Assembly (NCBI GenBank): GCA_963783575.1
Contig: CAWAOD010000011.1
Location: forward strand, 448,001-512,000
Direction of reading: 5' to 3'
From: an uncultured Spirochaetota bacterium
GTDB lineage: Bacteria > Spirochaetota > Brevinematia > Brevinematales > JAOACQ01
DNA: 64,000 nucleotides
Each line of letters opens with the position of its first letter. The first letter of the stretch is position 1. Of the stretch, positions 1-64,000 are shown one piece after another. The translations under genes and the position numbers were made by a program. The notes under the pieces were generated by a model. That model saw only the letters and a list, made by a program, of their open reading frames with translations. It was not told the DNA's origin and did not search any database.

Positions 1-971
1 CATTTAAAAGAAAGGGGTAACGGCCTTGGCGGAGGTTTTGCGGTATATGGTCTTTATGAATCCTATAAAGATTATTATGCCTTTCATATAATGTATGACG
101 ATTCTTGTGCAATGGAAAAAGGAAAAGAATATATACGGATGAACTTTGACATAGTTTATGAAGAGCAGATACCCACAAGAAAAAACATACATATATCCAA
201 ACCCCCGCTTTTTTTCAGGTATTTCTGCCAGGTTGCGGAAACAAAAATTGTCAATGAAAAAGAAGACGACTATGTTATGTCGAAAGTCATGTTCATTAAT
301 AAAAATATTGACGGTGTATTTGTAATCTCAAGTGGAAAGAACATGGGGGCTTTTAAAGGCGTCGGCGAAGCCCATGAACTTGGCGATTTTTTCAGGCTTG
401 AAGAATACCAGGCGCACACATGGATTGCTCACAGCCGTTTTCCCACAAATACTCCCGGCTGGTGGGGGGAGGGGCTCACCCTTTCACAATGCTTAACTAT
501 TCGGTTGTCCATAACGGTGAAATTTCCTCTTATGGCATAAATAAAAGGTATCTGGAAAGTTTTGGTTATGAGTGCACAATGAGGACGGATACCGAAGTTG
601 TGGCATATGCTGTGGATTTATTAAAAAGGCGGCATAATCTTCCCTGGCCGATTGTTGCAAAAATATTTTCCTCACCTTTCTGGAAAGATATTGATAAAAT
701 GGATGATAATGATAAAGAGCTTTATTCAAGGCTCAGGATTGTCTATGGAAGCTTATTGCTGAACGGTCCTTTCGCTTTTATAATCGGTTTTTCCGGCGGT
801 TTTATGGCTTTATCCGATAGGGTAAAACTAAGGCCCTTAGTAGCCGCACTCAAGGATAAGACATTATACGTTTCAAGCGAGGAGGGAGCAATCCGTCTGA
901 TACAACCCCAGCTTGACAGGGTCTGGCACCCTGCTGCCGGTGAACCGGTATACGGGTTCATAAAACAATAA
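1..971 (+). CDS. Class II glutamine amidotransferase (stand-alone glutamate synthase GATase subunit), 5' end outside window, apparent frameshift at ~464-474
   Basis: Frame 1 from base 1 reads HLKERGNGLGGGFAVYG, then HSRFPTNTPGWWG; the second frame continues GAHPF...VVHNGEISSYG...TDTE...LNGPF...DRVKLRP. The break is in a G run (tggggggagggg). Confidence 0.88.
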
Positions 972-1138
972 GTTTTATAATAAATAATCAATATGCTTTT
1001 GAAGTTTAAAATAATAAGGAAGTTTTTTCAAACAGTAGTGTGTTGATTTTGTTTGGAGAATTATTTATAATATAAGTTATTCTATTAGGTTATAGCAATT
1101 AAACTTGTACGAAATTGAAATTATCAAAGGAGATTTTG

Positions 1139-1972
1139 ATGAAGGTTCTTAATGCCGAAGGGTTACACTATAAAAATTTAAATGAATTGATATTTGAAGC
1201 AATAAATTCCGGTGAAGATCATATAAAAGTTGAGAATGTGATGGGGCACCGGTATATCGGCGACGGCTTAAAGGCGGATGAATCGGTCCGTATTGATGTC
1301 TACGGAACTGCAGGTAATGATCTTGGAGCTTTTATGAACGGCCTTTCCATAAGGATTTATGGTAATGCCCAGGACGGTATCGGAAATACAATGAACGCGG
1401 GGAAAATCTTTGTTCATGGCGACGCCGGGGATGTCTTATGTTATGGTATGCGCGGGGGCGAGGTTTATATTAAGGGCGATGTAGGATACCGTGTCGGGAT
1501 ACACATGAAGGAATATATGAATTTTATTCCTAAGGTTGTTATAGGCGGATGTGCAGGTGATTTTTTCGGTGAATATATGGCGGGCGGATATTTGATACTG
1601 CTGGGATTGGATAAAAGCGATCAGAAACCTGTAATAGGAGATTATATTGCAACCGGTATGCACGGCGGCAGGATTTATATCAGGGGAAATGTTGATTCCG
1701 ATAAATTAAGCAAGGAAGCAAAGGTATTTGATCTTGATCAGGATGATTTTAATATTATTCAGACTCTTATAGTAAATTTCTGCAAAGAGTTTGATCTGGA
1801 TATAAAGAACATAATGAATGAAAAATTTGTCAAATTGATACCTGTCAGTAAAAGGCCGTACGGGAGACTCTATGTTCCAAGCTGGCATACTATTACAAAC
1901 AGGAAAGAAGTCGTACCCGGTTCTTTTGAAACTAACGGTTATCCGAAAATAAGAAATATCAGGGAAAGATAG
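1139..1972 (+). CDS. Glutamate synthase C-terminal beta-helix (GXGXG) subunit
   Basis: Repeated GNDLGAFM/GNAQDGIGNTM/GDFFGEYMAGG/GMHGG motifs; RBS aaggag before ATG 1139. Confidence 0.88.
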   Translation: MKVLNAEGLHYKNLNELIFEAINSGEDHIKVENVMGHRYIGDGLKADESVRIDVYGTAGNDLGAFMNGLSIRIYGNAQDGIGNTMNAGKIFVHGDAGDVLCYGMRGGEVYIKGDVGYRVGIHMKEYMNFIPKVVIGGCAGDFFGEYMAGGYLILLGLDKSDQKPVIGDYIATGMHGGRIYIRGNVDSDKLSKEAKVFDLDQDDFNIIQTLIVNFCKEFDLDIKNIMNEKFVKLIPVSKRPYGRLYVPSWHTITNRKEVVPGSFETNGYPKIRNIRER

Positions 1973-2025
1973 CGGTTAAATATCTTAAGATATTACAATC
2001 GCTCCATAATTCAGAGGAGAAGTAT

Positions 2026-3559
2026 ATGTTGTTTCAACCTAATGTATCGAATTATTATGATTTCAAGGTTGTAAGAGATTATGATAGATGTATAAAGTGT
2101 ATGGGTTGTGTAACACAATGCTCATACGATGCAAATTTCTGGGATGAGGACAGGCAGAAAATCGACACAATTCATAGTAAATGTATCGGATGCCACAGGT
2201 GTGAGGTATTTTGCCCCACCGATGCGATTTCCATTCAGCATAATCCTTCGAAATTCAGGGAAAACGGTTATTGGTCAAAAAGGGATATAAGAAACATCTA
2301 CATGAACGCAGAAACCGGCGCTATTGGGACAACAGGAATGGGCAATGACCTCGCTACTCAACCGGTTTATTTCGACAGGATACTTTTTGACGCCTGCCAG
2401 GTTACAAATCCATCCATAGATCCTTTAAGGGAACCGATGGAGCTGACCACTTATATTGGAAACAGGGGAAGAAGCCTGGAAATCAGAGAAGAAAACAATA
2501 AATACAATATTATCAACCCGGTTATGAAGCTTTTAAAGCTTGAAGTACCTATTATTTTTGGCCCTATGTCATATGGTTCGATCAACCTGAATGTTCAAAA
2601 AGCCCTGGCTGGTGCGGCAAAAGAACACGGCACATTATGGAATACAGGCGAAGGAGGTCTCCACAGGGATTTATACAAATATGGGGAAAATACAATAGTT
2701 CAGGTCGCTTCAGGACGTTTCGGCGTTCATGAAGAATACCTGAAAGCCGGCGCCGCGATTGAGATAAAAAATCGGCCAGGGGGCTAAACCAGGAATAGGC
2801 GGGCATCTGCCCGGTGAAAAAGTTCTTGAGGAAGTATCAAAAACAAGAATGATACCTCAGGGCAGCGATGCCATTTCACCGGCGCCGCATCATGACATTT
2901 ATTCGATCGAAGATTTAAGACAGCTCATATATGCGTTAAAAGAAGCTACCAGGTATGAAAAGCCCGTTCAGGTAAAAGTATCCGCCGTTCATAATATAGC
3001 GGCGATTGCTTCAGGTATTGCAAGAGCCGGGGCGGATATTATTGTTGTTGACGGATACCGGGGAGGTACCGGTTCAACCCCGACCATAGTGAGGGAACAT
3101 ACCGGAATACCGATAGAACTTGCGATAGCTGTTGTTGATGAAAGACTCAGGCAGGAAGGGATCCGAGAAAATGTCGGGCTTATAGCTGCCGGAGGAATCC
3201 GGAGCGCTTCGGATGTTTTAAAAACAATCGCCTTGGGCGCAGATGCGGTTTATATAGCTACGGCGGCTTTAATGGCGGTCGGCTGTACTTTATGCCAGCA
3301 ATGTCATACGGGAAGGTGTGCATGGGGAATTACAACCAATGATGCATACCTTGCGAAACGACAAAACCCGAACATAGCCACGGAACAGGTTTCCAATCTT
3401 CTACGCGCATGGAAAATAGAGATGAAGGAAGTGCTTGGAAGTATGGGGTTGAATGCCATAGAAAGCCTGAGGGGCAACAAAGAAAGGCTCAGAGTGGTTG
3501 GAATGAACGATAAGGAAATGGAAGTCCTTGGTTTAAAACAAGCCGGTTTAGGAATGTAG
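2026..3559 (+). CDS. gltB: Glutamate synthase FMN-binding subunit with N-terminal 2x[4Fe-4S] domain, apparent frameshift at ~2766-2771
   Basis: CxxCxxCxxxC twice; MSYGS, NTGEGG, QVASGRFGV; EIK-IGQGAKPGIGGHLPG is broken by one extra A in an A6 run; ISPAPHHDIYSIEDL; CTLCQQCHTGRC cluster motif. Confidence 0.92.
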
Positions 3560-3568
3560 GAGGTTATT

Positions 3569-4090
3569 GTGAAGCGAGTTTATCCTGTTGAAGAATACTG
3601 CATAGCTTGTCATCTATGTGAAGTGGCCTGTATTGTTGAACATTCAAAATCTAAAAATATATTTTTTGCATTTTCGGAAATGCCGAAAGTCAATTCAAAA
3701 ATAGAAGTAGAGATGAGCGGCCCGCTTTCATTTTCGGCCAGTTGTAGAATGTGCGAACACCCTGAGTGTGTGGAAGCCTGCCCAGTTGCGGCTGTTACCC
3801 GGAATGAAGAAACCGGCCTTGTTAAAATTCTGGAAGACCGCTGTATCGGATGCTGGATGTGCATAATGGCCTGCCCGCAGGGTTCGGTAACAACTCGTGT
3901 TGATGAGGAAGCGAACCTGCGAGTATCTGACAAATGTGATTTATGTGAAAATAGAACATCCGGACCGGCCTGTGTTCAGGCCTGTCCCAATGATGCTTTG
4001 ATTTTTGAAGACCGCGATTTTGAATCAAAAGGACAACCGACACTCCGGGGTTCATATCATGTTTTCAGCGAAGGAACAATGGAAGATTAA
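3569..4090 (+). CDS. 4Fe-4S dicluster (HydN/CooF-like) electron-transfer protein
   Basis: Four Cys clusters: CIACHLCEVAC, CRMCEHPECVEACP, CIGCWMCIMACP, KCDLC...PACVQACP; RBS aggagg, GTG start. Confidence 0.9.
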   Translation: MKRVYPVEEYCIACHLCEVACIVEHSKSKNIFFAFSEMPKVNSKIEVEMSGPLSFSASCRMCEHPECVEACPVAAVTRNEETGLVKILEDRCIGCWMCIMACPQGSVTTRVDEEANLRVSDKCDLCENRTSGPACVQACPNDALIFEDRDFESKGQPTLRGSYHVFSEGTMED

Positions 4091-4152
4091 AATCATAATG
4101 AATGTTTTGATAAAATCAATTGTTTTCCCAAATGATATCAGGAGGAAAATTA

Positions 4153-5448
4153 ATGCAAAAAGCGAAATTTGTCACTATCGGATATTCAGCCGGTGCGATA
4201 GGAATGATTGAGGCTATTAGGAAAAACGATAAAGCAAACAGAATTCTTGCCGTCTCAAAGGAAAAATACCCGGTCTACGGAAGACCGGCGATCCTGAATT
4301 ATGTTATGGGACAGATTAATGAGGACGGACTGTTTTATGGCGGAATAGGCTATACAAAGCAAAAAAATGTTGACACAATACTTGGGGTCGAAGTTGTAAA
4401 AATCAATCCCGATATGCATACACTCGAATTATCTGATGGAGAAACTGTAGAATATGAGAAACTTCTGCTTAATTTAGGCGGTAAACCGATTAGTCCGCCG
4501 ATTCCCGGAAAGGAGCTGGAAGGTGTTCTCAATTTCTTTAGCCTTGATGATGCAAAAAATATGATGATGCAGGTTAGAGAAGCCGGCGCAAAAATAGCAG
4601 TTGTAATCGGCGGAGGGCTTATAGGACTTAAGGCGGCGGAAGCCCTGATTAAGCTTGGTGTAAAAGTTTCGATTGTCGAACTTGCTCCTACGATTTTGAG
4701 CCGGGCACTGGATCCGGTCAGTTCAATGCTTATGGCCGATAAAATGAAGAAACTTGGAGTTGTGATAATAACCGAAACAAGTGTTGCGGAAATCATAGGA
4801 GATAAAAAGGTTAAGAAAGTGAAACTAACGAATGGACAGATAATGGATACCGATATGGTATATATGTCGATCGGTGTGAATCCGGACTCAAAACTGGCTG
4901 AATCGGCAGGGATTGCTGTTAACAGGGGTATTGAGGTTGATCGTTTCATGAGTACTAATAAAAAAGATATATTTGCCGCAGGGGATGTTGCTAAAGGCTA
5001 TAATTTCTTGACTGGAGAGAATATGGTTCTTGCGATCTGGCCTGTGGCGCGGAAGATGGGTTTTTATGCCGGATTAAATATGATGGGGGCCGGAGTTAAG
5101 TATGACGGTTCCATATTATTGAATTCCCTTTATTTTGAGGATCTATATACTATATCTTATGGAGAAACTAACCCCCAGAATCCTGAAAAATACGAAATAC
5201 TTGAAAAATTTTATTCCGATGGAAGATCTTATAGAAAATTCTTTATCAAAGATGACTTAATCCATGGTGCTGTTTTTGTTAACGATATCTCAAGGGCTGG
5301 AATTGTAAAAGGGCTGATGTATGAAAAAATACCTGTATCTATGTACAAGGATTTTCTTCTGAAAAAGGATTTTTCATTTATTCATTTACCGAAGTATTAC
5401 AGGGACAATGTTTACAGGAAACCTTACACTGAGCTTATTGCCAGATAA
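4153..5448 (+). CDS. NAD(P)/FAD-dependent oxidoreductase (NirB N-terminal/NADH:rubredoxin oxidoreductase-like)
   Basis: IGGGLIGL Rossmann motif, TNKKDIFAAGDVA; RBS aggagg before ATG 4153. Confidence 0.85.
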   Translation: MQKAKFVTIGYSAGAIGMIEAIRKNDKANRILAVSKEKYPVYGRPAILNYVMGQINEDGLFYGGIGYTKQKNVDTILGVEVVKINPDMHTLELSDGETVEYEKLLLNLGGKPISPPIPGKELEGVLNFFSLDDAKNMMMQVREAGAKIAVVIGGGLIGLKAAEALIKLGVKVSIVELAPTILSRALDPVSSMLMADKMKKLGVVIITETSVAEIIGDKKVKKVKLTNGQIMDTDMVYMSIGVNPDSKLAESAGIAVNRGIEVDRFMSTNKKDIFAAGDVAKGYNFLTGENMVLAIWPVARKMGFYAGLNMMGAGVKYDGSILLNSLYFEDLYTISYGETNPQNPEKYEILEKFYSDGRSYRKFFIKDDLIHGAVFVNDISRAGIVKGLMYEKIPVSMYKDFLLKKDFSFIHLPKYYRDNVYRKPYTELIAR

Positions 5449-5451
5449 AAT

Positions 5452-5485
5452 AAAAAGGCTGTTCTCATTTTGAACAGCCTTTTTT
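5452..5485. terminator. Bidirectional intrinsic terminator
   Basis: aaaaaggctgttc-loop-gaacagccttttt between convergent genes. Confidence 0.85.
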
Positions 5486-5539
5486 GTCTAAAATAAAATA
5501 TCTTGTATTTAATTTCATATCGATCAAGCGGCATGCTTG

Positions 5540-6997
5540 CTAATCTTGATTTCTATTGGGATTTGAAAACTTTTTAATATCCTCGTCAAATACCTTTATC
5601 TGATATTGTTTCTTTAAGTTATCAAACCAATCTTTACGAGAGGCTGAAATTTTGAAATTCATATATGCAAGCGCGACATCCTGATCAATATTTTGATAGA
5701 CTATATTTGTACTGACGCCTTTGGAAATCTCTTTAATGATAACGATATAATCGTCATTATTAAATGTTTTACTGACATCATTTTTATTAGCTGAAAATAT
5801 GAATTCAGTCCAGGCATCATTCTGAATCAAGGGCAGGGGTATGATATTATCCTTTTCATCTTTCAAGGTTACCGAAACCGGTGATATTTTACCGGTTTTT
5901 ACATAGCTCATACCGGTTGCATTGGCAATTGTTCTGAAATCCGATTTTGACTTAATCATTTCTTCCGCTTTATGTACGGAATCTTTTATATCGGCATCAA
6001 ATTTTGTTCTAAGATTTGTATATTCTTTCGAAACATAATCATTTTCAAGGATGTTTTTATTGCTTATATTCAAATTGTTTATATTTGGAAAACCTATAAT
6101 TTTTAGAATATGATACATGCCGTTTTCGAATTGCGGTTTTTGGGTTATATCACCGGTTTTTGCGGTTAATGCAAGAAAAAACCTCTTGGACAGCCCGGGT
6201 AAATTTTTTAGAGTTAATTGATTGGTATAAATGTACTTTCCTTTATAATTATCAATCATTTTATTCCAGCCGCCTTCCTGAGAGAATTTATTCATTTCAT
6301 AAGCCAAAGCCTTGTTGCTAATTGAAACTTCCTCAACATAAGCTTCTGTGGAATAATTGCTTATGTTCTGCAGATAAAAACCTTCAATATCCTTTTCGGA
6401 AATCTTACCGATGATATAATTTGTGATATTTATATACAGTAGTTCTGTTTGAGCCATGAAGTTCAGCAGATCATAATATTGATACAATTCAGCTATTGTA
6501 ACCGGAGTTATTGAATTTGCAAGATCACCGTTTTCTCCTGAGAATGTCAGATTAGCATATTCCATACTGCCGTATTCCATAAGACCTTTATCCGGGAGGG
6601 CATTAAGCCTTCCTCTAAGAATATACTCGATAATACTTCTAAGCGTTTCTTTTGATGGAGAAATACCTATCTTATTAGCATAGTCGTTCATAATATCATA
6701 ATTAACCAGAAGTTGCGCTGCATATTTATTGATTGTGTATTGATCGATATTTTCTTTATTTTTTCCGGTAATACTTGATCTGATCGTATTTGCCAAATAA
6801 TAATAAGAGGATCCGGGCTGATATACAAAAGTATTCTTATTTATTTCTGCAATCTTTGTTGATTCTATTCTCGGACCTCTGTTCCAGGGCGTATATACGA
6901 GTCCGACGATAAAAGTAATGATCACCAGCGATATTATTGTATAAATAATCGCTTTGTTTACAATTTCCCTAAACTGCTTTTTCTTCTTCCTTTCCAT
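5540..6997 (-). CDS. Membrane-anchored periplasmic protein, possibly SurA/PpiD-like chaperone
   Basis: Basic N-terminus plus one TM helix, then a long soluble domain with PpiD-like features (PQFENGMYHILKI; WFDNLKKQYQIK C-terminus); RBS aaggag. Confidence 0.5.
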   Translation of the reverse strand: MERKKKKQFREIVNKAIIYTIISLVIITFIVGLVYTPWNRGPRIESTKIAEINKNTFVYQPGSSYYYLANTIRSSITGKNKENIDQYTINKYAAQLLVNYDIMNDYANKIGISPSKETLRSIIEYILRGRLNALPDKGLMEYGSMEYANLTFSGENGDLANSITPVTIAELYQYYDLLNFMAQTELLYINITNYIIGKISEKDIEGFYLQNISNYSTEAYVEEVSISNKALAYEMNKFSQEGGWNKMIDNYKGKYIYTNQLTLKNLPGLSKRFFLALTAKTGDITQKPQFENGMYHILKIIGFPNINNLNISNKNILENDYVSKEYTNLRTKFDADIKDSVHKAEEMIKSKSDFRTIANATGMSYVKTGKISPVSVTLKDEKDNIIPLPLIQNDAWTEFIFSANKNDVSKTFNNDDYIVIIKEISKGVSTNIVYQNIDQDVALAYMNFKISASRKDWFDNLKKQYQIKVFDEDIKKFSNPNRNQD

Positions 6998-7023
6998 AAT
7001 TACTCCTTTATTTAGTAGCACGA

Positions 7024-7099
7024 CCCTTTGGTTCGGCAAGCCTTGTGGTGAAACTGTCGAACTATCACCATAAGCCAGCTTCAGGGCAGGCTTCTTGAT
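7024..7099. repeat. Nested short palindromic (REP-like) repeat cluster
   Basis: tggttcggcaagc[cttgtggtgaaactgtcgaacta]tcaccataagc followed by cttcagggcaggc; related units at ~23902, ~43572 and 62107/63813. Confidence 0.65.
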
Positions 7100-7109
7100 C
7101 AGTATTTAT

Positions 7110-7733
7110 TTACCATTTCTTAAGCCCGTCATCCTTTTTGAGAAGTTTTATTAAATCAGTTGTTGATATTTCAATATCGGTAATAATGTTGTCAATTTTC
7201 GTCTGCAGAAAATTATACGCTACAACAGCCGGTATGGCAACGCAAAGTCCGAATGCTGTTGAAATAAGTGCTTGAGCGATTCCTGCAATAAGCTGCGAAG
7301 GATTACTGGTGCCCTGTTTGGCCAGAACCGTACAGGACAATATCATACCTATCACGGTTCCCAAAAGTCCAAGAAGTGTTGAAATGCTTACAACAGTTGA
7401 CAATACAGGCATATTTTTCTGAAGTTTTGGGATTTCATATTTTGCTGCATCTTCCATACTTCTTTCGATATCTTCCCTGGGTTTCGGTGAAGCTTCCAAT
7501 CCGGCTTTTATTATATTTGAAGCGGGCCCGGGATGATTTTCGCATACTGCGATAGCTTCGTCAAGACGCAACCCCTTAAGTTTTTCCCTGATTCTTTCCA
7601 TTACAATTTTTCCGTTTTTTCTAACCCGTTCCAGATATATAAATCTTTCGATAAAAACAGACAAACCCATTATTGATGCGAGCAGGATGAAGTACATGAC
7701 AGGTCCGCCCTGTTGAAAATATGAAATCAGCAT
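7110..7733 (-). CDS. MotA/TolQ/ExbB proton channel family protein
   Basis: GGPVMY...ERF N-terminal TM; LLGLLGTVIGMI and GIAQALISTAFGLCVAIPA motifs; RBS gaggag. Confidence 0.9.
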   Translation of the reverse strand: MLISYFQQGGPVMYFILLASIMGLSVFIERFIYLERVRKNGKIVMERIREKLKGLRLDEAIAVCENHPGPASNIIKAGLEASPKPREDIERSMEDAAKYEIPKLQKNMPVLSTVVSISTLLGLLGTVIGMILSCTVLAKQGTSNPSQLIAGIAQALISTAFGLCVAIPAVVAYNFLQTKIDNIITDIEISTTDLIKLLKKDDGLKKW

Positions 7734-7873
7734 ATACTCCTCTGAAGGTTTAAAAGTAAGCATAGTATTCGATTAATATAAAAAACCATTAATAATTATA
7801 AGATATTCTATAATATTTGTCATTTTTATGAGAAGGGATTTATGTTAAATGAGAACCTAAACTTTGCGATTCT

Positions 7874-9790
7874 TTATATTACAATCAAAAATTCAACTCC
7901 ATTTTTTGTATTTCTTACGGTTAATCTTCCACCCATATTTTTTTCAATAATCATTTTTGACATATAAAGGCCGATACCTGTACCTTTTTCTTTAGTTGTA
8001 AAATAGGGATCGAATATTTTTTCTATAATATTTTCCTCAATACCGCCTGCATTATCATAGATTGAAACGGCCGATTTATTGTTTTGTTCAAATAATTTTA
8101 TTATTATTTCCGGATCGGGAATTTTCCTTTCAATTATTACATCTTTCGCATTATTTATAATATTCAGTATAACCTGATTATATTCATTCTGATAGCCCAT
8201 TATTTTAATGTCTTTTTCAATTTTGATTTCGATATTTATATTATATTCCTGAAAACTTACCATTAAAAAAGAGACTGTTTTTCTTATAGTTTCCATCAGG
8301 CTGAAAAGTTCTTTTTCCTTGTTAGGTTTAAAGAAATTTCTAAAATCATCAATTGTCTGGGACATATGCTTGAGAATCTGCAAAGATTTTTCAACAGCTG
8401 TGTTCAGATATTCAATATCTAATTTATTAAATTCATATGCCCCCATAATGTTTTGGATAATAATTCCAATGGCGTTCAGTGGCTGCCGCCACTGGTGCGC
8501 TATATTACCGATCATCTCACCCATTGCGGCCAATCTTGATTGCTGAATCAAAATCTGATCTTTTTCCCTGTTTTTTAAAACTTCTTCCTTGATTTTTTTA
8601 TCAAGATTCTGGTTTAAATCGGCAAATTCCTGCATTGTTTTCTGTAAGGCTTCCTCTGCCTTAATTCGTTCCGTAATATCATCTTTAATAATTGCAAAAT
8701 TAATTATTTTACCATTCGAATTAACCAGGGGAGATATTATGGTTTGCTCCCAGAAAGGTTCGTAATTTTTTTTCATGCTTTTCGATAAACCCTGCCAAAT
8801 AATCCCCGACTTAATCCTTTCCCATCTGTTTGAAAATTCATTGTCGGTAATCTCTTCAAGATGCAGGTCTTTTATGTTTCTACCGATTATTTCTTCCCTG
8901 CTGTATCCGGTCAATTGAATAAATTTCTTGTTAATATATTCAACAAATCCCTGTATATTAATTATTATTATTGAATTTGGACTCTGTTCTACCATATATG
9001 AAAGTTTGATTATTTCATTTTCATTTTTTTGTTTTTCAGTAATATCTCTAAATATTACAGTCACCCCGGATATTTCTCCATTGTCATTTTTTATAGATGA
9101 TATCCTGCTGTCAATAAGTATTTTTTTCCCGGTTATGGATAAAAGAATATTATATTTTTTCAGATCGAGGTTTTTCTCCCTTATTATCAGGTCAAAATCA
9201 TCATTTTTTGGAGAAAAGGTCATATTTTCATCGGTAATATGAAAGACTTCGGAAATATGCCTGCCAACAGCATTTTCTTTTTCCCACCCGGTAAGTTCCA
9301 GGGCAATTTGGTTGATGACTTTTATGCTGCCATCTCTATCTGTTGCTATTACAGCATCTCCTATACTTTCTATTGTTGTTGAGAACCATTGTTCGCTTTC
9401 TTTTAATTTTTTTTCCATTTGATACCGGTACAATCCCATTTCAATACAAGTTAATAACTCTCTTTCATTAAAAGGTTTCAAGATATATCCGAATGGTCCG
9501 CTGATTTTTGCTCTCTGGAGAGTTTTATCATCGGAGTATGCCGTAAGATAAATAACAGGAATATCATAACGGTTATGTATAATCTCAGATGCTTCGGTTC
9601 CATCCATTTCACCTTTTAGCAGTATATCCATAATGATGATATCGGGTTTCAAAGTTCCGGCTTTTTCTATTGCTTCGATTCCAGCCGTAGCAATTCCCAA
9701 TATTGAATATTCAAGTTTCTGAAGCCTGAATTCCAAATCTTTTGCTACAATCAGTTCATCCTCGACTATTAAAATTTTGGTTTGCCTCAT
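7874..9790 (-). CDS. Hybrid sensor: REC-PAS-PAS-histidine kinase
   Basis: ILIVEDE...PDIIIMDI...GYILKPF receiver; two PAS/PAC domains; H-box IAHQWRQPL; DNAGGI, FDPYFTTK, GTGIGL. Confidence 0.92.
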   Translation of the reverse strand: MRQTKILIVEDELIVAKDLEFRLQKLEYSILGIATAGIEAIEKAGTLKPDIIIMDILLKGEMDGTEASEIIHNRYDIPVIYLTAYSDDKTLQRAKISGPFGYILKPFNERELLTCIEMGLYRYQMEKKLKESEQWFSTTIESIGDAVIATDRDGSIKVINQIALELTGWEKENAVGRHISEVFHITDENMTFSPKNDDFDLIIREKNLDLKKYNILLSITGKKILIDSRISSIKNDNGEISGVTVIFRDITEKQKNENEIIKLSYMVEQSPNSIIIINIQGFVEYINKKFIQLTGYSREEIIGRNIKDLHLEEITDNEFSNRWERIKSGIIWQGLSKSMKKNYEPFWEQTIISPLVNSNGKIINFAIIKDDITERIKAEEALQKTMQEFADLNQNLDKKIKEEVLKNREKDQILIQQSRLAAMGEMIGNIAHQWRQPLNAIGIIIQNIMGAYEFNKLDIEYLNTAVEKSLQILKHMSQTIDDFRNFFKPNKEKELFSLMETIRKTVSFLMVSFQEYNINIEIKIEKDIKIMGYQNEYNQVILNIINNAKDVIIERKIPDPEIIIKLFEQNNKSAVSIYDNAGGIEENIIEKIFDPYFTTKEKGTGIGLYMSKMIIEKNMGGRLTVRNTKNGVEFLIVI

Positions 9791-10015
9791 TTGGATATCC
9801 TTATTATATTTGTACTAGTCATCTTTTTTAAGTATAAATCCGGCAGGATAAAACTGCAAGATTTGAGGATAATTGTATAGTCAGGCGATGATAGCGGAAA
9901 AATATTTTGAATGAGATGTTAATGATTATAATAAAATTTACCGAAAATAAAATTAGGGAAATTGCGTTTTTTATTGACCTTTGATACAATGATATTCAAT
10001 ATTAGGGGTTTATTT

Positions 10016-12412
10016 ATGAAGGCCAGAAAGATCATTTTAATATTGCTACTGATCTTTTCAGTATTTTCTATGATTACAATTGTTTATTTCGCTAAAAATA
10101 AAATGGGGCTTTTTGGCAAGCTTTATGATGACTATGTTATGTCAAGATCGGTTCAGATAAGAAATACCATAAAAACTAATCTTGACCAAATTACAATTGA
10201 GATTAAGAGCTTATCTGAAGATAATATTGTTCGGGCAGTTTATGTAAGTTCTTCTATTGGAGAGAATACAGAAAAATACAACGAAGATTTTAATAAAATA
10301 AAAAACGGTATAGCAGACTGTGATAAAATTCAGATTATTGACAATGATGGAAAAATCATTTATTCATCGGTTTCCGAAGAAATCAACGATCAAAGAATCC
10401 GGCCTATAATAATAGAAGAGATTAAGGAATATTATTCGCAAAGCACAAATATGATCAAGTATTTTTTAGTCACAAATCAAATTGTTGCAATTTATCCAGT
10501 GACAACAACTATTCAAAGCGGATTTGTATCTTTGTATTATAAAAGCGATAGGTTTTTAAGGGGATTAAAGGACAAGAATTTGAGCATCCCTTTTTCTTCG
10601 GGTAATTTTGTTTTTTTATCCTCGACAGTCGTTGATAAGAATGATATAAGTAAAATCATCAATTACTACAGCAATCCTGAAAGTCAAAAAAAAGAATCAA
10701 TCAGTCCTACAATTGCCAGTATATCTCAATTTAGCGGCTTCAACTTTATTTATTATGCCAAAAATGAAAAATTTATTTCGCCATGGACTATGATTATTCT
10801 TTTGGTTGATTTCTTTTTACTGGGCACTGTAATTTTTACATTATTCCAGATGATGAAAGAAGAAAAAATTTACAAGGAAGTACCTCTTTCAACTTTTGAA
10901 AGAGATATTGAGGACAATCAGCTTAAAGTCAGTCCGGATTTTGGCGGGGAAAATATACATGGCCTGGTACAGGATATTGAGGAAAACAAAAACTTTGATG
11001 AGAGTTTCGCCAAGCAGGGTATTGAAGAAATGATTATGTCAAATGATATTAATCTTACTGATCTTCCCGAAGATAAATTATTAGGGAAAGAAGAAGAAAA
11101 AAGCGAATTTCATGACGAAATAATAAATGAGGAAGATAAAATGGAAACTTATGATAATATAAAACCAAGCCATGAAACTGAAATTCTTGCCGAACAGGAT
11201 AGAATTATGAGCGGTGTGAATAATGAGGCTTTTGAAATTAAACCGGAAGAACCGCTTAAAGAAAATGCTCCGGAAAATACTTTGATAAATGAAGAAAAAC
11301 AATCTGGAGATATTGAGCCAAATGAGAAAGAAATTCCTGAAATTAATTTATCTGATGGAACAATTGAAGAATTTAATGAGGCGATTGAAATAGACAGCAG
11401 GGATTTTCCGACTTTTAATTTTGAAACTGCAGAACAGGAAGAATTAAAAACTGAAGTTAAAGAAACAGAGCTTGCTGAAGTAAAATTTGAAAGTTTAGAA
11501 ATTCCATCTTTTGAGCAGAAATCAATGGAGGCTTCTGAAGAAGAATCAAAACCGGCGGAAACCAGGGACTTTGTTCTGGAAATTCCGGAAGAGCCTGGTG
11601 AAATCATCACACACGAAGAAATTCCGGTTATGAGCATTCCGATAGAGTCAGAAGAAGTTGGGAATGAAGATTTAAAGACAGATAATATCCCTGAAGTTAA
11701 TGAGAGAAACGAAGTCCCGGAAGAAATTAATAACTTTGAAGAATTGAAAAATGAGCCGGTTGGCGAGATATTCCCTGAATCGGAAGGCGATGTAATATTA
11801 TTTAATTCATCTGAAGAGATTGTGCCGGAAAAAGAAACTGAAATAAAAGAGGAAGAGATTGTTATTCCTGAACCGGTTGAGATTGAACCTTCTGCAAATG
11901 AACCAGTATTCGAAAAATCAAAGTCCGAAGAGACTATTGAAATGCCTGAGCCTGTAAATTTGCAACATGTTTTAGCCGAACCGCCGACAAAAATCAGTTC
12001 TATAATAAGTGTTGAAGACTATGGAAAAGTTGCTGTTGATCTTGCGAAAAACAGTTTGAATATTAATAAGATTTTTGTGCTTAAGAAAATGGGAGACAAA
12101 TATACCTCAATAATGGCAACAGGTTTTCAGATATCTGATTTTACAATGAGCGGAAATGATCCTATCTTAAAATTGTTCCTTTCAAAAATGAAAAGTGTTG
12201 ATATTAAAGGCGATATTAAAGATACCCGCTATTTAAAGGAAAGGTTTCCGGAATCTGAATTGAATAATGTTGAAGAGATGTTTATTGTTCCCGTGATCCG
12301 GCATAATGATGTAGAGGGAATCGCGGTCTATGCAAGGGAAACTGGAACGATTGAACCCACGAATTTTCAAAAATCTGAAATATTCAATCTTGGTTTTTTA
12401 CAGGAAATGTAG
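10016..12412 (+). CDS. Two-TM membrane protein with extracytoplasmic domain, long acidic linker and C-terminal GAF-like domain
   Basis: Two hydrophobic segments bracket ~230 aa with a Cache-like IQIIDNDGKIIYSS motif; ~370 aa Glu/Pro-rich region; C-terminal MFIVPVIRHNDVEGIAVY. Confidence 0.6.
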   Translation: MKARKIILILLLIFSVFSMITIVYFAKNKMGLFGKLYDDYVMSRSVQIRNTIKTNLDQITIEIKSLSEDNIVRAVYVSSSIGENTEKYNEDFNKIKNGIADCDKIQIIDNDGKIIYSSVSEEINDQRIRPIIIEEIKEYYSQSTNMIKYFLVTNQIVAIYPVTTTIQSGFVSLYYKSDRFLRGLKDKNLSIPFSSGNFVFLSSTVVDKNDISKIINYYSNPESQKKESISPTIASISQFSGFNFIYYAKNEKFISPWTMIILLVDFFLLGTVIFTLFQMMKEEKIYKEVPLSTFERDIEDNQLKVSPDFGGENIHGLVQDIEENKNFDESFAKQGIEEMIMSNDINLTDLPEDKLLGKEEEKSEFHDEIINEEDKMETYDNIKPSHETEILAEQDRIMSGVNNEAFEIKPEEPLKENAPENTLINEEKQSGDIEPNEKEIPEINLSDGTIEEFNEAIEIDSRDFPTFNFETAEQEELKTEVKETELAEVKFESLEIPSFEQKSMEASEEESKPAETRDFVLEIPEEPGEIITHEEIPVMSIPIESEEVGNEDLKTDNIPEVNERNEVPEEINNFEELKNEPVGEIFPESEGDVILFNSSEEIVPEKETEIKEEEIVIPEPVEIEPSANEPVFEKSKSEETIEMPEPVNLQHVLAEPPTKISSIISVEDYGKVAVDLAKNSLNINKIFVLKKMGDKYTSIMATGFQISDFTMSGNDPILKLFLSKMKSVDIKGDIKDTRYLKERFPESELNNVEEMFIVPVIRHNDVEGIAVYARETGTIEPTNFQKSEIFNLGFLQEM

Positions 12413-12643
12413 CATCAATGGGCAGTTCGAAAATCTCATTAAAAATATTTTTAATAAATGGAAATGTCCTATATGGTAGAAAGCCAAAGCACTTCTAATA
12501 ATAAGTTTTTGAAGTTTCTATATGTCATTTGAAAAAAAATAAAATAACATCTATAATGAATGCTTGCTCAATGCAGTTTGTTAAGAAAAATCGATTCGGC
12601 ACCGGGAAACGATTTCATTCTTGAATAATTTGAGGTGTAATGG

Positions 12644-13522
12644 ATGATTGTTTATTTTATTATTTTCTTAATAGTTGTGATGTCAATCGCATTTATATTA
12701 TATTCAAATAAAATAGAGGCAAATAATATTAAAATTCAACACATTACAGTTAAAACGGATAAAATCAAATCTTCATTTTTAATAATGCAGGTTTCCGATT
12801 TTCATCTTTTTGCAAACATGAGCAAGACAAGACTTATTAATATTAAAAATAAAATTCAGGAAATTATCAAACAGAAAATACCGGATCTGGTTTTCCTGAC
12901 CGGGGATTTTATAGATAATAATTCGGGGATTGATCTTCTGCCGGACGTTCTGAATTTGTTCAAGTCGAAATATGGCATTTATGCGGTATTCGGCAATCAC
13001 GATTACTTTCAATATAATGTTCTGCATATTTTTTCGCCGGTCTTTTTTATGAATGAAAAAAAAGCCACCGATCTTCCAAAATTGAAAGAAGTTCTTAATT
13101 CGGCAGGAATAGAATTGTTGATAGATGAAATCATTGATGTCAGAATCAATGAGAATACACTGGATCTAATCGGAATTGATTCGCTTTCGATATTAAAGAA
13201 AAAACTTCACAAAATTGAAATCAAAGACAATGAAAGGTTTAAAATAGTCCTATCGCACTATCCCGATGCGATCAAGTATCTCAGGGGGAAAGTGGATATT
13301 TTATTCTCAGGGCATACTCATGGAGGTCAGGTTACAATATTTGGCATCCCAATCACAGCAAAAAGCAAAATTAAGAAAAATCAGGCAAAAGGCGCATCCA
13401 TACATGAGGATACGATATTATTCATTTCAAAGGGGGTTGGCGTGAGCCATTATTTTCCATTCCGTTTCTTCGCAAATCCCGATATAAGTCTAATAACTAT
13501 TGAGGAAAGTAAATATGAGTAA
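12644..13522 (+). CDS. Calcineurin-like metallophosphoesterase (YkuE-like) with N-terminal TM
   Basis: SDFH, TGDFID, GNHD, SHYPD and GHTHGGQ motifs. Confidence 0.9.
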   Translation: MIVYFIIFLIVVMSIAFILYSNKIEANNIKIQHITVKTDKIKSSFLIMQVSDFHLFANMSKTRLINIKNKIQEIIKQKIPDLVFLTGDFIDNNSGIDLLPDVLNLFKSKYGIYAVFGNHDYFQYNVLHIFSPVFFMNEKKATDLPKLKEVLNSAGIELLIDEIIDVRINENTLDLIGIDSLSILKKKLHKIEIKDNERFKIVLSHYPDAIKYLRGKVDILFSGHTHGGQVTIFGIPITAKSKIKKNQAKGASIHEDTILFISKGVGVSHYFPFRFFANPDISLITIEESKYE

Positions 13523-14168
13523 ATTTGTATATTATCTTTTATTTCTTATTTTATCAGCCAATTCTTTGCTTTTTTCCGATGATATTTCAAATGAAGCCGA
13601 TAAAATAAAGAATTTTTCCAGGCAAAATCAGAATCAAAGTATTATTAAAAGCGGAATGTCTATTATAGATGCCGTTTTTCAAAAGATAGAAAAAAATATT
13701 CTGAATTATGTACCGGTTATTGCTGGATATAACCTTATTGAAGGCAATACCTATTATACAGCCTCGGATAATAATGGAATAATTGAGTTCTATATCCAGG
13801 CTGATAAAATAATTTCAAACAAGACGACTTTACTTAAAATAACATTTGATAATTCCCTGAATAACGTAGAAAGATTTTCCTCATTAATGAAAAGTTTTGA
13901 TTATCTGATGGACAAAGGCGGTTATAGAAAAATCAATATAACAGTTGACGGCGGGAGCAATTTTTGTCTGGAAAACAGCAATACGGTGAATTCGGTTTTT
14001 GTCTTTGAGGAAAAAGATGATGCCGCCGTTTCCGGTTTATCAGTCAGCTTTGATTATAATTTTCTTAATAATATAAGTGATGCTGATAAAAATAAAATAA
14101 TTGAATCGGATATACATCAGTTTTTTGATAAATTAAAATTAAAAGAAATATCTTCATTTCTTAAATAG
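13515..14168 (+). CDS. Hypothetical exported protein
   Basis: Signal-peptide-like N-terminus; overlaps the upstream stop; no recognised motif. Confidence 0.6.
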   Translation: MSKFVYYLLFLILSANSLLFSDDISNEADKIKNFSRQNQNQSIIKSGMSIIDAVFQKIEKNILNYVPVIAGYNLIEGNTYYTASDNNGIIEFYIQADKIISNKTTLLKITFDNSLNNVERFSSLMKSFDYLMDKGGYRKINITVDGGSNFCLENSNTVNSVFVFEEKDDAAVSGLSVSFDYNFLNNISDADKNKIIESDIHQFFDKLKLKEISSFLK

Positions 14169-14169
14169 G

Positions 14170-16203
14170 ATGAGTAAAAGTATGGCAGGACAGAATTTTA
14201 CTGAACTAAAACAGGAAGAAGTATTTGCTTATATTGATAAAGATTTGAAAAAAGACAGGGGCTTTAAGGTTTTACAGTTTGCGCAGAAAACTAAAAAGAA
14301 TTTTTTTCTTGTAATGATTATAGATTTAGTTGCATTATCTATAGCGATCGGAGGTTTTTACATCGTTTATAACATTTTTAAAGCCGGCGAATATAAGTTA
14401 GTCGGTACTGAAGGCAGCATTAAAGGACTTGAAGATGTACTTTATAAAGAATTACAGAAAAAAGCCAATCTTGATCTTGAAAAAAAACAGAAAGAATTGG
14501 ATGAAGCAAAAACTAAATATAATATGCTTTCAAGCCAGCTTGACAGCTTAAAACAGGATCAACAGAAGATTTTGAAATCCAATCTTGAAAAATTACAGTC
14601 AGAATTAAATGAAAAAATGAATCAGGAATTAAAAAATACAACTATTCAGCAAAGAGAAGCAATTCGTAAAAAGTATGAGGATGAACTGAAATCAAGAGAA
14701 TCTCAAATGAACATTGATGCACAAAAAAGGGAAGAAGAATTGAAAAAACAGATGGAAAGTGAAAAACAGAAATTTGCAGCCGATGAGAGTGCAAGGGAGA
14801 AAGAACTTAAACAAACACAAACAAGTCTTGAAAAAGTTAATACCGATTTACAGAATAAAATTCTAGAAGTCCGGACAAGCAGTGAAAAAGCTATGGCTGA
14901 TTTAAATTCGCAACTCAAATCCAGACAAAGCCTTGATGATTTTAATAACCAGCTAAATCAGCAATTAAAATCCGCCATTGAAGTTTATCAAAAAAAAGAA
15001 TATAGCCTTGCAAAAGAAAGATTTAATTCTATAAATACCTTTTATCAAAAGCGGATTAATAATTTTCCAGAACTAACTGAAAGAAAAAATATTGATATAT
15101 TTTTTACCGGGACTTTGAATGATTATATTGATTTAAAAGAAAGCCCCTATTATAGCGATAGAATTAAGAATGAGGAAAAATTGGCCCAGCTTCAATTGCT
15201 CTCGAATTTTGGAAACCAGCTTAAAAAAGGGGAATTTAATGGAAAACTTAAAGACGAGGAAAAAAATTATGATCAGTTATCGGCAAAATTACCGGATGTT
15301 TTCTCATTTTATGATAATTATGACGGTTTTAAAAAATATATAGACGATTCAAGGGCGGAAACTGTATTAAAATCAGCGAATAATCAATTCATTAATAAAG
15401 AATACAAAAAATCCATTAGCAATTATATTACTATATTAAAAAATTATCCGCAAACAACCGGCCGAAATTCTATTCTTGACAGAATTCTGCTTGTAAATAG
15501 CGGTAGTATTTTACTGGATGATGATGAATTGAACAGAAAGGCAGAACCTTTATTTTCCGCCGCTGTATCCTTATATCAATCAAAGAAATATGATCAGGCG
15601 ATTGGCAAGTTTCAAGAGATTTTGACAAATTATCCGAATTCAAAATATACTCTGGATTCCGTGGATTATATCAACAAATCTTATAATAATGAATTTTCAG
15701 CCTTTATGATGAATGTGAGCAATCAAACAGCTCTGGCATTGGAGTTAACAAAAAAAGACCAGAATATAAAAGCCTCCAGGCTTTACGAAGATGCTCTAAA
15801 GGATGAAAAATCAAGTCTTTTTGATTCTGCAGGGGATAAATATTTTAATATACTTATTAAATATCCGTTATCGGATTATCTTTCAAACAGCTTACAGGGA
15901 ATAAACCGATCTTTTACGGCAAAATACAGGCAGGGAACTGTTACTGTTCAATCTGCCGAGTTTTTACGCAATTCCATAGGTAAAATAGTCGATAATATGG
16001 GTGATGAAATTGTTTTATACCTTGAAAAAAGCGATGATTTTAATATCGGATCAAAGGTTTATATTTACCGAAAAGAAAATGAAGAGATTTTACGGTATAT
16101 CGGCGATGCGGTTGTTACCGAATTCTCACCGGTTATGACTAAAGCCAGTATTGTAAAAAAAGTTGAAGATGTGCATGTCGGCGACCTTATATATAAAAAA
16201 TGA
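14170..16203 (+). CDS. Single-TM coiled-coil protein with BamD/CpoB-like TPR repeats
   Basis: TM near N-terminus, ~200 aa coiled coil, TPR-like repeats (KKYDQAIGKFQEILTNYPNSKY), beta-rich C-terminus. Confidence 0.65.
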   Translation: MSKSMAGQNFTELKQEEVFAYIDKDLKKDRGFKVLQFAQKTKKNFFLVMIIDLVALSIAIGGFYIVYNIFKAGEYKLVGTEGSIKGLEDVLYKELQKKANLDLEKKQKELDEAKTKYNMLSSQLDSLKQDQQKILKSNLEKLQSELNEKMNQELKNTTIQQREAIRKKYEDELKSRESQMNIDAQKREEELKKQMESEKQKFAADESAREKELKQTQTSLEKVNTDLQNKILEVRTSSEKAMADLNSQLKSRQSLDDFNNQLNQQLKSAIEVYQKKEYSLAKERFNSINTFYQKRINNFPELTERKNIDIFFTGTLNDYIDLKESPYYSDRIKNEEKLAQLQLLSNFGNQLKKGEFNGKLKDEEKNYDQLSAKLPDVFSFYDNYDGFKKYIDDSRAETVLKSANNQFINKEYKKSISNYITILKNYPQTTGRNSILDRILLVNSGSILLDDDELNRKAEPLFSAAVSLYQSKKYDQAIGKFQEILTNYPNSKYTLDSVDYINKSYNNEFSAFMMNVSNQTALALELTKKDQNIKASRLYEDALKDEKSSLFDSAGDKYFNILIKYPLSDYLSNSLQGINRSFTAKYRQGTVTVQSAEFLRNSIGKIVDNMGDEIVLYLEKSDDFNIGSKVYIYRKENEEILRYIGDAVVTEFSPVMTKASIVKKVEDVHVGDLIYKK

Positions 16204-16212
16204 GGCTATATT

Positions 16213-17899
16213 ATGGATGAAAAGATGAAAATCAAAGCCAGGATCAGGTATAAAATACTGCTTGTTGTCCTTCCGATACTTCTTTTAACATCCGTTTTTA
16301 TCGGACTTACTGCTTATTACTCGTCAATGAACGGCATTACAGGGATTGCAAAAGAATTGCTGGGTTATAAACTGAATGAAATTTATAAATATTCCGCACG
16401 TCAAACATCATTAATAAAGGAAATGAATCTATCCGGAAACAGCGACCTTATGGATAATGCCAAAAATTCGGTTTTGGATTATGTAAAAACATTATTAACT
16501 TCGGAGACCGGAGCATTTCTTGCTTTGAATACTAATGCAGGAATGGATTTTGGAACTTTATCAAATTCAAGCCATGCCGGGTTGAGTAATATACTTTCAA
16601 TTATCAACGGGAAAACCAGCGGATGGATTGAATTCAACCTGTCAGGAATCAGAAGGGTAGGCGTTTTCATAAAATATATTGAATGGAACGATTATTTTAT
16701 CATATTCGATAACAGGGATTCTTTTTACAGCAATGTCAACCAGATCCTGAACTACCTGATTATCATTTTAACCTGCAGCATTATCATATCTTCAATTTTA
16801 CTTTTATATTTTATATCAAAAATAACGCAGCCTATAATCGATTTTGTGAAAACCATCCAGGACATTACCGATCGGATGGACCTGACCCGCAGGGTAAAAA
16901 TTTATTACAGGGATGAGATCGGATATCTTGCAACATATTTTAATAATATGATATCTGACCTGGAGTCCGCATACAATCAGATCAAGAATTATGCTTATCA
17001 AACCGTCCTGGCCAAAAATAAAGAAGAAAGGATAAGGTTTATTTTTCAGAAGTATGTACCTTCGGAAGTCATAAATAATATTCTTAATATAGCGTCGGAT
17101 ACCATGCTGATCGGCAATAAACAGAAAATTTCTGTATTATTTTCCGATATCCGGAGTTTCACAACAATTTCTGAAGGTTTAACCCCTGAAGAATTGGTGT
17201 TATCATTGAACGCGTATTTCAATAAAATGGGTTCCGAGATAAGCCGTTTCAACGGGATTATAGATAAATTTATAGGCGATGCAATAATGGCGATTTTCGG
17301 GGGCTCCGCTTGTACGCCCGAATGATGCCGAGAATTCCATATCGGCGGCATTATTTATGATCAGGTCTCTTGATGATTTTAATAAAATTCAGACGGAAAA
17401 GGGTAAGGTTAATTTTAAGATCGGAGTGGGTATTAATACCGGGGAAGCAATTGTCGGGAATATCGGAAGCGAACAAAAGATCGATTACACTGTAATTGGA
17501 GATCCTGTCAACCTTGCGTCGCGTCTTGAGGGCCTGACAAAAAAATATCATTCAAGGATAATAATCAGCGAATTTACCAAGAATGAAGTTGGGCAGGATA
17601 AGTTTTATTTCAGGGAACTTGATAATGTTAGGGTTAAGGGTAAAAATGAACCTGTAAAAATTTATGAGCCTTTTTCCATTGAAGAAGCCTCGCCTTTGTT
17701 TTCATATTACCAGGATTTTCAGAAAGCCCTTGAATTATATTATTCGGGAAACTTTCAGGAATCTGTTATTATTTTCAATAAATTGATCGAAAAAAAACAC
17801 GATGATTATCTTGGATTTCTATACAGGGAACGATGCGAGTATCTGATGCTGAATCCCCCGGAAAAATGGGACGGAGTAGAAACCTGGACCGAAAAATAA
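16213..17899 (+). CDS. Class III adenylate/guanylate cyclase with 2 TM and HAMP domain, apparent frameshift at 17299-17303
   Basis: FSDIRSFT, DKFIGDAIMAIFG(AP), GINTG, YTVIGDPVNLASRLE, VKGK; removing one G from the G5 run joins 16213..17325 to 17357..17899. Confidence 0.9.
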
Positions 17900-17914
17900 A
17901 GTATTGAGGTCTCT

Positions 17915-18427
17915 ATGGACAAACCAGCCTGGAATGAAGAAATTTTTATTAAAAACTGGAAATTTGCCGATTTGATGATAATAATGAAGAAAATTATGGA
18001 AAAGGACAGTCAGGATAAAATTAAACTGGAAATAAATAAACATTATCCTATTTATAAAGACCTTTTCGGAGTAAAAATCGAATCGGGAAATATTCTTATT
18101 AAAAAATCAAACATTGATGAAGCCATTGAATTATTAAACCTTTTTATAGAGATTAAACAGAAATCTAAAAATAAATTCATCTTTCTGCCTTTAAATAATT
18201 TTAACGGCGTGGTTCAAATCGCCGAAAAGCTCGGACTGGAAAAACCCGAATTTTCAGCGGTTCAGGGTTATATTCTTAATAATGAACTTGTTAATTTCAT
18301 CAGGGAAGAACAAGATTTCATCAAACTTAAATTTAAAGATAACCCCGAAAATATTTTTTATATATATAAATTATATTTTTTTCAGTATAAGAATGATTTG
18401 TTTCTTGTGATTGAAAAAAATATCTAA
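17915..18427 (+). CDS. Hypothetical protein
   Basis: 170-aa ORF with RBS gagg, same codon style as neighbours. Confidence 0.55.
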   Translation: MDKPAWNEEIFIKNWKFADLMIIMKKIMEKDSQDKIKLEINKHYPIYKDLFGVKIESGNILIKKSNIDEAIELLNLFIEIKQKSKNKFIFLPLNNFNGVVQIAEKLGLEKPEFSAVQGYILNNELVNFIREEQDFIKLKFKDNPENIFYIYKLYFFQYKNDLFLVIEKNI

Positions 18428-18450
18428 TAAAATTCCTCGCAGAATTTCAG

Positions 18451-19038
18451 TTAGACTTTAAATATAACTATCAAACATTTTAAATAATCAACCATCTTGT
18501 TCTCCAGGTCATAGCCGTTATCATGCAGTACCCAGTCGTATACTATTCCTCTGCCCATAATAAACAAATAGTCGGCTATATCTCCCGGAGGCATTTCATT
18601 TTTGATCTCGTTCTTTTCCTGGCCTTCTTTAATGATTTTTTCAAGCAGGATATGCATATATCTGCCTTTTGCAATGAAGAGTTTGTTTTTCGAGTTATAT
18701 AACTGGCTAATAGCGTCTAATCCCTGATTACTATTATATTTCGCGTAAACCCTGAAGAAGAAAACGATTTGATCGACGGAACTTTCCTGGACCAGTAAAT
18801 TTGAGACTTCATTCTTAAAATAATCATCTGCAATTTTATAAATTTCATAAAAAATAGCTTCCTTAGAACTGAAATAATGATAAAAAGCCCCGATTGATAC
18901 TCTGGTTTTTTTACAAATATCTTTTATCGTAACTTTATCGAAACCTTTCTTATTTATCAGTTCCATTGCGATTTTATAAATATACTCTTTTGATTTTATT
19001 GCCTGAAGCTTTCTTTTAGTAAAAGATTTTTGTTTCAT
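18451..19038 (-). CDS. TetR/AcrR family transcriptional regulator
   Basis: KGFDKVTIKDICKKTRVSIGAFYHYFSSKEAI helix-turn-helix; divergent from mmsA. Confidence 0.93.
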   Translation of the reverse strand: MKQKSFTKRKLQAIKSKEYIYKIAMELINKKGFDKVTIKDICKKTRVSIGAFYHYFSSKEAIFYEIYKIADDYFKNEVSNLLVQESSVDQIVFFFRVYAKYNSNQGLDAISQLYNSKNKLFIAKGRYMHILLEKIIKEGQEKNEIKNEMPPGDIADYLFIMGRGIVYDWVLHDNGYDLENKMVDYLKCLIVIFKV

Positions 19039-19194
19039 AATCGCCTATTTTTGAATAGATTTTTGAAAAAACTCGTTAAATACTATTTAAAAAAGCTAAC
19101 TATATTAATTATGACAGAATATTTTAAAAAAAGCAATAAAGTCATTCTTTAAGGTAAATAAATCACCTTGTAAATTAAATAAAAGTACTCCTTC

Positions 19195-19253
19195 TTGACT
19201 TCTTTTTTATATCAATATAAAATGAATATATTCAGTGAACATGTTCGGTGAAT
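19195..19253 (+). promoter_or_regulatory. Sigma70 promoter of the mmsA operon with abutting operator-like repeat
   Basis: TTGACT(19195)-17 bp-TAAAAT(19218), then gaatatattc-agt-gaacatgttc-ggt-gaat. Confidence 0.75.
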
Positions 19254-19272
19254 TTAAATTTAAGGAGATTAT

Positions 19273-20790
19273 ATGAGTAGTGTAAAAAAATTGAGTTATT
19301 TTGCCGGTGGAAAATGGATCGAATCGAAGACATCAAAGTATATGGATATCTGGAATCCGAGCACCGGAGAAAAGCTGGCAGAGGCTCCTTGCTGTACTCC
19401 TGAAGAGGTGGAGTCTGCCGTTATAGTAGCGAAAAAAGCTTTCCCTGAATGGGCGGCCACTCCTGTGCTGAAAAGAGTCCAGGTACTCTATAAATTCAGA
19501 GAGCTTTTGCTGAAGAATCTTGATGAACTTACAATGATTTGCTGTAAGGAACATGGTAAAGTATGGGAAGAATCAAAAGGAGATATTCTCAAAGTCATAG
19601 AGCCTGTCGAGATGGCTTGCGGCGCTCCGGTCTTGATGATGGGCGAATCTCTGATGAATACATCAACCGGTTTTGATACCGTACTTTACCGGGAACCGGT
19701 CGGAGTGTTCGCCGGTATAGCTCCATTCAACTTCCCTGCCATGATTCCAATGGGATGGATGATGCCGCTTTGCATTGCTACCGGAAATACAATCGTTATA
19801 AAAGCCTCCAGCAGTACGCCGATGACATCGATGAGGTGCGCAGAACTCCTTCAGGAAGCCGGACTTCCAAACGGTGTGGTAAATATTGTAACTTGCAGCC
19901 GGAACGAGGCGGAGATATTCTTAAAACATCCTGATGTGAGGGGGATATCCTTTGTAGGGTCGACATCGGTTGGATTACATATTTATTCAACCGCAGCAGC
20001 CAACGGGAAGAGGGTTCAGGCTCTATGCGAGGCGAAAAACCATGCGCTTGTTATGGAGGATGCCGCGCTGGAAAGGACTGCACGCGGAATAATCAATTCC
20101 GGGTTCGGTTGCTGCGGAGAAAGATGCATGGCGCTCCCTGTAATTGTAGCACACGAAAAAATAGCAGATAAACTTGTTTCTTTTCTTGTAAAATATGCAA
20201 ACGAATTGAAGATCGGACCGGCTTATGATAAAAATTCGGAGCTCGGACCTGCTGTAACCGAAAGTCAGAGAAAATCGATTCTGGAATGGATCGAGACCGG
20301 CATTAAGGAAGGCGCCAAACTGGTGCTGGACGGCCGGAAAGTGACTGTAAAGGGATATGAAAATGGTTTCTATCTCGGCCCGACAATATTCGATCATGTC
20401 GGACCGGAAATGTCTGTCGGAAACGATGAAATATTCGGACCGGTAATCTGTGTGAAGCGGGTAAAGAGCTTCGAGGAAGGGCTTGAGCTGATGAACAGCA
20501 ACCGGTTCGCAAACGGCTCCGTAATCTATACCCAGAACGGCTATTACAGCCGTGAATTCGCTTCCAGGACACACGGCGGAATGGTCGGAATCAATGTCGG
20601 AATACCCGTCCCTGTTGGGATATTCCCATTTTCCGGTCATAAGGATTCATTCTTCGGCGATCTTCATACTCTCGGGAAAGACGGAGTCCGTTTCTATACG
20701 GAGACAAAGGTTGTAACAACAAAATGGTTTGATGAAGAGGACATGAAAAAAACCAAGGTGGACAGTTGGGACGGAACGATATCAAGGTAA
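19273..20790 (+). CDS. mmsA: CoA-acylating (methyl)malonate-semialdehyde dehydrogenase
   Basis: APFNFPAMIP, ISFVGST, RVQALCEAKNH, GCCGERCMA catalytic Cys, GMVGINVGIPVP, FFGDLHTLGKDGVRFYT. Confidence 0.93.
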   Translation: MSSVKKLSYFAGGKWIESKTSKYMDIWNPSTGEKLAEAPCCTPEEVESAVIVAKKAFPEWAATPVLKRVQVLYKFRELLLKNLDELTMICCKEHGKVWEESKGDILKVIEPVEMACGAPVLMMGESLMNTSTGFDTVLYREPVGVFAGIAPFNFPAMIPMGWMMPLCIATGNTIVIKASSSTPMTSMRCAELLQEAGLPNGVVNIVTCSRNEAEIFLKHPDVRGISFVGSTSVGLHIYSTAAANGKRVQALCEAKNHALVMEDAALERTARGIINSGFGCCGERCMALPVIVAHEKIADKLVSFLVKYANELKIGPAYDKNSELGPAVTESQRKSILEWIETGIKEGAKLVLDGRKVTVKGYENGFYLGPTIFDHVGPEMSVGNDEIFGPVICVKRVKSFEEGLELMNSNRFANGSVIYTQNGYYSREFASRTHGGMVGINVGIPVPVGIFPFSGHKDSFFGDLHTLGKDGVRFYTETKVVTTKWFDEEDMKKTKVDSWDGTISR

Positions 20791-20835
20791 ATAAAGGCAT
20801 TTATCAGTGGTAATGACTTTAAAAAGGGATAAAAA

Positions 20836-21406
20836 ATGAAAAAGATAAAAACCGGGGTATTTATTCCACTGCCAGTGGAACCGATAGTTTTAGTTGGCGC
20901 TAATGTTAATGGAAAGCCAAATTATATGGCTGTGGGATTTGTCGGCGGTGTAAACCATAATCCGGATATTATTTGCGTTAGCCTGAACAAAAATCATTAC
21001 ACGCCGAAGGGAATCATCGAGAACGGTACATTCAGTATCAACGTACCTTCTGTCGAATATGTTACAGAAACTGATTACTGCGGATTGGTCAGTGGTCGAG
21101 AAGTAGATAAGTCCGGAATTTTTACCACTTTCTATGGTGAACTTGAAACAGCGCCCATGATTGAAGAGTTCCCGATTGTCTGTGAATGCCGCTATACAGG
21201 CCAAAGAATGGAGTTCTCCATGGATATCGCATATTTCGGAGAAGTAGCGCAAGTGTATATTAACGAAAATCTTGTACGGGAAAACAATGAGATTGATGTC
21301 ATAAAAGCTAATCCAATATGTTATGCACGTATCGATTAAAAAATATCGTTCTTTAGGGGAAGAAGTAGGTCAGGGGTGGATGACAGGCAAGCTGTATAAG
21401 GCCTAG
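20836..21406 (+). CDS. Flavin reductase/flavoredoxin family protein, apparent frameshift at ~21336
   Basis: GKPNYM, FSINVP, TDYCGLVSGR, APMIEEFP; removing one base restores the typical C-terminus DKKYRSLGEEVGQGWMTGKLYKA*. Confidence 0.82.
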
Positions 21407-21547
21407 CTTTTGTGATAAAATATAACGGCTATGGACGCCGGGATAAAAGCGGCTAAGGTATCAGATTATCCGGATGTGATCGAGAAAAAATTACTTCCGC
21501 CGGATGACAGGAAACTTTATATTCCAAATAATATATAGGAAAAATCT

Positions 21548-22390
21548 ATGTTTAAAATACTGGAAAAATGTTGTCTCGGGCCAAAGATTCAACTGGCTGA
21601 GATTGATGCTCCGCTGATAGCTGAGAAAGCGATGGCAGGCCAGTTTGTCATCATACGAATGAAGGAAAAAGGAGAAAGAATTCCGTTAACAATTGCCGAT
21701 TATAACAGGGACAAAGGTACAGTAACGCTTGTTTTTCAGGAATTGGGCAAATCTACGCATCAGCTTGGAAGCATAAAGGCCGGCGATTATCTGATCGACA
21801 TGCTTGGCCCTCAGGGAAACCCTACGGAGATAGAAAATTTCGGAAATGTCGTTGTGATCGGCGGAGGGATTGGGATAGCGCCGGTATTTCCTCTTGCAAG
21901 AGAACTGAAAAAATCGGGTAATAAAGTATTGTCTATTATCGGCTACAGGTCTAAAGATCATGTTTTCTGGGAAGATAAAATGCGTTCGGTTTCCGATACG
22001 GTTATGGCAATGACTAACGATGGATCTTATGGTAAAAAAGGTCTTGTCACCGATGCTCTGATTAATCTCCTGATAAAAAGTGAAAAAATTGACAGGGTTT
22101 TCGCCATTGGACCGGCTGTCATGATGAAGGCGGTAACAAAGATGACAAAACCATTAGGGATTCCCACGATAGTCAGTCTGAACTCCCTTATGGTTTGTGG
22201 AATGGGGATGTGCGGAGCATGCAGGGTAACCGTCGGAGACAAGACTAAATTCACCTGCATGGATGGAGCAGATTTTGAGGGGAGTGATGTGGATTTCGAT
22301 GAACTGATGAAACGCCTTGACACATACAAACCGCAGGAAAAGTCATGTATGGAAAACTGGGATGTGGAGTGTTCCAATGTCCATCAGTAA
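21548..22390 (+). CDS. nfnA: Electron-bifurcating transhydrogenase small subunit NfnA
   Basis: GQFVIIR...GERIPLTIAD, GGGIGIAP, CGMGMCGACRV...C [2Fe-2S] motif; overlaps nfnB. Confidence 0.88.
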   Translation: MFKILEKCCLGPKIQLAEIDAPLIAEKAMAGQFVIIRMKEKGERIPLTIADYNRDKGTVTLVFQELGKSTHQLGSIKAGDYLIDMLGPQGNPTEIENFGNVVVIGGGIGIAPVFPLARELKKSGNKVLSIIGYRSKDHVFWEDKMRSVSDTVMAMTNDGSYGKKGLVTDALINLLIKSEKIDRVFAIGPAVMMKAVTKMTKPLGIPTIVSLNSLMVCGMGMCGACRVTVGDKTKFTCMDGADFEGSDVDFDELMKRLDTYKPQEKSCMENWDVECSNVHQ

Positions 22391-23783
22391 AAAAGCAGTG
22401 CCGATGCGGGAACAGCCTGCAGGGGAAAGAAGAAATAATTTCAATGAAGTTCCTTATGGATATTCTATTGAAGAAGCGATAACGGAGTCAGAAAGATGCC
22501 TTCAATGTAAGAATAAACCATGCATTGAAGGCTGTCCTGTAAACATTGATATCCCGGGTTTTATCCTTGCCGTAAAGCAGAAGGAATTTATGAAGGCCAG
22601 CGAAATAATTCATGCTACCGACGCTCTTCCCGCAATAACCGGCCGTGTATGTCCTCAAGAGGAACAGTGCCAATGCAGATGTGTTGCCGGAAAAATTGGA
22701 GACCCCGTGGCAATTGGAAGACTTGAGAGGTTTGTAGCCGACTGGGAACTCGCAGAGAGAAATAAAGGAAATGTTAAAATACCGGGAAAAAATATTACAA
22801 AAACCGAAAAAATAGCGGTCATCGGTTCAGGCCCTGCCGGGGTTTCTTGCGCTGCCGACCTCGCTATGATGGGTTATGAAGTTACTGTTTACGAAGGTTT
22901 TCATAGCCTTGGCGGTGTACTTGTATATGGAATTCCCGAATTCAGGCTGCCAAAGGATATTGTAAAAACTGAAATTGAATCTTTGAAGAACATGGGGGTC
23001 TATTTTCAGACGAATGTTCTGATCGGGCGTGCTCTGACAATTAATGACCTCTTTAAAAAAGGTTTTAAGGCTGTTTTTATCGGAACAGGTGCCGGATTAC
23101 CGGTTTTCATGGGTATACCTGGTGAGAACCTTAATGGCGTCTACTCAGCCAACGAGTATCTTACAAGGGTTAACCTTATGAAGGCATATGAATATCCTCA
23201 TAATTCCGAAACACCTGTTCTGATGGGGAAACGAGTAGCTGTTATAGGCGGAGGAAATGTGGCAATGGACGCCGCGAGGACGGCAATACGGCTGGGCGCC
23301 GAACATGTTTATTTGATTTACAGAAGAACGGAAAAGGAAATGCCGGCCAGAGTAGAAGAAGTGCACCATGCGAAGGAAGAAGGCATTGAATTTCAGTTTT
23401 TATCTGCGCCGTTGTATTATATCGGCGATGAAACGGGTTTTATAGAATCCGTGAAGTGTATCAGAATGGAGCTTGGCGAACCGGATTCATCTGGAAGGAG
23501 GAGGCCTATAGAAATCAAAGGATCGGAATATATGCTTGAAATCGACCAGGTGATTGTCGCTATAGGAACTACGCCCAACCCTCTGATTAAAAAAACGACA
23601 CCGGAACTGACAACAAAGAAGCATGGTGAAATAGAAGCCGATGAGGATGGGAAGACATCTATGGAAGGAGTTTTCGCTGGAGGCGATATTGTTACCGGAG
23701 CAGCTACTGTTGTCACAGCCATGGGCGCAGGAAAAAAAGCGGCAGCGGCTATAAACTCCTATATCGTTTCCCAACAAAACTGA
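22377..23783 (+). CDS. nfnB: Electron-bifurcating transhydrogenase large subunit NfnB (GltD-like)
   Basis: RCLQCKNKPCIEGCP, GRVCPQEEQC, GSGPAG, YGIPEFRLP, GGGNVAMDAAR, FAGGD; paired with nfnA. Confidence 0.9.
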   Translation: MSISKKAVPMREQPAGERRNNFNEVPYGYSIEEAITESERCLQCKNKPCIEGCPVNIDIPGFILAVKQKEFMKASEIIHATDALPAITGRVCPQEEQCQCRCVAGKIGDPVAIGRLERFVADWELAERNKGNVKIPGKNITKTEKIAVIGSGPAGVSCAADLAMMGYEVTVYEGFHSLGGVLVYGIPEFRLPKDIVKTEIESLKNMGVYFQTNVLIGRALTINDLFKKGFKAVFIGTGAGLPVFMGIPGENLNGVYSANEYLTRVNLMKAYEYPHNSETPVLMGKRVAVIGGGNVAMDAARTAIRLGAEHVYLIYRRTEKEMPARVEEVHHAKEEGIEFQFLSAPLYYIGDETGFIESVKCIRMELGEPDSSGRRRPIEIKGSEYMLEIDQVIVAIGTTPNPLIKKTTPELTTKKHGEIEADEDGKTSMEGVFAGGDIVTGAATVVTAMGAGKKAAAAINSYIVSQQN

Positions 23784-23895
23784 CAGGGATTGTTAAGATA
23801 AAATTTAATAGCAGTCTCAAGTAATACTAATAGCATCTTCATACCAGCAGTATTTACTGTAATGCGAATTTTAGATAAATGGTTAAATATACAAT

Positions 23896-23924
23896 TCCCC
23901 CGGTTCGATAAACTTACCGGGGGA
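23896..23924. terminator. GC-rich hairpin between convergent operons, containing a REP-like core
   Basis: tcccccggt-11 nt-accggggga; includes ggttcgataaacttacc. Confidence 0.55.
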
Positions 23925-23942
23925 TGGGCATTATTTAGTAAT

Positions 23943-25597
23943 TTAGTTTTTTCCTAACGCTGGAATTGATGGCAAAGTTGTATACATTCTGTCTCCAATA
24001 TTGTTAGGATCGAAAATCTCTTTAATTTTTGCCTGGTACCAGAATACAAGCGGTTGTTTCAATTTTCTCAATTCTTCATGAATCTTTTCGTCTGTCCAAC
24101 CGACTTGCAGGTATATAAATTCTTTCCCGGGCGGATAGCCGTTAGAAACTGCGTCTCTTACCGCATCTTCCATGTGTTTGATGGCAGCAGCGTTGGAAGC
24201 AGCATCGGCTGGGTCATAAGAAACAAACTGTTCGAATCCCATTGCTCCTCCCCCGTAAGGCCGCTTCCGCAACCCATTAAAGCATCGCCTCCGCACTGAA
24301 CAAGATTTCCGCTTTCAGCATCCCTTGCCAACCCTGCGATGGCGATAGGGGCATAACCTTTTACAAGATCAGGGGTTCCGGATTGCATCCAGCTGCCGAG
24401 GTAGCCGCCCACCCAGACAAAATTCAGGTGCTTATGCCCCAATCTTTGCAGATACATATTTGTAAATTCGGCCATTTCCTGTTCACAGTATTTTTTTACC
24501 TTAAAGCCGCCGGTTTCTTTTAGAATTTCATCAAGAATTTTATCCTGAAGTTCAATATCTTTAATGGAGCGGCCTGAAAGAATTATCTGAAATGAAATTC
24601 TCATTTCTTCCGTGAGCTTTTTAATTTCCGGATCATTGACCATTGTCTCAACATCATTGAGTGTTTTTTTATAATCATTGTACATCAGCCAGAAGGCTGG
24701 AGCCAGATTAGCGCCGGCAAGATTGAATTGTCTATGGAAGATATAACCTATTTCATTATCATAGATTTTGTAATAACTGTCGGCCCATGCGTCCCAGTTC
24801 GGCATTGCAAGAGTATAAACCCTGAAATTATCCCCGACCGGCAGACGGTAGGCTGGAACAGTACCCTTTACATCCAATTTCGCCGGGCCATTCCAGGGGG
24901 ATAGTTTAATAGCGCATTTCGTATATACACCTAATCCGCCTCTTGAACCCATTACGCCTCTGAGTATACCCCTTATGCTCGATCCCGGGCCTTCGCTGCA
25001 GAAACACTCTCCGGTGGAATTGAATGAACCGATTGTTAAAACTTCACCTTCCGGAGTAACCCACTCCATACCAAGAAGGTTATCTGAATTATGTCCCATA
25101 TAATATGTGCTCGGTCCCGGTCCAAAGTAGGCGCAAGCGCTTGCCACAATCGATGTGGTTGATCCTGCCCCAATAATATTAAGATTCAATCCAAGTTTCA
25201 TTACTTCGGCTTGAAGTTGTGCACAGATAACATAAGGTTCAACTATCGCCACCATGTTTTTTTCATCGATTTTAATAATCTTGTTCATTCTTCTGAGATC
25301 CAGTTGGATTGTATCTTCACTGTCCTTTAAAGGCGCAGCCCAATGGTACCAGCCTGTTGAAATCGGTTTTAATTTTATTTTATATTTGTTGCATACTTTG
25401 GTAATTGCCTGTACCTCTTTTGTACTTTCAGGCATTATAACCGCAACAGGCCGGGGCATGAATTTACTGTAGTTTTTACGGACGGTTTCCGCCATCCATT
25501 CAAAAGCATAGGAATCGAGAAATGCCGGATCATCTGTTATATATTCTGGTCCTACTATATCTTCAAATTCACGGTAAGCTTCTTTTGATAACGCCAT
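23943..25597 (-). CDS. FAD-binding oxidoreductase (VAO/PCMH/GlcD superfamily), cassette 1 third enzyme gene, apparent frameshift at ~24257
   Basis: PVAVIMPESTKEVQAITKVCN, LDLRRMNKII, VEP, LLGMEWVTPEGE; C-terminus KEIFDPNNIG lies in the adjacent frame (23943..24296) and matches the paralog. Confidence 0.85.
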
Positions 25598-25618
25598 ATT
25601 TAATCCTCCTTACAAAAT

Positions 25619-26890
25619 TTACACAGCCAGGTCTATAAGTTCCATGATGTCAAATATTTTCATTTTTCTATTTCTTCCATTTTCGGCTTCAATAAAATTA
25701 TCCTCACACCATGGGCAGGCAGTCACAAGAGCTTCGGCACCGGTAGATTCAGCTTCCTCTATTCTTTCCGAGGCGGTCGCGCTTGAAAACTCGGGATAAG
25801 CCTCTTTAACTCCGCCACCGGCTCCGCAACACCACGCGGATTCCCTATTGCGCTCCATTTCAATCAGTTCCAGACCCGGTATCGCATTTAAAATATTTCT
25901 CGGCTGATCATAAATTCCATAAGCGCCGATATATCTTGGTCTTGGAGGATCATAGATAACAGCCTGACCGAAAATCTTTTTTTCCTTGCCATTCCACTCA
26001 ACATAAGGCTCTCCCTGTCTTCCCAGATAACAGGGATCATGGTAAGTTACTTTCATATTTACTTTTTTAGTAAATTTTAACTTACCTTCTTTAATAAGCT
26101 TATCCGTAAATTCAACCATGTGCATCACCTCAATTTTTGAGCCGTCCTTTGCATAAAGCCTTTTAAAAGTATGGTAACAATCGGCACATGGAGTAACAAC
26201 TGTCTTTATTCCGGCTTTTTCCCATGCGGCTAAATTACTATTCAGGCCATTTTCATAATCTTTTTTGTAACCCATATGGTAGGCCCGGCCGCCGCAGCAT
26301 CCCTCGTTTTGCCCGAAAATTCCGAAATCGATTTTTGCTTTTTGCATGATTCCGACAGAAATTCTGGCGATTTTTTGCAGGTCAGGATTATATGAATATT
26401 GACAGCCCGCATGAAAAACAACTTCGGCTTTTTCTTTTGAAAGGTCTTTAATTTTAAGATCTTTTGCCCAATCACCTCTTTTATCTTTAGGCTTTTTGAG
26501 CATATTGTTCAGTTTTCGATAGCCTTCCATAACCTTGTCATTCTGGGGTATTGTCTTTCCGTCTTCAACCAGTTTAAATCTCAATTCATGCAATGCCGCT
26601 AATGGTTCCATATCATAACGGCATATTTTACAGGTAACATCGCAGTTCCCACAGAGCTGGCATTTAAAAACGGAGTCTTTCACCTTATCGGTAACCTCGA
26701 TCCTGCCTTCCAGCAAAGATAACAAAGTCACCAGCCTTCCGCCGGCCGAATAAGAATGAAAATGATTATATTCTATACTCGGACACCCTTTTGCAAATCT
26801 CCAGCTTTTTATTTGATCAATAGGAATCCACTTGCAATAAGCGCATCTTGTACAACGTAACGCATCATTTTTATAATCTTCAAGCGCCAT
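25619..26890 (-). CDS. Fe-S oxidoreductase with 4Fe-4S and two CCG domains (GlcF/HdrD-like), cassette 1
   Basis: CTRCAYC...CP, CQLCGNCDVTC, GCCGG, YHDPCYLGR, WCCGAGGG, TACPWC. Confidence 0.9.
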   Translation of the reverse strand: MALEDYKNDALRCTRCAYCKWIPIDQIKSWRFAKGCPSIEYNHFHSYSAGGRLVTLLSLLEGRIEVTDKVKDSVFKCQLCGNCDVTCKICRYDMEPLAALHELRFKLVEDGKTIPQNDKVMEGYRKLNNMLKKPKDKRGDWAKDLKIKDLSKEKAEVVFHAGCQYSYNPDLQKIARISVGIMQKAKIDFGIFGQNEGCCGGRAYHMGYKKDYENGLNSNLAAWEKAGIKTVVTPCADCYHTFKRLYAKDGSKIEVMHMVEFTDKLIKEGKLKFTKKVNMKVTYHDPCYLGRQGEPYVEWNGKEKKIFGQAVIYDPPRPRYIGAYGIYDQPRNILNAIPGLELIEMERNRESAWCCGAGGGVKEAYPEFSSATASERIEEAESTGAEALVTACPWCEDNFIEAENGRNRKMKIFDIMELIDLAV

Positions 26891-26909
26891 AATATATTCC
26901 TCCTATAAT

Positions 26910-28382
26910 TTAATTAAAACACAATTTTCCCGGATTCATAATATTGTTAGGGTCGAATAATTTTTTGATTTTTCTCAAAGTAATTTTACTGTCAGCATCT
27001 TTTTGATACATCAAATCCGACCACATCCCATACGGTCTTGAAAAATAAGCTCCATCCAGCGAGTGCAAACTGCTTGCTTTCATGAATAATTCTTTTACCA
27101 TTGCCGTCTCTTCCTTATCACCGGGATTATAGGGAAGATTGAACTCACAATGATAGGATGCTCCCTGGTGTTGCGGCTGCAGGTAGACGCCTATATCAGT
27201 TGAAGGATAATTAAATTCTTCAGCCGCCGAGTTCATTGTCTTTAAAAATTGAGGGGTTTTATCAAGTGTCGTCAAGAAAAATATATCAGTGCATCCGCCT
27301 TTGTAATTAAATTTCCAGTATTTTTCAGATGAAGGGTTCAAAATAGTATCCAGAATTACATTGTTACTTACCTGTGAAATACCGGTAAGGGCTTCCAAAC
27401 CATGCTGTTGTGCATAAGCAATGATATCACTCTCCATAACTTCCACTTTTTCTTCAGGAAATAACGCTCTTCCCGATATACCGATGAGCATTGTCCATAA
27501 TGGTAAAATTTTCTTAAAATTATCAATTTTTTTCGCATCTTTCCCGATCATATTTGCAAGCTGGGAATTATTGACTATGATAACTTCATCACCCATCCTT
27601 TGTTTCTGGATTTCATAGGAAAAATCAATAAGATTTTCGAGCTTTTTAGCAGGGATAATTAAGAGTTTGCGAATGCTCGGTAATATTTCACATTTTACAG
27701 AAGCCCAGAATACGATTCCCATTGTACCTTGTGAACCTGTCAATATTTTAATAAAATCGGTCGCATTTGGACCTTTAGGGTCTACCTGTACGGTACCGGA
27801 TTTCCATTGATCTTCCAGATTAAGGGAAGAATTTCCGGCATCACCGGTATAAATAATATCTCCGTTCCCGAACACTACTCCACAAGTTCTTAATGGCTCT
27901 GTAAGCGAATATTGATATCTTGGTATTGTAGTAGGCTGTCTTTCGAGAAGACTTGCTATTACAGATTTGTTTGCTTTTGGAAGCAGAGGCATTGTTACTC
28001 TTAAGCCTTCCTTAGCAAGAGCCGTTTCCAGCTGGCTATAAGTTACACCGGGTTCTATGACTGCTATCCTATTCCTGCTGTCAATTCTCAGGATTTTGTT
28101 CATTCCGCTCAAATCTACAATTACAGCGCTGGTAACGCTGGGAACAGTGTCGCCGTAAAAATGGGGCGATCCTGAACTGACAGGTATAAGCGGAGTTTTT
28201 GTTTCATTCGCCCATTTTACAAGTTCCTTAATTTGATTTACTCCGGTTGGTTTTACTATAAACCATGGTTTAATCTGCTTAACGAAGCTGTTATCACTTT
28301 TGTAATTATCAAGAATCTCCGGGTTGTCTATAACACTGCTGTTATCGAAAATCTTTAAAAGACTCTCTTTGGTGCTGTTCAT
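26910..28382 (-). CDS. FAD-binding oxidoreductase (VAO/PCMH/GlcD superfamily), cassette 1 first enzyme gene
   Basis: PLIPVSSG, VDLSGMNKIL, IEPGVTY, GSQGTMGIV, C-terminal FDPNNIMNPGKL. Confidence 0.9.
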   Translation of the reverse strand: MNSTKESLLKIFDNSSVIDNPEILDNYKSDNSFVKQIKPWFIVKPTGVNQIKELVKWANETKTPLIPVSSGSPHFYGDTVPSVTSAVIVDLSGMNKILRIDSRNRIAVIEPGVTYSQLETALAKEGLRVTMPLLPKANKSVIASLLERQPTTIPRYQYSLTEPLRTCGVVFGNGDIIYTGDAGNSSLNLEDQWKSGTVQVDPKGPNATDFIKILTGSQGTMGIVFWASVKCEILPSIRKLLIIPAKKLENLIDFSYEIQKQRMGDEVIIVNNSQLANMIGKDAKKIDNFKKILPLWTMLIGISGRALFPEEKVEVMESDIIAYAQQHGLEALTGISQVSNNVILDTILNPSSEKYWKFNYKGGCTDIFFLTTLDKTPQFLKTMNSAAEEFNYPSTDIGVYLQPQHQGASYHCEFNLPYNPGDKEETAMVKELFMKASSLHSLDGAYFSRPYGMWSDLMYQKDADSKITLRKIKKLFDPNNIMNPGKLCFN

Positions 28383-28411
28383 CTATTACCTCCCTTGAAA
28401 ATTAGAAATAT

Positions 28412-28443
28412 GTTACGAGTGGCATTTATCTGCCACTCGTAAC
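28412..28443. terminator. Intra-operon stem-loop, copy 1
   Basis: gttacgagtggca-tttatc-tgccactcgtaac, perfect 13-bp stem. Confidence 0.7.
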
Positions 28444-28502
28444 TGTTAAACTTTTATCCCTTGGCTATCCCTAGGATTATTATAAGTTATGTTTATCTGA
28501 AT

Positions 28503-29720
28503 TTATGCCTGCTGCTGTTTCTTTATCCTATTGGCAACAGGCAAAGCCAATATTCCTCCCAAAAGTATAATCGGGATCAAAACGATAAGCACCTGTGCCG
28601 CGGTTTTTCCACTACCAAGCAAAATACCGGCAAGCATAGGCCCACAAAAAGTACCAAGGCGTCCGAAGGTTACAGCTGCTCCTACACCTGTATTTCTTAT
28701 TTCAGCAGGATAGCAAAGCGGCGCGAAAGCTAGAAGTATACACTGTGCGGCGCCTACTGTCAGGCCCAGGAAAAAGCCTACCGGCAATATTTGACCGAAT
28801 TTAAGTGTAGCAAAACCTATAACAGCCAGGAATACTGCCAGTCCTATATATGCGGTTATTGGAGTGGAGTAAATTAATTTCTTATCCAGGAGATATCCCG
28901 CCAGAGCAGCTCCTATACAAAAACCCAGGTTAAAAATAATCTGGACAACCTGAGCATTCTGCTTGGATAATCCCATGGCTTCCATTAATGAAGGCATCCA
29001 GCCTAAAAGTAAATACATGACAAGCAGTGTCATAAATGTAGCCAGCCATATGGATATCGATGTGGCTGCCTGACCCTTTCCAAAGATTCCGGAAAATACA
29101 TTTTTGCCTAATGCCTTCGATTCATCTTGCTTGCCGGATGATATTGGTGATTCTTTAGGAAGTAAAAAAGCAAGAAGGGGCGCTACAATAATAGGAGCCA
29201 GACCGCCTATAAGGTAAACTGGCTTCCAGTTATTGCCGAAAGCTCCGATCATCATTACCACGCTTGAAAGAACTCCTCCTATCGGGATGGCGCTGTAAAT
29301 AAATCCCACAGCTCTTTTCTTTAGTTGTACCGGGCTGTGGTCACTGGCCATTGCTATAACAAGCGGCATGGCTGCCCCAAGTCCGAGACCGGTAAAAAAC
29401 CTTGCTATCATAAGCGTCGAAAGTCCTGTGGCAAACACCGTTGAAATAGATGAAATACCGAATAATAAAATACCTGTTATTAGGACCGGTTTACGTCCGA
29501 AACGATCGGCCAGAAAACCGCCTATTATAGCAGCAAGAAAGACACCAATTGCGCTTGAGCTAAGAAAAACGCCCATCTGGGCAGGCATAAGATGAAAAGC
29601 CGGTGCGATTCTTGGCGCAGAAACACCGGCAGCCTGGAGATCAAATCCCTCCAGTAAAATAACAAGAGCACATAAAACAATGACACGATAGGTGTGAAGC
29701 GATTTTACAGAGTTTTCCAT
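28503..29720 (-). CDS. MFS transporter, aromatic acid:H+ symporter family (MhpT-like), cassette 1
   Basis: LLEGFDLQAAGVSAP, GGFLADRFGRKPV, RFFTGLGLGAAMP, YLLLGWMPSL, YPAEIRNTGVG; about 12 TM. Confidence 0.88.
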   Translation of the reverse strand: MENSVKSLHTYRVIVLCALVILLEGFDLQAAGVSAPRIAPAFHLMPAQMGVFLSSSAIGVFLAAIIGGFLADRFGRKPVLITGILLFGISSISTVFATGLSTLMIARFFTGLGLGAAMPLVIAMASDHSPVQLKKRAVGFIYSAIPIGGVLSSVVMMIGAFGNNWKPVYLIGGLAPIIVAPLLAFLLPKESPISSGKQDESKALGKNVFSGIFGKGQAATSISIWLATFMTLLVMYLLLGWMPSLMEAMGLSKQNAQVVQIIFNLGFCIGAALAGYLLDKKLIYSTPITAYIGLAVFLAVIGFATLKFGQILPVGFFLGLTVGAAQCILLAFAPLCYPAEIRNTGVGAAVTFGRLGTFCGPMLAGILLGSGKTAAQVLIVLIPIILLGGILALPVANRIKKQQQA

Positions 29721-29740
29721 GAATATCCTCCAAATTATTT

Positions 29741-29798
29741 ATTCACCGAACTAGTTCAGCGAACAGATTCATTCTATATTAATTTGAAAAAAAGTCAA
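29741..29798 (-). promoter_or_regulatory. Sigma70 promoter of cassette 1 with abutting operator-like repeat
   Basis: Minus strand: TTGACT-16 bp-TAGAAT-gaatctgttc-gct-gaactagttc-ggt-gaat. Confidence 0.75.
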
Positions 29799-29900
29799 TA
29801 GTTTTAACAAAATATTTTTTACAAATAAACAAATTTTGCATAAGTTCAAATTTTTCAATTTTCATATGGTCTGTATTGGGTGAAAGTAAACATTTTCTAT

Positions 29901-29929
29901 TTGACTTTTTATAAATTGTAAATTATAGT
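29901..29929 (+). promoter_or_regulatory. Putative sigma70 promoter of the corrinoid operon
   Basis: TTGACT-17 bp-TATAGT, ~48 bp before ATG 29977. Confidence 0.55.
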
Positions 29930-29976
29930 TTTTTAACTTTATAAATTATGAATTAATTATTATAAATGAGGATGTT

Positions 29977-30647
29977 ATGAGTAATATATTGGAACAGCTG
30001 GCTTTATGTATCGAGCGCGGTAAGATGGATGCAAATTCTTCCTATCCTCCGGATATGAAAGGGCAAAAAGGAGCCGATGAATTGACAAAAGAGGCTATTG
30101 CGGCTAATATTCCGGTAAATGATATACTTGAAAAAGCCCTCATAACAGGAATGAACAATATCGGAATCAAATTTAAGGAAAACAAGGTTTTTGTTCCTGA
30201 TTTGATGATGGCGGCAAAGGCTATGAAAACAGCGATGAATTATTTAAAACCCTATTTTCAGAAAGGAGAGGCAAAAAAGAAAGGTACATTGATTATAGGA
30301 ACAGCGGCAGGTGATTTGCATGATATAGGAAAAAAGTCGTGGTTGCCCTGATTATTGAAGGAGCCGGATGGGAAGTAATAGACCTTGGCGTTGATGTTAA
30401 AACGGATAAATTCCTGAATGCAATCAATGAAAAACCTCAAGCGGTGGTAGGTTTAAGTTCTTTGTTAACAACCACAATGATGTCCATGGCTCATTCTGTT
30501 AAAGCCATAAAGGAGAAATTCCCGGGCACAAAGATTATTGTAGGCGGAGCCCCCGTCACCAAGGCGTTTGCCGATAAAATCGGGGCTCATGCTAACGCAT
30601 CCGATCCTCAAAGCGCAATAAAAGTCCTTAATGATTTGGTTTCATAA
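29977..30647 (+). CDS. Corrinoid (B12-binding) methyl-carrier protein, apparent frameshift at ~30331-30338
   Basis: Cap domain (GMNNIGIKFKENKVFVPDLMMAAKAM); DLHDIGK base-off motif; GWEVIDLGVDV, VGLSSLLTTTM and VGGAPVT in the next frame; break in an A run. Confidence 0.9.
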
Positions 30648-30729
30648 TCAAATTTGCAATTGAAAATATTAGAATATCAATGCAGAAGTGGAAAAATACT
30701 GAACAAAATAATATTCAAGAAAGAGGAGT

Positions 30730-31449
30730 ATGTTAGAAAATATAGAAAAACCTTTTATATTTAAAATAGATATTGATAATGATTTTGAAATAACAAAAGG
30801 GTCATTATTGGAATTCATGGGATACCGATCCGAATCTTATCCCGAAGTACTGGATGATTGTTTTGAAATATTATTTAAAAATCTTTCAAGGCATTATAAA
30901 CCTCAAGCAGGATTCTGCATTTGTAAAAAGGTCAGTGCGGCTGGAAAAGGTTTTATTTGTGAAGATGTCTTTTTTTCAACCGGGAAAATAATCGCCGAAA
31001 GGCTGAGACGCTCGGAGCATCTTGCTTTTTTCATATTGACCGCAGGAGCCGAAATGGATGAATGGTCCGGTAAATTGTTCAGTGAGGATAATACATTATT
31101 GGGTTATATAGTCGACTGCGCCGGTTCCGAATTGGCTGAAAATCTTGCGGATAAAGTCCAAAATAAACTGGAGGAGATTTGCAAGGCGGAAGGGCTTTTT
31201 ATAACAAACCGTTATAGCCCGGGATATTGCGGATGGGACACAAAAGAACAAAAGAAGCTTTTTTCATTTTTCCCTGATAATTTCTGCGGGGTAAGTTTAA
31301 ATGAGTCATGTTTGATGAACCCTATTAAATCTATTAGCGGAGTTATCGGGCTGGGTAAAAAGGTCGCAAAACAGGAATACCAATGTTCAATTTGCGGCCG
31401 TAAGGATTGTTTTAAAAAAACAATAAAAAAAGCAGGTAAATATGAATAA
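30730..31449 (+). CDS. Stand-alone MetH activation-domain-like protein
   Basis: FILTAG, RYSPGYCGW, GVSLNESCLMNPIKSISGVIG, C-terminal CSICGRKDC. Confidence 0.85.
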   Translation: MLENIEKPFIFKIDIDNDFEITKGSLLEFMGYRSESYPEVLDDCFEILFKNLSRHYKPQAGFCICKKVSAAGKGFICEDVFFSTGKIIAERLRRSEHLAFFILTAGAEMDEWSGKLFSEDNTLLGYIVDCAGSELAENLADKVQNKLEEICKAEGLFITNRYSPGYCGWDTKEQKKLFSFFPDNFCGVSLNESCLMNPIKSISGVIGLGKKVAKQEYQCSICGRKDCFKKTIKKAGKYE

Positions 31450-32332
31450 GATTGTAAGCGAGCTTAAAACAGGAGAAATAATGATTTCAGATGGTGCATG
31501 GGGAACATTTCTTCAGCAGAAAGGCTTAAAAGTTGGGGATTGTCCGGAGTTCTGGAATATTACAAACCGGGAAGATGTTCTTGATATAGCGGAATCGTAC
31601 GTTAAAGCCGGGGCGGATATGATTGAGTCGAATAGTTTCGGCGGCTCAAGAATTAAGCTTGATTATTATGGATTGGGGGAACAAACGGCCAGAATCAATG
31701 AAACGGCGGCGGTTATTTCCCGGAAAGCGGCAGGAGATGACCGGCATGTTATCGCGTCAATAGGACCCACCGGAAAAATGCTGATAACCGGAGATGTGAC
31801 AGAGGAACAATTGTATGATGTTTTTAAAGAACAGTCTATGGCCCTGGAAAAAGGCGGTGCAGACGCAGCTTGTATTGAAACTATGTCGGCTCTGGATGAG
31901 GCGGTCATCGCAGTAAAAGCAGTAAAGGAAAATACAGGTCTTGAAATTTTAGCATCTTTTACTTTTGAACAAAAAGATAGAAAATATTATACGATGATGG
32001 GAATCACCCCGGAAAATATTGTTAAAGATTTGATCAATGCCGGCGCTGATATCATCGGAACAAATTGCGGAAACGGCATTGCAGGTATGATAGGTATTGT
32101 CGCTGAAATAAGAAGAATAAATATGAATATACCGGTAATAGTACAGGCAAATGCAGGCTTGCCCGAAGTTGTCGGTGGACGTATAATTTACAGGGAAACT
32201 CCAGAAATTATGGCTTCCTATATTCCACAACTAATTGAAGCCGGAACGAATATAATCGGCGGCTGCTGCGGAACAACGCCGGAACATATTAAAAAAATCA
32301 AAGAAGCGGTTTTAAGATTTATAAACGGGTAA
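31442..32332 (+). CDS. Homocysteine S-methyltransferase domain protein (MetH Hcy domain-like)
   Basis: SDGAWGT, AGADMIESNSFG, SIGPTG, IETMS, GTNC, ANAGLP, GGCCGTTPEHI zinc motifs. Confidence 0.92.
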   Translation: MNKIVSELKTGEIMISDGAWGTFLQQKGLKVGDCPEFWNITNREDVLDIAESYVKAGADMIESNSFGGSRIKLDYYGLGEQTARINETAAVISRKAAGDDRHVIASIGPTGKMLITGDVTEEQLYDVFKEQSMALEKGGADAACIETMSALDEAVIAVKAVKENTGLEILASFTFEQKDRKYYTMMGITPENIVKDLINAGADIIGTNCGNGIAGMIGIVAEIRRINMNIPVIVQANAGLPEVVGGRIIYRETPEIMASYIPQLIEAGTNIIGGCCGTTPEHIKKIKEAVLRFING

Positions 32333-32493
32333 AAAACATTTTTTAAGAAATGCGGAAATAAGACCCAACGGTAGGATTTTTTTTATTAATGGCGCCGTTG
32401 ATATTATCAAGGTTTGCTGCACGGGCAGTGCATCCAAAACAGACGTAACCTGGTTTGAAATAAAGATTCCGGATTTTATATATTTACTTCTAA

Positions 32494-33510
32494 TTATACA
32501 CCGTAAGTTTTCTTGTTATATCTGTTTATCTCATCGGTAATTATCGGATCCACATGAGGATAAATCGTTCCTATTGCGCCGTATGTGATGCATGGTATAA
32601 AATGGCCCCTGGGAGCGTATTCTTCACAAGCTCTTCTTGTCTCGTTCCTTATCTCTTCTTCGGTCGCATCTGCGCGGTCTACTATTGCGGCATCAATTCC
32701 ACCCATCAGTGTCATACGGCCGTCAAGTTTTTCCTGAATTTCCGGAATATCGTTTTGAGGAAGAACCCCCTGCCAAATATCTATACCAAGTTCAGCCATA
32801 TCTTCAACTATCGGCTCAAGATAAGAATCCGCGTGATGCATAATAATTACTCGTTTGTCTTTCATATATTTATAGGTTTTTATATATTGTGGTTTGATAA
32901 ATTCACGCCAGGCATCCGGATTCATAAACAGATTAGATTTAGTCCCCCAGTCGTCATGACTCAGCATAATATCCGGCTTCAGATTGTCGACTATTAATTT
33001 CATATAGTTATAGCGGTATTCACCGACGACCTGGCAGAATTCTGCCATATATTCCGGCTCGATCAGCATGTTCGTTAAAGTATCTTCAAACCCCATAAGA
33101 AAATGCAGCTGCTCAAACACACCGGTAGGCATAAATGTCATAAGCAGATAATTTTCACGGTCAATCTTGGAAATGGCTTCAAGGGCCGGTTCCCAAAGTT
33201 TCGGATCAGAGCAGTTTGCTAAAAGATCCGGTACTTTTATATATTCTCTCCATTTTGTAATATCAGGTAATACCTTGTCATCAGGAGTGACATGAGGCAT
33301 TACTCCATATTGATCTTCCGGCCACAAAACTGTTGTTCCCCATCTATCCTTGAGTGGCGGCATTCCTCTAAAACGTTTTCCCCGAATGTAAGCTGCAACC
33401 GGTTCGGCAAGGAAAAATATGCAATTCTCGTACTGATTAACCAGGCGATCTGGCTTACCGTATTTTCTTACTGTCTCAAGAAAATTTTCTTTGGCTGTCA
33501 GCAATCTCAT
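32494..33510 (-). CDS. UroD/MtaA-CmuA family methyltransferase (corrinoid MT1-like), last gene of cassette 2
   Basis: DRWG, GVFEQLHFLMGFEDTL, HDDWGTK, MHHADS, MGGID, FIPC. Confidence 0.8.
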   Translation of the reverse strand: MRLLTAKENFLETVRKYGKPDRLVNQYENCIFFLAEPVAAYIRGKRFRGMPPLKDRWGTTVLWPEDQYGVMPHVTPDDKVLPDITKWREYIKVPDLLANCSDPKLWEPALEAISKIDRENYLLMTFMPTGVFEQLHFLMGFEDTLTNMLIEPEYMAEFCQVVGEYRYNYMKLIVDNLKPDIMLSHDDWGTKSNLFMNPDAWREFIKPQYIKTYKYMKDKRVIIMHHADSYLEPIVEDMAELGIDIWQGVLPQNDIPEIQEKLDGRMTLMGGIDAAIVDRADATEEEIRNETRRACEEYAPRGHFIPCITYGAIGTIYPHVDPIITDEINRYNKKTYGV

Positions 33511-33628
33511 CCTTCCTTATACATTTATTGAAAAATGAAGATTTTAATAGACGATATATTACTGAAATAACTTAAATAAGTCAAAAAACAAGCTATCTAA
33601 TCCCAAATTGCCTTCAAAATTTAAATTA

Positions 33629-35286
33629 TTATTCGTCATCCAGAGTTTCAAAATATTGATCACCAAGATCATTCGGATTAAAGGCTTTTTTGATTTTCGA
33701 CTGATATCTAAAAGCATTCGGCTGAGGGGCTGCAAGATGCATTTTATCACGTTCTTCTTTCGGAGTAGTCCGTCCATCCGAACCTCTTGCGGCAGCATTC
33801 CATTTTTCCATACCACATGCAATCCAGCCATTTTTTTGTGAAAACTCAGATGCGGCATTGAAAAATTCCAGCGTCCCTTCTGTTGATTCCCTGTCAAAAG
33901 GATCCCAGCATGTAAAGTTTTCCCAAAGACCTGTTCCTCCGCCTCCCTGTCCTCCAATGGGGCCCATCATACAATCGCCTCCGGCATCAACAATCGCTCC
34001 CTTTTTCTCCCATGGGATTTTAAACTGAGCACTTTCCTCAGCATGGGCAGCTCCGTAATCCATAGGCATTAATAATCCGTAACATCCGTCATAGCCGCCG
34101 CCGAAAACAAGATTTAAATTCTTATGCCCTAACCTTACCAGGTAAAGCAATACCCAATCTCTAATTTCAGGCGCATTCATTGCTTCAACCTTCCATCCGC
34201 CCGTTTGTTTAAGAATTTCATCGAGAGCCTTGTCCTGCCATTCGATATCATTTTTCGTCATTCCTGCCATAACAAACTGGAAATCTCTAATGGATTCGTC
34301 AGTAACTTTTTTGACTTCTGGATCCTCAAGAAATTTTTCAAGGTCATTGAGAGTTTTTGTAGGATCGGTAAGAATCTTAACCATCGCATATTTTAAATCC
34401 CTTCCCAACATATTGAATTGTCTATGACCAAGATATCCGATTCCCGCGTCCCAGATTGCATAAGCGCCGTCAGCCCAGGCTTTCCATGATGGGAATGAAA
34501 GTGTATATGCTCTAAATTTTTCTGTCAAATTCATCCTGTACGCAGGAACAATTCCTTCAACCGGCAATTTCGCAGGTCCGGGCCATGCAAAAAGCTTTAC
34601 CGAACATTTGGTGAAAACACCCATTGCCCCTTTAGTTCCCAATAATCCTCTGAATATTCCCCTCATGTCGGTCCTGGCCCTTCGCCGCAAAACCATCCGC
34701 AACCCGATCCTAAAGAACCTGTCCGCAAAATCTCTCCGTCAGGCATTACCCACTCAACTCCGAGAAGGTTTTCATATAATGACCCGCCATAAAGATTTCC
34801 TGGTCCGGAACCCAAATAAGCGGCTGCGCTTGCCAGAACCGAACCGCTGCATCCTGATCCGGGAATATGAGTATTCAATCCCACTTTCATCGCTTCAGCC
34901 TGAAGTTGAGCCCCGATTACCCCAGGTTCAACTACTGCTATCATATTTTTTTCATCAATTTCTATAATTCTGTCCATTCTTCTCATATCCAGCTGGATCG
35001 TATCGTCTTCTGACGGATATCCCATAGCAGCCCAGAATGTACTTGCTGCCTTAAATTTTACTTTATATTTATTGCAAACTCTTACAATTGCCTGAACTTC
35101 TTCCAAACTTCCGGGAAGTAAAACGGCAGCTCCCCGGGGACTATAAACATCAAAAAAAGGTCCCTGATGGTTTGAAGTTTGAGACATTGAATATCTATAT
35201 GAATCAAGCAATGCCGGATCGTTTGAAATATTTTTTGAACCGACAATTTCTTTAAGCGCCGAATAAATTTCATTTGATAATGCCAT
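33629..35286 (-). CDS. FAD-binding oxidoreductase (VAO/PCMH/GlcD superfamily), cassette 2 third enzyme gene, apparent frameshift at ~34668
   Basis: 34663..35286 plus 33629..34702 are collinear with the 23943..25597 paralog (EGPGP/MRGIFRG vs [21 protein letters not shown] vs RLGHKHLN). Confidence 0.85.
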
Positions 35287-35297
35287 TTTGACCTCCT

Positions 35298-36569
35298 TTA
35301 TAAGGCTTTAAAAACCAGTTCAACGATATCGTAAACTTCCATTGTTCCCTTATTTTCTTCTATGGCTTCAATAAAGTTGCTCTCACACCACGGGCACGCA
35401 GATACCATCGCTTTTGCGCCTGTGGTTTTTGCTTCATCTATTCTTTCCATTGCAGTCCACTTTGATAATTCGGGGTACGCCTCACGTACTCCTCCGCCTG
35501 ATCCGCAGCACCAGCTGTATTCCCGTATTCTTTCCATTTCAACAAGTTCAATTCCGGGAATACTTTTTAAAATATTTCTTGGCGGTTCATATACTCCCCA
35601 GGCACCGTTATATCTTGGTTTTTTCGGTTCATAAACAATGATTTGGTTTTTGATTTTCTTTTCTTTTCCGCTCCAGGGTATATAAGGTTCTCCCTGTCTT
35701 CCAAGATGGCATGGATCGTGGTAGGTGACAGTCATTGGGATTTTTTTAGTAAATTTCATTTTTCCTTCTTTAATCAAGCCATCAATGTATTCGACAGAAT
35801 GAATTACTTCAATTCTGGAACCGTATTTCGGATAAAGATGCTTGAAAGTGTAATAACAATCCGAACATGAAGTTACAATTTTTTTAACTCCGGATTTTTC
35901 CCATAAAGCAATATTTGCTTTTGCAATTTTCTCAAATTCGGCATCATATCCCATTGAATATATTCTTCCGCCGCAACACATTTCTTTTCCACCCATAATT
36001 GCAAAATCAATTTTCATTTTCTGGAAAATCTGTGCGGCTGTGCACACCGTGTTTTGTAATTTCTCGTCAAAACTGTATCTGCATCCTGCAAAAAAGAGAA
36101 CTTCTTTTTTTTCAGTTCCAAGAACCTGCAGATTTAATCCATCCGACCATTTACCCCTTTTACTCCTTGGCTGAGACATCGAATTTTGATCTTTATTCAA
36201 ACTTTCAATAATCTTTTCATGAACTTTTAATCCTTGTCCATCCTTAACGAGTTTTGATTTAAGTTCTCTTACCATTTCAAGTGGTTCTAGATTATAGCGG
36301 CATATTTTACAGCTCACATCGCATGAGCCGCAATTAAGGCAAGAAAAAGCAATATCCTGTACGGTTTCAGAATAAGTACTCTGTCCTTTCAGCAAAGACC
36401 TTCCTACCAGATACCTACCTCGCGCAGAATAACTGTTAAAATTATTATAAGAAACGCTCGGACAATTTTTAGCAAACCGCCAGCTTTTTACCTGATCGAA
36501 TGGAACCCATTTACAGTAAGAACATGCGCTGCATCGTTCCATTTCAGCCAAAAATTTTTCCAAAGCCAT
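35298..36569 (-). CDS. Fe-S oxidoreductase with CCG domains (GlcF/HdrD-like), cassette 2
   Basis: CSACSYC...[35 protein letters not shown]; 423 aa, same length as the cassette 1 paralog. Confidence 0.9.
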
Positions 36570-36596
36570 ATATTTACTCCTTTATTGTTATCTTTT

Positions 36597-38063
36597 TCAA
36601 AAGCAGAGTTTATGGGGATTCATGATATGATTAGGGTCAAAAATATCTTTTATTTTCTTCATTGTAATTGTAGTTCTTGCATCCCTGTTATAGGTCATTT
36701 CCGACCATATTCCATAAGGCCGAGAGAAATAAGCGCCTTGATTCTGTATAACTATGCTTGCATCATTAAACAATTTTTCAGATTTCAAAATTTCGGAACC
36801 ATCTTTGTTATTCACCGGTAATATAAACTCGCAATGACAGCTTACTCCCTGATGAGCAGGCTGTAAATAAACCCCAATATCTGAAACCGGATATTGATGT
36901 TCTTTTGCTTTATTACTCATTTTAATAATGAAATCCGGTGTTTTATCCATTGTCGTCATAAAGAATATTTCTTTCATGCTTCCTTTGCTTCTTATTTTCC
37001 AGTATGGGTTTTCAGACGGTTTTTGTAATATCTCATAGAAGTCCTGACTTCGGCATTCTCCAATCTGATTTTCCAATTTTAAACCGAATTGCTGGGCAAT
37101 ATCTCTGATATCCGCTTCCTGTCCTTCAACTTTTTCTTTAGGTAAAATTTCACCGCCTGTAATCCCTATAATAACTGCCCATTCGGGTAATATTGATTTT
37201 AAAGATTCTGTTTCGTCTGAATTTTTTGATAAGATATTGGCAAAATAAGCGTTATTTATAATAAATAATTCATCGCCGAATCTAAATCTCAGAAGTTTGT
37301 AAGTAAAATCGATCAGGCTGTTTATGTTATTGGAAGGGACAAAAAACAATTTCCTGTATGATGGCAGAACTTCGCATTTTACAGAAGCCCAGGTTACAAT
37401 ACCCATACTTCCCTGCGCGCCTGAAATAAGCCGGTAATAATCTACCTGAGCCGGCCCCGGACCTGTTGCCGGTACGATTCCTTTTTCCCAATCCTCCTCT
37501 TTTAAACTGCGAAATCCACCGCTCCCGCTCCATAATTTATCACCGTTTCCCCATATTATTTCAAGGCTTCTTAAAGGATCCATCATATTCCACTGGAACC
37601 TCGGAGAAACTATCGGCTCACGTTCTAAAAGACTTGCTATAACAGATTTATTCATCCTCGGTAAAAGAGGAGTAATAAGCCTCATACCTTCTTTTTCAAG
37701 AGCAGGCTGGAGTTCTGAATATGTAACTCCAGGTTCTATAACAGCCAATCTATTTCTTCTGTTTATTTTCAAAATTTTTTTCATTTTAGTCAAATCTACT
37801 ATTACCGCTTCCGGTAAGGAAGGAGCACTGTCTCCGCGTATATGCGGAGCCCCCGAACTGACAGGTATAAGCGGAGTTTTAGTTTCATTTGCCCATTTTA
37901 CGACTTCCTGAATTTGACCGACTTCAGCCGGCTTAACAACAAACCAGGGTTTGATATTCATTCCAGAGCTATTATCATTTTTGTAATTATCAAGAATCTC
38001 CGGGTCATCCAAAACATTCTCTTGGCCTAAAATTTTTACAAGACTGTCTTTGGTGCCGTTCAT
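36597..38063 (-). CDS. FAD-binding oxidoreductase (VAO/PCMH/GlcD superfamily), cassette 2 first enzyme gene
   Basis: WANETKTPLIPVSSG, IEPGVTY, GAQGSMGIV, FDPNHIMNPHKL. Confidence 0.9.
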   Translation of the reverse strand: MNGTKDSLVKILGQENVLDDPEILDNYKNDNSSGMNIKPWFVVKPAEVGQIQEVVKWANETKTPLIPVSSGAPHIRGDSAPSLPEAVIVDLTKMKKILKINRRNRLAVIEPGVTYSELQPALEKEGMRLITPLLPRMNKSVIASLLEREPIVSPRFQWNMMDPLRSLEIIWGNGDKLWSGSGGFRSLKEEDWEKGIVPATGPGPAQVDYYRLISGAQGSMGIVTWASVKCEVLPSYRKLFFVPSNNINSLIDFTYKLLRFRFGDELFIINNAYFANILSKNSDETESLKSILPEWAVIIGITGGEILPKEKVEGQEADIRDIAQQFGLKLENQIGECRSQDFYEILQKPSENPYWKIRSKGSMKEIFFMTTMDKTPDFIIKMSNKAKEHQYPVSDIGVYLQPAHQGVSCHCEFILPVNNKDGSEILKSEKLFNDASIVIQNQGAYFSRPYGIWSEMTYNRDARTTITMKKIKDIFDPNHIMNPHKLCF

Positions 38064-38093
38064 CTATTGCCTCCCCATCTTTAATTAAAAAAA

Positions 38094-38130
38094 GTTACGA
38101 GTGGCTAATATTAAGTCTGCCACTCGTAAC
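38094..38130. terminator. Intra-operon stem-loop, copy 2
   Basis: gttacgagtggc-13 nt-gccactcgtaac, followed by a T7 tract on the minus strand. Confidence 0.7.
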
Positions 38131-38181
38131 AGTAATATTTTTTATTCTTTGAATTATGCCGGTTTGTATTTTATCTCAATC

Positions 38182-39402
38182 CTATGCTTGTTTAAGTGAT
38201 TTTCTAATTCTGCCTGCAACGGGCAATATAAACAACCCGGCAAACAGGGTAATTGGAATCAGGACGATCAGCACTTGTGCCGCAGTTTTTCCACCGCCCA
38301 GTAAAACACCAGCAAGCATAGGCCCGGCAATCGTACCAAGGCGTCCGAAGGATACGGTTGCTCCGACACCGGTATTTCTGATTTCAGCCGGATAACAGAG
38401 CGGAGCGAAAGCGTAAAGGATAGACTGTGCACCGGTTACTGCAAGGCCTATGACGAATGCTACAGGCAATATCAGTCCGAAATTCAGGGAAGCGAAGCCT
38501 AATATGGCTAAAAATACTGCAAGCGCAATATACGCAGTAATAGGCGTAGAAAATGTAAATTTCTTATCCAGCATATAGCCCGCTAATGCCGCTCCTGCGG
38601 AAGAACCTAAGTTATAAATCATCTGGATAACCTGCGCATTCTGCTTGGATAGCCCCATAGCTTCCATTAAAGAAGGCATCCAGCCTAAAAGTAAATACAT
38701 AACCAGAAGTGTCAGAAACGTAGCCAGCCATATGGATATCGTTGTGGTTCCCTGACCCTTTCCGAAGATCCCGGATAGTAAATTACCACCTGATGCCATA
38801 GATTCAGTTTCCTTTTTTGATAAAACCGGTTCTTCTTTAGGAAGGAAAAACGCGAGAAGAGGCGCGACAATAATAGGAGCCAGACCACCTATCAGGTAAA
38901 CAGGCTTCCAGTTATTGCCGAAAGCTCCAATCATCATTACTACACTGGAAAGCAACCCGCCTATTGGAATGGCGCAGTAAATAAAACCTACTGCCCTTTT
39001 CTTAAGGTGTGCAGGGCTGTGGTCGCTGGTCAGGGCTATAACAACCGGCATAGCCGCCCCCAGTCCGAGACCGGTAAAAAACCTTGCCACCATAAGCGAC
39101 GAAAGTCCGGTAGCAAACAGTGTTGAAATCGATGAAATACCGAACAATAAAACGCCCGTTACTACAACCGGCTTTCGTCCAAAACGATCGGCCAGAAAAC
39201 CGCCCAGTACTGCTGCAATAAAAACGCCTATGGCGCTTGCCCCAAGGAAAGCACCCATCTGGGCAGGTATAAAATGAAAAGCTGGTGCGAGCCTTGGTGC
39301 GGAAACACCGGCAGCCTGGAGATCAAATCCCTCCAGTAAAATAACAAGAGCGCATAAAATAATAACACGATAGGTATGAAGCGATTTTACAGTGTTTTCC
39401 AT
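38182..39402 (-). CDS. MFS transporter, aromatic acid:H+ symporter family (MhpT-like), cassette 2
   Basis: Close paralog of 28503..29720 with the same motifs. Confidence 0.88.
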   Translation of the reverse strand: MENTVKSLHTYRVIILCALVILLEGFDLQAAGVSAPRLAPAFHFIPAQMGAFLGASAIGVFIAAVLGGFLADRFGRKPVVVTGVLLFGISSISTLFATGLSSLMVARFFTGLGLGAAMPVVIALTSDHSPAHLKKRAVGFIYCAIPIGGLLSSVVMMIGAFGNNWKPVYLIGGLAPIIVAPLLAFFLPKEEPVLSKKETESMASGGNLLSGIFGKGQGTTTISIWLATFLTLLVMYLLLGWMPSLMEAMGLSKQNAQVIQMIYNLGSSAGAALAGYMLDKKFTFSTPITAYIALAVFLAILGFASLNFGLILPVAFVIGLAVTGAQSILYAFAPLCYPAEIRNTGVGATVSFGRLGTIAGPMLAGVLLGGGKTAAQVLIVLIPITLFAGLFILPVAGRIRKSLKQA

Positions 39403-39422
39403 GAATATCCTCCAAAATATTT

Positions 39423-39480
39423 ATTCACCGAACTAGTTCTGCTAACTGATTCATTTTAAAACTATTGTTAAAAAAGTCAA
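39423..39480 (-). promoter_or_regulatory. Sigma70 promoter of cassette 2 with abutting operator-like repeat
   Basis: Minus strand: TTGACT-16 bp-TAAAAT-gaatcagtta-gca-gaactagttc-ggt-gaat. Confidence 0.75.
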
Positions 39481-39662
39481 TAGTTTTAATAAATAAAATA
39501 TTTTTTCAGGATATCGAACCTAAAGAAGGCAGTGAAGTAATGATTATATTATTACACAAGCAATCTCGCCTTTGGAATAGCGGTTAGAGCTGTTATTTAA
39601 GCCTCTTTTGACTTTTTTCATTATTCATTTTAATATAAATAGATATTATTTTGGAGGTATAA

Positions 39663-41011
<1,349 letters not shown>

Positions 41012-41020
41012 AATCTATAG

Positions 41021-41058
41021 GCCTTCTTTGAAGTAAGTTTAAAGAAGGCTTTTTTTTT
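41021..41058 (+). terminator. Intrinsic terminator after eno
   Basis: gccttcttt-11 nt-aaagaaggc followed by T9. Confidence 0.85.
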
Positions 41059-41228
41059 AAATTACTAAATTTAATTGATTCATTATAAATTGTCTTTTAT
41101 AATTCAAATGATTAATATTTGATTTTTATTTTAATTATTAAATACAACAAATTCAAACAGACTGAATTAATAGATCTATTTTGATTAATATTTATTGTTT
41201 TTTTAAAAATTAGTGACTTGCGGGCTTA

Positions 41229-42890
41229 GTGGGGGTTATGCCAAACATATTTTCTCTTCTGTCTTTTTTTGTTTTCTGCCTTAATATTATACTGGGCTTT
41301 TATATTTTAAATATTGATAAGAAATCGATGGTCAATAGATTATTTATTTCCTTATGCTTGTGTATGGCAATCTGGGCTTTTGCTTACACTTTTATTTATT
41401 CGAATAATGATCAGAAGAATATATGGATTTGGTACAAAATTTCCTCGATAGGCTGGTGCCTGTTTCCATCAGTTTCCCTGCATTTGATGCTAATTGTTTC
41501 AAAAAAAATTAATAAATTCAGTAATTCTATGCTGATCTTATTGTTATACCTGCCGGCAGTAATATTTTTTGCAGAAGTCTTAAGCGGAAATATGATAGCA
41601 ATAGGTTTTATAAAAAAATCATTCGGCAATATGGAAGTCTTAAATACTGGATCAATCTGGTATTGGCTTTATATCTTTTATTATTCATTATTTCCATTAA
41701 TAGGTTTTAATTTTATAGCAGGATGGGGTATTAAGACCAAATTTAAAATCGAAAAGAAACAATCGGCGGTAATTTTGTTGTCGGGCTGTATTGTTTTAAT
41801 TCTTGGTTCGGTCTTTAATATAATATTACCTTCAATGAAAATATATGCTATTCCTTCGATAGCTCCCATTATTTGTATTATATGGTTGGCTTTTATGGCA
41901 CATGCAATTTTAAATTATAAGATACTGAATTTAAATCCCGTAATTACCATGGATGAAATCATATCAAACATTCTGGATGTTATAATTATTGTTGATTCAG
42001 ATAATAAAATAATTAAAGTAAATCACAAACTTGAACAAGTTCTTAATTATAAAGAAAAGGAACTGATTGGAAAACCCATTGATTTTTTGATCTCAAAAAA
42101 TCAGATTGATCTAATTGAATATCAGAATATACAGCAAAATGTTACATCAAAAATGGGATGGGAAATTTTTTGTTATGATAAAAAGGGGGAGATTATACCA
42201 TTCAGTTTTTACAAAGCCCCTATAAAAAACCGCTATGAAGATATGATTGGTATTATATTCATAGGCCGGGATTTAAGATTGATCAAACGTCTGGAAAATG
42301 AAATCAATGACCGCCAGCTCGCTGAAATGGAACTAAAAAAAGCCAGAGATAATCTTGAAGCCAAGGTAATTGAAAGAACAAAGGAATTGGAATTGTATGC
42401 AACTACGGATACTATGACGGGTATTTATAATAGGCGGATCGGTTTATTAATGCTTGAAAAGGAAATTCACAGGTCAAAAAGGGATAAAACCAATCTAGCA
42501 GTCTGCTTTATCGATATTGACGATCTGAAATATATTAATGATACCTATGGACATATGGAAGGCGATTCATTAATTATGACTGTAGCCGATATTCTAAAAA
42601 AATCATTACGGAGATCCGACATAATTTGCCGTATGGGAGGGGATGAGTTTCTTCTCATACTTCCACGTTGTTCAAAATCACAAGGCTTATTGATCCGGAA
42701 TACCATTGAAAAGAAAATTAAAATAAAAAATGAACAACGTCAAAAAAAATACAAAATCAGTATAAGTTATGGATTTTCGGAGTTCGACTATTTAAATCCT
42801 CTATCGCTTGATGAACTTATTTCAATTGCCGATTTAGAGATGTATCAATATAAAAAAGATTCAAAAAAAAAACAAATTGACAAAATTTAG
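41229..42890 (+). CDS. Diguanylate cyclase: HisKA_7TM-like membrane sensor, PAS, GGDEF
   Basis: About 7 TM, PAS, DTMTGIYNRR, FIDIDDLKYINDTYGH, RRSD I-site, intact GGDEF. Confidence 0.92.
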   Translation: MGVMPNIFSLLSFFVFCLNIILGFYILNIDKKSMVNRLFISLCLCMAIWAFAYTFIYSNNDQKNIWIWYKISSIGWCLFPSVSLHLMLIVSKKINKFSNSMLILLLYLPAVIFFAEVLSGNMIAIGFIKKSFGNMEVLNTGSIWYWLYIFYYSLFPLIGFNFIAGWGIKTKFKIEKKQSAVILLSGCIVLILGSVFNIILPSMKIYAIPSIAPIICIIWLAFMAHAILNYKILNLNPVITMDEIISNILDVIIIVDSDNKIIKVNHKLEQVLNYKEKELIGKPIDFLISKNQIDLIEYQNIQQNVTSKMGWEIFCYDKKGEIIPFSFYKAPIKNRYEDMIGIIFIGRDLRLIKRLENEINDRQLAEMELKKARDNLEAKVIERTKELELYATTDTMTGIYNRRIGLLMLEKEIHRSKRDKTNLAVCFIDIDDLKYINDTYGHMEGDSLIMTVADILKKSLRRSDIICRMGGDEFLLILPRCSKSQGLLIRNTIEKKIKIKNEQRQKKYKISISYGFSEFDYLNPLSLDELISIADLEMYQYKKDSKKKQIDKI

Positions 42891-42904
42891 AATAGGAGAA
42901 CAAA

Positions 42905-43159
42905 ATGAGGCTAATTGGTTTGATTGTGATATTTGGTTTAATCGGCGCTGCGGCCGGATATTTAATTTTCGGGCAGTTTAACGGGCAATATCTAGCATTA
43001 CAAGATCTTTTTTTGAAACCGAAAAATATTCTGGGAAATCTCGGCCAGGCAATAACCGGAGCTGCCAGAATACGCCAGAATATCCTTATTTGTGGAACAG
43101 CCGGAGCGGCAGCCGGCCTTATTATCGGATTATTTACTGGATCGAAATCAAGGCGCTGA
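42905..43159 (+). CDS. Small membrane protein
   Basis: RBS aggag; two Gly/Ala-rich hydrophobic segments. Confidence 0.65.
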   Translation: MRLIGLIVIFGLIGAAAGYLIFGQFNGQYLALQDLFLKPKNILGNLGQAITGAARIRQNILICGTAGAAAGLIIGLFTGSKSRR

Positions 43160-43167
43160 TATTTTTA

Positions 43168-43542
43168 TTAATTAATTTCACCTAATACACGTTCGATTGT
43201 TTCCTGCAATTCATCAATATTAAAAGGTTTGTATAAGCATTCAAAGATGCTGTACTGACTGTCTTTCGATTCAAACACAAAATTGGGATCGGGACAGCTG
43301 CTGAAAATAACAACTTTCAGTTCCGGCTTTATTATTTTTATAATTTTCAGCGCTTCCAAACCTCCCATTACAGGCATATGAATATCCAGAAAAACAATAT
43401 CAAGAAAATTATTTTTTACCACTTCAACAGCTTCCATTCCATTTCTGGCTGTATATATTTTAAATCCCTGCGGTTCAAGAAGATAGCAGAATAAATCACG
43501 AATTCCCTCTTCATCGTCGGCAATTAGTATTTTCTTATCCAT
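43168..43542 (-). CDS. Single-domain response regulator
   Basis: ILIADDE, VFLDIHMP, YKPF. Confidence 0.9.
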   Translation of the reverse strand: MDKKILIADDEEGIRDLFCYLLEPQGFKIYTARNGMEAVEVVKNNFLDIVFLDIHMPVMGGLEALKIIKIIKPELKVVIFSSCPDPNFVFESKDSQYSIFECLYKPFNIDELQETIERVLGEIN

Positions 43543-43571
43543 TTAAGTCCTCATTTATTGGTAGATTTATG

Positions 43572-43592
43572 GCTCAGGGCAGGCTACTTGAC
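43572..43592. repeat. Partial REP-like unit
   Basis: gctcagggcaggctacttgac matches 63847-63867 and 7079-7099. Confidence 0.55.
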
Positions 43593-43709
43593 TAGGTTTT
43601 GATTCCTCACGAAACAAAGTTACGTATAGCTATATGGAGTTTAGCCCCCAATAGAAGATACTTTCAGTTTTTCTGATTTTAATACCTCAAGACTCTGCCT
43701 CAAGGATCT

Positions 43710-43784
43710 TTATATTTTTATTCCAGATTCTATCGGTGACAATGTTTTATCGATTATTAGATTTATATCCATTTTTTCGGCCTT
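43710..43784 (-). pseudogene. Histidine kinase gene remnant
   Basis: KAEKMDINLIIDKTLSPIESGIKI* aligns with KAEEADINQTIEETLSFVEARAKI of the kinase at 45338..47188 (13/24 identical). Confidence 0.45.
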
Positions 43785-43845
43785 CCCAGATATATGGACC
43801 TCACACAAATCAGAAAAACTGTATAGTGAGCCAAGGCTAATAAAT

Positions 43846-45279
43846 TCATATTTTGCCTGAATCTAAAACTTTTAATAACGCCGTTACTATATCAGTATCA
43901 AATTGTTTGTTACTGTTCAAAATAAGTTCTTTCCTGGCGTCGTCTTTTGTCAATGCCTGACGGTAAGGACGATCGGTTGTCATTGCGTCGTAAGCGTCGG
44001 CAACCGCTATTATTCTTGCTTCAAAGCAAATTTCTCCGCCTTTAAGCCTATCAGGATATCCATTGCCGTCAAATCTCTCATGATGCTGTTTGATAATCTG
44101 TGCAATATCTCTCAGGTTTCCCAGCGGTTCAAGAATTTGCGCACCTTTAAACGGATGAGATTTCATTTCTTCCATTTCAAAATCACTCAATTTGCCCTTT
44201 TTTTTGACTATATAATCGTGAATACCTATCTTACCCAGATCATGAATTTGAGAAGCAAGTTGAATTTTCTGCACATCCTTAATATTTAACCCCAATTCTT
44301 CGGCAATAGCTACGGCAATCTCAGTTACACGTTCTGAATGTTTGTTTGTGTAAGCGTCTTTAGCATCGATCGCATTAGCCAATGATCTGATTGCAGATAT
44401 ATATAAAGAATTTAGTTCTTTAAATAATTTAGCATTTTCAACAGCCAGAGCTATCTGGGAAGCGAATACTCCGGCTTTTCTCAGGTCGTTTTCTATAAAA
44501 GGCTCATTATTTTTAATCCGGTTTATATTTAGAGCACCCATTACTTCCGCTTTTCCAATTAATGGTATAACCATTGAAGATTTGATCCCTTCCCTGCCTT
44601 TTATGTCTTTAAACCGGGGGATCTTATTCAGATCACCATTCAATAGAAGGGGCTGCTTCTCTTTAATAGCCAGACTCACAATCTGATTTTCTGAGTTTAA
44701 CTCAGTTGTTTTATTAGCTCCTGCTTTAAGATTGTAAGATGCCGCAGCTATATAAAGATTCTTCTCATCATTAAAAAGAGTCAACGAAGCGCTATCCGAA
44801 TTTAAAACCTTCATTGTTAAATTGATTGATAATTTTAACAGCCGGTCAAATTCTATTGTAGAAAGTATTGCTTTACTTATTTCATAAAGGGCTATAATTT
44901 CTTTTAATCTTTGTTTTTCTACGGCTTTTTCTACAACAATAGTTATCACTTCAACATTATACGGCTTTGTTATATAATCACAAGCTCCTCTTCTCATGCT
45001 TTCAATAGCCGTTTCCATTGTTCCATATCCCGTGCTCATAATCACTTCGATATCCGAATCGATTTTTTTTATATTTTCTAAAACAGTAATACCGTCCATT
45101 TCCGGCATTTTTATATCTACAATTGCTATATCAAATCTCTCTTTTTTAACTTTCTCAATCCCCTCAATTCCGTTTTCTGCAGTAACTACAGAGTAACCCT
45201 GCTTTCCAAGCTCATAGAAAAGCCAGTCACGCATCCCTTCCTCGTCGTCAATAATCAATATTCTAATATCAGGATTCAT
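43846..45279 (-). CDS. REC-GAF-HD-GYP cyclic-dinucleotide phosphodiesterase
   Basis: Receiver domain, GAF, HSERV, HDLGKIGI, HHERFDGNGYP, VADAYDAMTTDRPYR. Confidence 0.93.
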   Translation of the reverse strand: MNPDIRILIIDDEEGMRDWLFYELGKQGYSVVTAENGIEGIEKVKKERFDIAIVDIKMPEMDGITVLENIKKIDSDIEVIMSTGYGTMETAIESMRRGACDYITKPYNVEVITIVVEKAVEKQRLKEIIALYEISKAILSTIEFDRLLKLSINLTMKVLNSDSASLTLFNDEKNLYIAAASYNLKAGANKTTELNSENQIVSLAIKEKQPLLLNGDLNKIPRFKDIKGREGIKSSMVIPLIGKAEVMGALNINRIKNNEPFIENDLRKAGVFASQIALAVENAKLFKELNSLYISAIRSLANAIDAKDAYTNKHSERVTEIAVAIAEELGLNIKDVQKIQLASQIHDLGKIGIHDYIVKKKGKLSDFEMEEMKSHPFKGAQILEPLGNLRDIAQIIKQHHERFDGNGYPDRLKGGEICFEARIIAVADAYDAMTTDRPYRQALTKDDARKELILNSNKQFDTDIVTALLKVLDSGKI

Positions 45280-45337
45280 AAACAGTATCCTTGAATTTTA
45301 ATCATAAAAAACTCCCAGTGTTACTTTTCACATCCTA

Positions 45338-47188
45338 TCAAGCCGTCATTTCTCCGAATAATACCGGTAATTTTATAATAAAGACGGTTCCATTATCAGG
45401 TTCGCTTTTAACTTCAATTGTACCGTTATGCTTCTGAATGATCTCATAACATAAGCTTAATCCCAATCCTGTTCCCTTGCCGATTTCCTTCGTAGTGAAA
45501 AACGGTTCAAACAAATGCTTTTTTACATCTTCGTTCATACCCATTCCGTTGTCTGATATTTCTATCAATATAAAACCTTCAGTTTCTTTTGTTGAGAGTA
45601 TAATCTTTCCCCCGTCAGGCATAGCGTCAATGGCATTATTACATAGATTGACAATGACCTGTTGTATCTGGTTCTTATTAATCATTATTTTCGGAAGTTC
45701 TCCGCTGTATTCCCTAATCATAATAATACTCATTATTTTAGCTCGTGCCTCCACAAAGGATAATGTTTCTTCAATGGTCTGGTTTATATCTGCTTCTTCG
45801 GCCTTTGTTTTTTCAGTCCTGGAGAATGTCAGTAAATCCGCTACAAGTTTCCGGCATCTCACTGCCTCACGTTCGATCGATTTTAACGGCATATAAAGGG
45901 AATCGTCTTCTTTTATCCTGCTTGCGATGCTCTGGGCAAAACCCAGTATTACTCCCATCGGATTATTGATTTCATGAGCCACACCTCCTGCCAGCTGTCC
46001 TACTGCCGCCATTTTTTCCGACTGTATAAGCTGATCCTGGGCTGTTTTCAATTTATTGTATGCCTCCTGCAGTTCCTGCGATCTTTCCTGTAGCGCTTCG
46101 GTTCGTACTTTTTCAGCTGCAAGTTCCTTCTCTCTTTTCTGCAGCAATAAAAAGTCCCGCATATCTCTGGCGACTCCTACAAAACCTAATAAATTACCCT
46201 CTTTATCTTTCATCGCGGAGACTGAAAAGCCGACTGGAATATCTTCGCCTTTTTTTGTGCGTAAAAAAATTTGATGTTTCCCGGATGAGTATTCTTCCGG
46301 TAAAAAATCTTTTTTATTATCTACAATTTGAGCTAAACCTTGCGGGAAAAGGATCATTGCCGGCTTACCTGTTATTTCTTCTCTAGTGTACCCCAGAAGT
46401 ATCAAAACGGCATTGTTAACTTCAATTATTTTGCCCTCTTCTCCAATTAGAATCAAACTGTCGCTCATGGTAGCAAGAATATCGGAAGCCGCATATGCAG
46501 GTGTAAGGGTCATGAAACCGTATTTCGTTATTTCATAAACAAATGCTCCGGCAACTATAAGCGCCATAATTGATCCAACCGGAGGAATAATATAAATACT
46601 AAGCTGAGGAAGAACAACATCTGCGATTGTCGCAGATATTAAAAAGAAAAGACCCGAATAAATGATTAATTTAATTCTTTTTTTCTCATATATATACTTT
46701 TGTTTTTTAATTGACGTAAAACCAAAATAAAAAGAAACAGTTAGAATTGAAATATAAGAAACATAAAAGATCCATGGCCATAAGGATTTTGACCATATAT
46801 GCGACCATCCATAGGATTTTCTTACAATGTCAAAAATCAACCCTCCCGACCATTGCTTATAGATGAAAAAAGCGGGAATTAAAAATATTAAATAAAAATA
46901 CCATTTACCCAATATTTTTCTATCAGTTGTCATTAAAAGCGCCAGCCATAAGGCAACAACTGAAATACTTCACCATCCAATTGAGGAAATATTCAGCCAG
47001 ATCATAGCATAATCATGTGAAACCGAAGCCTGAAAGAATGTAAAAGCAAAATTCCAGACTGCAATACAGAATAAAATTAATGCGCAAACCCAATTCAACA
47101 GATCTTTCGTATTCCTGGACAGTACAAAAAACATCAGCCATAGATTTACAAGAAATACTGTAAAATGAAGCATGGATAATGGATTCAT
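45338..47188 (-). CDS. HisKA_7TM-PAS sensor histidine kinase interrupted by one in-frame TGA (46972-46970)
   Basis: 46970..47188 and 45338..46933 are in the same frame, 12 sense codons apart; AHEINNP H-box, FFTTK, GTGLGL. Confidence 0.85.
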
Positions 47189-47218
47189 ATGATATACTCC
47201 ATATTTACTTATTTAAAA

Positions 47219-48166
47219 TCACGCCAATTCACCAATGGTTGGCATCGCGGCTATAGCTCCATATTTTGTAGTAACAGCCGCGCCACACCTGTTTGCAAAA
47301 TCAGCGGCCTTCTTTAAATCTTTCATTTTGAAAGTATCGCTCTTTAAATTATCTAGAAGCAAAAGCCGGTATAAAAAACCGGCCATAAATCCGTCGCCTG
47401 CGCCTGTAGTATCAATGGATTTAACTTTATATCCGGGCAGCGTCATAATTTCTCCGGAATTACTTAATATAGCCCCGTCTTTTCCCAGTGTAACAACAAC
47501 AATGACCGGACCTTTTTTATGAATTTCTTTGATGCCTTTCTCAAAATCAGAAAAACCTGTTATAAATTCAAGCTCATCCTCAGAAATTTTTACAAGATCG
47601 GCAAAAGGCATTCCCAGATTAATTCCGTCCAGAGCCTCATCGGTATTATTCCACAGGTTTAACCTGAGGTTCGGATCATAGGATATAAATGCCCCGTTGT
47701 TTTTTGATAATTCCAGGCAGGTTAAAACTGTTTTTTTTATATCACCCCCGATCATGGATATTGAGCCGAAATGAAATATTTTTGCCGTTTTCAGGTAGTT
47801 CTTATCAATTTCTTCAATTCCGAGCAGAGCATCGGCGCCCGGTTCCCTGATAAAAGTAAAGTCCCTCTCGCCGTCAGCCTGGATCGAGACAAACGCCAGA
47901 GTTGTTTTTGATCTGGAATCGAGAATCATTCCGGAAACATCCACGCCTTCTTTTTGTAAAGTTTCTCTTAAAAATATACCGAAAGGGTCTTTTCCTACCT
48001 TGCCGATAAACCCGGTTTTAACGCCGAGCCTTGCGCAGCCGGCCGCGACATTCGCAGGCGCTCCCCCGGCTTTTTTTGTGAAATTAATACCGTTCACAAG
48101 ATCAACCCCTGTATCTGAACACATAAAATCAATGAGCATTTCACCAATACAGATTATATCAGGCAT
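47219..48166 (-). CDS. PfkB family carbohydrate kinase (fructokinase-like)
   Basis: GGAPANVA, GKVGKDPFG, YDPNLR, DTTGAGDGF. Confidence 0.92.
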   Translation of the reverse strand: MPDIICIGEMLIDFMCSDTGVDLVNGINFTKKAGGAPANVAAGCARLGVKTGFIGKVGKDPFGIFLRETLQKEGVDVSGMILDSRSKTTLAFVSIQADGERDFTFIREPGADALLGIEEIDKNYLKTAKIFHFGSISMIGGDIKKTVLTCLELSKNNGAFISYDPNLRLNLWNNTDEALDGINLGMPFADLVKISEDELEFITGFSDFEKGIKEIHKKGPVIVVVTLGKDGAILSNSGEIMTLPGYKVKSIDTTGAGDGFMAGFLYRLLLLDNLKSDTFKMKDLKKAADFANRCGAAVTTKYGAIAAMPTIGELA

Positions 48167-48191
48167 AAAAAATCCTTTATTGCATTCCTTA

Positions 48192-49637
48192 TCAGTCCAG
48201 GCAAACCCGCATCTCTCTTGCAGCCTTTGTTTCATCAAGCCTTGATACAGGCGTACTCAAGGGGGATTGTTTGAGAGCTTCAGGGTTTTTATACGCTAAA
48301 TCCGCAATTTCGATCATTGCCGAAATAAAACCATCAAGCATTGATTTGCTTTCGGTTTCAGTCGGCTCAATCATGATTGCTTCCTTTATTATTAAAGGAA
48401 AATATACCGTTGGAGGATGAAAGCCCCGGTCAATCAGGGCTTTTGCTATATCTATGGCATGAACGCCTTTTTCCGCCTGCTTAACGGCTGAAAACACGCA
48501 TTCATGCAAGCATGTCCTGTCATAGGGGAGATCATAATATTTTTTAAGTTTTTCCATAACATAATTCGCGTTCAGGACAGCCTGTTCGCTTGCCTCAATC
48601 AGGCCTTCCTTTCCCAGAATAAGAATATACGCATAGGCTTTAAGCAAAACGCTGAAATTTCCGAAAAAGTCGGATATTCGTCCGATACTTAGCGGATTAT
48701 CATGTTCCAGGCGGTATGAGCCGTCCGGTTCTTTAATAATTACCGGTAATGGAAGAAATTTTTTAAGAAAATTTTTAACACCCACGGGTCCAGCGCCAGG
48801 CCCTCCGCCGCCGTGGGGAGTACCGAATGTTTTATGCACATTGACATGTACAACATCAAAGCCAATGTCGCCCGGCCTGACCTTACCCATTACTGCGTTA
48901 AGGTTGGCCCCGTCATAATACATAAGAGCGTCCACGGAATGAGCGGCATCGGACATTTCTTTTATTTTTGTTTCGAAAACGCCCAGTGTGTTCGGGCAGG
49001 TCATCATAACGGCAGCGGTATCTGCATTTAAAGCCTTTTTGAATTCTTCCAGATTCATCTCGCCGCTTGAAAGACTTGGAATTGTAATTACATCATAACC
49101 TGCCATCGCGGCGCTTGCCGGATTTGTGCCATGCGAGGAATCGGGTACTATTACAAACCTTTTATTATTTCCTTTTGATTTATGATAAGCGGCAATAAGC
49201 ATAATACCTGTCATTTCGCCATGCGCGCCGGCCAGAGGCTGTGTTGTTACAAAGTCCATCCCTGTTATTTCACAGATCATTCTTTCAAGGTTATATAAAA
49301 TTTCAAGCGCGCCCTGCGATTCATCCGAATCTTCAGAGTACATGGAAATCAAAGGATGAAGGCCGGTAAAGCCGGGGAGGTCGGCTATTTTCTCTAGGAT
49401 TTTCGGGTTGTATTTCATTGTGCAGGAGCCTAACGGGTAAAAATTAGTATCAACCGAGAAATTGAGCCTGGAAAGATTTGTATAATGTCTCACAAGATCA
49501 AGCTCGCTTATTTCTGGAAGATTCGCCTTATTTTCTCTGAGATATTTCTCCGGTAAAGGCTTTCCTGCAGGTACATCGGAAGCAGGAAGCTTAACCCCAT
49601 TCCTTCCGGGAACGGATTCTTCAAAAATCAGCTCCAT
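48192..49637 (-). CDS. gcvPB: Glycine dehydrogenase subunit 2
   Basis: YPLGSCTMKYNP, GAHGE, HGTNPASA, NVHKTFGTPHGGGGPG. Confidence 0.96.
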   Translation of the reverse strand: MELIFEESVPGRNGVKLPASDVPAGKPLPEKYLRENKANLPEISELDLVRHYTNLSRLNFSVDTNFYPLGSCTMKYNPKILEKIADLPGFTGLHPLISMYSEDSDESQGALEILYNLERMICEITGMDFVTTQPLAGAHGEMTGIMLIAAYHKSKGNNKRFVIVPDSSHGTNPASAAMAGYDVITIPSLSSGEMNLEEFKKALNADTAAVMMTCPNTLGVFETKIKEMSDAAHSVDALMYYDGANLNAVMGKVRPGDIGFDVVHVNVHKTFGTPHGGGGPGAGPVGVKNFLKKFLPLPVIIKEPDGSYRLEHDNPLSIGRISDFFGNFSVLLKAYAYILILGKEGLIEASEQAVLNANYVMEKLKKYYDLPYDRTCLHECVFSAVKQAEKGVHAIDIAKALIDRGFHPPTVYFPLIIKEAIMIEPTETESKSMLDGFISAMIEIADLAYKNPEALKQSPLSTPVSRLDETKAAREMRVCLD

Positions 49638-50965
49638 AACACAGCCTCCAGGAATTCCTTATATTCAAGTATCTCTTTTTTCGATCTTTTCTCAGTCACT
49701 GCGACAAGCAGTAAATTATCCATGTTCTTAAAATAATTGCCAAGCGGCAGACCGCAGGCTATATTTTTTTCAATCATTTTACGTGCAACTTTAACCGCGT
49801 TAACTGGAAGATCAAGAATAAATTCATTAAAAGTAGGATTACGGTTCCAGATCGAAACGCCTTTTATTTTTGAAAATTCTTTTTTAGCAAATTCCGATTT
49901 ATCATAATTCAGACCGGCAAGATTTGCAAATCCTTCTTTACCGATAGCGGAAAGGTAAATTACCGATTTTAAAGCGCAGAGACTCTCATTGCTGCAGATG
50001 TTTGAGGTTGCTTTCTGGCGCTTTATATGCTGCTCCCTGGCCTGAAGAGTCAGAACAAAACCGCGTTTCCCGTTTTTATCGACTGTTTCCCCGATTATAC
50101 GTCCCGGAAGTTGGCGGATGAATTTCTTTCCTGTGGCGATAAATCCGAATGTCGGCCCCCCGAAATTCATAGGATTGCCTACGCTCTGGCCGTCACCGAC
50201 GGCGATATCTGCTCCGGAATCACCGGGTGGTTTTATCAGGCCGAGCGATACCGGATAAACCGATTCAACAATCAAAGAACCTTTTTTATGCGCCATCTCG
50301 GTTATTTCCGAATAATCTTCAATACTGCCGAAAAAATTCGGGTTCTGAAGAATTATGCAGGCAGTATTATCATTCAGTTCATCTATTAAAGTTCCGCGGT
50401 TTAAAGAATCGAAATTTGACCCGATAGTATTAAGTTCGAGATCATGATTTAAAAGATAAGTTTCCAGTACTTTTCTATAATGGGGATTGACGCTGTTCGC
50501 TATGATGATTTTTTTTCTGTCCGTTATTCGAACTGACATTAGCGCAGCTTCAGCCAGAGCTGTTCCGCCATCATAAAGCGAGGCGTTGGAAACTTCCATA
50601 CCTGTCAGCCTGCAGATTACCGTCTGGTATTCAAAAAGGGCCTGCAGAGTCCCCTGCGAACATTCCGGCTGGTACGGTGTATATGCAGTATAGAACTCGG
50701 CGCGGTTTGACAGCGCATCGACAACCGATGGAATATAATGATCATAAATCCCGCCGCCCAGAAAGCAGGCTGCGCCTGTCTTATTTGTTTCTGACAATGT
50801 TTTGGTATGATTATAAACTTCAAATTCGGATAATCCGTCAGGCAGGTTTAACAGGTGTGTCTTCAAATCAGAAGGTATGGAATCGAATAAATCACCGACT
50901 TTATCAGCACCGATAGCTGAAAGCATTTGTTGCTGTTCGGCTTCGGTATTCGGACAGTAATTCAT
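49628..50965 (-). CDS. gcvPA: Glycine dehydrogenase subunit 1
   Basis: EFYTAYTPYQPECSQG, NASLYDG, LQAREQHIKRQKATSNICSN. Confidence 0.96.
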   Translation of the reverse strand: MNYCPNTEAEQQQMLSAIGADKVGDLFDSIPSDLKTHLLNLPDGLSEFEVYNHTKTLSETNKTGAACFLGGGIYDHYIPSVVDALSNRAEFYTAYTPYQPECSQGTLQALFEYQTVICRLTGMEVSNASLYDGGTALAEAALMSVRITDRKKIIIANSVNPHYRKVLETYLLNHDLELNTIGSNFDSLNRGTLIDELNDNTACIILQNPNFFGSIEDYSEITEMAHKKGSLIVESVYPVSLGLIKPPGDSGADIAVGDGQSVGNPMNFGGPTFGFIATGKKFIRQLPGRIIGETVDKNGKRGFVLTLQAREQHIKRQKATSNICSNESLCALKSVIYLSAIGKEGFANLAGLNYDKSEFAKKEFSKIKGVSIWNRNPTFNEFILDLPVNAVKVARKMIEKNIACGLPLGNYFKNMDNLLLVAVTEKRSKKEILEYKEFLEAVLWS

Positions 50966-50968
50966 ATA

Positions 50969-51340
50969 TTATAATCCATTAACATAAGCTTCGTACTGCT
51001 TAAGATCCATTAAACCTGATTTTTCTGAAAGGTCTGAAAGTTCAAGCCTGGCGATCCATCCTTCGGAATCCGGTTTTTCATTTATTACCTCGGGTTTTGA
51101 TTCCAGGATTTTATTTATCTGAATAACCTTGCCGGACATCGGTGAGTAAATATCGCTGGCCGCTTTAACGGATTCAATCGCACAGAGCACATTTCCCTTT
51201 TTTATTTCTTTCCCGATTTTCGGCAGATCGATAAATGTTATGTCCCCGAGCTGATGCGCCGCATAACCTGTTATTCCGATTTCCCCGGTTGATCCGTCAA
51301 TTTTTATCCATTCATGTTCCCTGGTAAAAAATGTTTCCAT
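50969..51340 (-). CDS. gcvH: Glycine cleavage system H protein
   Basis: EHEWI, LGDITFIDLP, IESVKAASDIYSP lipoyl-Lys motif. Confidence 0.96.
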   Translation of the reverse strand: METFFTREHEWIKIDGSTGEIGITGYAAHQLGDITFIDLPKIGKEIKKGNVLCAIESVKAASDIYSPMSGKVIQINKILESKPEVINEKPDSEGWIARLELSDLSEKSGLMDLKQYEAYVNGL

Positions 51341-51355
51341 TCCAATCCTCCGAAT

Positions 51356-52447
51356 TTATTTTCTTAACGAACCTTTTTTATAAAAAGGAAGTTCAGCAAC
51401 TTCCGCTTCAATTTCAACATTCCCTGATTTTATGATTATCTCTGACCCGATTTTAGAAAATTCAGGCTTGACATATCCCAGGCCGATCCCGGCGGATAAA
51501 GCAGGCGAGAAACATCCGCTTGTGGTTTCCCCAATGTCAATTCCTCCGGAACTAATCCGGTAGTGCTGTCTTGGCGATCTTCTTGAAAGAGTTTTAAAAG
51601 CGATTTTCATTTTCTTTAAACCGGATTTTTTTTGTTTGATAAGCGGATCCTTTCCCCTGAAATCTTTTGAAAAATCAACAAAAGCTTCAAGACCGGCTTC
51701 AAGGGGAGTTATTGACTCGTCGATGTCATTTCCGTAAAGACTGTAACCCATTTCGAGACGCAGGATATCCCTCGCGCCAAGACCGGCAGGCTTTGCTCTT
51801 TTATCGGCGAGAATCAGGTCCCAGAGTTCCATGGCTTTTCCGGAATCGATATATATCTCATAGCCCAACTCTCCGGTATAACCAGTACGGCTGATAATCG
51901 CCTCTTTACCTAAGAGTTTTGTTTTTTTGAAGCCGAAAAATGGTATTTCAATTATAATATCTCCGAATTTTTTAGCCATGATTTCACGGCTTAGCGGTCC
52001 CTGAAAATCCAGCTTGGCAGTATTGGAACTTATATCGGTCAATGCCGTTTTATCGTTCATGCAGGATTGGATAGCCTGAAAATCCTTATCAGTAGTTGAT
52101 GAATTGACTACGATCATAAGTTCATTCATGGAAAACCGGTATACAATCAAATCATCAATTATCCCGCCGTTTTCGTTGAGCAGTAAACCATATTTGCATT
52201 TTCCCGGAGAGATTTTCGATAAAGAGAAGGAAAAAGCTTTCTCAATACCGCTTTTATTCAAATCGCCGTTAAAATAGAATTCGCCCATGTGGCAGATATC
52301 AAAGAGTGCCGCGGATTCCCTGCATACTTTATGTTCCGCAAGGATACCGCTGTATTGAATCGGCATTATCCAATCCCCAAACGGCGCCATTTGTGCATGG
52401 AGATTTTGATGAACATCATAAAGAGGAGTTTTTTTAAGATTTTCCAT
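51356..52447 (-). CDS. gcvT: Glycine cleavage system aminomethyltransferase T
   Basis: KTPLY, FDICHMG, SRTGYTGELGYE, GLGARDILRLEMG. Confidence 0.96.
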   Translation of the reverse strand: MENLKKTPLYDVHQNLHAQMAPFGDWIMPIQYSGILAEHKVCRESAALFDICHMGEFYFNGDLNKSGIEKAFSFSLSKISPGKCKYGLLLNENGGIIDDLIVYRFSMNELMIVVNSSTTDKDFQAIQSCMNDKTALTDISSNTAKLDFQGPLSREIMAKKFGDIIIEIPFFGFKKTKLLGKEAIISRTGYTGELGYEIYIDSGKAMELWDLILADKRAKPAGLGARDILRLEMGYSLYGNDIDESITPLEAGLEAFVDFSKDFRGKDPLIKQKKSGLKKMKIAFKTLSRRSPRQHYRISSGGIDIGETTSGCFSPALSAGIGLGYVKPEFSKIGSEIIIKSGNVEIEAEVAELPFYKKGSLRK

Positions 52448-52511
52448 TTATAAAACCTCAGAAAAGCAGGCCGCTTAATCTATATTATTACTTTCCAACC
52501 TTTAATAATAA

Positions 52512-52667
52512 TTAAGCAATTATATTATAAAATATTCTGGCGGAATTTTCAATTGAAGGGACTCTAATCATAAAAAGATATGAGAACAGTGCCCAGCTCA
52601 TACTATTGTTAAGATCAACAAAATAACCATCCGGCGATATGGAATTGAAAACCGTTAATTTCCGCAT
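52512..52667 (-). pseudogene. Truncated DHFR-like (RibD C-terminal family) gene
   Basis: RBS aaggagg, then MRKLTVFNSISPDGYFVDLNNSMSWA (family N-terminal motif); similarity ends after ~26 codons and the ORF stops at 51 aa. Confidence 0.6.
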
Positions 52668-52749
52668 GATTATCCTCCTTAACATTTCGCAATAATTAAA
52701 ATCTTAACCGGTTAAGAGGCTTTTCCGGTGCGGAAAGTTGAAGCCATTG

Positions 52750-53559
52750 TTATATTAGTCGGTTTTCATTGTAAACAATTCCACAGTTCTTAAATTCGCA
52801 ATTCAATCCTAAACCGGCATGAGTCTGAATTGGTTTTCCTTTTATTTTTCCTTCGATTATTTTTTCCACTCCCATTATCATCTCATCAATATAAAATGTC
52901 TCTAGGGGAGAATCGCCATGGGCGGGCAGAAACCTGTCAAATTTATTTCCCAAATCTCTGATTTTCTGAAGACTTTTTAAGTACACACTCAAAGATGCTG
53001 AAACATCAAGGTGCAGCCATACCTGACCTTTCAGAATAGAATCCCCGGTATATAACATCCTGTTTTTTTCATCTAATAGAACGATACTTCCATCAGTATG
53101 CCCGGGCATTGTTATCACTTCAAGCGTTAAATTTCCAAGCTCAAATTTAAATCCTTCTCTTATCACATTTATATGCTTTAATTCTGCATTGAACCATGAC
53201 TCAATCAAAGATTTATCATTAATCCTATCGATCAATAGATTTTCATATTTCATTTTCCTGTATTCTATGTCAAAGCAATTCTTTAAAAGCGGCACTTCAT
53301 TTTCCAGGACATAAACCTCGTCGAACCAAAATGATCCGCAAGCATGATCAGGATGCCCATGAGTAACAATAACCATGACTGGTTTCGATGTAATGCGGCG
53401 AAGCAATTCCGGAATATCAAATATGCCCCACCCAGTATCAATTAAAAGCGCTTTTTCTTCACCCTCGATTAAATACATGGTATCAAAACCAATATCATCA
53501 ATGGCAAAAACATTTTCAAACAACTTTCTAAAAGTAAGACTGCTATATTTTATTCCCAT
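52750..53559 (-). CDS. MBL-fold metallo-hydrolase
   Basis: LIDTG, THGHPDHACG, PGHTDGS, TGD, PAHG. Confidence 0.9.
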   Translation of the reverse strand: MGIKYSSLTFRKLFENVFAIDDIGFDTMYLIEGEEKALLIDTGWGIFDIPELLRRITSKPVMVIVTHGHPDHACGSFWFDEVYVLENEVPLLKNCFDIEYRKMKYENLLIDRINDKSLIESWFNAELKHINVIREGFKFELGNLTLEVITMPGHTDGSIVLLDEKNRMLYTGDSILKGQVWLHLDVSASLSVYLKSLQKIRDLGNKFDRFLPAHGDSPLETFYIDEMIMGVEKIIEGKIKGKPIQTHAGLGLNCEFKNCGIVYNENRLI

Positions 53560-53625
53560 TCCGGGTACCTCTTTAATTGTCTAATAATAAAAGCTTCTTT
53601 AATCAGACTGGCAATGGTTAACCGC

Positions 53626-54288
53626 CTATATCCCTTCTGGACAAGACACTAAACACAAACCGCAAGAGTTTTTCCTGCTGTGCTTCACTATAAACTTACT
53701 TCTCTGTCTATTACATTCCTTATAATTAATTATCGAATCACGTTTCATTCCGCTTTTCCACCGAATTCCTTTTATCAGTTTATACGGGCATGAAATCATA
53801 CAATTAAAACATTCCGGCGGACATTTTGAGTTCAATACCGGATTTGATTTATTGAAATTATAATCAACCAGAATAGCGGACAATCTTATCCTCGGAACGT
53901 ATTTTTTCGTAATCAATAAATCATTCCTGCCTATCCAGCCTATCCCTGCATTCGCAGCGGCTTCTTTAAACGGGAACCTGGCTTTAAGTTCTATTTCATT
54001 GTCCTGTGATGACGGAGGAATAAAGTATCTTATATTCCTGTCATTACAAAACGAAGCTATTCTTCTTAGTATTTCATCAGCCTTTTCACCGGCTTCGGCG
54101 ATAAGATTTTCCAGTTTCTCCTCTTTATAAGTCTGCGAATCAATCATTTCCGTATATGGAACAGCAAAGACCAGCGCTCTTTTATACTCATCGCTATAAT
54201 TGCTAAAATCAGTACCTGCCATTCCCCATAAAATATCGCCATAACTCTCAAATATATTCTCTATTCCGGATCCAGGATTATTTTTCAT
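53626..54288 (-). CDS. QueG-like (epoxyqueuosine reductase/RdhA-related) 4Fe-4S protein
   Basis: KEAAANAGIGWIGRNDLLIT, RLSAIL, CPPECFNCMISCP, CGLCLVSCP. Confidence 0.75.
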   Translation of the reverse strand: MKNNPGSGIENIFESYGDILWGMAGTDFSNYSDEYKRALVFAVPYTEMIDSQTYKEEKLENLIAEAGEKADEILRRIASFCNDRNIRYFIPPSSQDNEIELKARFPFKEAAANAGIGWIGRNDLLITKKYVPRIRLSAILVDYNFNKSNPVLNSKCPPECFNCMISCPYKLIKGIRWKSGMKRDSIINYKECNRQRSKFIVKHSRKNSCGLCLVSCPEGI

Positions 54289-55019
54289 TTCTGTCTTATC
54301 CTCAACGCTTCATTTTCGATGTATTTTTGTGTATATAAACAAGTTGCAATACAAATGCCGCAAAATGTATCTTCAATATTTGTTCTTTCTTTTGCAAGTT
54401 TTCTTGCCGCCAACCGGCATTTGTCAGGATCAAAAAATTTATCTCTAAACAAACCCTTATGCCAATTTATCCCTTTGGGGGCTTTCCCCGGACATTTTTT
54501 TACACAAATATCACAATCTTTACAATATGATTCGGAAATGGAATTATCCTCCACATTAATATTAATATTTGCCAGAACAGTCGTGAATCTTATCGCTGAG
54601 CCAAACTCTTTTGTTATTAAGAGCGCACATTTACCGATCCAGCCTAATCCTGATAAAGTGGCCATTGTCTTATGCGGCAAATCTGTCATGTGATGGCCAT
54701 AAATTCCATCATTAGTCGCTCCCCATCTTTTTGTTCCATAGCCTAAATTATTTATATATTTTGTAATAAATAAGCTCAATTCATCCAGCTTATTATTAGT
54801 GTTCTCATATTCATGATAATATTCAGTTGTCGGCCCATTTTTTATTCCATTTATTATAAATGGATTCAATGCGATGCCTATTGAAATCCCTATTTTATTT
54901 TCGCCTATTATTTTTTTATCAATGATATCCAAACCGGCAAAACCCACAAGAGAAGCACCTTTCTCAATTAATTCATTTCTTATGGAATTTATTAAGATTA
55001 TATCTTCTTTATGGTTCAT
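54285..55019 (-). CDS. QueG-like (epoxyqueuosine reductase/RdhA-related) 4Fe-4S protein
   Basis: GASLVGFA, HKTMATLSGLGWIGKCALLIT.EFGS, CKDCDICVKKCP, CGICIATC. Confidence 0.8.
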   Translation of the reverse strand: MNHKEDIILINSIRNELIEKGASLVGFAGLDIIDKKIIGENKIGISIGIALNPFIINGIKNGPTTEYYHEYENTNNKLDELSLFITKYINNLGYGTKRWGATNDGIYGHHMTDLPHKTMATLSGLGWIGKCALLITKEFGSAIRFTTVLANININVEDNSISESYCKDCDICVKKCPGKAPKGINWHKGLFRDKFFDPDKCRLAARKLAKERTNIEDTFCGICIATCLYTQKYIENEALRIRQK

Positions 55020-55254
55020 AAAAGACCTCTACTATAAGTCAGTTATTATTCTAAAATACCGGCCCTATTTTGTCAAAGGGGCTGACAGTACCGGGATTAT
55101 GAGTTCATTTTCCGCTGCGATGCAGAACTTCCGGTTTAAAATTTGTCTTCAGGATTTTTGCGGTTTTTCCATCCCCGAAGTAGAATATATAACTGTTGTA
55201 AAATAATTTTTCTATTTCAGACTGTCAGAATTGGTTAAACATGGAGGCTTTATT

Positions 55255-55659
55255 ATGAAAAGGAATATTTTTATTCTCGGCATATTTATCTCGTTAATCT
55301 TTATGGCTGTTTCATGCACTATAGCCCCAAATTCAAGCTCATCTTCCTCAACGGCAAATTCATCCTCATCATCGGCAAGTTTATCTTCATCTAACTCTAT
55401 AGTCGGCACCTGGGCATTAAATTATTATTATTCAAATGCCGGAAGCGGTATTACCGCTACGACTTTCTCTGCGGACGGGACTTATTTTCAACAAGACGGC
55501 GACGGAGGGACCTGGACTCAGAATGGAACTAATGTCCGGTGGGTTACAACACATGCAGTGGCTGGTGTCGTATTTGACGGAACGATTTCAGGAACCAATA
55601 TGTCAGGTGTTATGACTAACGGGAGTTTAAACGGTTACTGGAGCGCTGTAAAGAATTAA
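55255..55659 (+). CDS. Lipoprotein with Ser-rich linker and small beta domain
   Basis: MKRNIFILGIFISLIFMAVS-C lipobox; poly-Ser linker; IVGTW motif; RBS ggagg. Confidence 0.75.
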   Translation: MKRNIFILGIFISLIFMAVSCTIAPNSSSSSSTANSSSSSASLSSSNSIVGTWALNYYYSNAGSGITATTFSADGTYFQQDGDGGTWTQNGTNVRWVTTHAVAGVVFDGTISGTNMSGVMTNGSLNGYWSAVKN

Positions 55660-55673
55660 TATTTCATTACTAA

Positions 55674-56432
55674 TTATTTATCATAATAATTCCTGTATAA
55701 CTCCGGTAAAATTATAGACAGGTTGGTGTATTCCCGGCTGCAGTGTTCGGCAAGCTCAAATGCCAGATTCTTGTTTGCGATTTTTTTCCAAACCATTTTT
55801 GGAAGATGCTCGCCTATCCAAAAACGGCTGATTAATGTAAGCCCATTTTGATTTTTCTTAAATATATGAGACATTTCGGTATGTTCAATAACGCCTTTTA
55901 ATAAGCCAACATGACCGCATATTAAAGTTTCTATGCCATTCTTTAAAAACAATGATTCATCAAAACCAAACTGCTGAGAAGTTAAAAACCTGATAGAAAG
56001 ATATGCTTTTGCAGCACCTATACGTTCAACGGGATATTGCATATTTGGCTTAAAGCCAATAAACGGCTCCCTGAAATAGTTTGCATTTTTTGCCGCAAAG
56101 CCGATATTGAAATGTTCCCCGGGAAACCAGACCTGATAACGTTCTTTTTCCTGTGGGTGCCACCAAAACCACCAGTCAATCATTTCCCGGGTAATACCGG
56201 GCATTTCGGTTTTCATGGCAACAAGCCAGCATCCGGAAGGCAGCCGTATAAAACCTGTTTCATTTTGCAAAGTAGTATCCCACAACAGCCTGTTTTTATC
56301 GGAAAAAGCAAGCGGAGTAATATCAGGGGACTGTTCAAGCTTTATTCGAATTTCTTCAGTAATCTGTGGAGCCGGGCAGTTCATTAATTTGATATACAAT
56401 TCTTGTTTCAAGAATACAGCCTCCTTAAACAT
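55674..56432 (-). CDS. PhlG/DAPG-hydrolase family protein
   Basis: MPGITREMIDWWFWWH, ERYQVWFPGEH, SRFWIG, EHCSREYTNL..ILPELY. Confidence 0.8.
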   Translation of the reverse strand: MFKEAVFLKQELYIKLMNCPAPQITEEIRIKLEQSPDITPLAFSDKNRLLWDTTLQNETGFIRLPSGCWLVAMKTEMPGITREMIDWWFWWHPQEKERYQVWFPGEHFNIGFAAKNANYFREPFIGFKPNMQYPVERIGAAKAYLSIRFLTSQQFGFDESLFLKNGIETLICGHVGLLKGVIEHTEMSHIFKKNQNGLTLISRFWIGEHLPKMVWKKIANKNLAFELAEHCSREYTNLSIILPELYRNYYDK

Positions 56433-56434
56433 TG

Positions 56435-56830
56435 TTAATGATCTTTTTTTCTTTTTATTTTTTCTTCTTCTCTTTTTATATTTTCTGAAACTCTGAATTT
56501 TACAATTTTACCGATCAATTCAAGAGGCAACGGTTTATCGATCGGAAATTGTACCGTACCTTTTGCAAATTTATATGATGTCAGTTCATTCTTAAATGAT
56601 TCAATACCGCTTGATGTAGGATAAAACCCAATGTGATTTTGAAAAGCTGCAAAATAAACTAAATTTCCCTTAAGCCAAAATGCAGGAATTTGATAACTGA
56701 TTCTTTCTTCCGCACCGGGAGCGGCTGTTTTTATTACTTCCCGTATTTCTCTCAATTTTTCCTGCACTTCTTCCGGAAAAGCCATAATGTATTCATCTAT
56801 AGTTTTATAGATATTTCTCTTATTTTCCAT
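56435..56830 (-). CDS. DUF1801 (YdhG-like) protein
   Basis: IDEYI..FP, EERISYQIPAF, HIGFYP, KGTVQFP..KPLP. Confidence 0.88.
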   Translation of the reverse strand: MENKRNIYKTIDEYIMAFPEEVQEKLREIREVIKTAAPGAEERISYQIPAFWLKGNLVYFAAFQNHIGFYPTSSGIESFKNELTSYKFAKGTVQFPIDKPLPLELIGKIVKFRVSENIKREEEKIKRKKDH

Positions 56831-56887
56831 GATTCCTCCTCGATTTTTTATTATAAAACGGCCTCCATTAACCAGGTTGAAGCCAAA

Positions 56888-58087
56888 TTATCCAATCCCC
56901 GCAATCTTTTTATACTCGAAAATCGCATCGACCGCTGCTTTTACTCCGTTACTTTCATGCAGAAGTTTTGAAAGTTCCCGGCTCTTCTCGCGAAAAGCCG
57001 GTTCTTTGAGTACATTGGCGATAGCCCGTGCAACCGCACTTGCATCAAGTTTATTCAGATAGAGGCCGCATCCCAAAGCCGTGCATTGAAGGGAAACCGT
57101 TCTTTGTTCTTCCTGGAACGGAACAAAGATAAGCGGGACACCGCAATACAATCCTTCATGTGCGCTGTTCATTCCTCCATGAGTTACGAAGACATCGGCG
57201 TTTTGAAGTACTTCCATCTGATTGACAAAACTGCGGACCACAAAATTGCCGGGAATAGTTCCCATTGCGTTGATATCGATTGCCTTGCCAACAGACATCA
57301 CTATCGTTCCTTCAAAACCGCACAGGGCTTTAAATGATTTTTTGTAGAAATCAGCCTGCTCATGCATTACGGTTCCGAATGAAATATACACAAGCGGTTT
57401 TTTTAGCCCCGAATAGTCGCTTTCACCGGCATTGACCCTCCCGGAAGAAATGGAGGGTCCAATAAATTTGAATTGCGCAGGATCATAGGAATCGCCATGC
57501 GGCTGTAGTTCCTTTATTGTGTATATGATGTTGAGCGGCGAAGTATTTACAAGGATTTCAAGGAGTCCGGTTTCTTTAATTCCATAATTTTTTCTCAAAT
57601 ATCTAACGCTCTTTGCTGATTTGGATAAAGCTTTCAAATCGACTGGCCTGATCCGGGAAATTATACTAAAAACGTTTTGTAAATTGATTGAATACGATCT
57701 GAAGAGGAAAGTCGTGATAGATGCAACTGAAGGAGTATTCGTTACGATTGCGGCAAACTTGCCCCAAGCCGCCAATGAATCGTGAATGACATAATCGGGT
57801 TTTTCGGTACGGATGATTTCAATACTCGGTTCGATTTCCCGGGAGGCTGTTTCTATAATTGCGCGGTACAAATACGATAAACGGCTTGATGTAAATGCCA
57901 GATTGATGCCTAGTTCCTTTCCCGGAGATTCGCGATACTCGGCCCCAGTAGAGAGTATCTTTTCCATAAACTCGGGGAAGGAATAATAAATAACCTTTTC
58001 ACCCTGTGAGGTCAATTCCCTTACTAAACCCAATGATGGATTAGTGTGACCAAGGGCTGGCATTCCAAAATACAAAACTTTGCTCAT
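56888..58087 (-). CDS. GT1 macrolide-type (MGT) UDP-glycosyltransferase
   Basis: GHTNPSL, VYISFGT, FVNQMEVL..ADVFVTHGGMNSAHEGL, PFQEEQ. Confidence 0.9.
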   Translation of the reverse strand: MSKVLYFGMPALGHTNPSLGLVRELTSQGEKVIYYSFPEFMEKILSTGAEYRESPGKELGINLAFTSSRLSYLYRAIIETASREIEPSIEIIRTEKPDYVIHDSLAAWGKFAAIVTNTPSVASITTFLFRSYSINLQNVFSIISRIRPVDLKALSKSAKSVRYLRKNYGIKETGLLEILVNTSPLNIIYTIKELQPHGDSYDPAQFKFIGPSISSGRVNAGESDYSGLKKPLVYISFGTVMHEQADFYKKSFKALCGFEGTIVMSVGKAIDINAMGTIPGNFVVRSFVNQMEVLQNADVFVTHGGMNSAHEGLYCGVPLIFVPFQEEQRTVSLQCTALGCGLYLNKLDASAVARAIANVLKEPAFREKSRELSKLLHESNGVKAAVDAIFEYKKIAGIG

Positions 58088-58164
58088 CTTTTAAACCCCA
58101 TTTTTAAATTGCTTCTATTCCAAAAAGCCCGGTAAAAATAAAACGAACAAGCCTATGAGATAGG

Positions 58165-58461
58165 TCAACCATAAAGTGTTCCAATAACCGCGCGTGCCAT
58201 CGGCAAGACTTCATATTGAAGGAGTCCTTTGGCCGGGTCTTGCTCCAGGAGGCCGCGCATTTCGGCCTCGTCCCTGACCTGATAAATACCGATTCCATAC
58301 ACACCCCTGGGGTCCATCACCGGTCCGAAAATAATTGCGATTCCTCTCTCAGCTTTTTCTGACCAATATGCAACGTGTTTATCCATAATCGAGCGTTCCT
58401 CGGAAGTCATATCGAGGTGGAACGTAGGTCTGGGGTTCTGGGTTCTTATGAAAAAGTACAT
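58165..58461 (-). CDS. YciI family protein
   Basis: PRPTF, HVAYW, FGPVMDP, EQDPA; RBS aaggagg. Confidence 0.85.
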   Translation of the reverse strand: MYFFIRTQNPRPTFHLDMTSEERSIMDKHVAYWSEKAERGIAIIFGPVMDPRGVYGIGIYQVRDEAEMRGLLEQDPAKGLLQYEVLPMARAVIGTLYG

Positions 58462-58491
58462 ACAAACCTCCTTTCTTTGGTCCGGGGCAGC

Positions 58492-59352
58492 TTAGTTATT
58501 TGGAAGCTCTTGCTGGAAATCTTTATAATTCTGCACCATAATATTTTCTGGTTCATAGCAGACTCTTAAACAATCAAACAGCTTAGAAGATATATCTTGC
58601 GATAATCTATCATTTGTTAGACAACCATCGAAGTATGTTCCTAAGACATAGTAAGTTGCATCTATAAGATTACTTGCAATTCTAGATGAATGGCTTTTTT
58701 CGAACATTGCATTTTCAATCCATTTTAAACAAAGTAATGTAACAGCTAGGCTAAATCTAAATATAAAGGAATTTGCTCTAATGTTTTCATTTTCTTCAGT
58801 CTTATAACCATGGGTTATCCAGATGGCATGAGCATCTTCTAGAGCAAGGCTCACAATTTTCTGTTTTAATTCAATAGAAGCGGAATACCAATTAGCATAT
58901 TGCTTTAGTTCTTTTTGTATAAATCCAGACTTAAATGTTCTGAGTGAATCAATCTCATCCTGTGCATTACGATCTTTTTCTGAAAACCAATTATTTGCAA
59001 TTTCACTATTTTGCTTTAATAATTCGTCTTCAGTCTCAATAATATTAAATACTAGCGAAGAAAAAACGGTCGTTTTTCTGTCAATTAAATCATCTGGGTT
59101 TACGATTGTATTATTCGTTATCCTGATGACATCACGCATATCTTTAAGGAAAAGAATTTTTTTCGGGTAATTTTTTACTACTTCTATGGATCTTCTAAGA
59201 TTTATTTGAGCGTCTCCACGGGTTGACTCAAGAGCTGTATAATCATGCAAAATTGCAATATTTCCATCTTTCAAATATTGCATTAATCCACTCTCCTTAG
59301 TTGACAGTCTTAAGTAATTTTGATCAACTACTTTTCTTTTCTGTACGATCAA
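58492..59352 (-). CDS. Hypothetical protein, possibly PIN-like fold
   Basis: 286 aa; N-terminal VVDQNYL and C-terminal NLIDATY...YFDGCLTND acidic motifs; TTG start with RBS ggagg inside the vapC 3' end. Confidence 0.55.
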   Translation of the reverse strand: MIVQKRKVVDQNYLRLSTKESGLMQYLKDGNIAILHDYTALESTRGDAQINLRRSIEVVKNYPKKILFLKDMRDVIRITNNTIVNPDDLIDRKTTVFSSLVFNIIETEDELLKQNSEIANNWFSEKDRNAQDEIDSLRTFKSGFIQKELKQYANWYSASIELKQKIVSLALEDAHAIWITHGYKTEENENIRANSFIFRFSLAVTLLCLKWIENAMFEKSHSSRIASNLIDATYYVLGTYFDGCLTNDRLSQDISSKLFDCLRVCYEPENIMVQNYKDFQQELPNN

Positions 59353-59737
59353 ACCTACCTCCCGGATCGAATTTTACTATTTGTATGTTTGGTATATGTT
59401 TATAATGCTTATCATTTGCGGTAAGAAGGATGTCAGAATTATTGATGCAGGTTGCCGCTATTAAAGAATCCGCCAGCTCCATGGAGTGACTTAGGAAATA
59501 CTCTTCAGCATAAATCATTGCGCGAGCAGAAATATCATTACTGATCTGTATTATGTCAACATTCCATTTTGATATTTGTTTGTTAAATTTATTGAGTTCC
59601 TGCTTGTTTTTCATTCCCTGAACAAGTTCAATATAAGTAACAACGGAAATACTAAACGGAATATTTTTATAAATTATTTCTTTTGCTTTTAAATTACCCC
59701 GCAATTCCCAAATAATTACATCGGTATCGATTATCAA
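59324..59737 (-). CDS. vapC: VapC PIN-domain toxin
   Basis: MIIDTDVII, ELVQG, LADSLIAAT, LLTANDKHY; overlaps the antitoxin stop by 4 nt. Confidence 0.92.
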   Translation of the reverse strand: MIIDTDVIIWELRGNLKAKEIIYKNIPFSISVVTYIELVQGMKNKQELNKFNKQISKWNVDIIQISNDISARAMIYAEEYFLSHSMELADSLIAATCINNSDILLTANDKHYKHIPNIQIVKFDPGGRFDRTEKKSS

Positions 59738-59973
59738 AAAGCCCTCCTTTTCCTAAGTTCGCGGACTTGTTCATCAATGGATATATTTTGATTATGCTTC
59801 TCCCACATACCAAATATTTCATCCCTGTCGATATTCTGCTCTTTATTATTTTTATAAGGGATAAGCCTGGCAGCTTTTTTCCCGCGCAAAGTAATTATAA
59901 TTTCGATTCCCCTGGCAGCCTGCTCTATTATTTTACCGGGTTTACCCCGCAGTTCTTTAGCGGAAACTTCCAT
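59734..59973 (-). CDS. Phd/YefM family antitoxin
   Basis: MEVSAKELR...IIITLRGKKAARLIP; directly upstream of vapC. Confidence 0.88.
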   Translation of the reverse strand: MEVSAKELRGKPGKIIEQAARGIEIIITLRGKKAARLIPYKNNKEQNIDRDEIFGMWEKHNQNISIDEQVRELRKRRAF

Positions 59974-59989
59974 ATTGACCTCTTAAAAC

Positions 59990-60031
59990 AAGTATACACT
60001 ATAAGTATACACTTTCTTATCAGTTTGTCAA
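59990..60031 (-). promoter_or_regulatory. Toxin-antitoxin promoter and tandem operator
   Basis: TTGACA-16 bp-TATACT; direct repeat AAGTATACACT at 59990 and 60003, each with a GTATAC palindrome, overlapping the -10. Confidence 0.7.
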
Positions 60032-60855
60032 CTTTTTTTTTCAAACTCTTTTCCATAAAGATTTTTTGCGCTTGACTGCATTACTGTTACCGCGGCTTTC
60101 CGGCTCAGGATCTTCCTCATAAAAAATGACGCCAGTTTATTTACAAATCCTGGAATAAAAACAACACGGCTTCCGAAAGCCTTTAATGCCTGTTCGGCTA
60201 CATCCGATGGTTCCATTACAGGTACTCCCGATATTTTTCTGTCTTTTGGAAGGCTTTTAAGAAAGTTTTCTGTCCGTGTAGCCCCGGGACAGCATACCAT
60301 CAGGTCAATACCGCTGCTTTTAAATTCACGGGCAAGACCTTCCCCCAATATAAGCATATAAGCCTTTGACGCGCCATAGTTGGATAGGAAAGGCGTGCCT
60401 TGAAACGCTGATAATGATGACATCAGGATAATACCGCTATGTTTCCGTTTTTTCATTAATCTGCCGAAATGATGAATGATCCTGACAGGCGCACGGCAGT
60501 TGATGTCGATCAGCTTCATATGGTCTTCAACAGGCTGGTCAAGAAATTCGCCGATAGCCGGAAATGTCGCGTTATAAATCACAATTCCAATATCAAGGCC
60601 TTGAGTTTTGTTATCCAACTCCGTTAAAAAATCCGGAGAACCGAGATCTATGGTTAGAGCCCGTATAGAAACCGAATACTTTTTCGAAAGACTTTCCGAA
60701 AGAACGGAAAGCTCTTTTTCTCTCCTTGCGATCAGGACAATATTTAACCCTCTTTCGGCGAGCCTGTCCGTGTATGCTGCTCCTAGGCCGGCCGAGGCTC
60801 CCGCAATGAGCGCCCAGGGGCCGTAAACATCATTGAATTCGCTTTTTTTTCTCAT
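60028..60855 (-). CDS. SDR family oxidoreductase
   Basis: YGPWALIAGASAGLG, catalytic YGASK, CPGAT. Confidence 0.9.
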   Translation of the reverse strand: MRKKSEFNDVYGPWALIAGASAGLGAAYTDRLAERGLNIVLIARREKELSVLSESLSKKYSVSIRALTIDLGSPDFLTELDNKTQGLDIGIVIYNATFPAIGEFLDQPVEDHMKLIDINCRAPVRIIHHFGRLMKKRKHSGIILMSSLSAFQGTPFLSNYGASKAYMLILGEGLAREFKSSGIDLMVCCPGATRTENFLKSLPKDRKISGVPVMEPSDVAEQALKAFGSRVVFIPGFVNKLASFFMRKILSRKAAVTVMQSSAKNLYGKEFEKKS

Positions 60856-62077
60856 TTTTCAGTCCTCCTTTCGGTAAATGGGTGATCGTTCTTCCAGATC
60901 CTAGCAATGATAATAAATGGAAAAATAAACCAGGCCGCGCAAGAAGCAGGGGATCGAAATGCCCTTCCCACCAATGCACCACATCAATGAAAATCCGGGG
61001 TGGCCATGCCGGATAGGTAAAATTCGAAGGGTTCAATGTAACCGGGTTAGGTATAACGATCTGCTCCAGGCTGATAATATAAGAGACAAACAGGAAATTG
61101 AACAGAATATACCCAAGGATTATAATATCCAGTGGACACTTGCGGAGGGGAATTACAGTTTCGCCCTCTCTCAGGTGTTGCGGGGGCAGAGGAACCAGGG
61201 CGGAAACGCTTTTCATCCTCTCCTGGTAGTCCGGACGGCCGATTTTCATCCTCCGGTCCGCAAGGGGAACACTGACAAATGTAAAAAGGATGATAATAAC
61301 TGCTGGGCCGACAATCAGCCGGAGTTGAAACGACCCGGAAGCGACGGCAAAAATGAAAATTCCGCACCAGAAAAGAATTTCCCCGAAATAGTTTGGGTGC
61401 CTGGACCAGGCCCACAGACCTTTTTCAAGCAACCGGCATTTTTCCACGCTTTGCTTTTTAAATTCCCAGAGCTGCCGGTCAGCTATCGATTCTATCAAAA
61501 TCGCGCCTGCGCTAACCATTAAAGCAATGAGATCAGCAATATTCAGCGGATCCGCTCCACGGCGGAATACTGAAAAGAGGGGCAGTAAGGCTAGGAATAC
61601 AATAACTGTAGGAAAAAGATGAAATCCCAGAAAGCTCAAAGCCCAATACCAGTTTCCCGACTTTTTTCTGAAATCGGAGTATCTCCAGTCTTCGTCTTCA
61701 AACCCCCGCCAACGCCTCATCCAATTCCAGGTAAGCCTTATTGACCAGATCAGGATGACAATAATTACAATAACTCCCCGGGCAGAAAAAATACCCTGAG
61801 AGAATGCCATATAAAAAACAATCGGAATCGGCGCAACGCTCCAATAAGGGTCGTAAAAGCTGGAATTATCGCTTAATATGCTAAAGATAAAAATAATTAC
61901 CGTTGCGGCCAGGTCTGCCAGGGCAGCAACCCGGATAATTGGCTTACCCTGGAATAAAATTACAACTAAGGCCGCCGTTAATAAAGCGAGCAGATAAATA
62001 AGGCCGCAAAATAAAAGCGATCTTGTTTTCGTAAGCGTGCCGGTTTTACCCCGCTGTCCTTTAGCTGAAACTTCCAT
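60830..62077 (-). CDS. Chimeric DUF1295 (steroid 5-alpha-reductase-like) membrane protein with antitoxin-derived N-terminus and partial EBP/EXPERA-like C-terminus
   Basis: YDPYWS, EDWRY, GLWAWSRHPNYFGE (DUF1295); starts MEVSAKGQRGKTG; tail YPAWPP...WW..HFDPLLLARP; RBS gagg before ATG 62077. Confidence 0.75.
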   Translation of the reverse strand: MEVSAKGQRGKTGTLTKTRSLLFCGLIYLLALLTAALVVILFQGKPIIRVAALADLAATVIIFIFSILSDNSSFYDPYWSVAPIPIVFYMAFSQGIFSARGVIVIIVILIWSIRLTWNWMRRWRGFEDEDWRYSDFRKKSGNWYWALSFLGFHLFPTVIVFLALLPLFSVFRRGADPLNIADLIALMVSAGAILIESIADRQLWEFKKQSVEKCRLLEKGLWAWSRHPNYFGEILFWCGIFIFAVASGSFQLRLIVGPAVIIILFTFVSVPLADRRMKIGRPDYQERMKSVSALVPLPPQHLREGETVIPLRKCPLDIIILGYILFNFLFVSYIISLEQIVIPNPVTLNPSNFTYPAWPPRIFIDVVHWWEGHFDPLLLARPGLFFHLLSLLGSGRTITHLPKGGLKNEKKKRIQ

Positions 62078-62122
62078 ATTAACCTCTTTTAACAAGCGTA
62101 CCGCTTTGGTTCCCTTCGTCAA

Positions 62123-63812
62123 CAGACTGTGTGAAAACACAGTAAATATGCTATAATTATTAGAACAAAATAATCGGAGTAAAAGATGAAGCATATTGAG
62201 GGAGAATCAAGGGATCAGATAGTTCTGTTCAATGAAACACTGGAAGATCTGTTAGGAGAAGAAGATCCGGTAAGGTTTATAGATATTTTTGTTGATAAGC
62301 TAAATATGAAAGGAGTTGGTTTTAAAGTAAAAGAAGCATCAACCGGCAGAAGTTCATATAAATCCGAAATACTTTTAAAAATCTATATTTACGGATATTT
62401 GAATAAAATCAGGACAAGCAGGAAATTAGAGAGAGAGTGCCGAAGAAACACAGAGTTGATGTGGCTGACTGGACGACTAGCGCCGGATTTCAAGACGATT
62501 GCCGACTTCAGGAAAGATAATAAGAAGGGAATACAGTCGATATTCAGAGAATTTTTGAAGATATGTCATAAAGCCGGGCTTTTATCATTTGACGTTGTTG
62601 GAATTGATGGAACCAAGATCAGTGCGCAAAACCACAATAACAATGTTTATCATAGGAAAAACATAGAAGAAATCATACATAGAATAGATCAAAAGATCGA
62701 AGAATATTTGAATGAGATGGATAAGAACGATAAGGAAGAAAAGAATGAATTTGAATTTCTTTCCGGAAAGATAGCGGAACGTTTAAAGAAAATGAAAACA
62801 AAAAAGGATAAAGTTGAGGCTATTAAAAAGATTTTTGAGGGAAATCCTGAAATGGAGAAATATTATTCAAATGACCCGGAAAGCCGGTTTATGAATGATA
62901 AAGGGAAATCCGACATTGCATATAATCTGCAGATGGCAGTAGATGATGCGAATAAACTGATTGTGGTGATTGATGTGACGAATGAAAACAATGATATCAA
63001 ACAGATGGCAGGAATGTGTGACCGAGTAGAAGAAATAAAGGACGAGCTTAAGGTAGAGACTGAAACGGTCAAAGTATCGGATGCCGGTTATTACAGCGAA
63101 CCGCAGATACTGGAATGTATAGATAAGGGACATAACGTATATATGCCGAATCCGGATGACGGACATAAGGCAAGGATTCGAGGCAAAGAAGATAATAAAG
63201 GAGTACCTGCTGAAGAATACCAGGTTGATAAATTCAAATATGATCCGGGACAAAATGTTTATTATTGTCCGGAGGGAAACCCATTAGTGAGAAATGGGAA
63301 AAAAGTAGAGAAGGTCAATGGAGGAAAAGAGATAGTCAGGTACAAGTGCGGCTTATGCAGCCAATGTGAAGTAAGAAATAAGTGTACTGAAAGCGTGGAA
63401 GGACGAAGTATCAAAGTACCAGTTAGAAAAGAAGAAATTGAGAACTTCAAGAGGAAAATTCGTTCTGAAGCCGGGAAAAAGATCATAGAGAAAAGGAAAG
63501 AGATATGTGAACATCCATTTGGATCGATAAAAAGGAATATGGGTTACAGTTATTTTTTAATGAAGGGAAAGGATGGCGTTCTGACGGAATCCAGTTTGGC
63601 AGGATTCATTCATAATTTAATAAAAGTATTGAATATATTGGGAATAAAGAGACTTATGACTCTGGTTTGATGCTAATAAACCATCGTTTATCGTATTCGG
63701 ATAGATTTTTTAAACTAAGATTTTTTTAGCTTGAAAAATATATCAAAAAATGGAGTTTTTGTATAATTAATCGATTTTACTATAAAATTTTACTGAGTTT
63801 TCACACAGTCTG
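62123..63812 (+). mobile_element. Complete IS1182-family insertion sequence (1690 bp)
   Basis: 24-bp terminal inverted repeats, 23/24 match (cagactgtgtgaaaacacagtaaa at 62123; tttactgagttttcacacagtctg at 63789-63812), flanked by a CAA duplication (62120-62122 and 63813-63815). Confidence 0.92.
62186..63670 (+). CDS. IS1182 family DDE transposase
   Basis: SRKLERE, PDFKTIADFRK, IDGTKI, DAGY, YYCPEG...C..C..R..CT, EHPFGSIK. Confidence 0.95.
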   Translation: MKHIEGESRDQIVLFNETLEDLLGEEDPVRFIDIFVDKLNMKGVGFKVKEASTGRSSYKSEILLKIYIYGYLNKIRTSRKLERECRRNTELMWLTGRLAPDFKTIADFRKDNKKGIQSIFREFLKICHKAGLLSFDVVGIDGTKISAQNHNNNVYHRKNIEEIIHRIDQKIEEYLNEMDKNDKEEKNEFEFLSGKIAERLKKMKTKKDKVEAIKKIFEGNPEMEKYYSNDPESRFMNDKGKSDIAYNLQMAVDDANKLIVVIDVTNENNDIKQMAGMCDRVEEIKDELKVETETVKVSDAGYYSEPQILECIDKGHNVYMPNPDDGHKARIRGKEDNKGVPAEEYQVDKFKYDPGQNVYYCPEGNPLVRNGKKVEKVNGGKEIVRYKCGLCSQCEVRNKCTESVEGRSIKVPVRKEEIENFKRKIRSEAGKKIIEKRKEICEHPFGSIKRNMGYSYFLMKGKDGVLTESSLAGFIHNLIKVLNILGIKRLMTLV

Positions 63813-63867
63813 CAAGCTCAGGGCAGGCTCTGCTCACCACGGCTCAGCTCAGGGCAAGCTGCTTGAC
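63813..63867. repeat. Right part of the nested REP-like repeat interrupted by the IS
   Basis: caagctcagggcaggct-ctgctcaccacggc-tcagctcagggcaagc; joins tggttcccttcgtcaa at 62107-62122. Confidence 0.65.
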
Positions 63868-64000
63868 CCGCGAACGGGCTTATGCTGGGAGTCAGGTTGA
63901 AGCTTACGTCAACCAGATTTCACCCCACCCTGGTTGAAACGATACTATTGATTTTTGGCACCGGCAATTTATCAACCCGGTTCTTAAAATAACGTTTTTC

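Follow-up and report, generated by a model that had tools for sequence, protein, structure and literature searches.

What substrate is consumed, and by what chemistry, at a spirochaete locus that combines MFS transporters, flavin and Fe-S subunits, corrinoid-linked methyl transfer and a (methyl)malonate-semialdehyde dehydrogenase (MmsA)? The locus lies within the window, the 64,000-nucleotide stretch of an uncultured Spirochaetota genome that we analyzed. A preliminary description had read it as a candidate undescribed catabolic regulon, and a profile and open reading frame check of the window found all the genes it named, located and arranged as it claimed. A TetR gene (minus strand) diverges from mmsA, a flavin reductase gene, nfnA and nfnB (plus strand); two minus-strand cassettes share the order MFS-B-CCG-A, the second ending with a UroD-family gene; and between the cassettes lie plus-strand corrinoid, MetH-activation and homocysteine (Hcy) methyltransferase genes. 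B carries an N-terminal FAD and a C-terminal oxidase domain, A the N-terminal FAD domain only, and with the adjacent CCG Fe-S gene they form a triad. Between cassettes, the B, CCG and A paralogs are 46-56% identical and the MFS pair 80%. A cysteine map of CCG subunit 1 shows both ferredoxin-type and both CCG cysteine sets intact.

18451..19038, minus: TetR-family regulator (PF00440)
19195..19253, plus: promoter (sigma70-like), then operator 1 (19230-19253)
19273..20790, plus: MmsA, CoA-acylating (methyl)malonate-semialdehyde dehydrogenase (TIGR01722, 563.2 bits, cut-off 448.5)
20836..21339, plus: flavin reductase-like protein (flavoredoxin), ending early relative to the congener (PF01613)
21548..23783, plus: NfnA (21548-22390) and NfnB (~22377-23783), transhydrogenase-type pair (PRK06222, TIGR01316, both above cut-off)
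23943..25597, minus: flavoprotein A1 of VAO/PCMH fold, frame broken by a missing base (PF01565; ORM2a Protein #24 homolog)
25619..26890, minus: CCG Fe-S subunit 1 (PF02754 twice, PF13183)
26910..28382, minus: flavoprotein B1 (VAO/PCMH fold; PF01565 and PF02913)
28503..29720, minus: MFS transporter 1, MhpT-like, putatively for aromatic acids (MhpT best family, 392.9 bits, below cut-off 410)
29741..29798, minus: cassette 1 promoter and operator 2 (29741-29764)
29977-30647, plus: corrinoid protein, split (PF02607/PF02310); first gene of a module spanning 29977..32332
30730-31449, plus: MetH reactivation domain (PF02965)
31442-32332, plus: homocysteine methyltransferase (PF02574)
32494..33510, minus: UroD-family protein, probable methyltransferase I (PF01208)
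33629..35286, minus: flavoprotein A2, frame broken by a missing base
35298..36569, minus: CCG Fe-S subunit 2
36597..38063, minus: flavoprotein B2
38182..39402, minus: MFS transporter 2, MhpT-like (398.4 bits, cut-off 410)
39423..39480, minus: cassette 2 promoter and operator 3 (39423-39446)

The shared operator-like motif claimed for three promoters is real. When the 4.9-Mb genome is searched with an idealized 24-bp palindrome, the top three hits lie at window positions 19230, 29741 and 39423 (2, 3 and 4 mismatches), and three shuffles gave none at up to 4 mismatches, a test that is circular because the pattern was derived from these same sites. Independently, 92 other loci totaling 901,135 bases contain nine matches versus 0.15 in shuffles; six of the nine matches fall immediately 5' of a B gene, and three are in a congener of the host (G001). 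Each window operator sits directly 3' of a TTGACT-17 bp-TA(A/G)AAT promoter. As expected of a TetR regulon, a conserved palindrome overlaps the promoters of the member operons. The operator/promoter sites of the two MFS cassettes are duplicates of one another. Of 90 loci, 7 have a relative of the TetR protein (39-46% identical) next to the triad, and only one of the 7 has the operator at up to 4 mismatches. The TetR protein is likely the repressor of the three operator-bearing promoters, to which we infer that it binds, and mmsA and both cassettes likely form one TetR-repressed regulon around two triad copies. The regulon as first described holds for these operons; the corrinoid/Hcy operon has a promoter of its own, which has no operator.

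The triad is a conserved, twice-present, uncharacterized enzyme, with at least 120 homologs of B2 at 57% identity or more among the matches listed (itself and the congener's included). The claim that it was undescribed is only half right, since the family was described in 2026 as a candidate benzene-activating complex: the "Magic" heterotrimer proposed for anaerobic benzene activation (ORM2a Proteins #24-26, WAC08368-70; Toth et al. 2026, PMC13101534) and the BzS1_12970/80/90 heterotrimer of an anaerobic benzene degrader (Musat et al. 2026, PMC13416013). The products indicated in both papers are of the aryl-C3 type, a proposed cinnamate (PMC13101534) and labeled 3-phenylpropanoate (PMC13416013), which speaks for the aryl-C3 chemistry proposed below. 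Sequence comparison assigns the triad to the family of the "Magic" heterotrimer, but to a different subfamily. Gene number, order and domain pattern are shared, and Protein #24 (WAC08368.1) is homologous to A over its full length (hhalign probability 100%, 497 columns, E 1.8e-51 against the A profile). In a proxy locus, L201, the genes likewise run B-CCG-A and the A protein shares 76% identity with Protein #24; through this locus B (36% identity) and CCG (33-35%) are also homologous at full length, and A is 28% identical. Membership in the core clade of benzene degraders was rejected: identities are 26-36% versus the 63-89% required, and the window triad falls in a separate clade without a CoA-ligase/beta-oxidation context. 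"Magic" loci neighbor CoA ligase, MaoC and CoA transferases, whereas the window's clade neighbors MmsA, O-demethylation and acid transport genes. Moreover, the second CCG cysteine set, intact in the window, is eroded in the "Magic" heterotrimer, and no benzoyl-CoA-reductase-type gene was found in the host, unlike in the benzene-degrader system.

The neighborhood of the triad elsewhere shows a conserved co-occurrence with MmsA and corrinoid methyltransferases, in support of the first reading. Among loci of at least 10 kb (29 in the window's clade, 47 outside), MmsA accompanies 11/29 in-clade versus 0/47 outside loci and corrinoid methyltransferase genes 14/29 versus 3/47, counts that are not independent because the loci are related to each other. 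The two occur together in only 5/29, and 18/29 have no MmsA nearby. All 14 full-length MmsA neighbors tested pass the TIGR01722 cut-off, and they form two identity groups (41-45% and 62-75%). In the host and two other genomes (G161, G285), the only MmsA found adjoins the triad. MmsA is nonetheless not an obligatory partner: in two of the four in-clade spirochaete genomes, G149 (92% complete) and G114 (90% complete, a single contig), in-clade triads occur without any TIGR01722 match. Other in-clade neighbors include AOR (14/29), Zn-ADH (10/29), UbiD (4/29) and Mo-pterin enzymes (4/29), of which the one tested is pyrogallol hydroxytransferase-like (E 2.5e-148), and an Allorhizobium plasmid carries a CYP199 O-demethylase-type P450 close to a more distant triad. 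Some loci have non-aromatic neighbors (class III aminotransferase, glycyl-radical enzyme, creatininase), and an ABC binding protein of related loci gave weak, non-specific PDB matches.

In addition to the triad, the locus contains NfnAB, MFS and methionine-synthesis genes that are local additions and not supported as conserved parts. The pair that we take, from its domain make-up, to be NfnAB recurs in 1/130 other triad loci, with a second copy (69-71% identical) on contig C13 of the same genome; the MhpT-like MFS appears in 0/130 other triad loci, being confined to the congener; and no MetH-type activation protein was found in 40 relatives. The genes at 29977..32332 are likely a methyl-to-methionine module, in a genome with a full MetH elsewhere. 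The MFS transporters miss the cut-off of the MhpT equivalog (NF008586), although MhpT remains their best family by far; their best matches on plasmids are MhpT (~40%). The assignment of the UroD-family protein to the MtaA type did not survive (MtaA/CmuA, TIGR01463: 37.8 versus cut-off 235.4), and no match was found in the PDB. It is 64% identical to a protein of Sporobacter termitidis, a methoxylated-aromatic specialist (PMC4585845). Given its UroD fold and its place beside a corrinoid protein, it is a likely candidate for the methyltransferase I (MT1) of an aromatic O-demethylase, a likeness drawn from fold family and context. Acetogen O-demethylases comprise MT1, corrinoid protein, MT2 and activator; in the window their pterin-binding MT2 is replaced by homocysteine methyltransferase with a MetH-type reactivation domain, and the congener, which keeps both triads, mmsA and MFS, has a different, complete four-part corrinoid system upstream of B2.

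Structure models place B nearest the 4-phenol oxidases. The B1 model (pLDDT 88) aligns to VAD, PCMH and VAO with TM 0.81-0.84, showing a VAO/PCMH fold, and 4-phenol oxidases (PCMH PchF, VAO, EUGO, vanillyl-alcohol dehydrogenase, pinoresinol hydroxylase) are the best PDB sequence matches, at 16-21% identity. In these enzymes a Tyr-Tyr-Arg site holds the phenolate and an Asp faces the flavin (VAO numbering). We mapped these positions through a natural 4-phenol oxidase, L127. The Arg equivalent near the C terminus is kept in 113/115 B rows; the first Tyr is kept in B1 and 20/115 rows, with Arg instead in 69/115; Asp is replaced by Pro and the second Tyr by Ser; and for A the alignment ends at residue 236. 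With the Tyr/Asp/Tyr set and the covalent His mostly lost, a classical 4-phenol oxidase was rejected. Those enzymes use cytochrome c or O2, whereas the window enzyme is a heterotrimer with a CCG Fe-S protein.

MhpT-like transporters, the Sporobacter-like UroD protein and the UbiD, pyrogallol-transhydroxylase and CYP199 neighbors point to methoxy- or hydroxy-phenylpropanoids, and a methoxylated aromatic acid, among the substrates first suggested, appears from these sequence clues the likeliest class. We tentatively propose, as a reading that may well be wrong, that lignin-derived phenylpropanoic acids undergo O-demethylation and then aryl-C3 scission to a phenol and malonate semialdehyde, which is captured as acetyl-CoA. 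The MFS would import a methoxy/hydroxy-phenylpropanoate such as (dihydro)ferulate, and the UroD enzyme would pass its O-methyl group to the corrinoid protein and on to homocysteine or the Wood-Ljungdahl pathway (AcsB is present in the host). Flavin hydride transfer in the B-CCG-A complex would oxidize the benzylic carbon, with electrons leaving via the Fe-S subunit; water addition and cleavage would then yield phenol or catechol and malonate semialdehyde, a sequence that in sum would be redox-neutral for hydroxycinnamates (p-coumarate + H2O = phenol + malonate semialdehyde). MmsA would form acetyl-CoA, CO2 and NADH, NfnAB would rebalance the pools, and the two paralogous triads may serve differently substituted rings. 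The ring would be excreted, because no ring-reduction genes were found; HGD-D and UbiD families were likewise not found in the host genome. No precedent for this type of scission was found in the literature searched. Running counter to the pathway are the sub-cut-off MFS scores, the non-obligatory MmsA, the few loci that combine it with a methyltransferase gene, the loss of most phenolate tyrosines, the slightly better match of A to D-lactate dehydrogenases, the non-aromatic neighbors and weak ABC binding-protein matches of some loci, and the A-gene frameshifts in this assembly.

Those lost tyrosines would also suit a GlcDEF-like dehydrogenase that acts on a small acid without an aromatic ring (3-hydroxypropionate, 3-hydroxyisobutyrate or demethylated methoxy-/methylthio-propionate) and hands a semialdehyde straight to MmsA. 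We regard this as unlikely, if a serious contender. It offers the simplest source of MmsA substrate; GlcDEF, too, consists of two flavoproteins plus Fe-S (PMC13101534), a composition and fold that FAD-linked D-lactate dehydrogenases (LctD, LDHD) also bring to the comparison; one triad adjoins an aminotransferase; and VIA re-alignment puts the A model nearest D-lactate dehydrogenases, by a slight margin (Z 24.6 versus 22.9 for phenol oxidases). However, the preliminary description had staked its reading on the flavoproteins not being clear lactate or glycolate dehydrogenase orthologs, and they are not: at 56-65 bits, the TIGR00387 (GlcD) scores reach roughly one tenth of the required 567.9 bits, GlcF scores are 43-45 versus 333, and GlcD's C-terminal GEHG metal motif reads SRPY in B. 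GlcD/lactate dehydrogenase orthology was rejected accordingly. Moreover, the clues from the transporter, the methyltransferase, UbiD, the transhydroxylase and CYP199 point to aromatic compounds, and the sole physiologically linked family members are in benzene degraders.

We give a slightly lower chance to a benzylic dehydrogenase or hydroxylase resembling PCMH, which would act on demethylated phenylpropanoids or hydroxybenzyl compounds and leave the aryl-carbon bond uncut, with ADH and AOR finishing the side chain and MmsA in a co-recruited route. The VAD/PCMH-like fold of B, the frequency of AOR and Zn-ADH neighbors and the two in-clade genomes lacking MmsA are consistent with it, but it leaves unexplained both the operator shared with mmsA and the two MmsA lineages beside the triad, and the host has neither a close AOR nor ring-reduction genes to use the product. 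Oxidative cleavage of an aryl ether, or of a C3 unit bound through nitrogen (as in aryloxy- or indolyl-propionates), to malonate semialdehyde would explain the transporter for aromatics as well as MmsA with no need to break a C-C bond, and 4-phenol oxidases act on 4-(methoxymethyl)phenol (PMC7617285); we consider it improbable, as annotated clusters showed no etherase or indole-related neighbors and the benzene-clade products are C-linked.

Against the congener, A1 is broken by a 1-base deletion at ~24255, A2 by another at ~34668 and the corrinoid gene inside an A6 run (~30330-30340), and the flavin reductase ends early at 167 aa; the congener has an intact 551-aa A1 ortholog (92-96% identical) and a 189-aa flavin reductase (94% identical), also 3' of mmsA. 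That the locus is decaying, or an electron sink of reductive type, with genuine A-gene frameshifts is very improbable: these interruptions would fit, and two of the indels lie outside any homopolymer, but the congener has single-base breaks of its own at other places (mmsA, the A2 tail), the ~14 kb aligned between the two genomes contain 3 such indels in one and 2 in the other, as assembly errors would give, and genes beyond the locus are split as well. Assembly errors probably account for the frameshifts of A1 and A2.

Returning to aryl-C3 scission, we speculate, with considerable doubt, that the B-CCG-A family comprises flavoenzymes that make or break aryl-C3 bonds with malonate semialdehyde as the C3 partner, this clade performing scission on hydroxy-phenylpropanoates and the benzene clade the reverse. 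In terms of bookkeeping, glutaconyl-CoA + H2O would give acetyl-CoA + malonate semialdehyde via 3-hydroxyglutaryl-CoA, and benzene + malonate semialdehyde would give cinnamate + H2O; summed, they are identical to the overall reaction that Toth et al. (PMC13101534) put forward and agree with the phenylpropanoate of Musat et al. (PMC13416013). If this were true, the MmsA-linked clade would provide a model, working on an easy substrate, for how benzene is activated anaerobically.

Each gene named in the preliminary description was found in the window, and both cassettes run in the order MFS transporter, flavoprotein B, CCG Fe-S protein and flavoprotein A, the last three forming the triad considered here. 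The cassettes are paralogous (46-56% identity, and 80% for the MFS pair). The mmsA product passes its family cut-off (563 bits on TIGR01722, cut-off 448.5), and MFS1 and MFS2 score best on MhpT, at 393 and 398 bits just below the cut-off of 410. A gene for the supposed UroD/MtaA methyltransferase is present, but the MtaA half of that name is not supported: the protein reaches only 37.8 bits on MtaA/CmuA (cut-off 235.4).

The proposal that one operator-like motif recurs at three promoters has held. The three best genome-wide matches to a 24-bp palindrome precede mmsA, MFS1 and MFS2, a search that is circular as a test; independently, the operator was matched nine times in 92 other loci, where 0.15 matches were expected. 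Six of the nine lie immediately upstream of B genes in metagenome loci; the congener G001 accounts for the other three, which precede its MFS, its B2 and a second mmsA. Each operator in the window sits immediately downstream of a TTGACT-17-TA(A/G)AAT promoter; the promoter of the corrinoid-Hcy operon has no such site. We infer that the adjacent TetR binds this site. Of 90 loci, 7 have TetR relatives (39-46% identity) next to the triad, and only one of these 7 carries the operator. Second MFS and mmsA copies occur in G001 (locus L012, 14875-17900; G001:C19:62875-65900); this MFS copy is missing a 16-base stretch covering the operator, and the mmsA copy retains one.

The usual shortening of hydroxycinnamate side chains releases C2, so MmsA is not needed there. 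A C3 semialdehyde sink that shares its operator with an aryl-propionate-type transporter is best explained by the whole C3 chain leaving the ring. In such a pathway, the substrate would be imported, O-demethylated, and oxidized and hydrated at the benzylic position; aryl-C3 scission would then give a phenol or catechol plus malonate semialdehyde, to be captured as acetyl-CoA. We put this complete model forward as tentative; that the substrate is an aromatic of some kind is fairly probable.

Flavoprotein B occurs in 11 of 401 Spirochaetota genomes; a sample of 401 genomes from the phylum to which one Desulfobacterales genome belongs contained 73 with it. At an identity of 57% or more, its homologs number at least 120. 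We read the neighbors of 130 loci (80 from metagenomes, 10 from Spirochaetota and 40 on long contigs of the Desulfobacterales-phylum set). In a FastTree phylogeny of 116 B rows, which left out B fragments shorter than 430 aa or longer than 600 aa, a single clade of 64 rows (support 98) holds both window proteins; the Allorhizobium B and the B of the "Magic" type, named after a heterotrimer that is a candidate anaerobic benzene-activating complex, sit on long branches and their placement is unsure. Among loci of at least 10 kb (29 inside the clade, 47 outside), which are kin rather than independent samples and of which those outside were labeled by similarity to inside genes, MmsA lies near the triad in 11 inside versus 0 outside, any corrinoid-methyltransferase gene in 14 versus 3, AOR in 14 versus 4, UbiD in 4 versus 0, and ETF in 1 versus 12. 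MmsA and a methyltransferase gene occur together in 5 of the 29. Co-occurrence of triad and mmsA elsewhere is supported. NfnAB and the MFS were rejected as conserved members: the 130 loci contain one NfnAB and no MhpT-like MFS.

MmsA neighbors of the triad form two identity groups, and 14 of 14 full-length ones pass the cut-off (two truncated ones are outside this count). Two genomes, G161 and G285, encode exactly one MmsA each, adjoining the triad. In two others, G114 and G149, the triads are in-clade but the genome contains no MmsA, which counts against a fixed triad-MmsA link; none was found in five outside-clade genomes or in G117. In the congener, whose genome is 57% complete, both triads are retained along with mmsA, the flavin reductase and MFS, though rearranged, and its cassette 1 is intact (89-96% identity). 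Upstream of B2 it carries a corrinoid system that is complete and different from the window's, made up of corrinoid protein, UroD, pterin-binding MT2 and RACo activator; the 36 kb read there contain neither NfnAB nor the Met module. Among 40 relatives, no other carries the triad or a close mmsA, the reactivation protein was found in none of the 40, and a single-protein search of GTDB returned the congener as the sole close relative (one of eight loci).

Several smaller features accompany these loci. ETF genes often adjoin the triad in loci that fall outside the MmsA clade (L162, L198, L164, L170, L196, L064-L068), and B-CCG or CCG-A fusions occur in some of them (L186, L193). A helical protein of 145-155 aa (146 aa), ferritin-like by eye, without a Pfam match and absent from the host genome, follows MmsA in L028, L038, L042, L046, L049, L078, L086, L100 and L112; a second type does so in L054 and L080. 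In 11 of 90 loci, ADH-AOR genes beside the triad come with a putative redox protein of C_GCAxxG_C_C pattern (L021, L023, L024, L026, L034, L045, L071, L078, L112, L113, L115).

Predicted models of A (from G001, pLDDT 77) and B1 (pLDDT 88) adopt the VAO/PCMH fold. The closest folds to the B model are vanillyl-alcohol dehydrogenase, PCMH and VAO (TM 0.81-0.84). For the A model, Foldseek favors this same group, and VIA slightly favors D-lactate dehydrogenases (Z 24.6, against 22.9 for phenol oxidases). That likeness of A would suit a small-acid dehydrogenase, a reading we consider rather doubtful: the flavoproteins are not GlcD orthologs (56-65 bits, cut-off 567.9), and B is missing the GEHG motif of GlcD. 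B also lacks most of the catalytic set of 4-phenol oxidases, although the Arg of that set is kept in 113 of 115 rows. All cluster cysteines are retained in both window CCG proteins. Structure prediction of the B1-CCG1 pair scored 0.00 and gives no verdict, and the ESM Atlas returned unnamed FAD-binding clusters only.

According to two papers of 2026 (Musat et al., PMC13416013; Toth et al., PMC13101534), the dominant protein in anaerobes that degrade benzene is a heterotrimer of B-CCG-A make-up. An A-family profile search led to the cluster holding WAC08368.1, which is Protein #24 of the ORM2a heterotrimer (Proteins #24-26; 497 columns aligned, E 1.8e-51). An ortholog of Protein #24 (76% identity) occurs in 1 of 401 genomes, at locus L201, in the order B-CCG-A-hydroxyacyl-CoA dehydrogenase-like-hydratase-like-TetR. 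L201 falls outside the window's clade, and its subunits share 36% (B), 33-35% (CCG) and 28% (A) identity with those of the window. Judged by these alignments, the window triad and the "Magic" heterotrimer thus belong to the same family and to different subfamilies. Independently, the papers point to aryl-C3 compounds as first products of benzene: phenylpropanoate (PMC13416013) or cinnamate (PMC13101534). Their proposed equation would balance if malonate semialdehyde were supplied from glutaconyl-CoA, which is bookkeeping and not evidence, and aldehyde attack on unactivated benzene is chemically hard. An identification of the triad with the p-cresol enzyme of Desulfobacula toluolica was dropped, as the available text of PMC13416013 does not say so. 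The triad is also found in an aerobic alphaproteobacterium, on 8 Agrobacterium vitis/Allorhizobium plasmids among the matches listed (L125, NC_011981.1, locus 13983-18477), and there the first CCG cysteine set is lost.

Other clues concern the substrate. The UroD protein, for which no PDB sequence match was found, is 64% identical to a protein of Sporobacter termitidis. No other cultured species is named in the 120 matches listed, and this one, in the available text of PMC4585845, grows on methoxylated aromatics only. One Mo-pterin neighbor of the triad is pyrogallol-hydroxytransferase-like and adjoins UbiD/UbiX. An Allorhizobium plasmid carries a more distant triad, without MmsA, about 6.5 kb from a CYP199 P450; the CYP199 family O-demethylates para-methoxybenzoates (PMC11530827, available text). 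Enzymes of the 4-phenol type act via a para-quinone methide (PMC7617285, available text). The host genome (90% complete) encodes AcsB and a separate full MetH and has no match to HGD-D or UbiD. Its acetyl-CoA synthase lies close to a RACo/AcsV activator (G000:C4:281790-287314), so this spirochaete is probably an acetogen. Host contigs C7 and C17 have a GC content of 52% and 49% versus about 37% elsewhere; the genes of C17 look foreign, likely bin contamination, and a UroD450 match on C17 was set aside on this account.

Benzylic oxidation without scission would suit the closest folds of B; set beside the MmsA sink, it is unlikely. Clues contrary to an aromatic substrate are an aminotransferase, a glycyl-radical enzyme and a creatininase, each beside single loci, and an ABC binding protein of related loci whose unspecific matches give no specific ligand clue. 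Cleavage of an ether or N-linked substrate is improbable. The glycyl-radical enzyme, below every named-family cut-off, follows with its activase a triad and an MmsA 75% identical to the window's (L057, 4372-9265).

Decay of the locus is very improbable. Frames are broken in A1 (at 24255), A2 (at 34668) and the corrinoid gene (at 30335), and the reading frame of the flavin reductase ends early (at 21336), but the breaks in A1, A2 and the reductase are single-base indels relative to G001, which has its own at different places, so that the frameshifts are likely assembly errors. A HAMP and adenylate/guanylate-cyclase-like gene outside the locus, named from sequence motifs (window 16213-17899), is likewise two ORFs with a break near 17325-17357, probably another assembly indel.

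The preliminary description called the system undescribed. The triad family has been in print since 2026, but nothing relevant to this gene combination or to aryl-C3 scission was found in the literature outside subscription journals. Members of the family are very frequent where oxygen is absent, none has a measured reaction, and the best known is the lead candidate for oxygen-free benzene activation. How that activation proceeds has been an open question for decades. Unlike the benzene cultures, this locus offers a regulator with a defined operator, suited to ligand screens. It also indicates the class of transporter, and its committed downstream enzyme suggests what the product may be. Its context is unusually testable, and a handful of soluble substrates would be enough. 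If the C3-release model is true, it would add a new way in which sediment communities use lignin monomers, with the methyl group and side chain consumed and the ring passed on.
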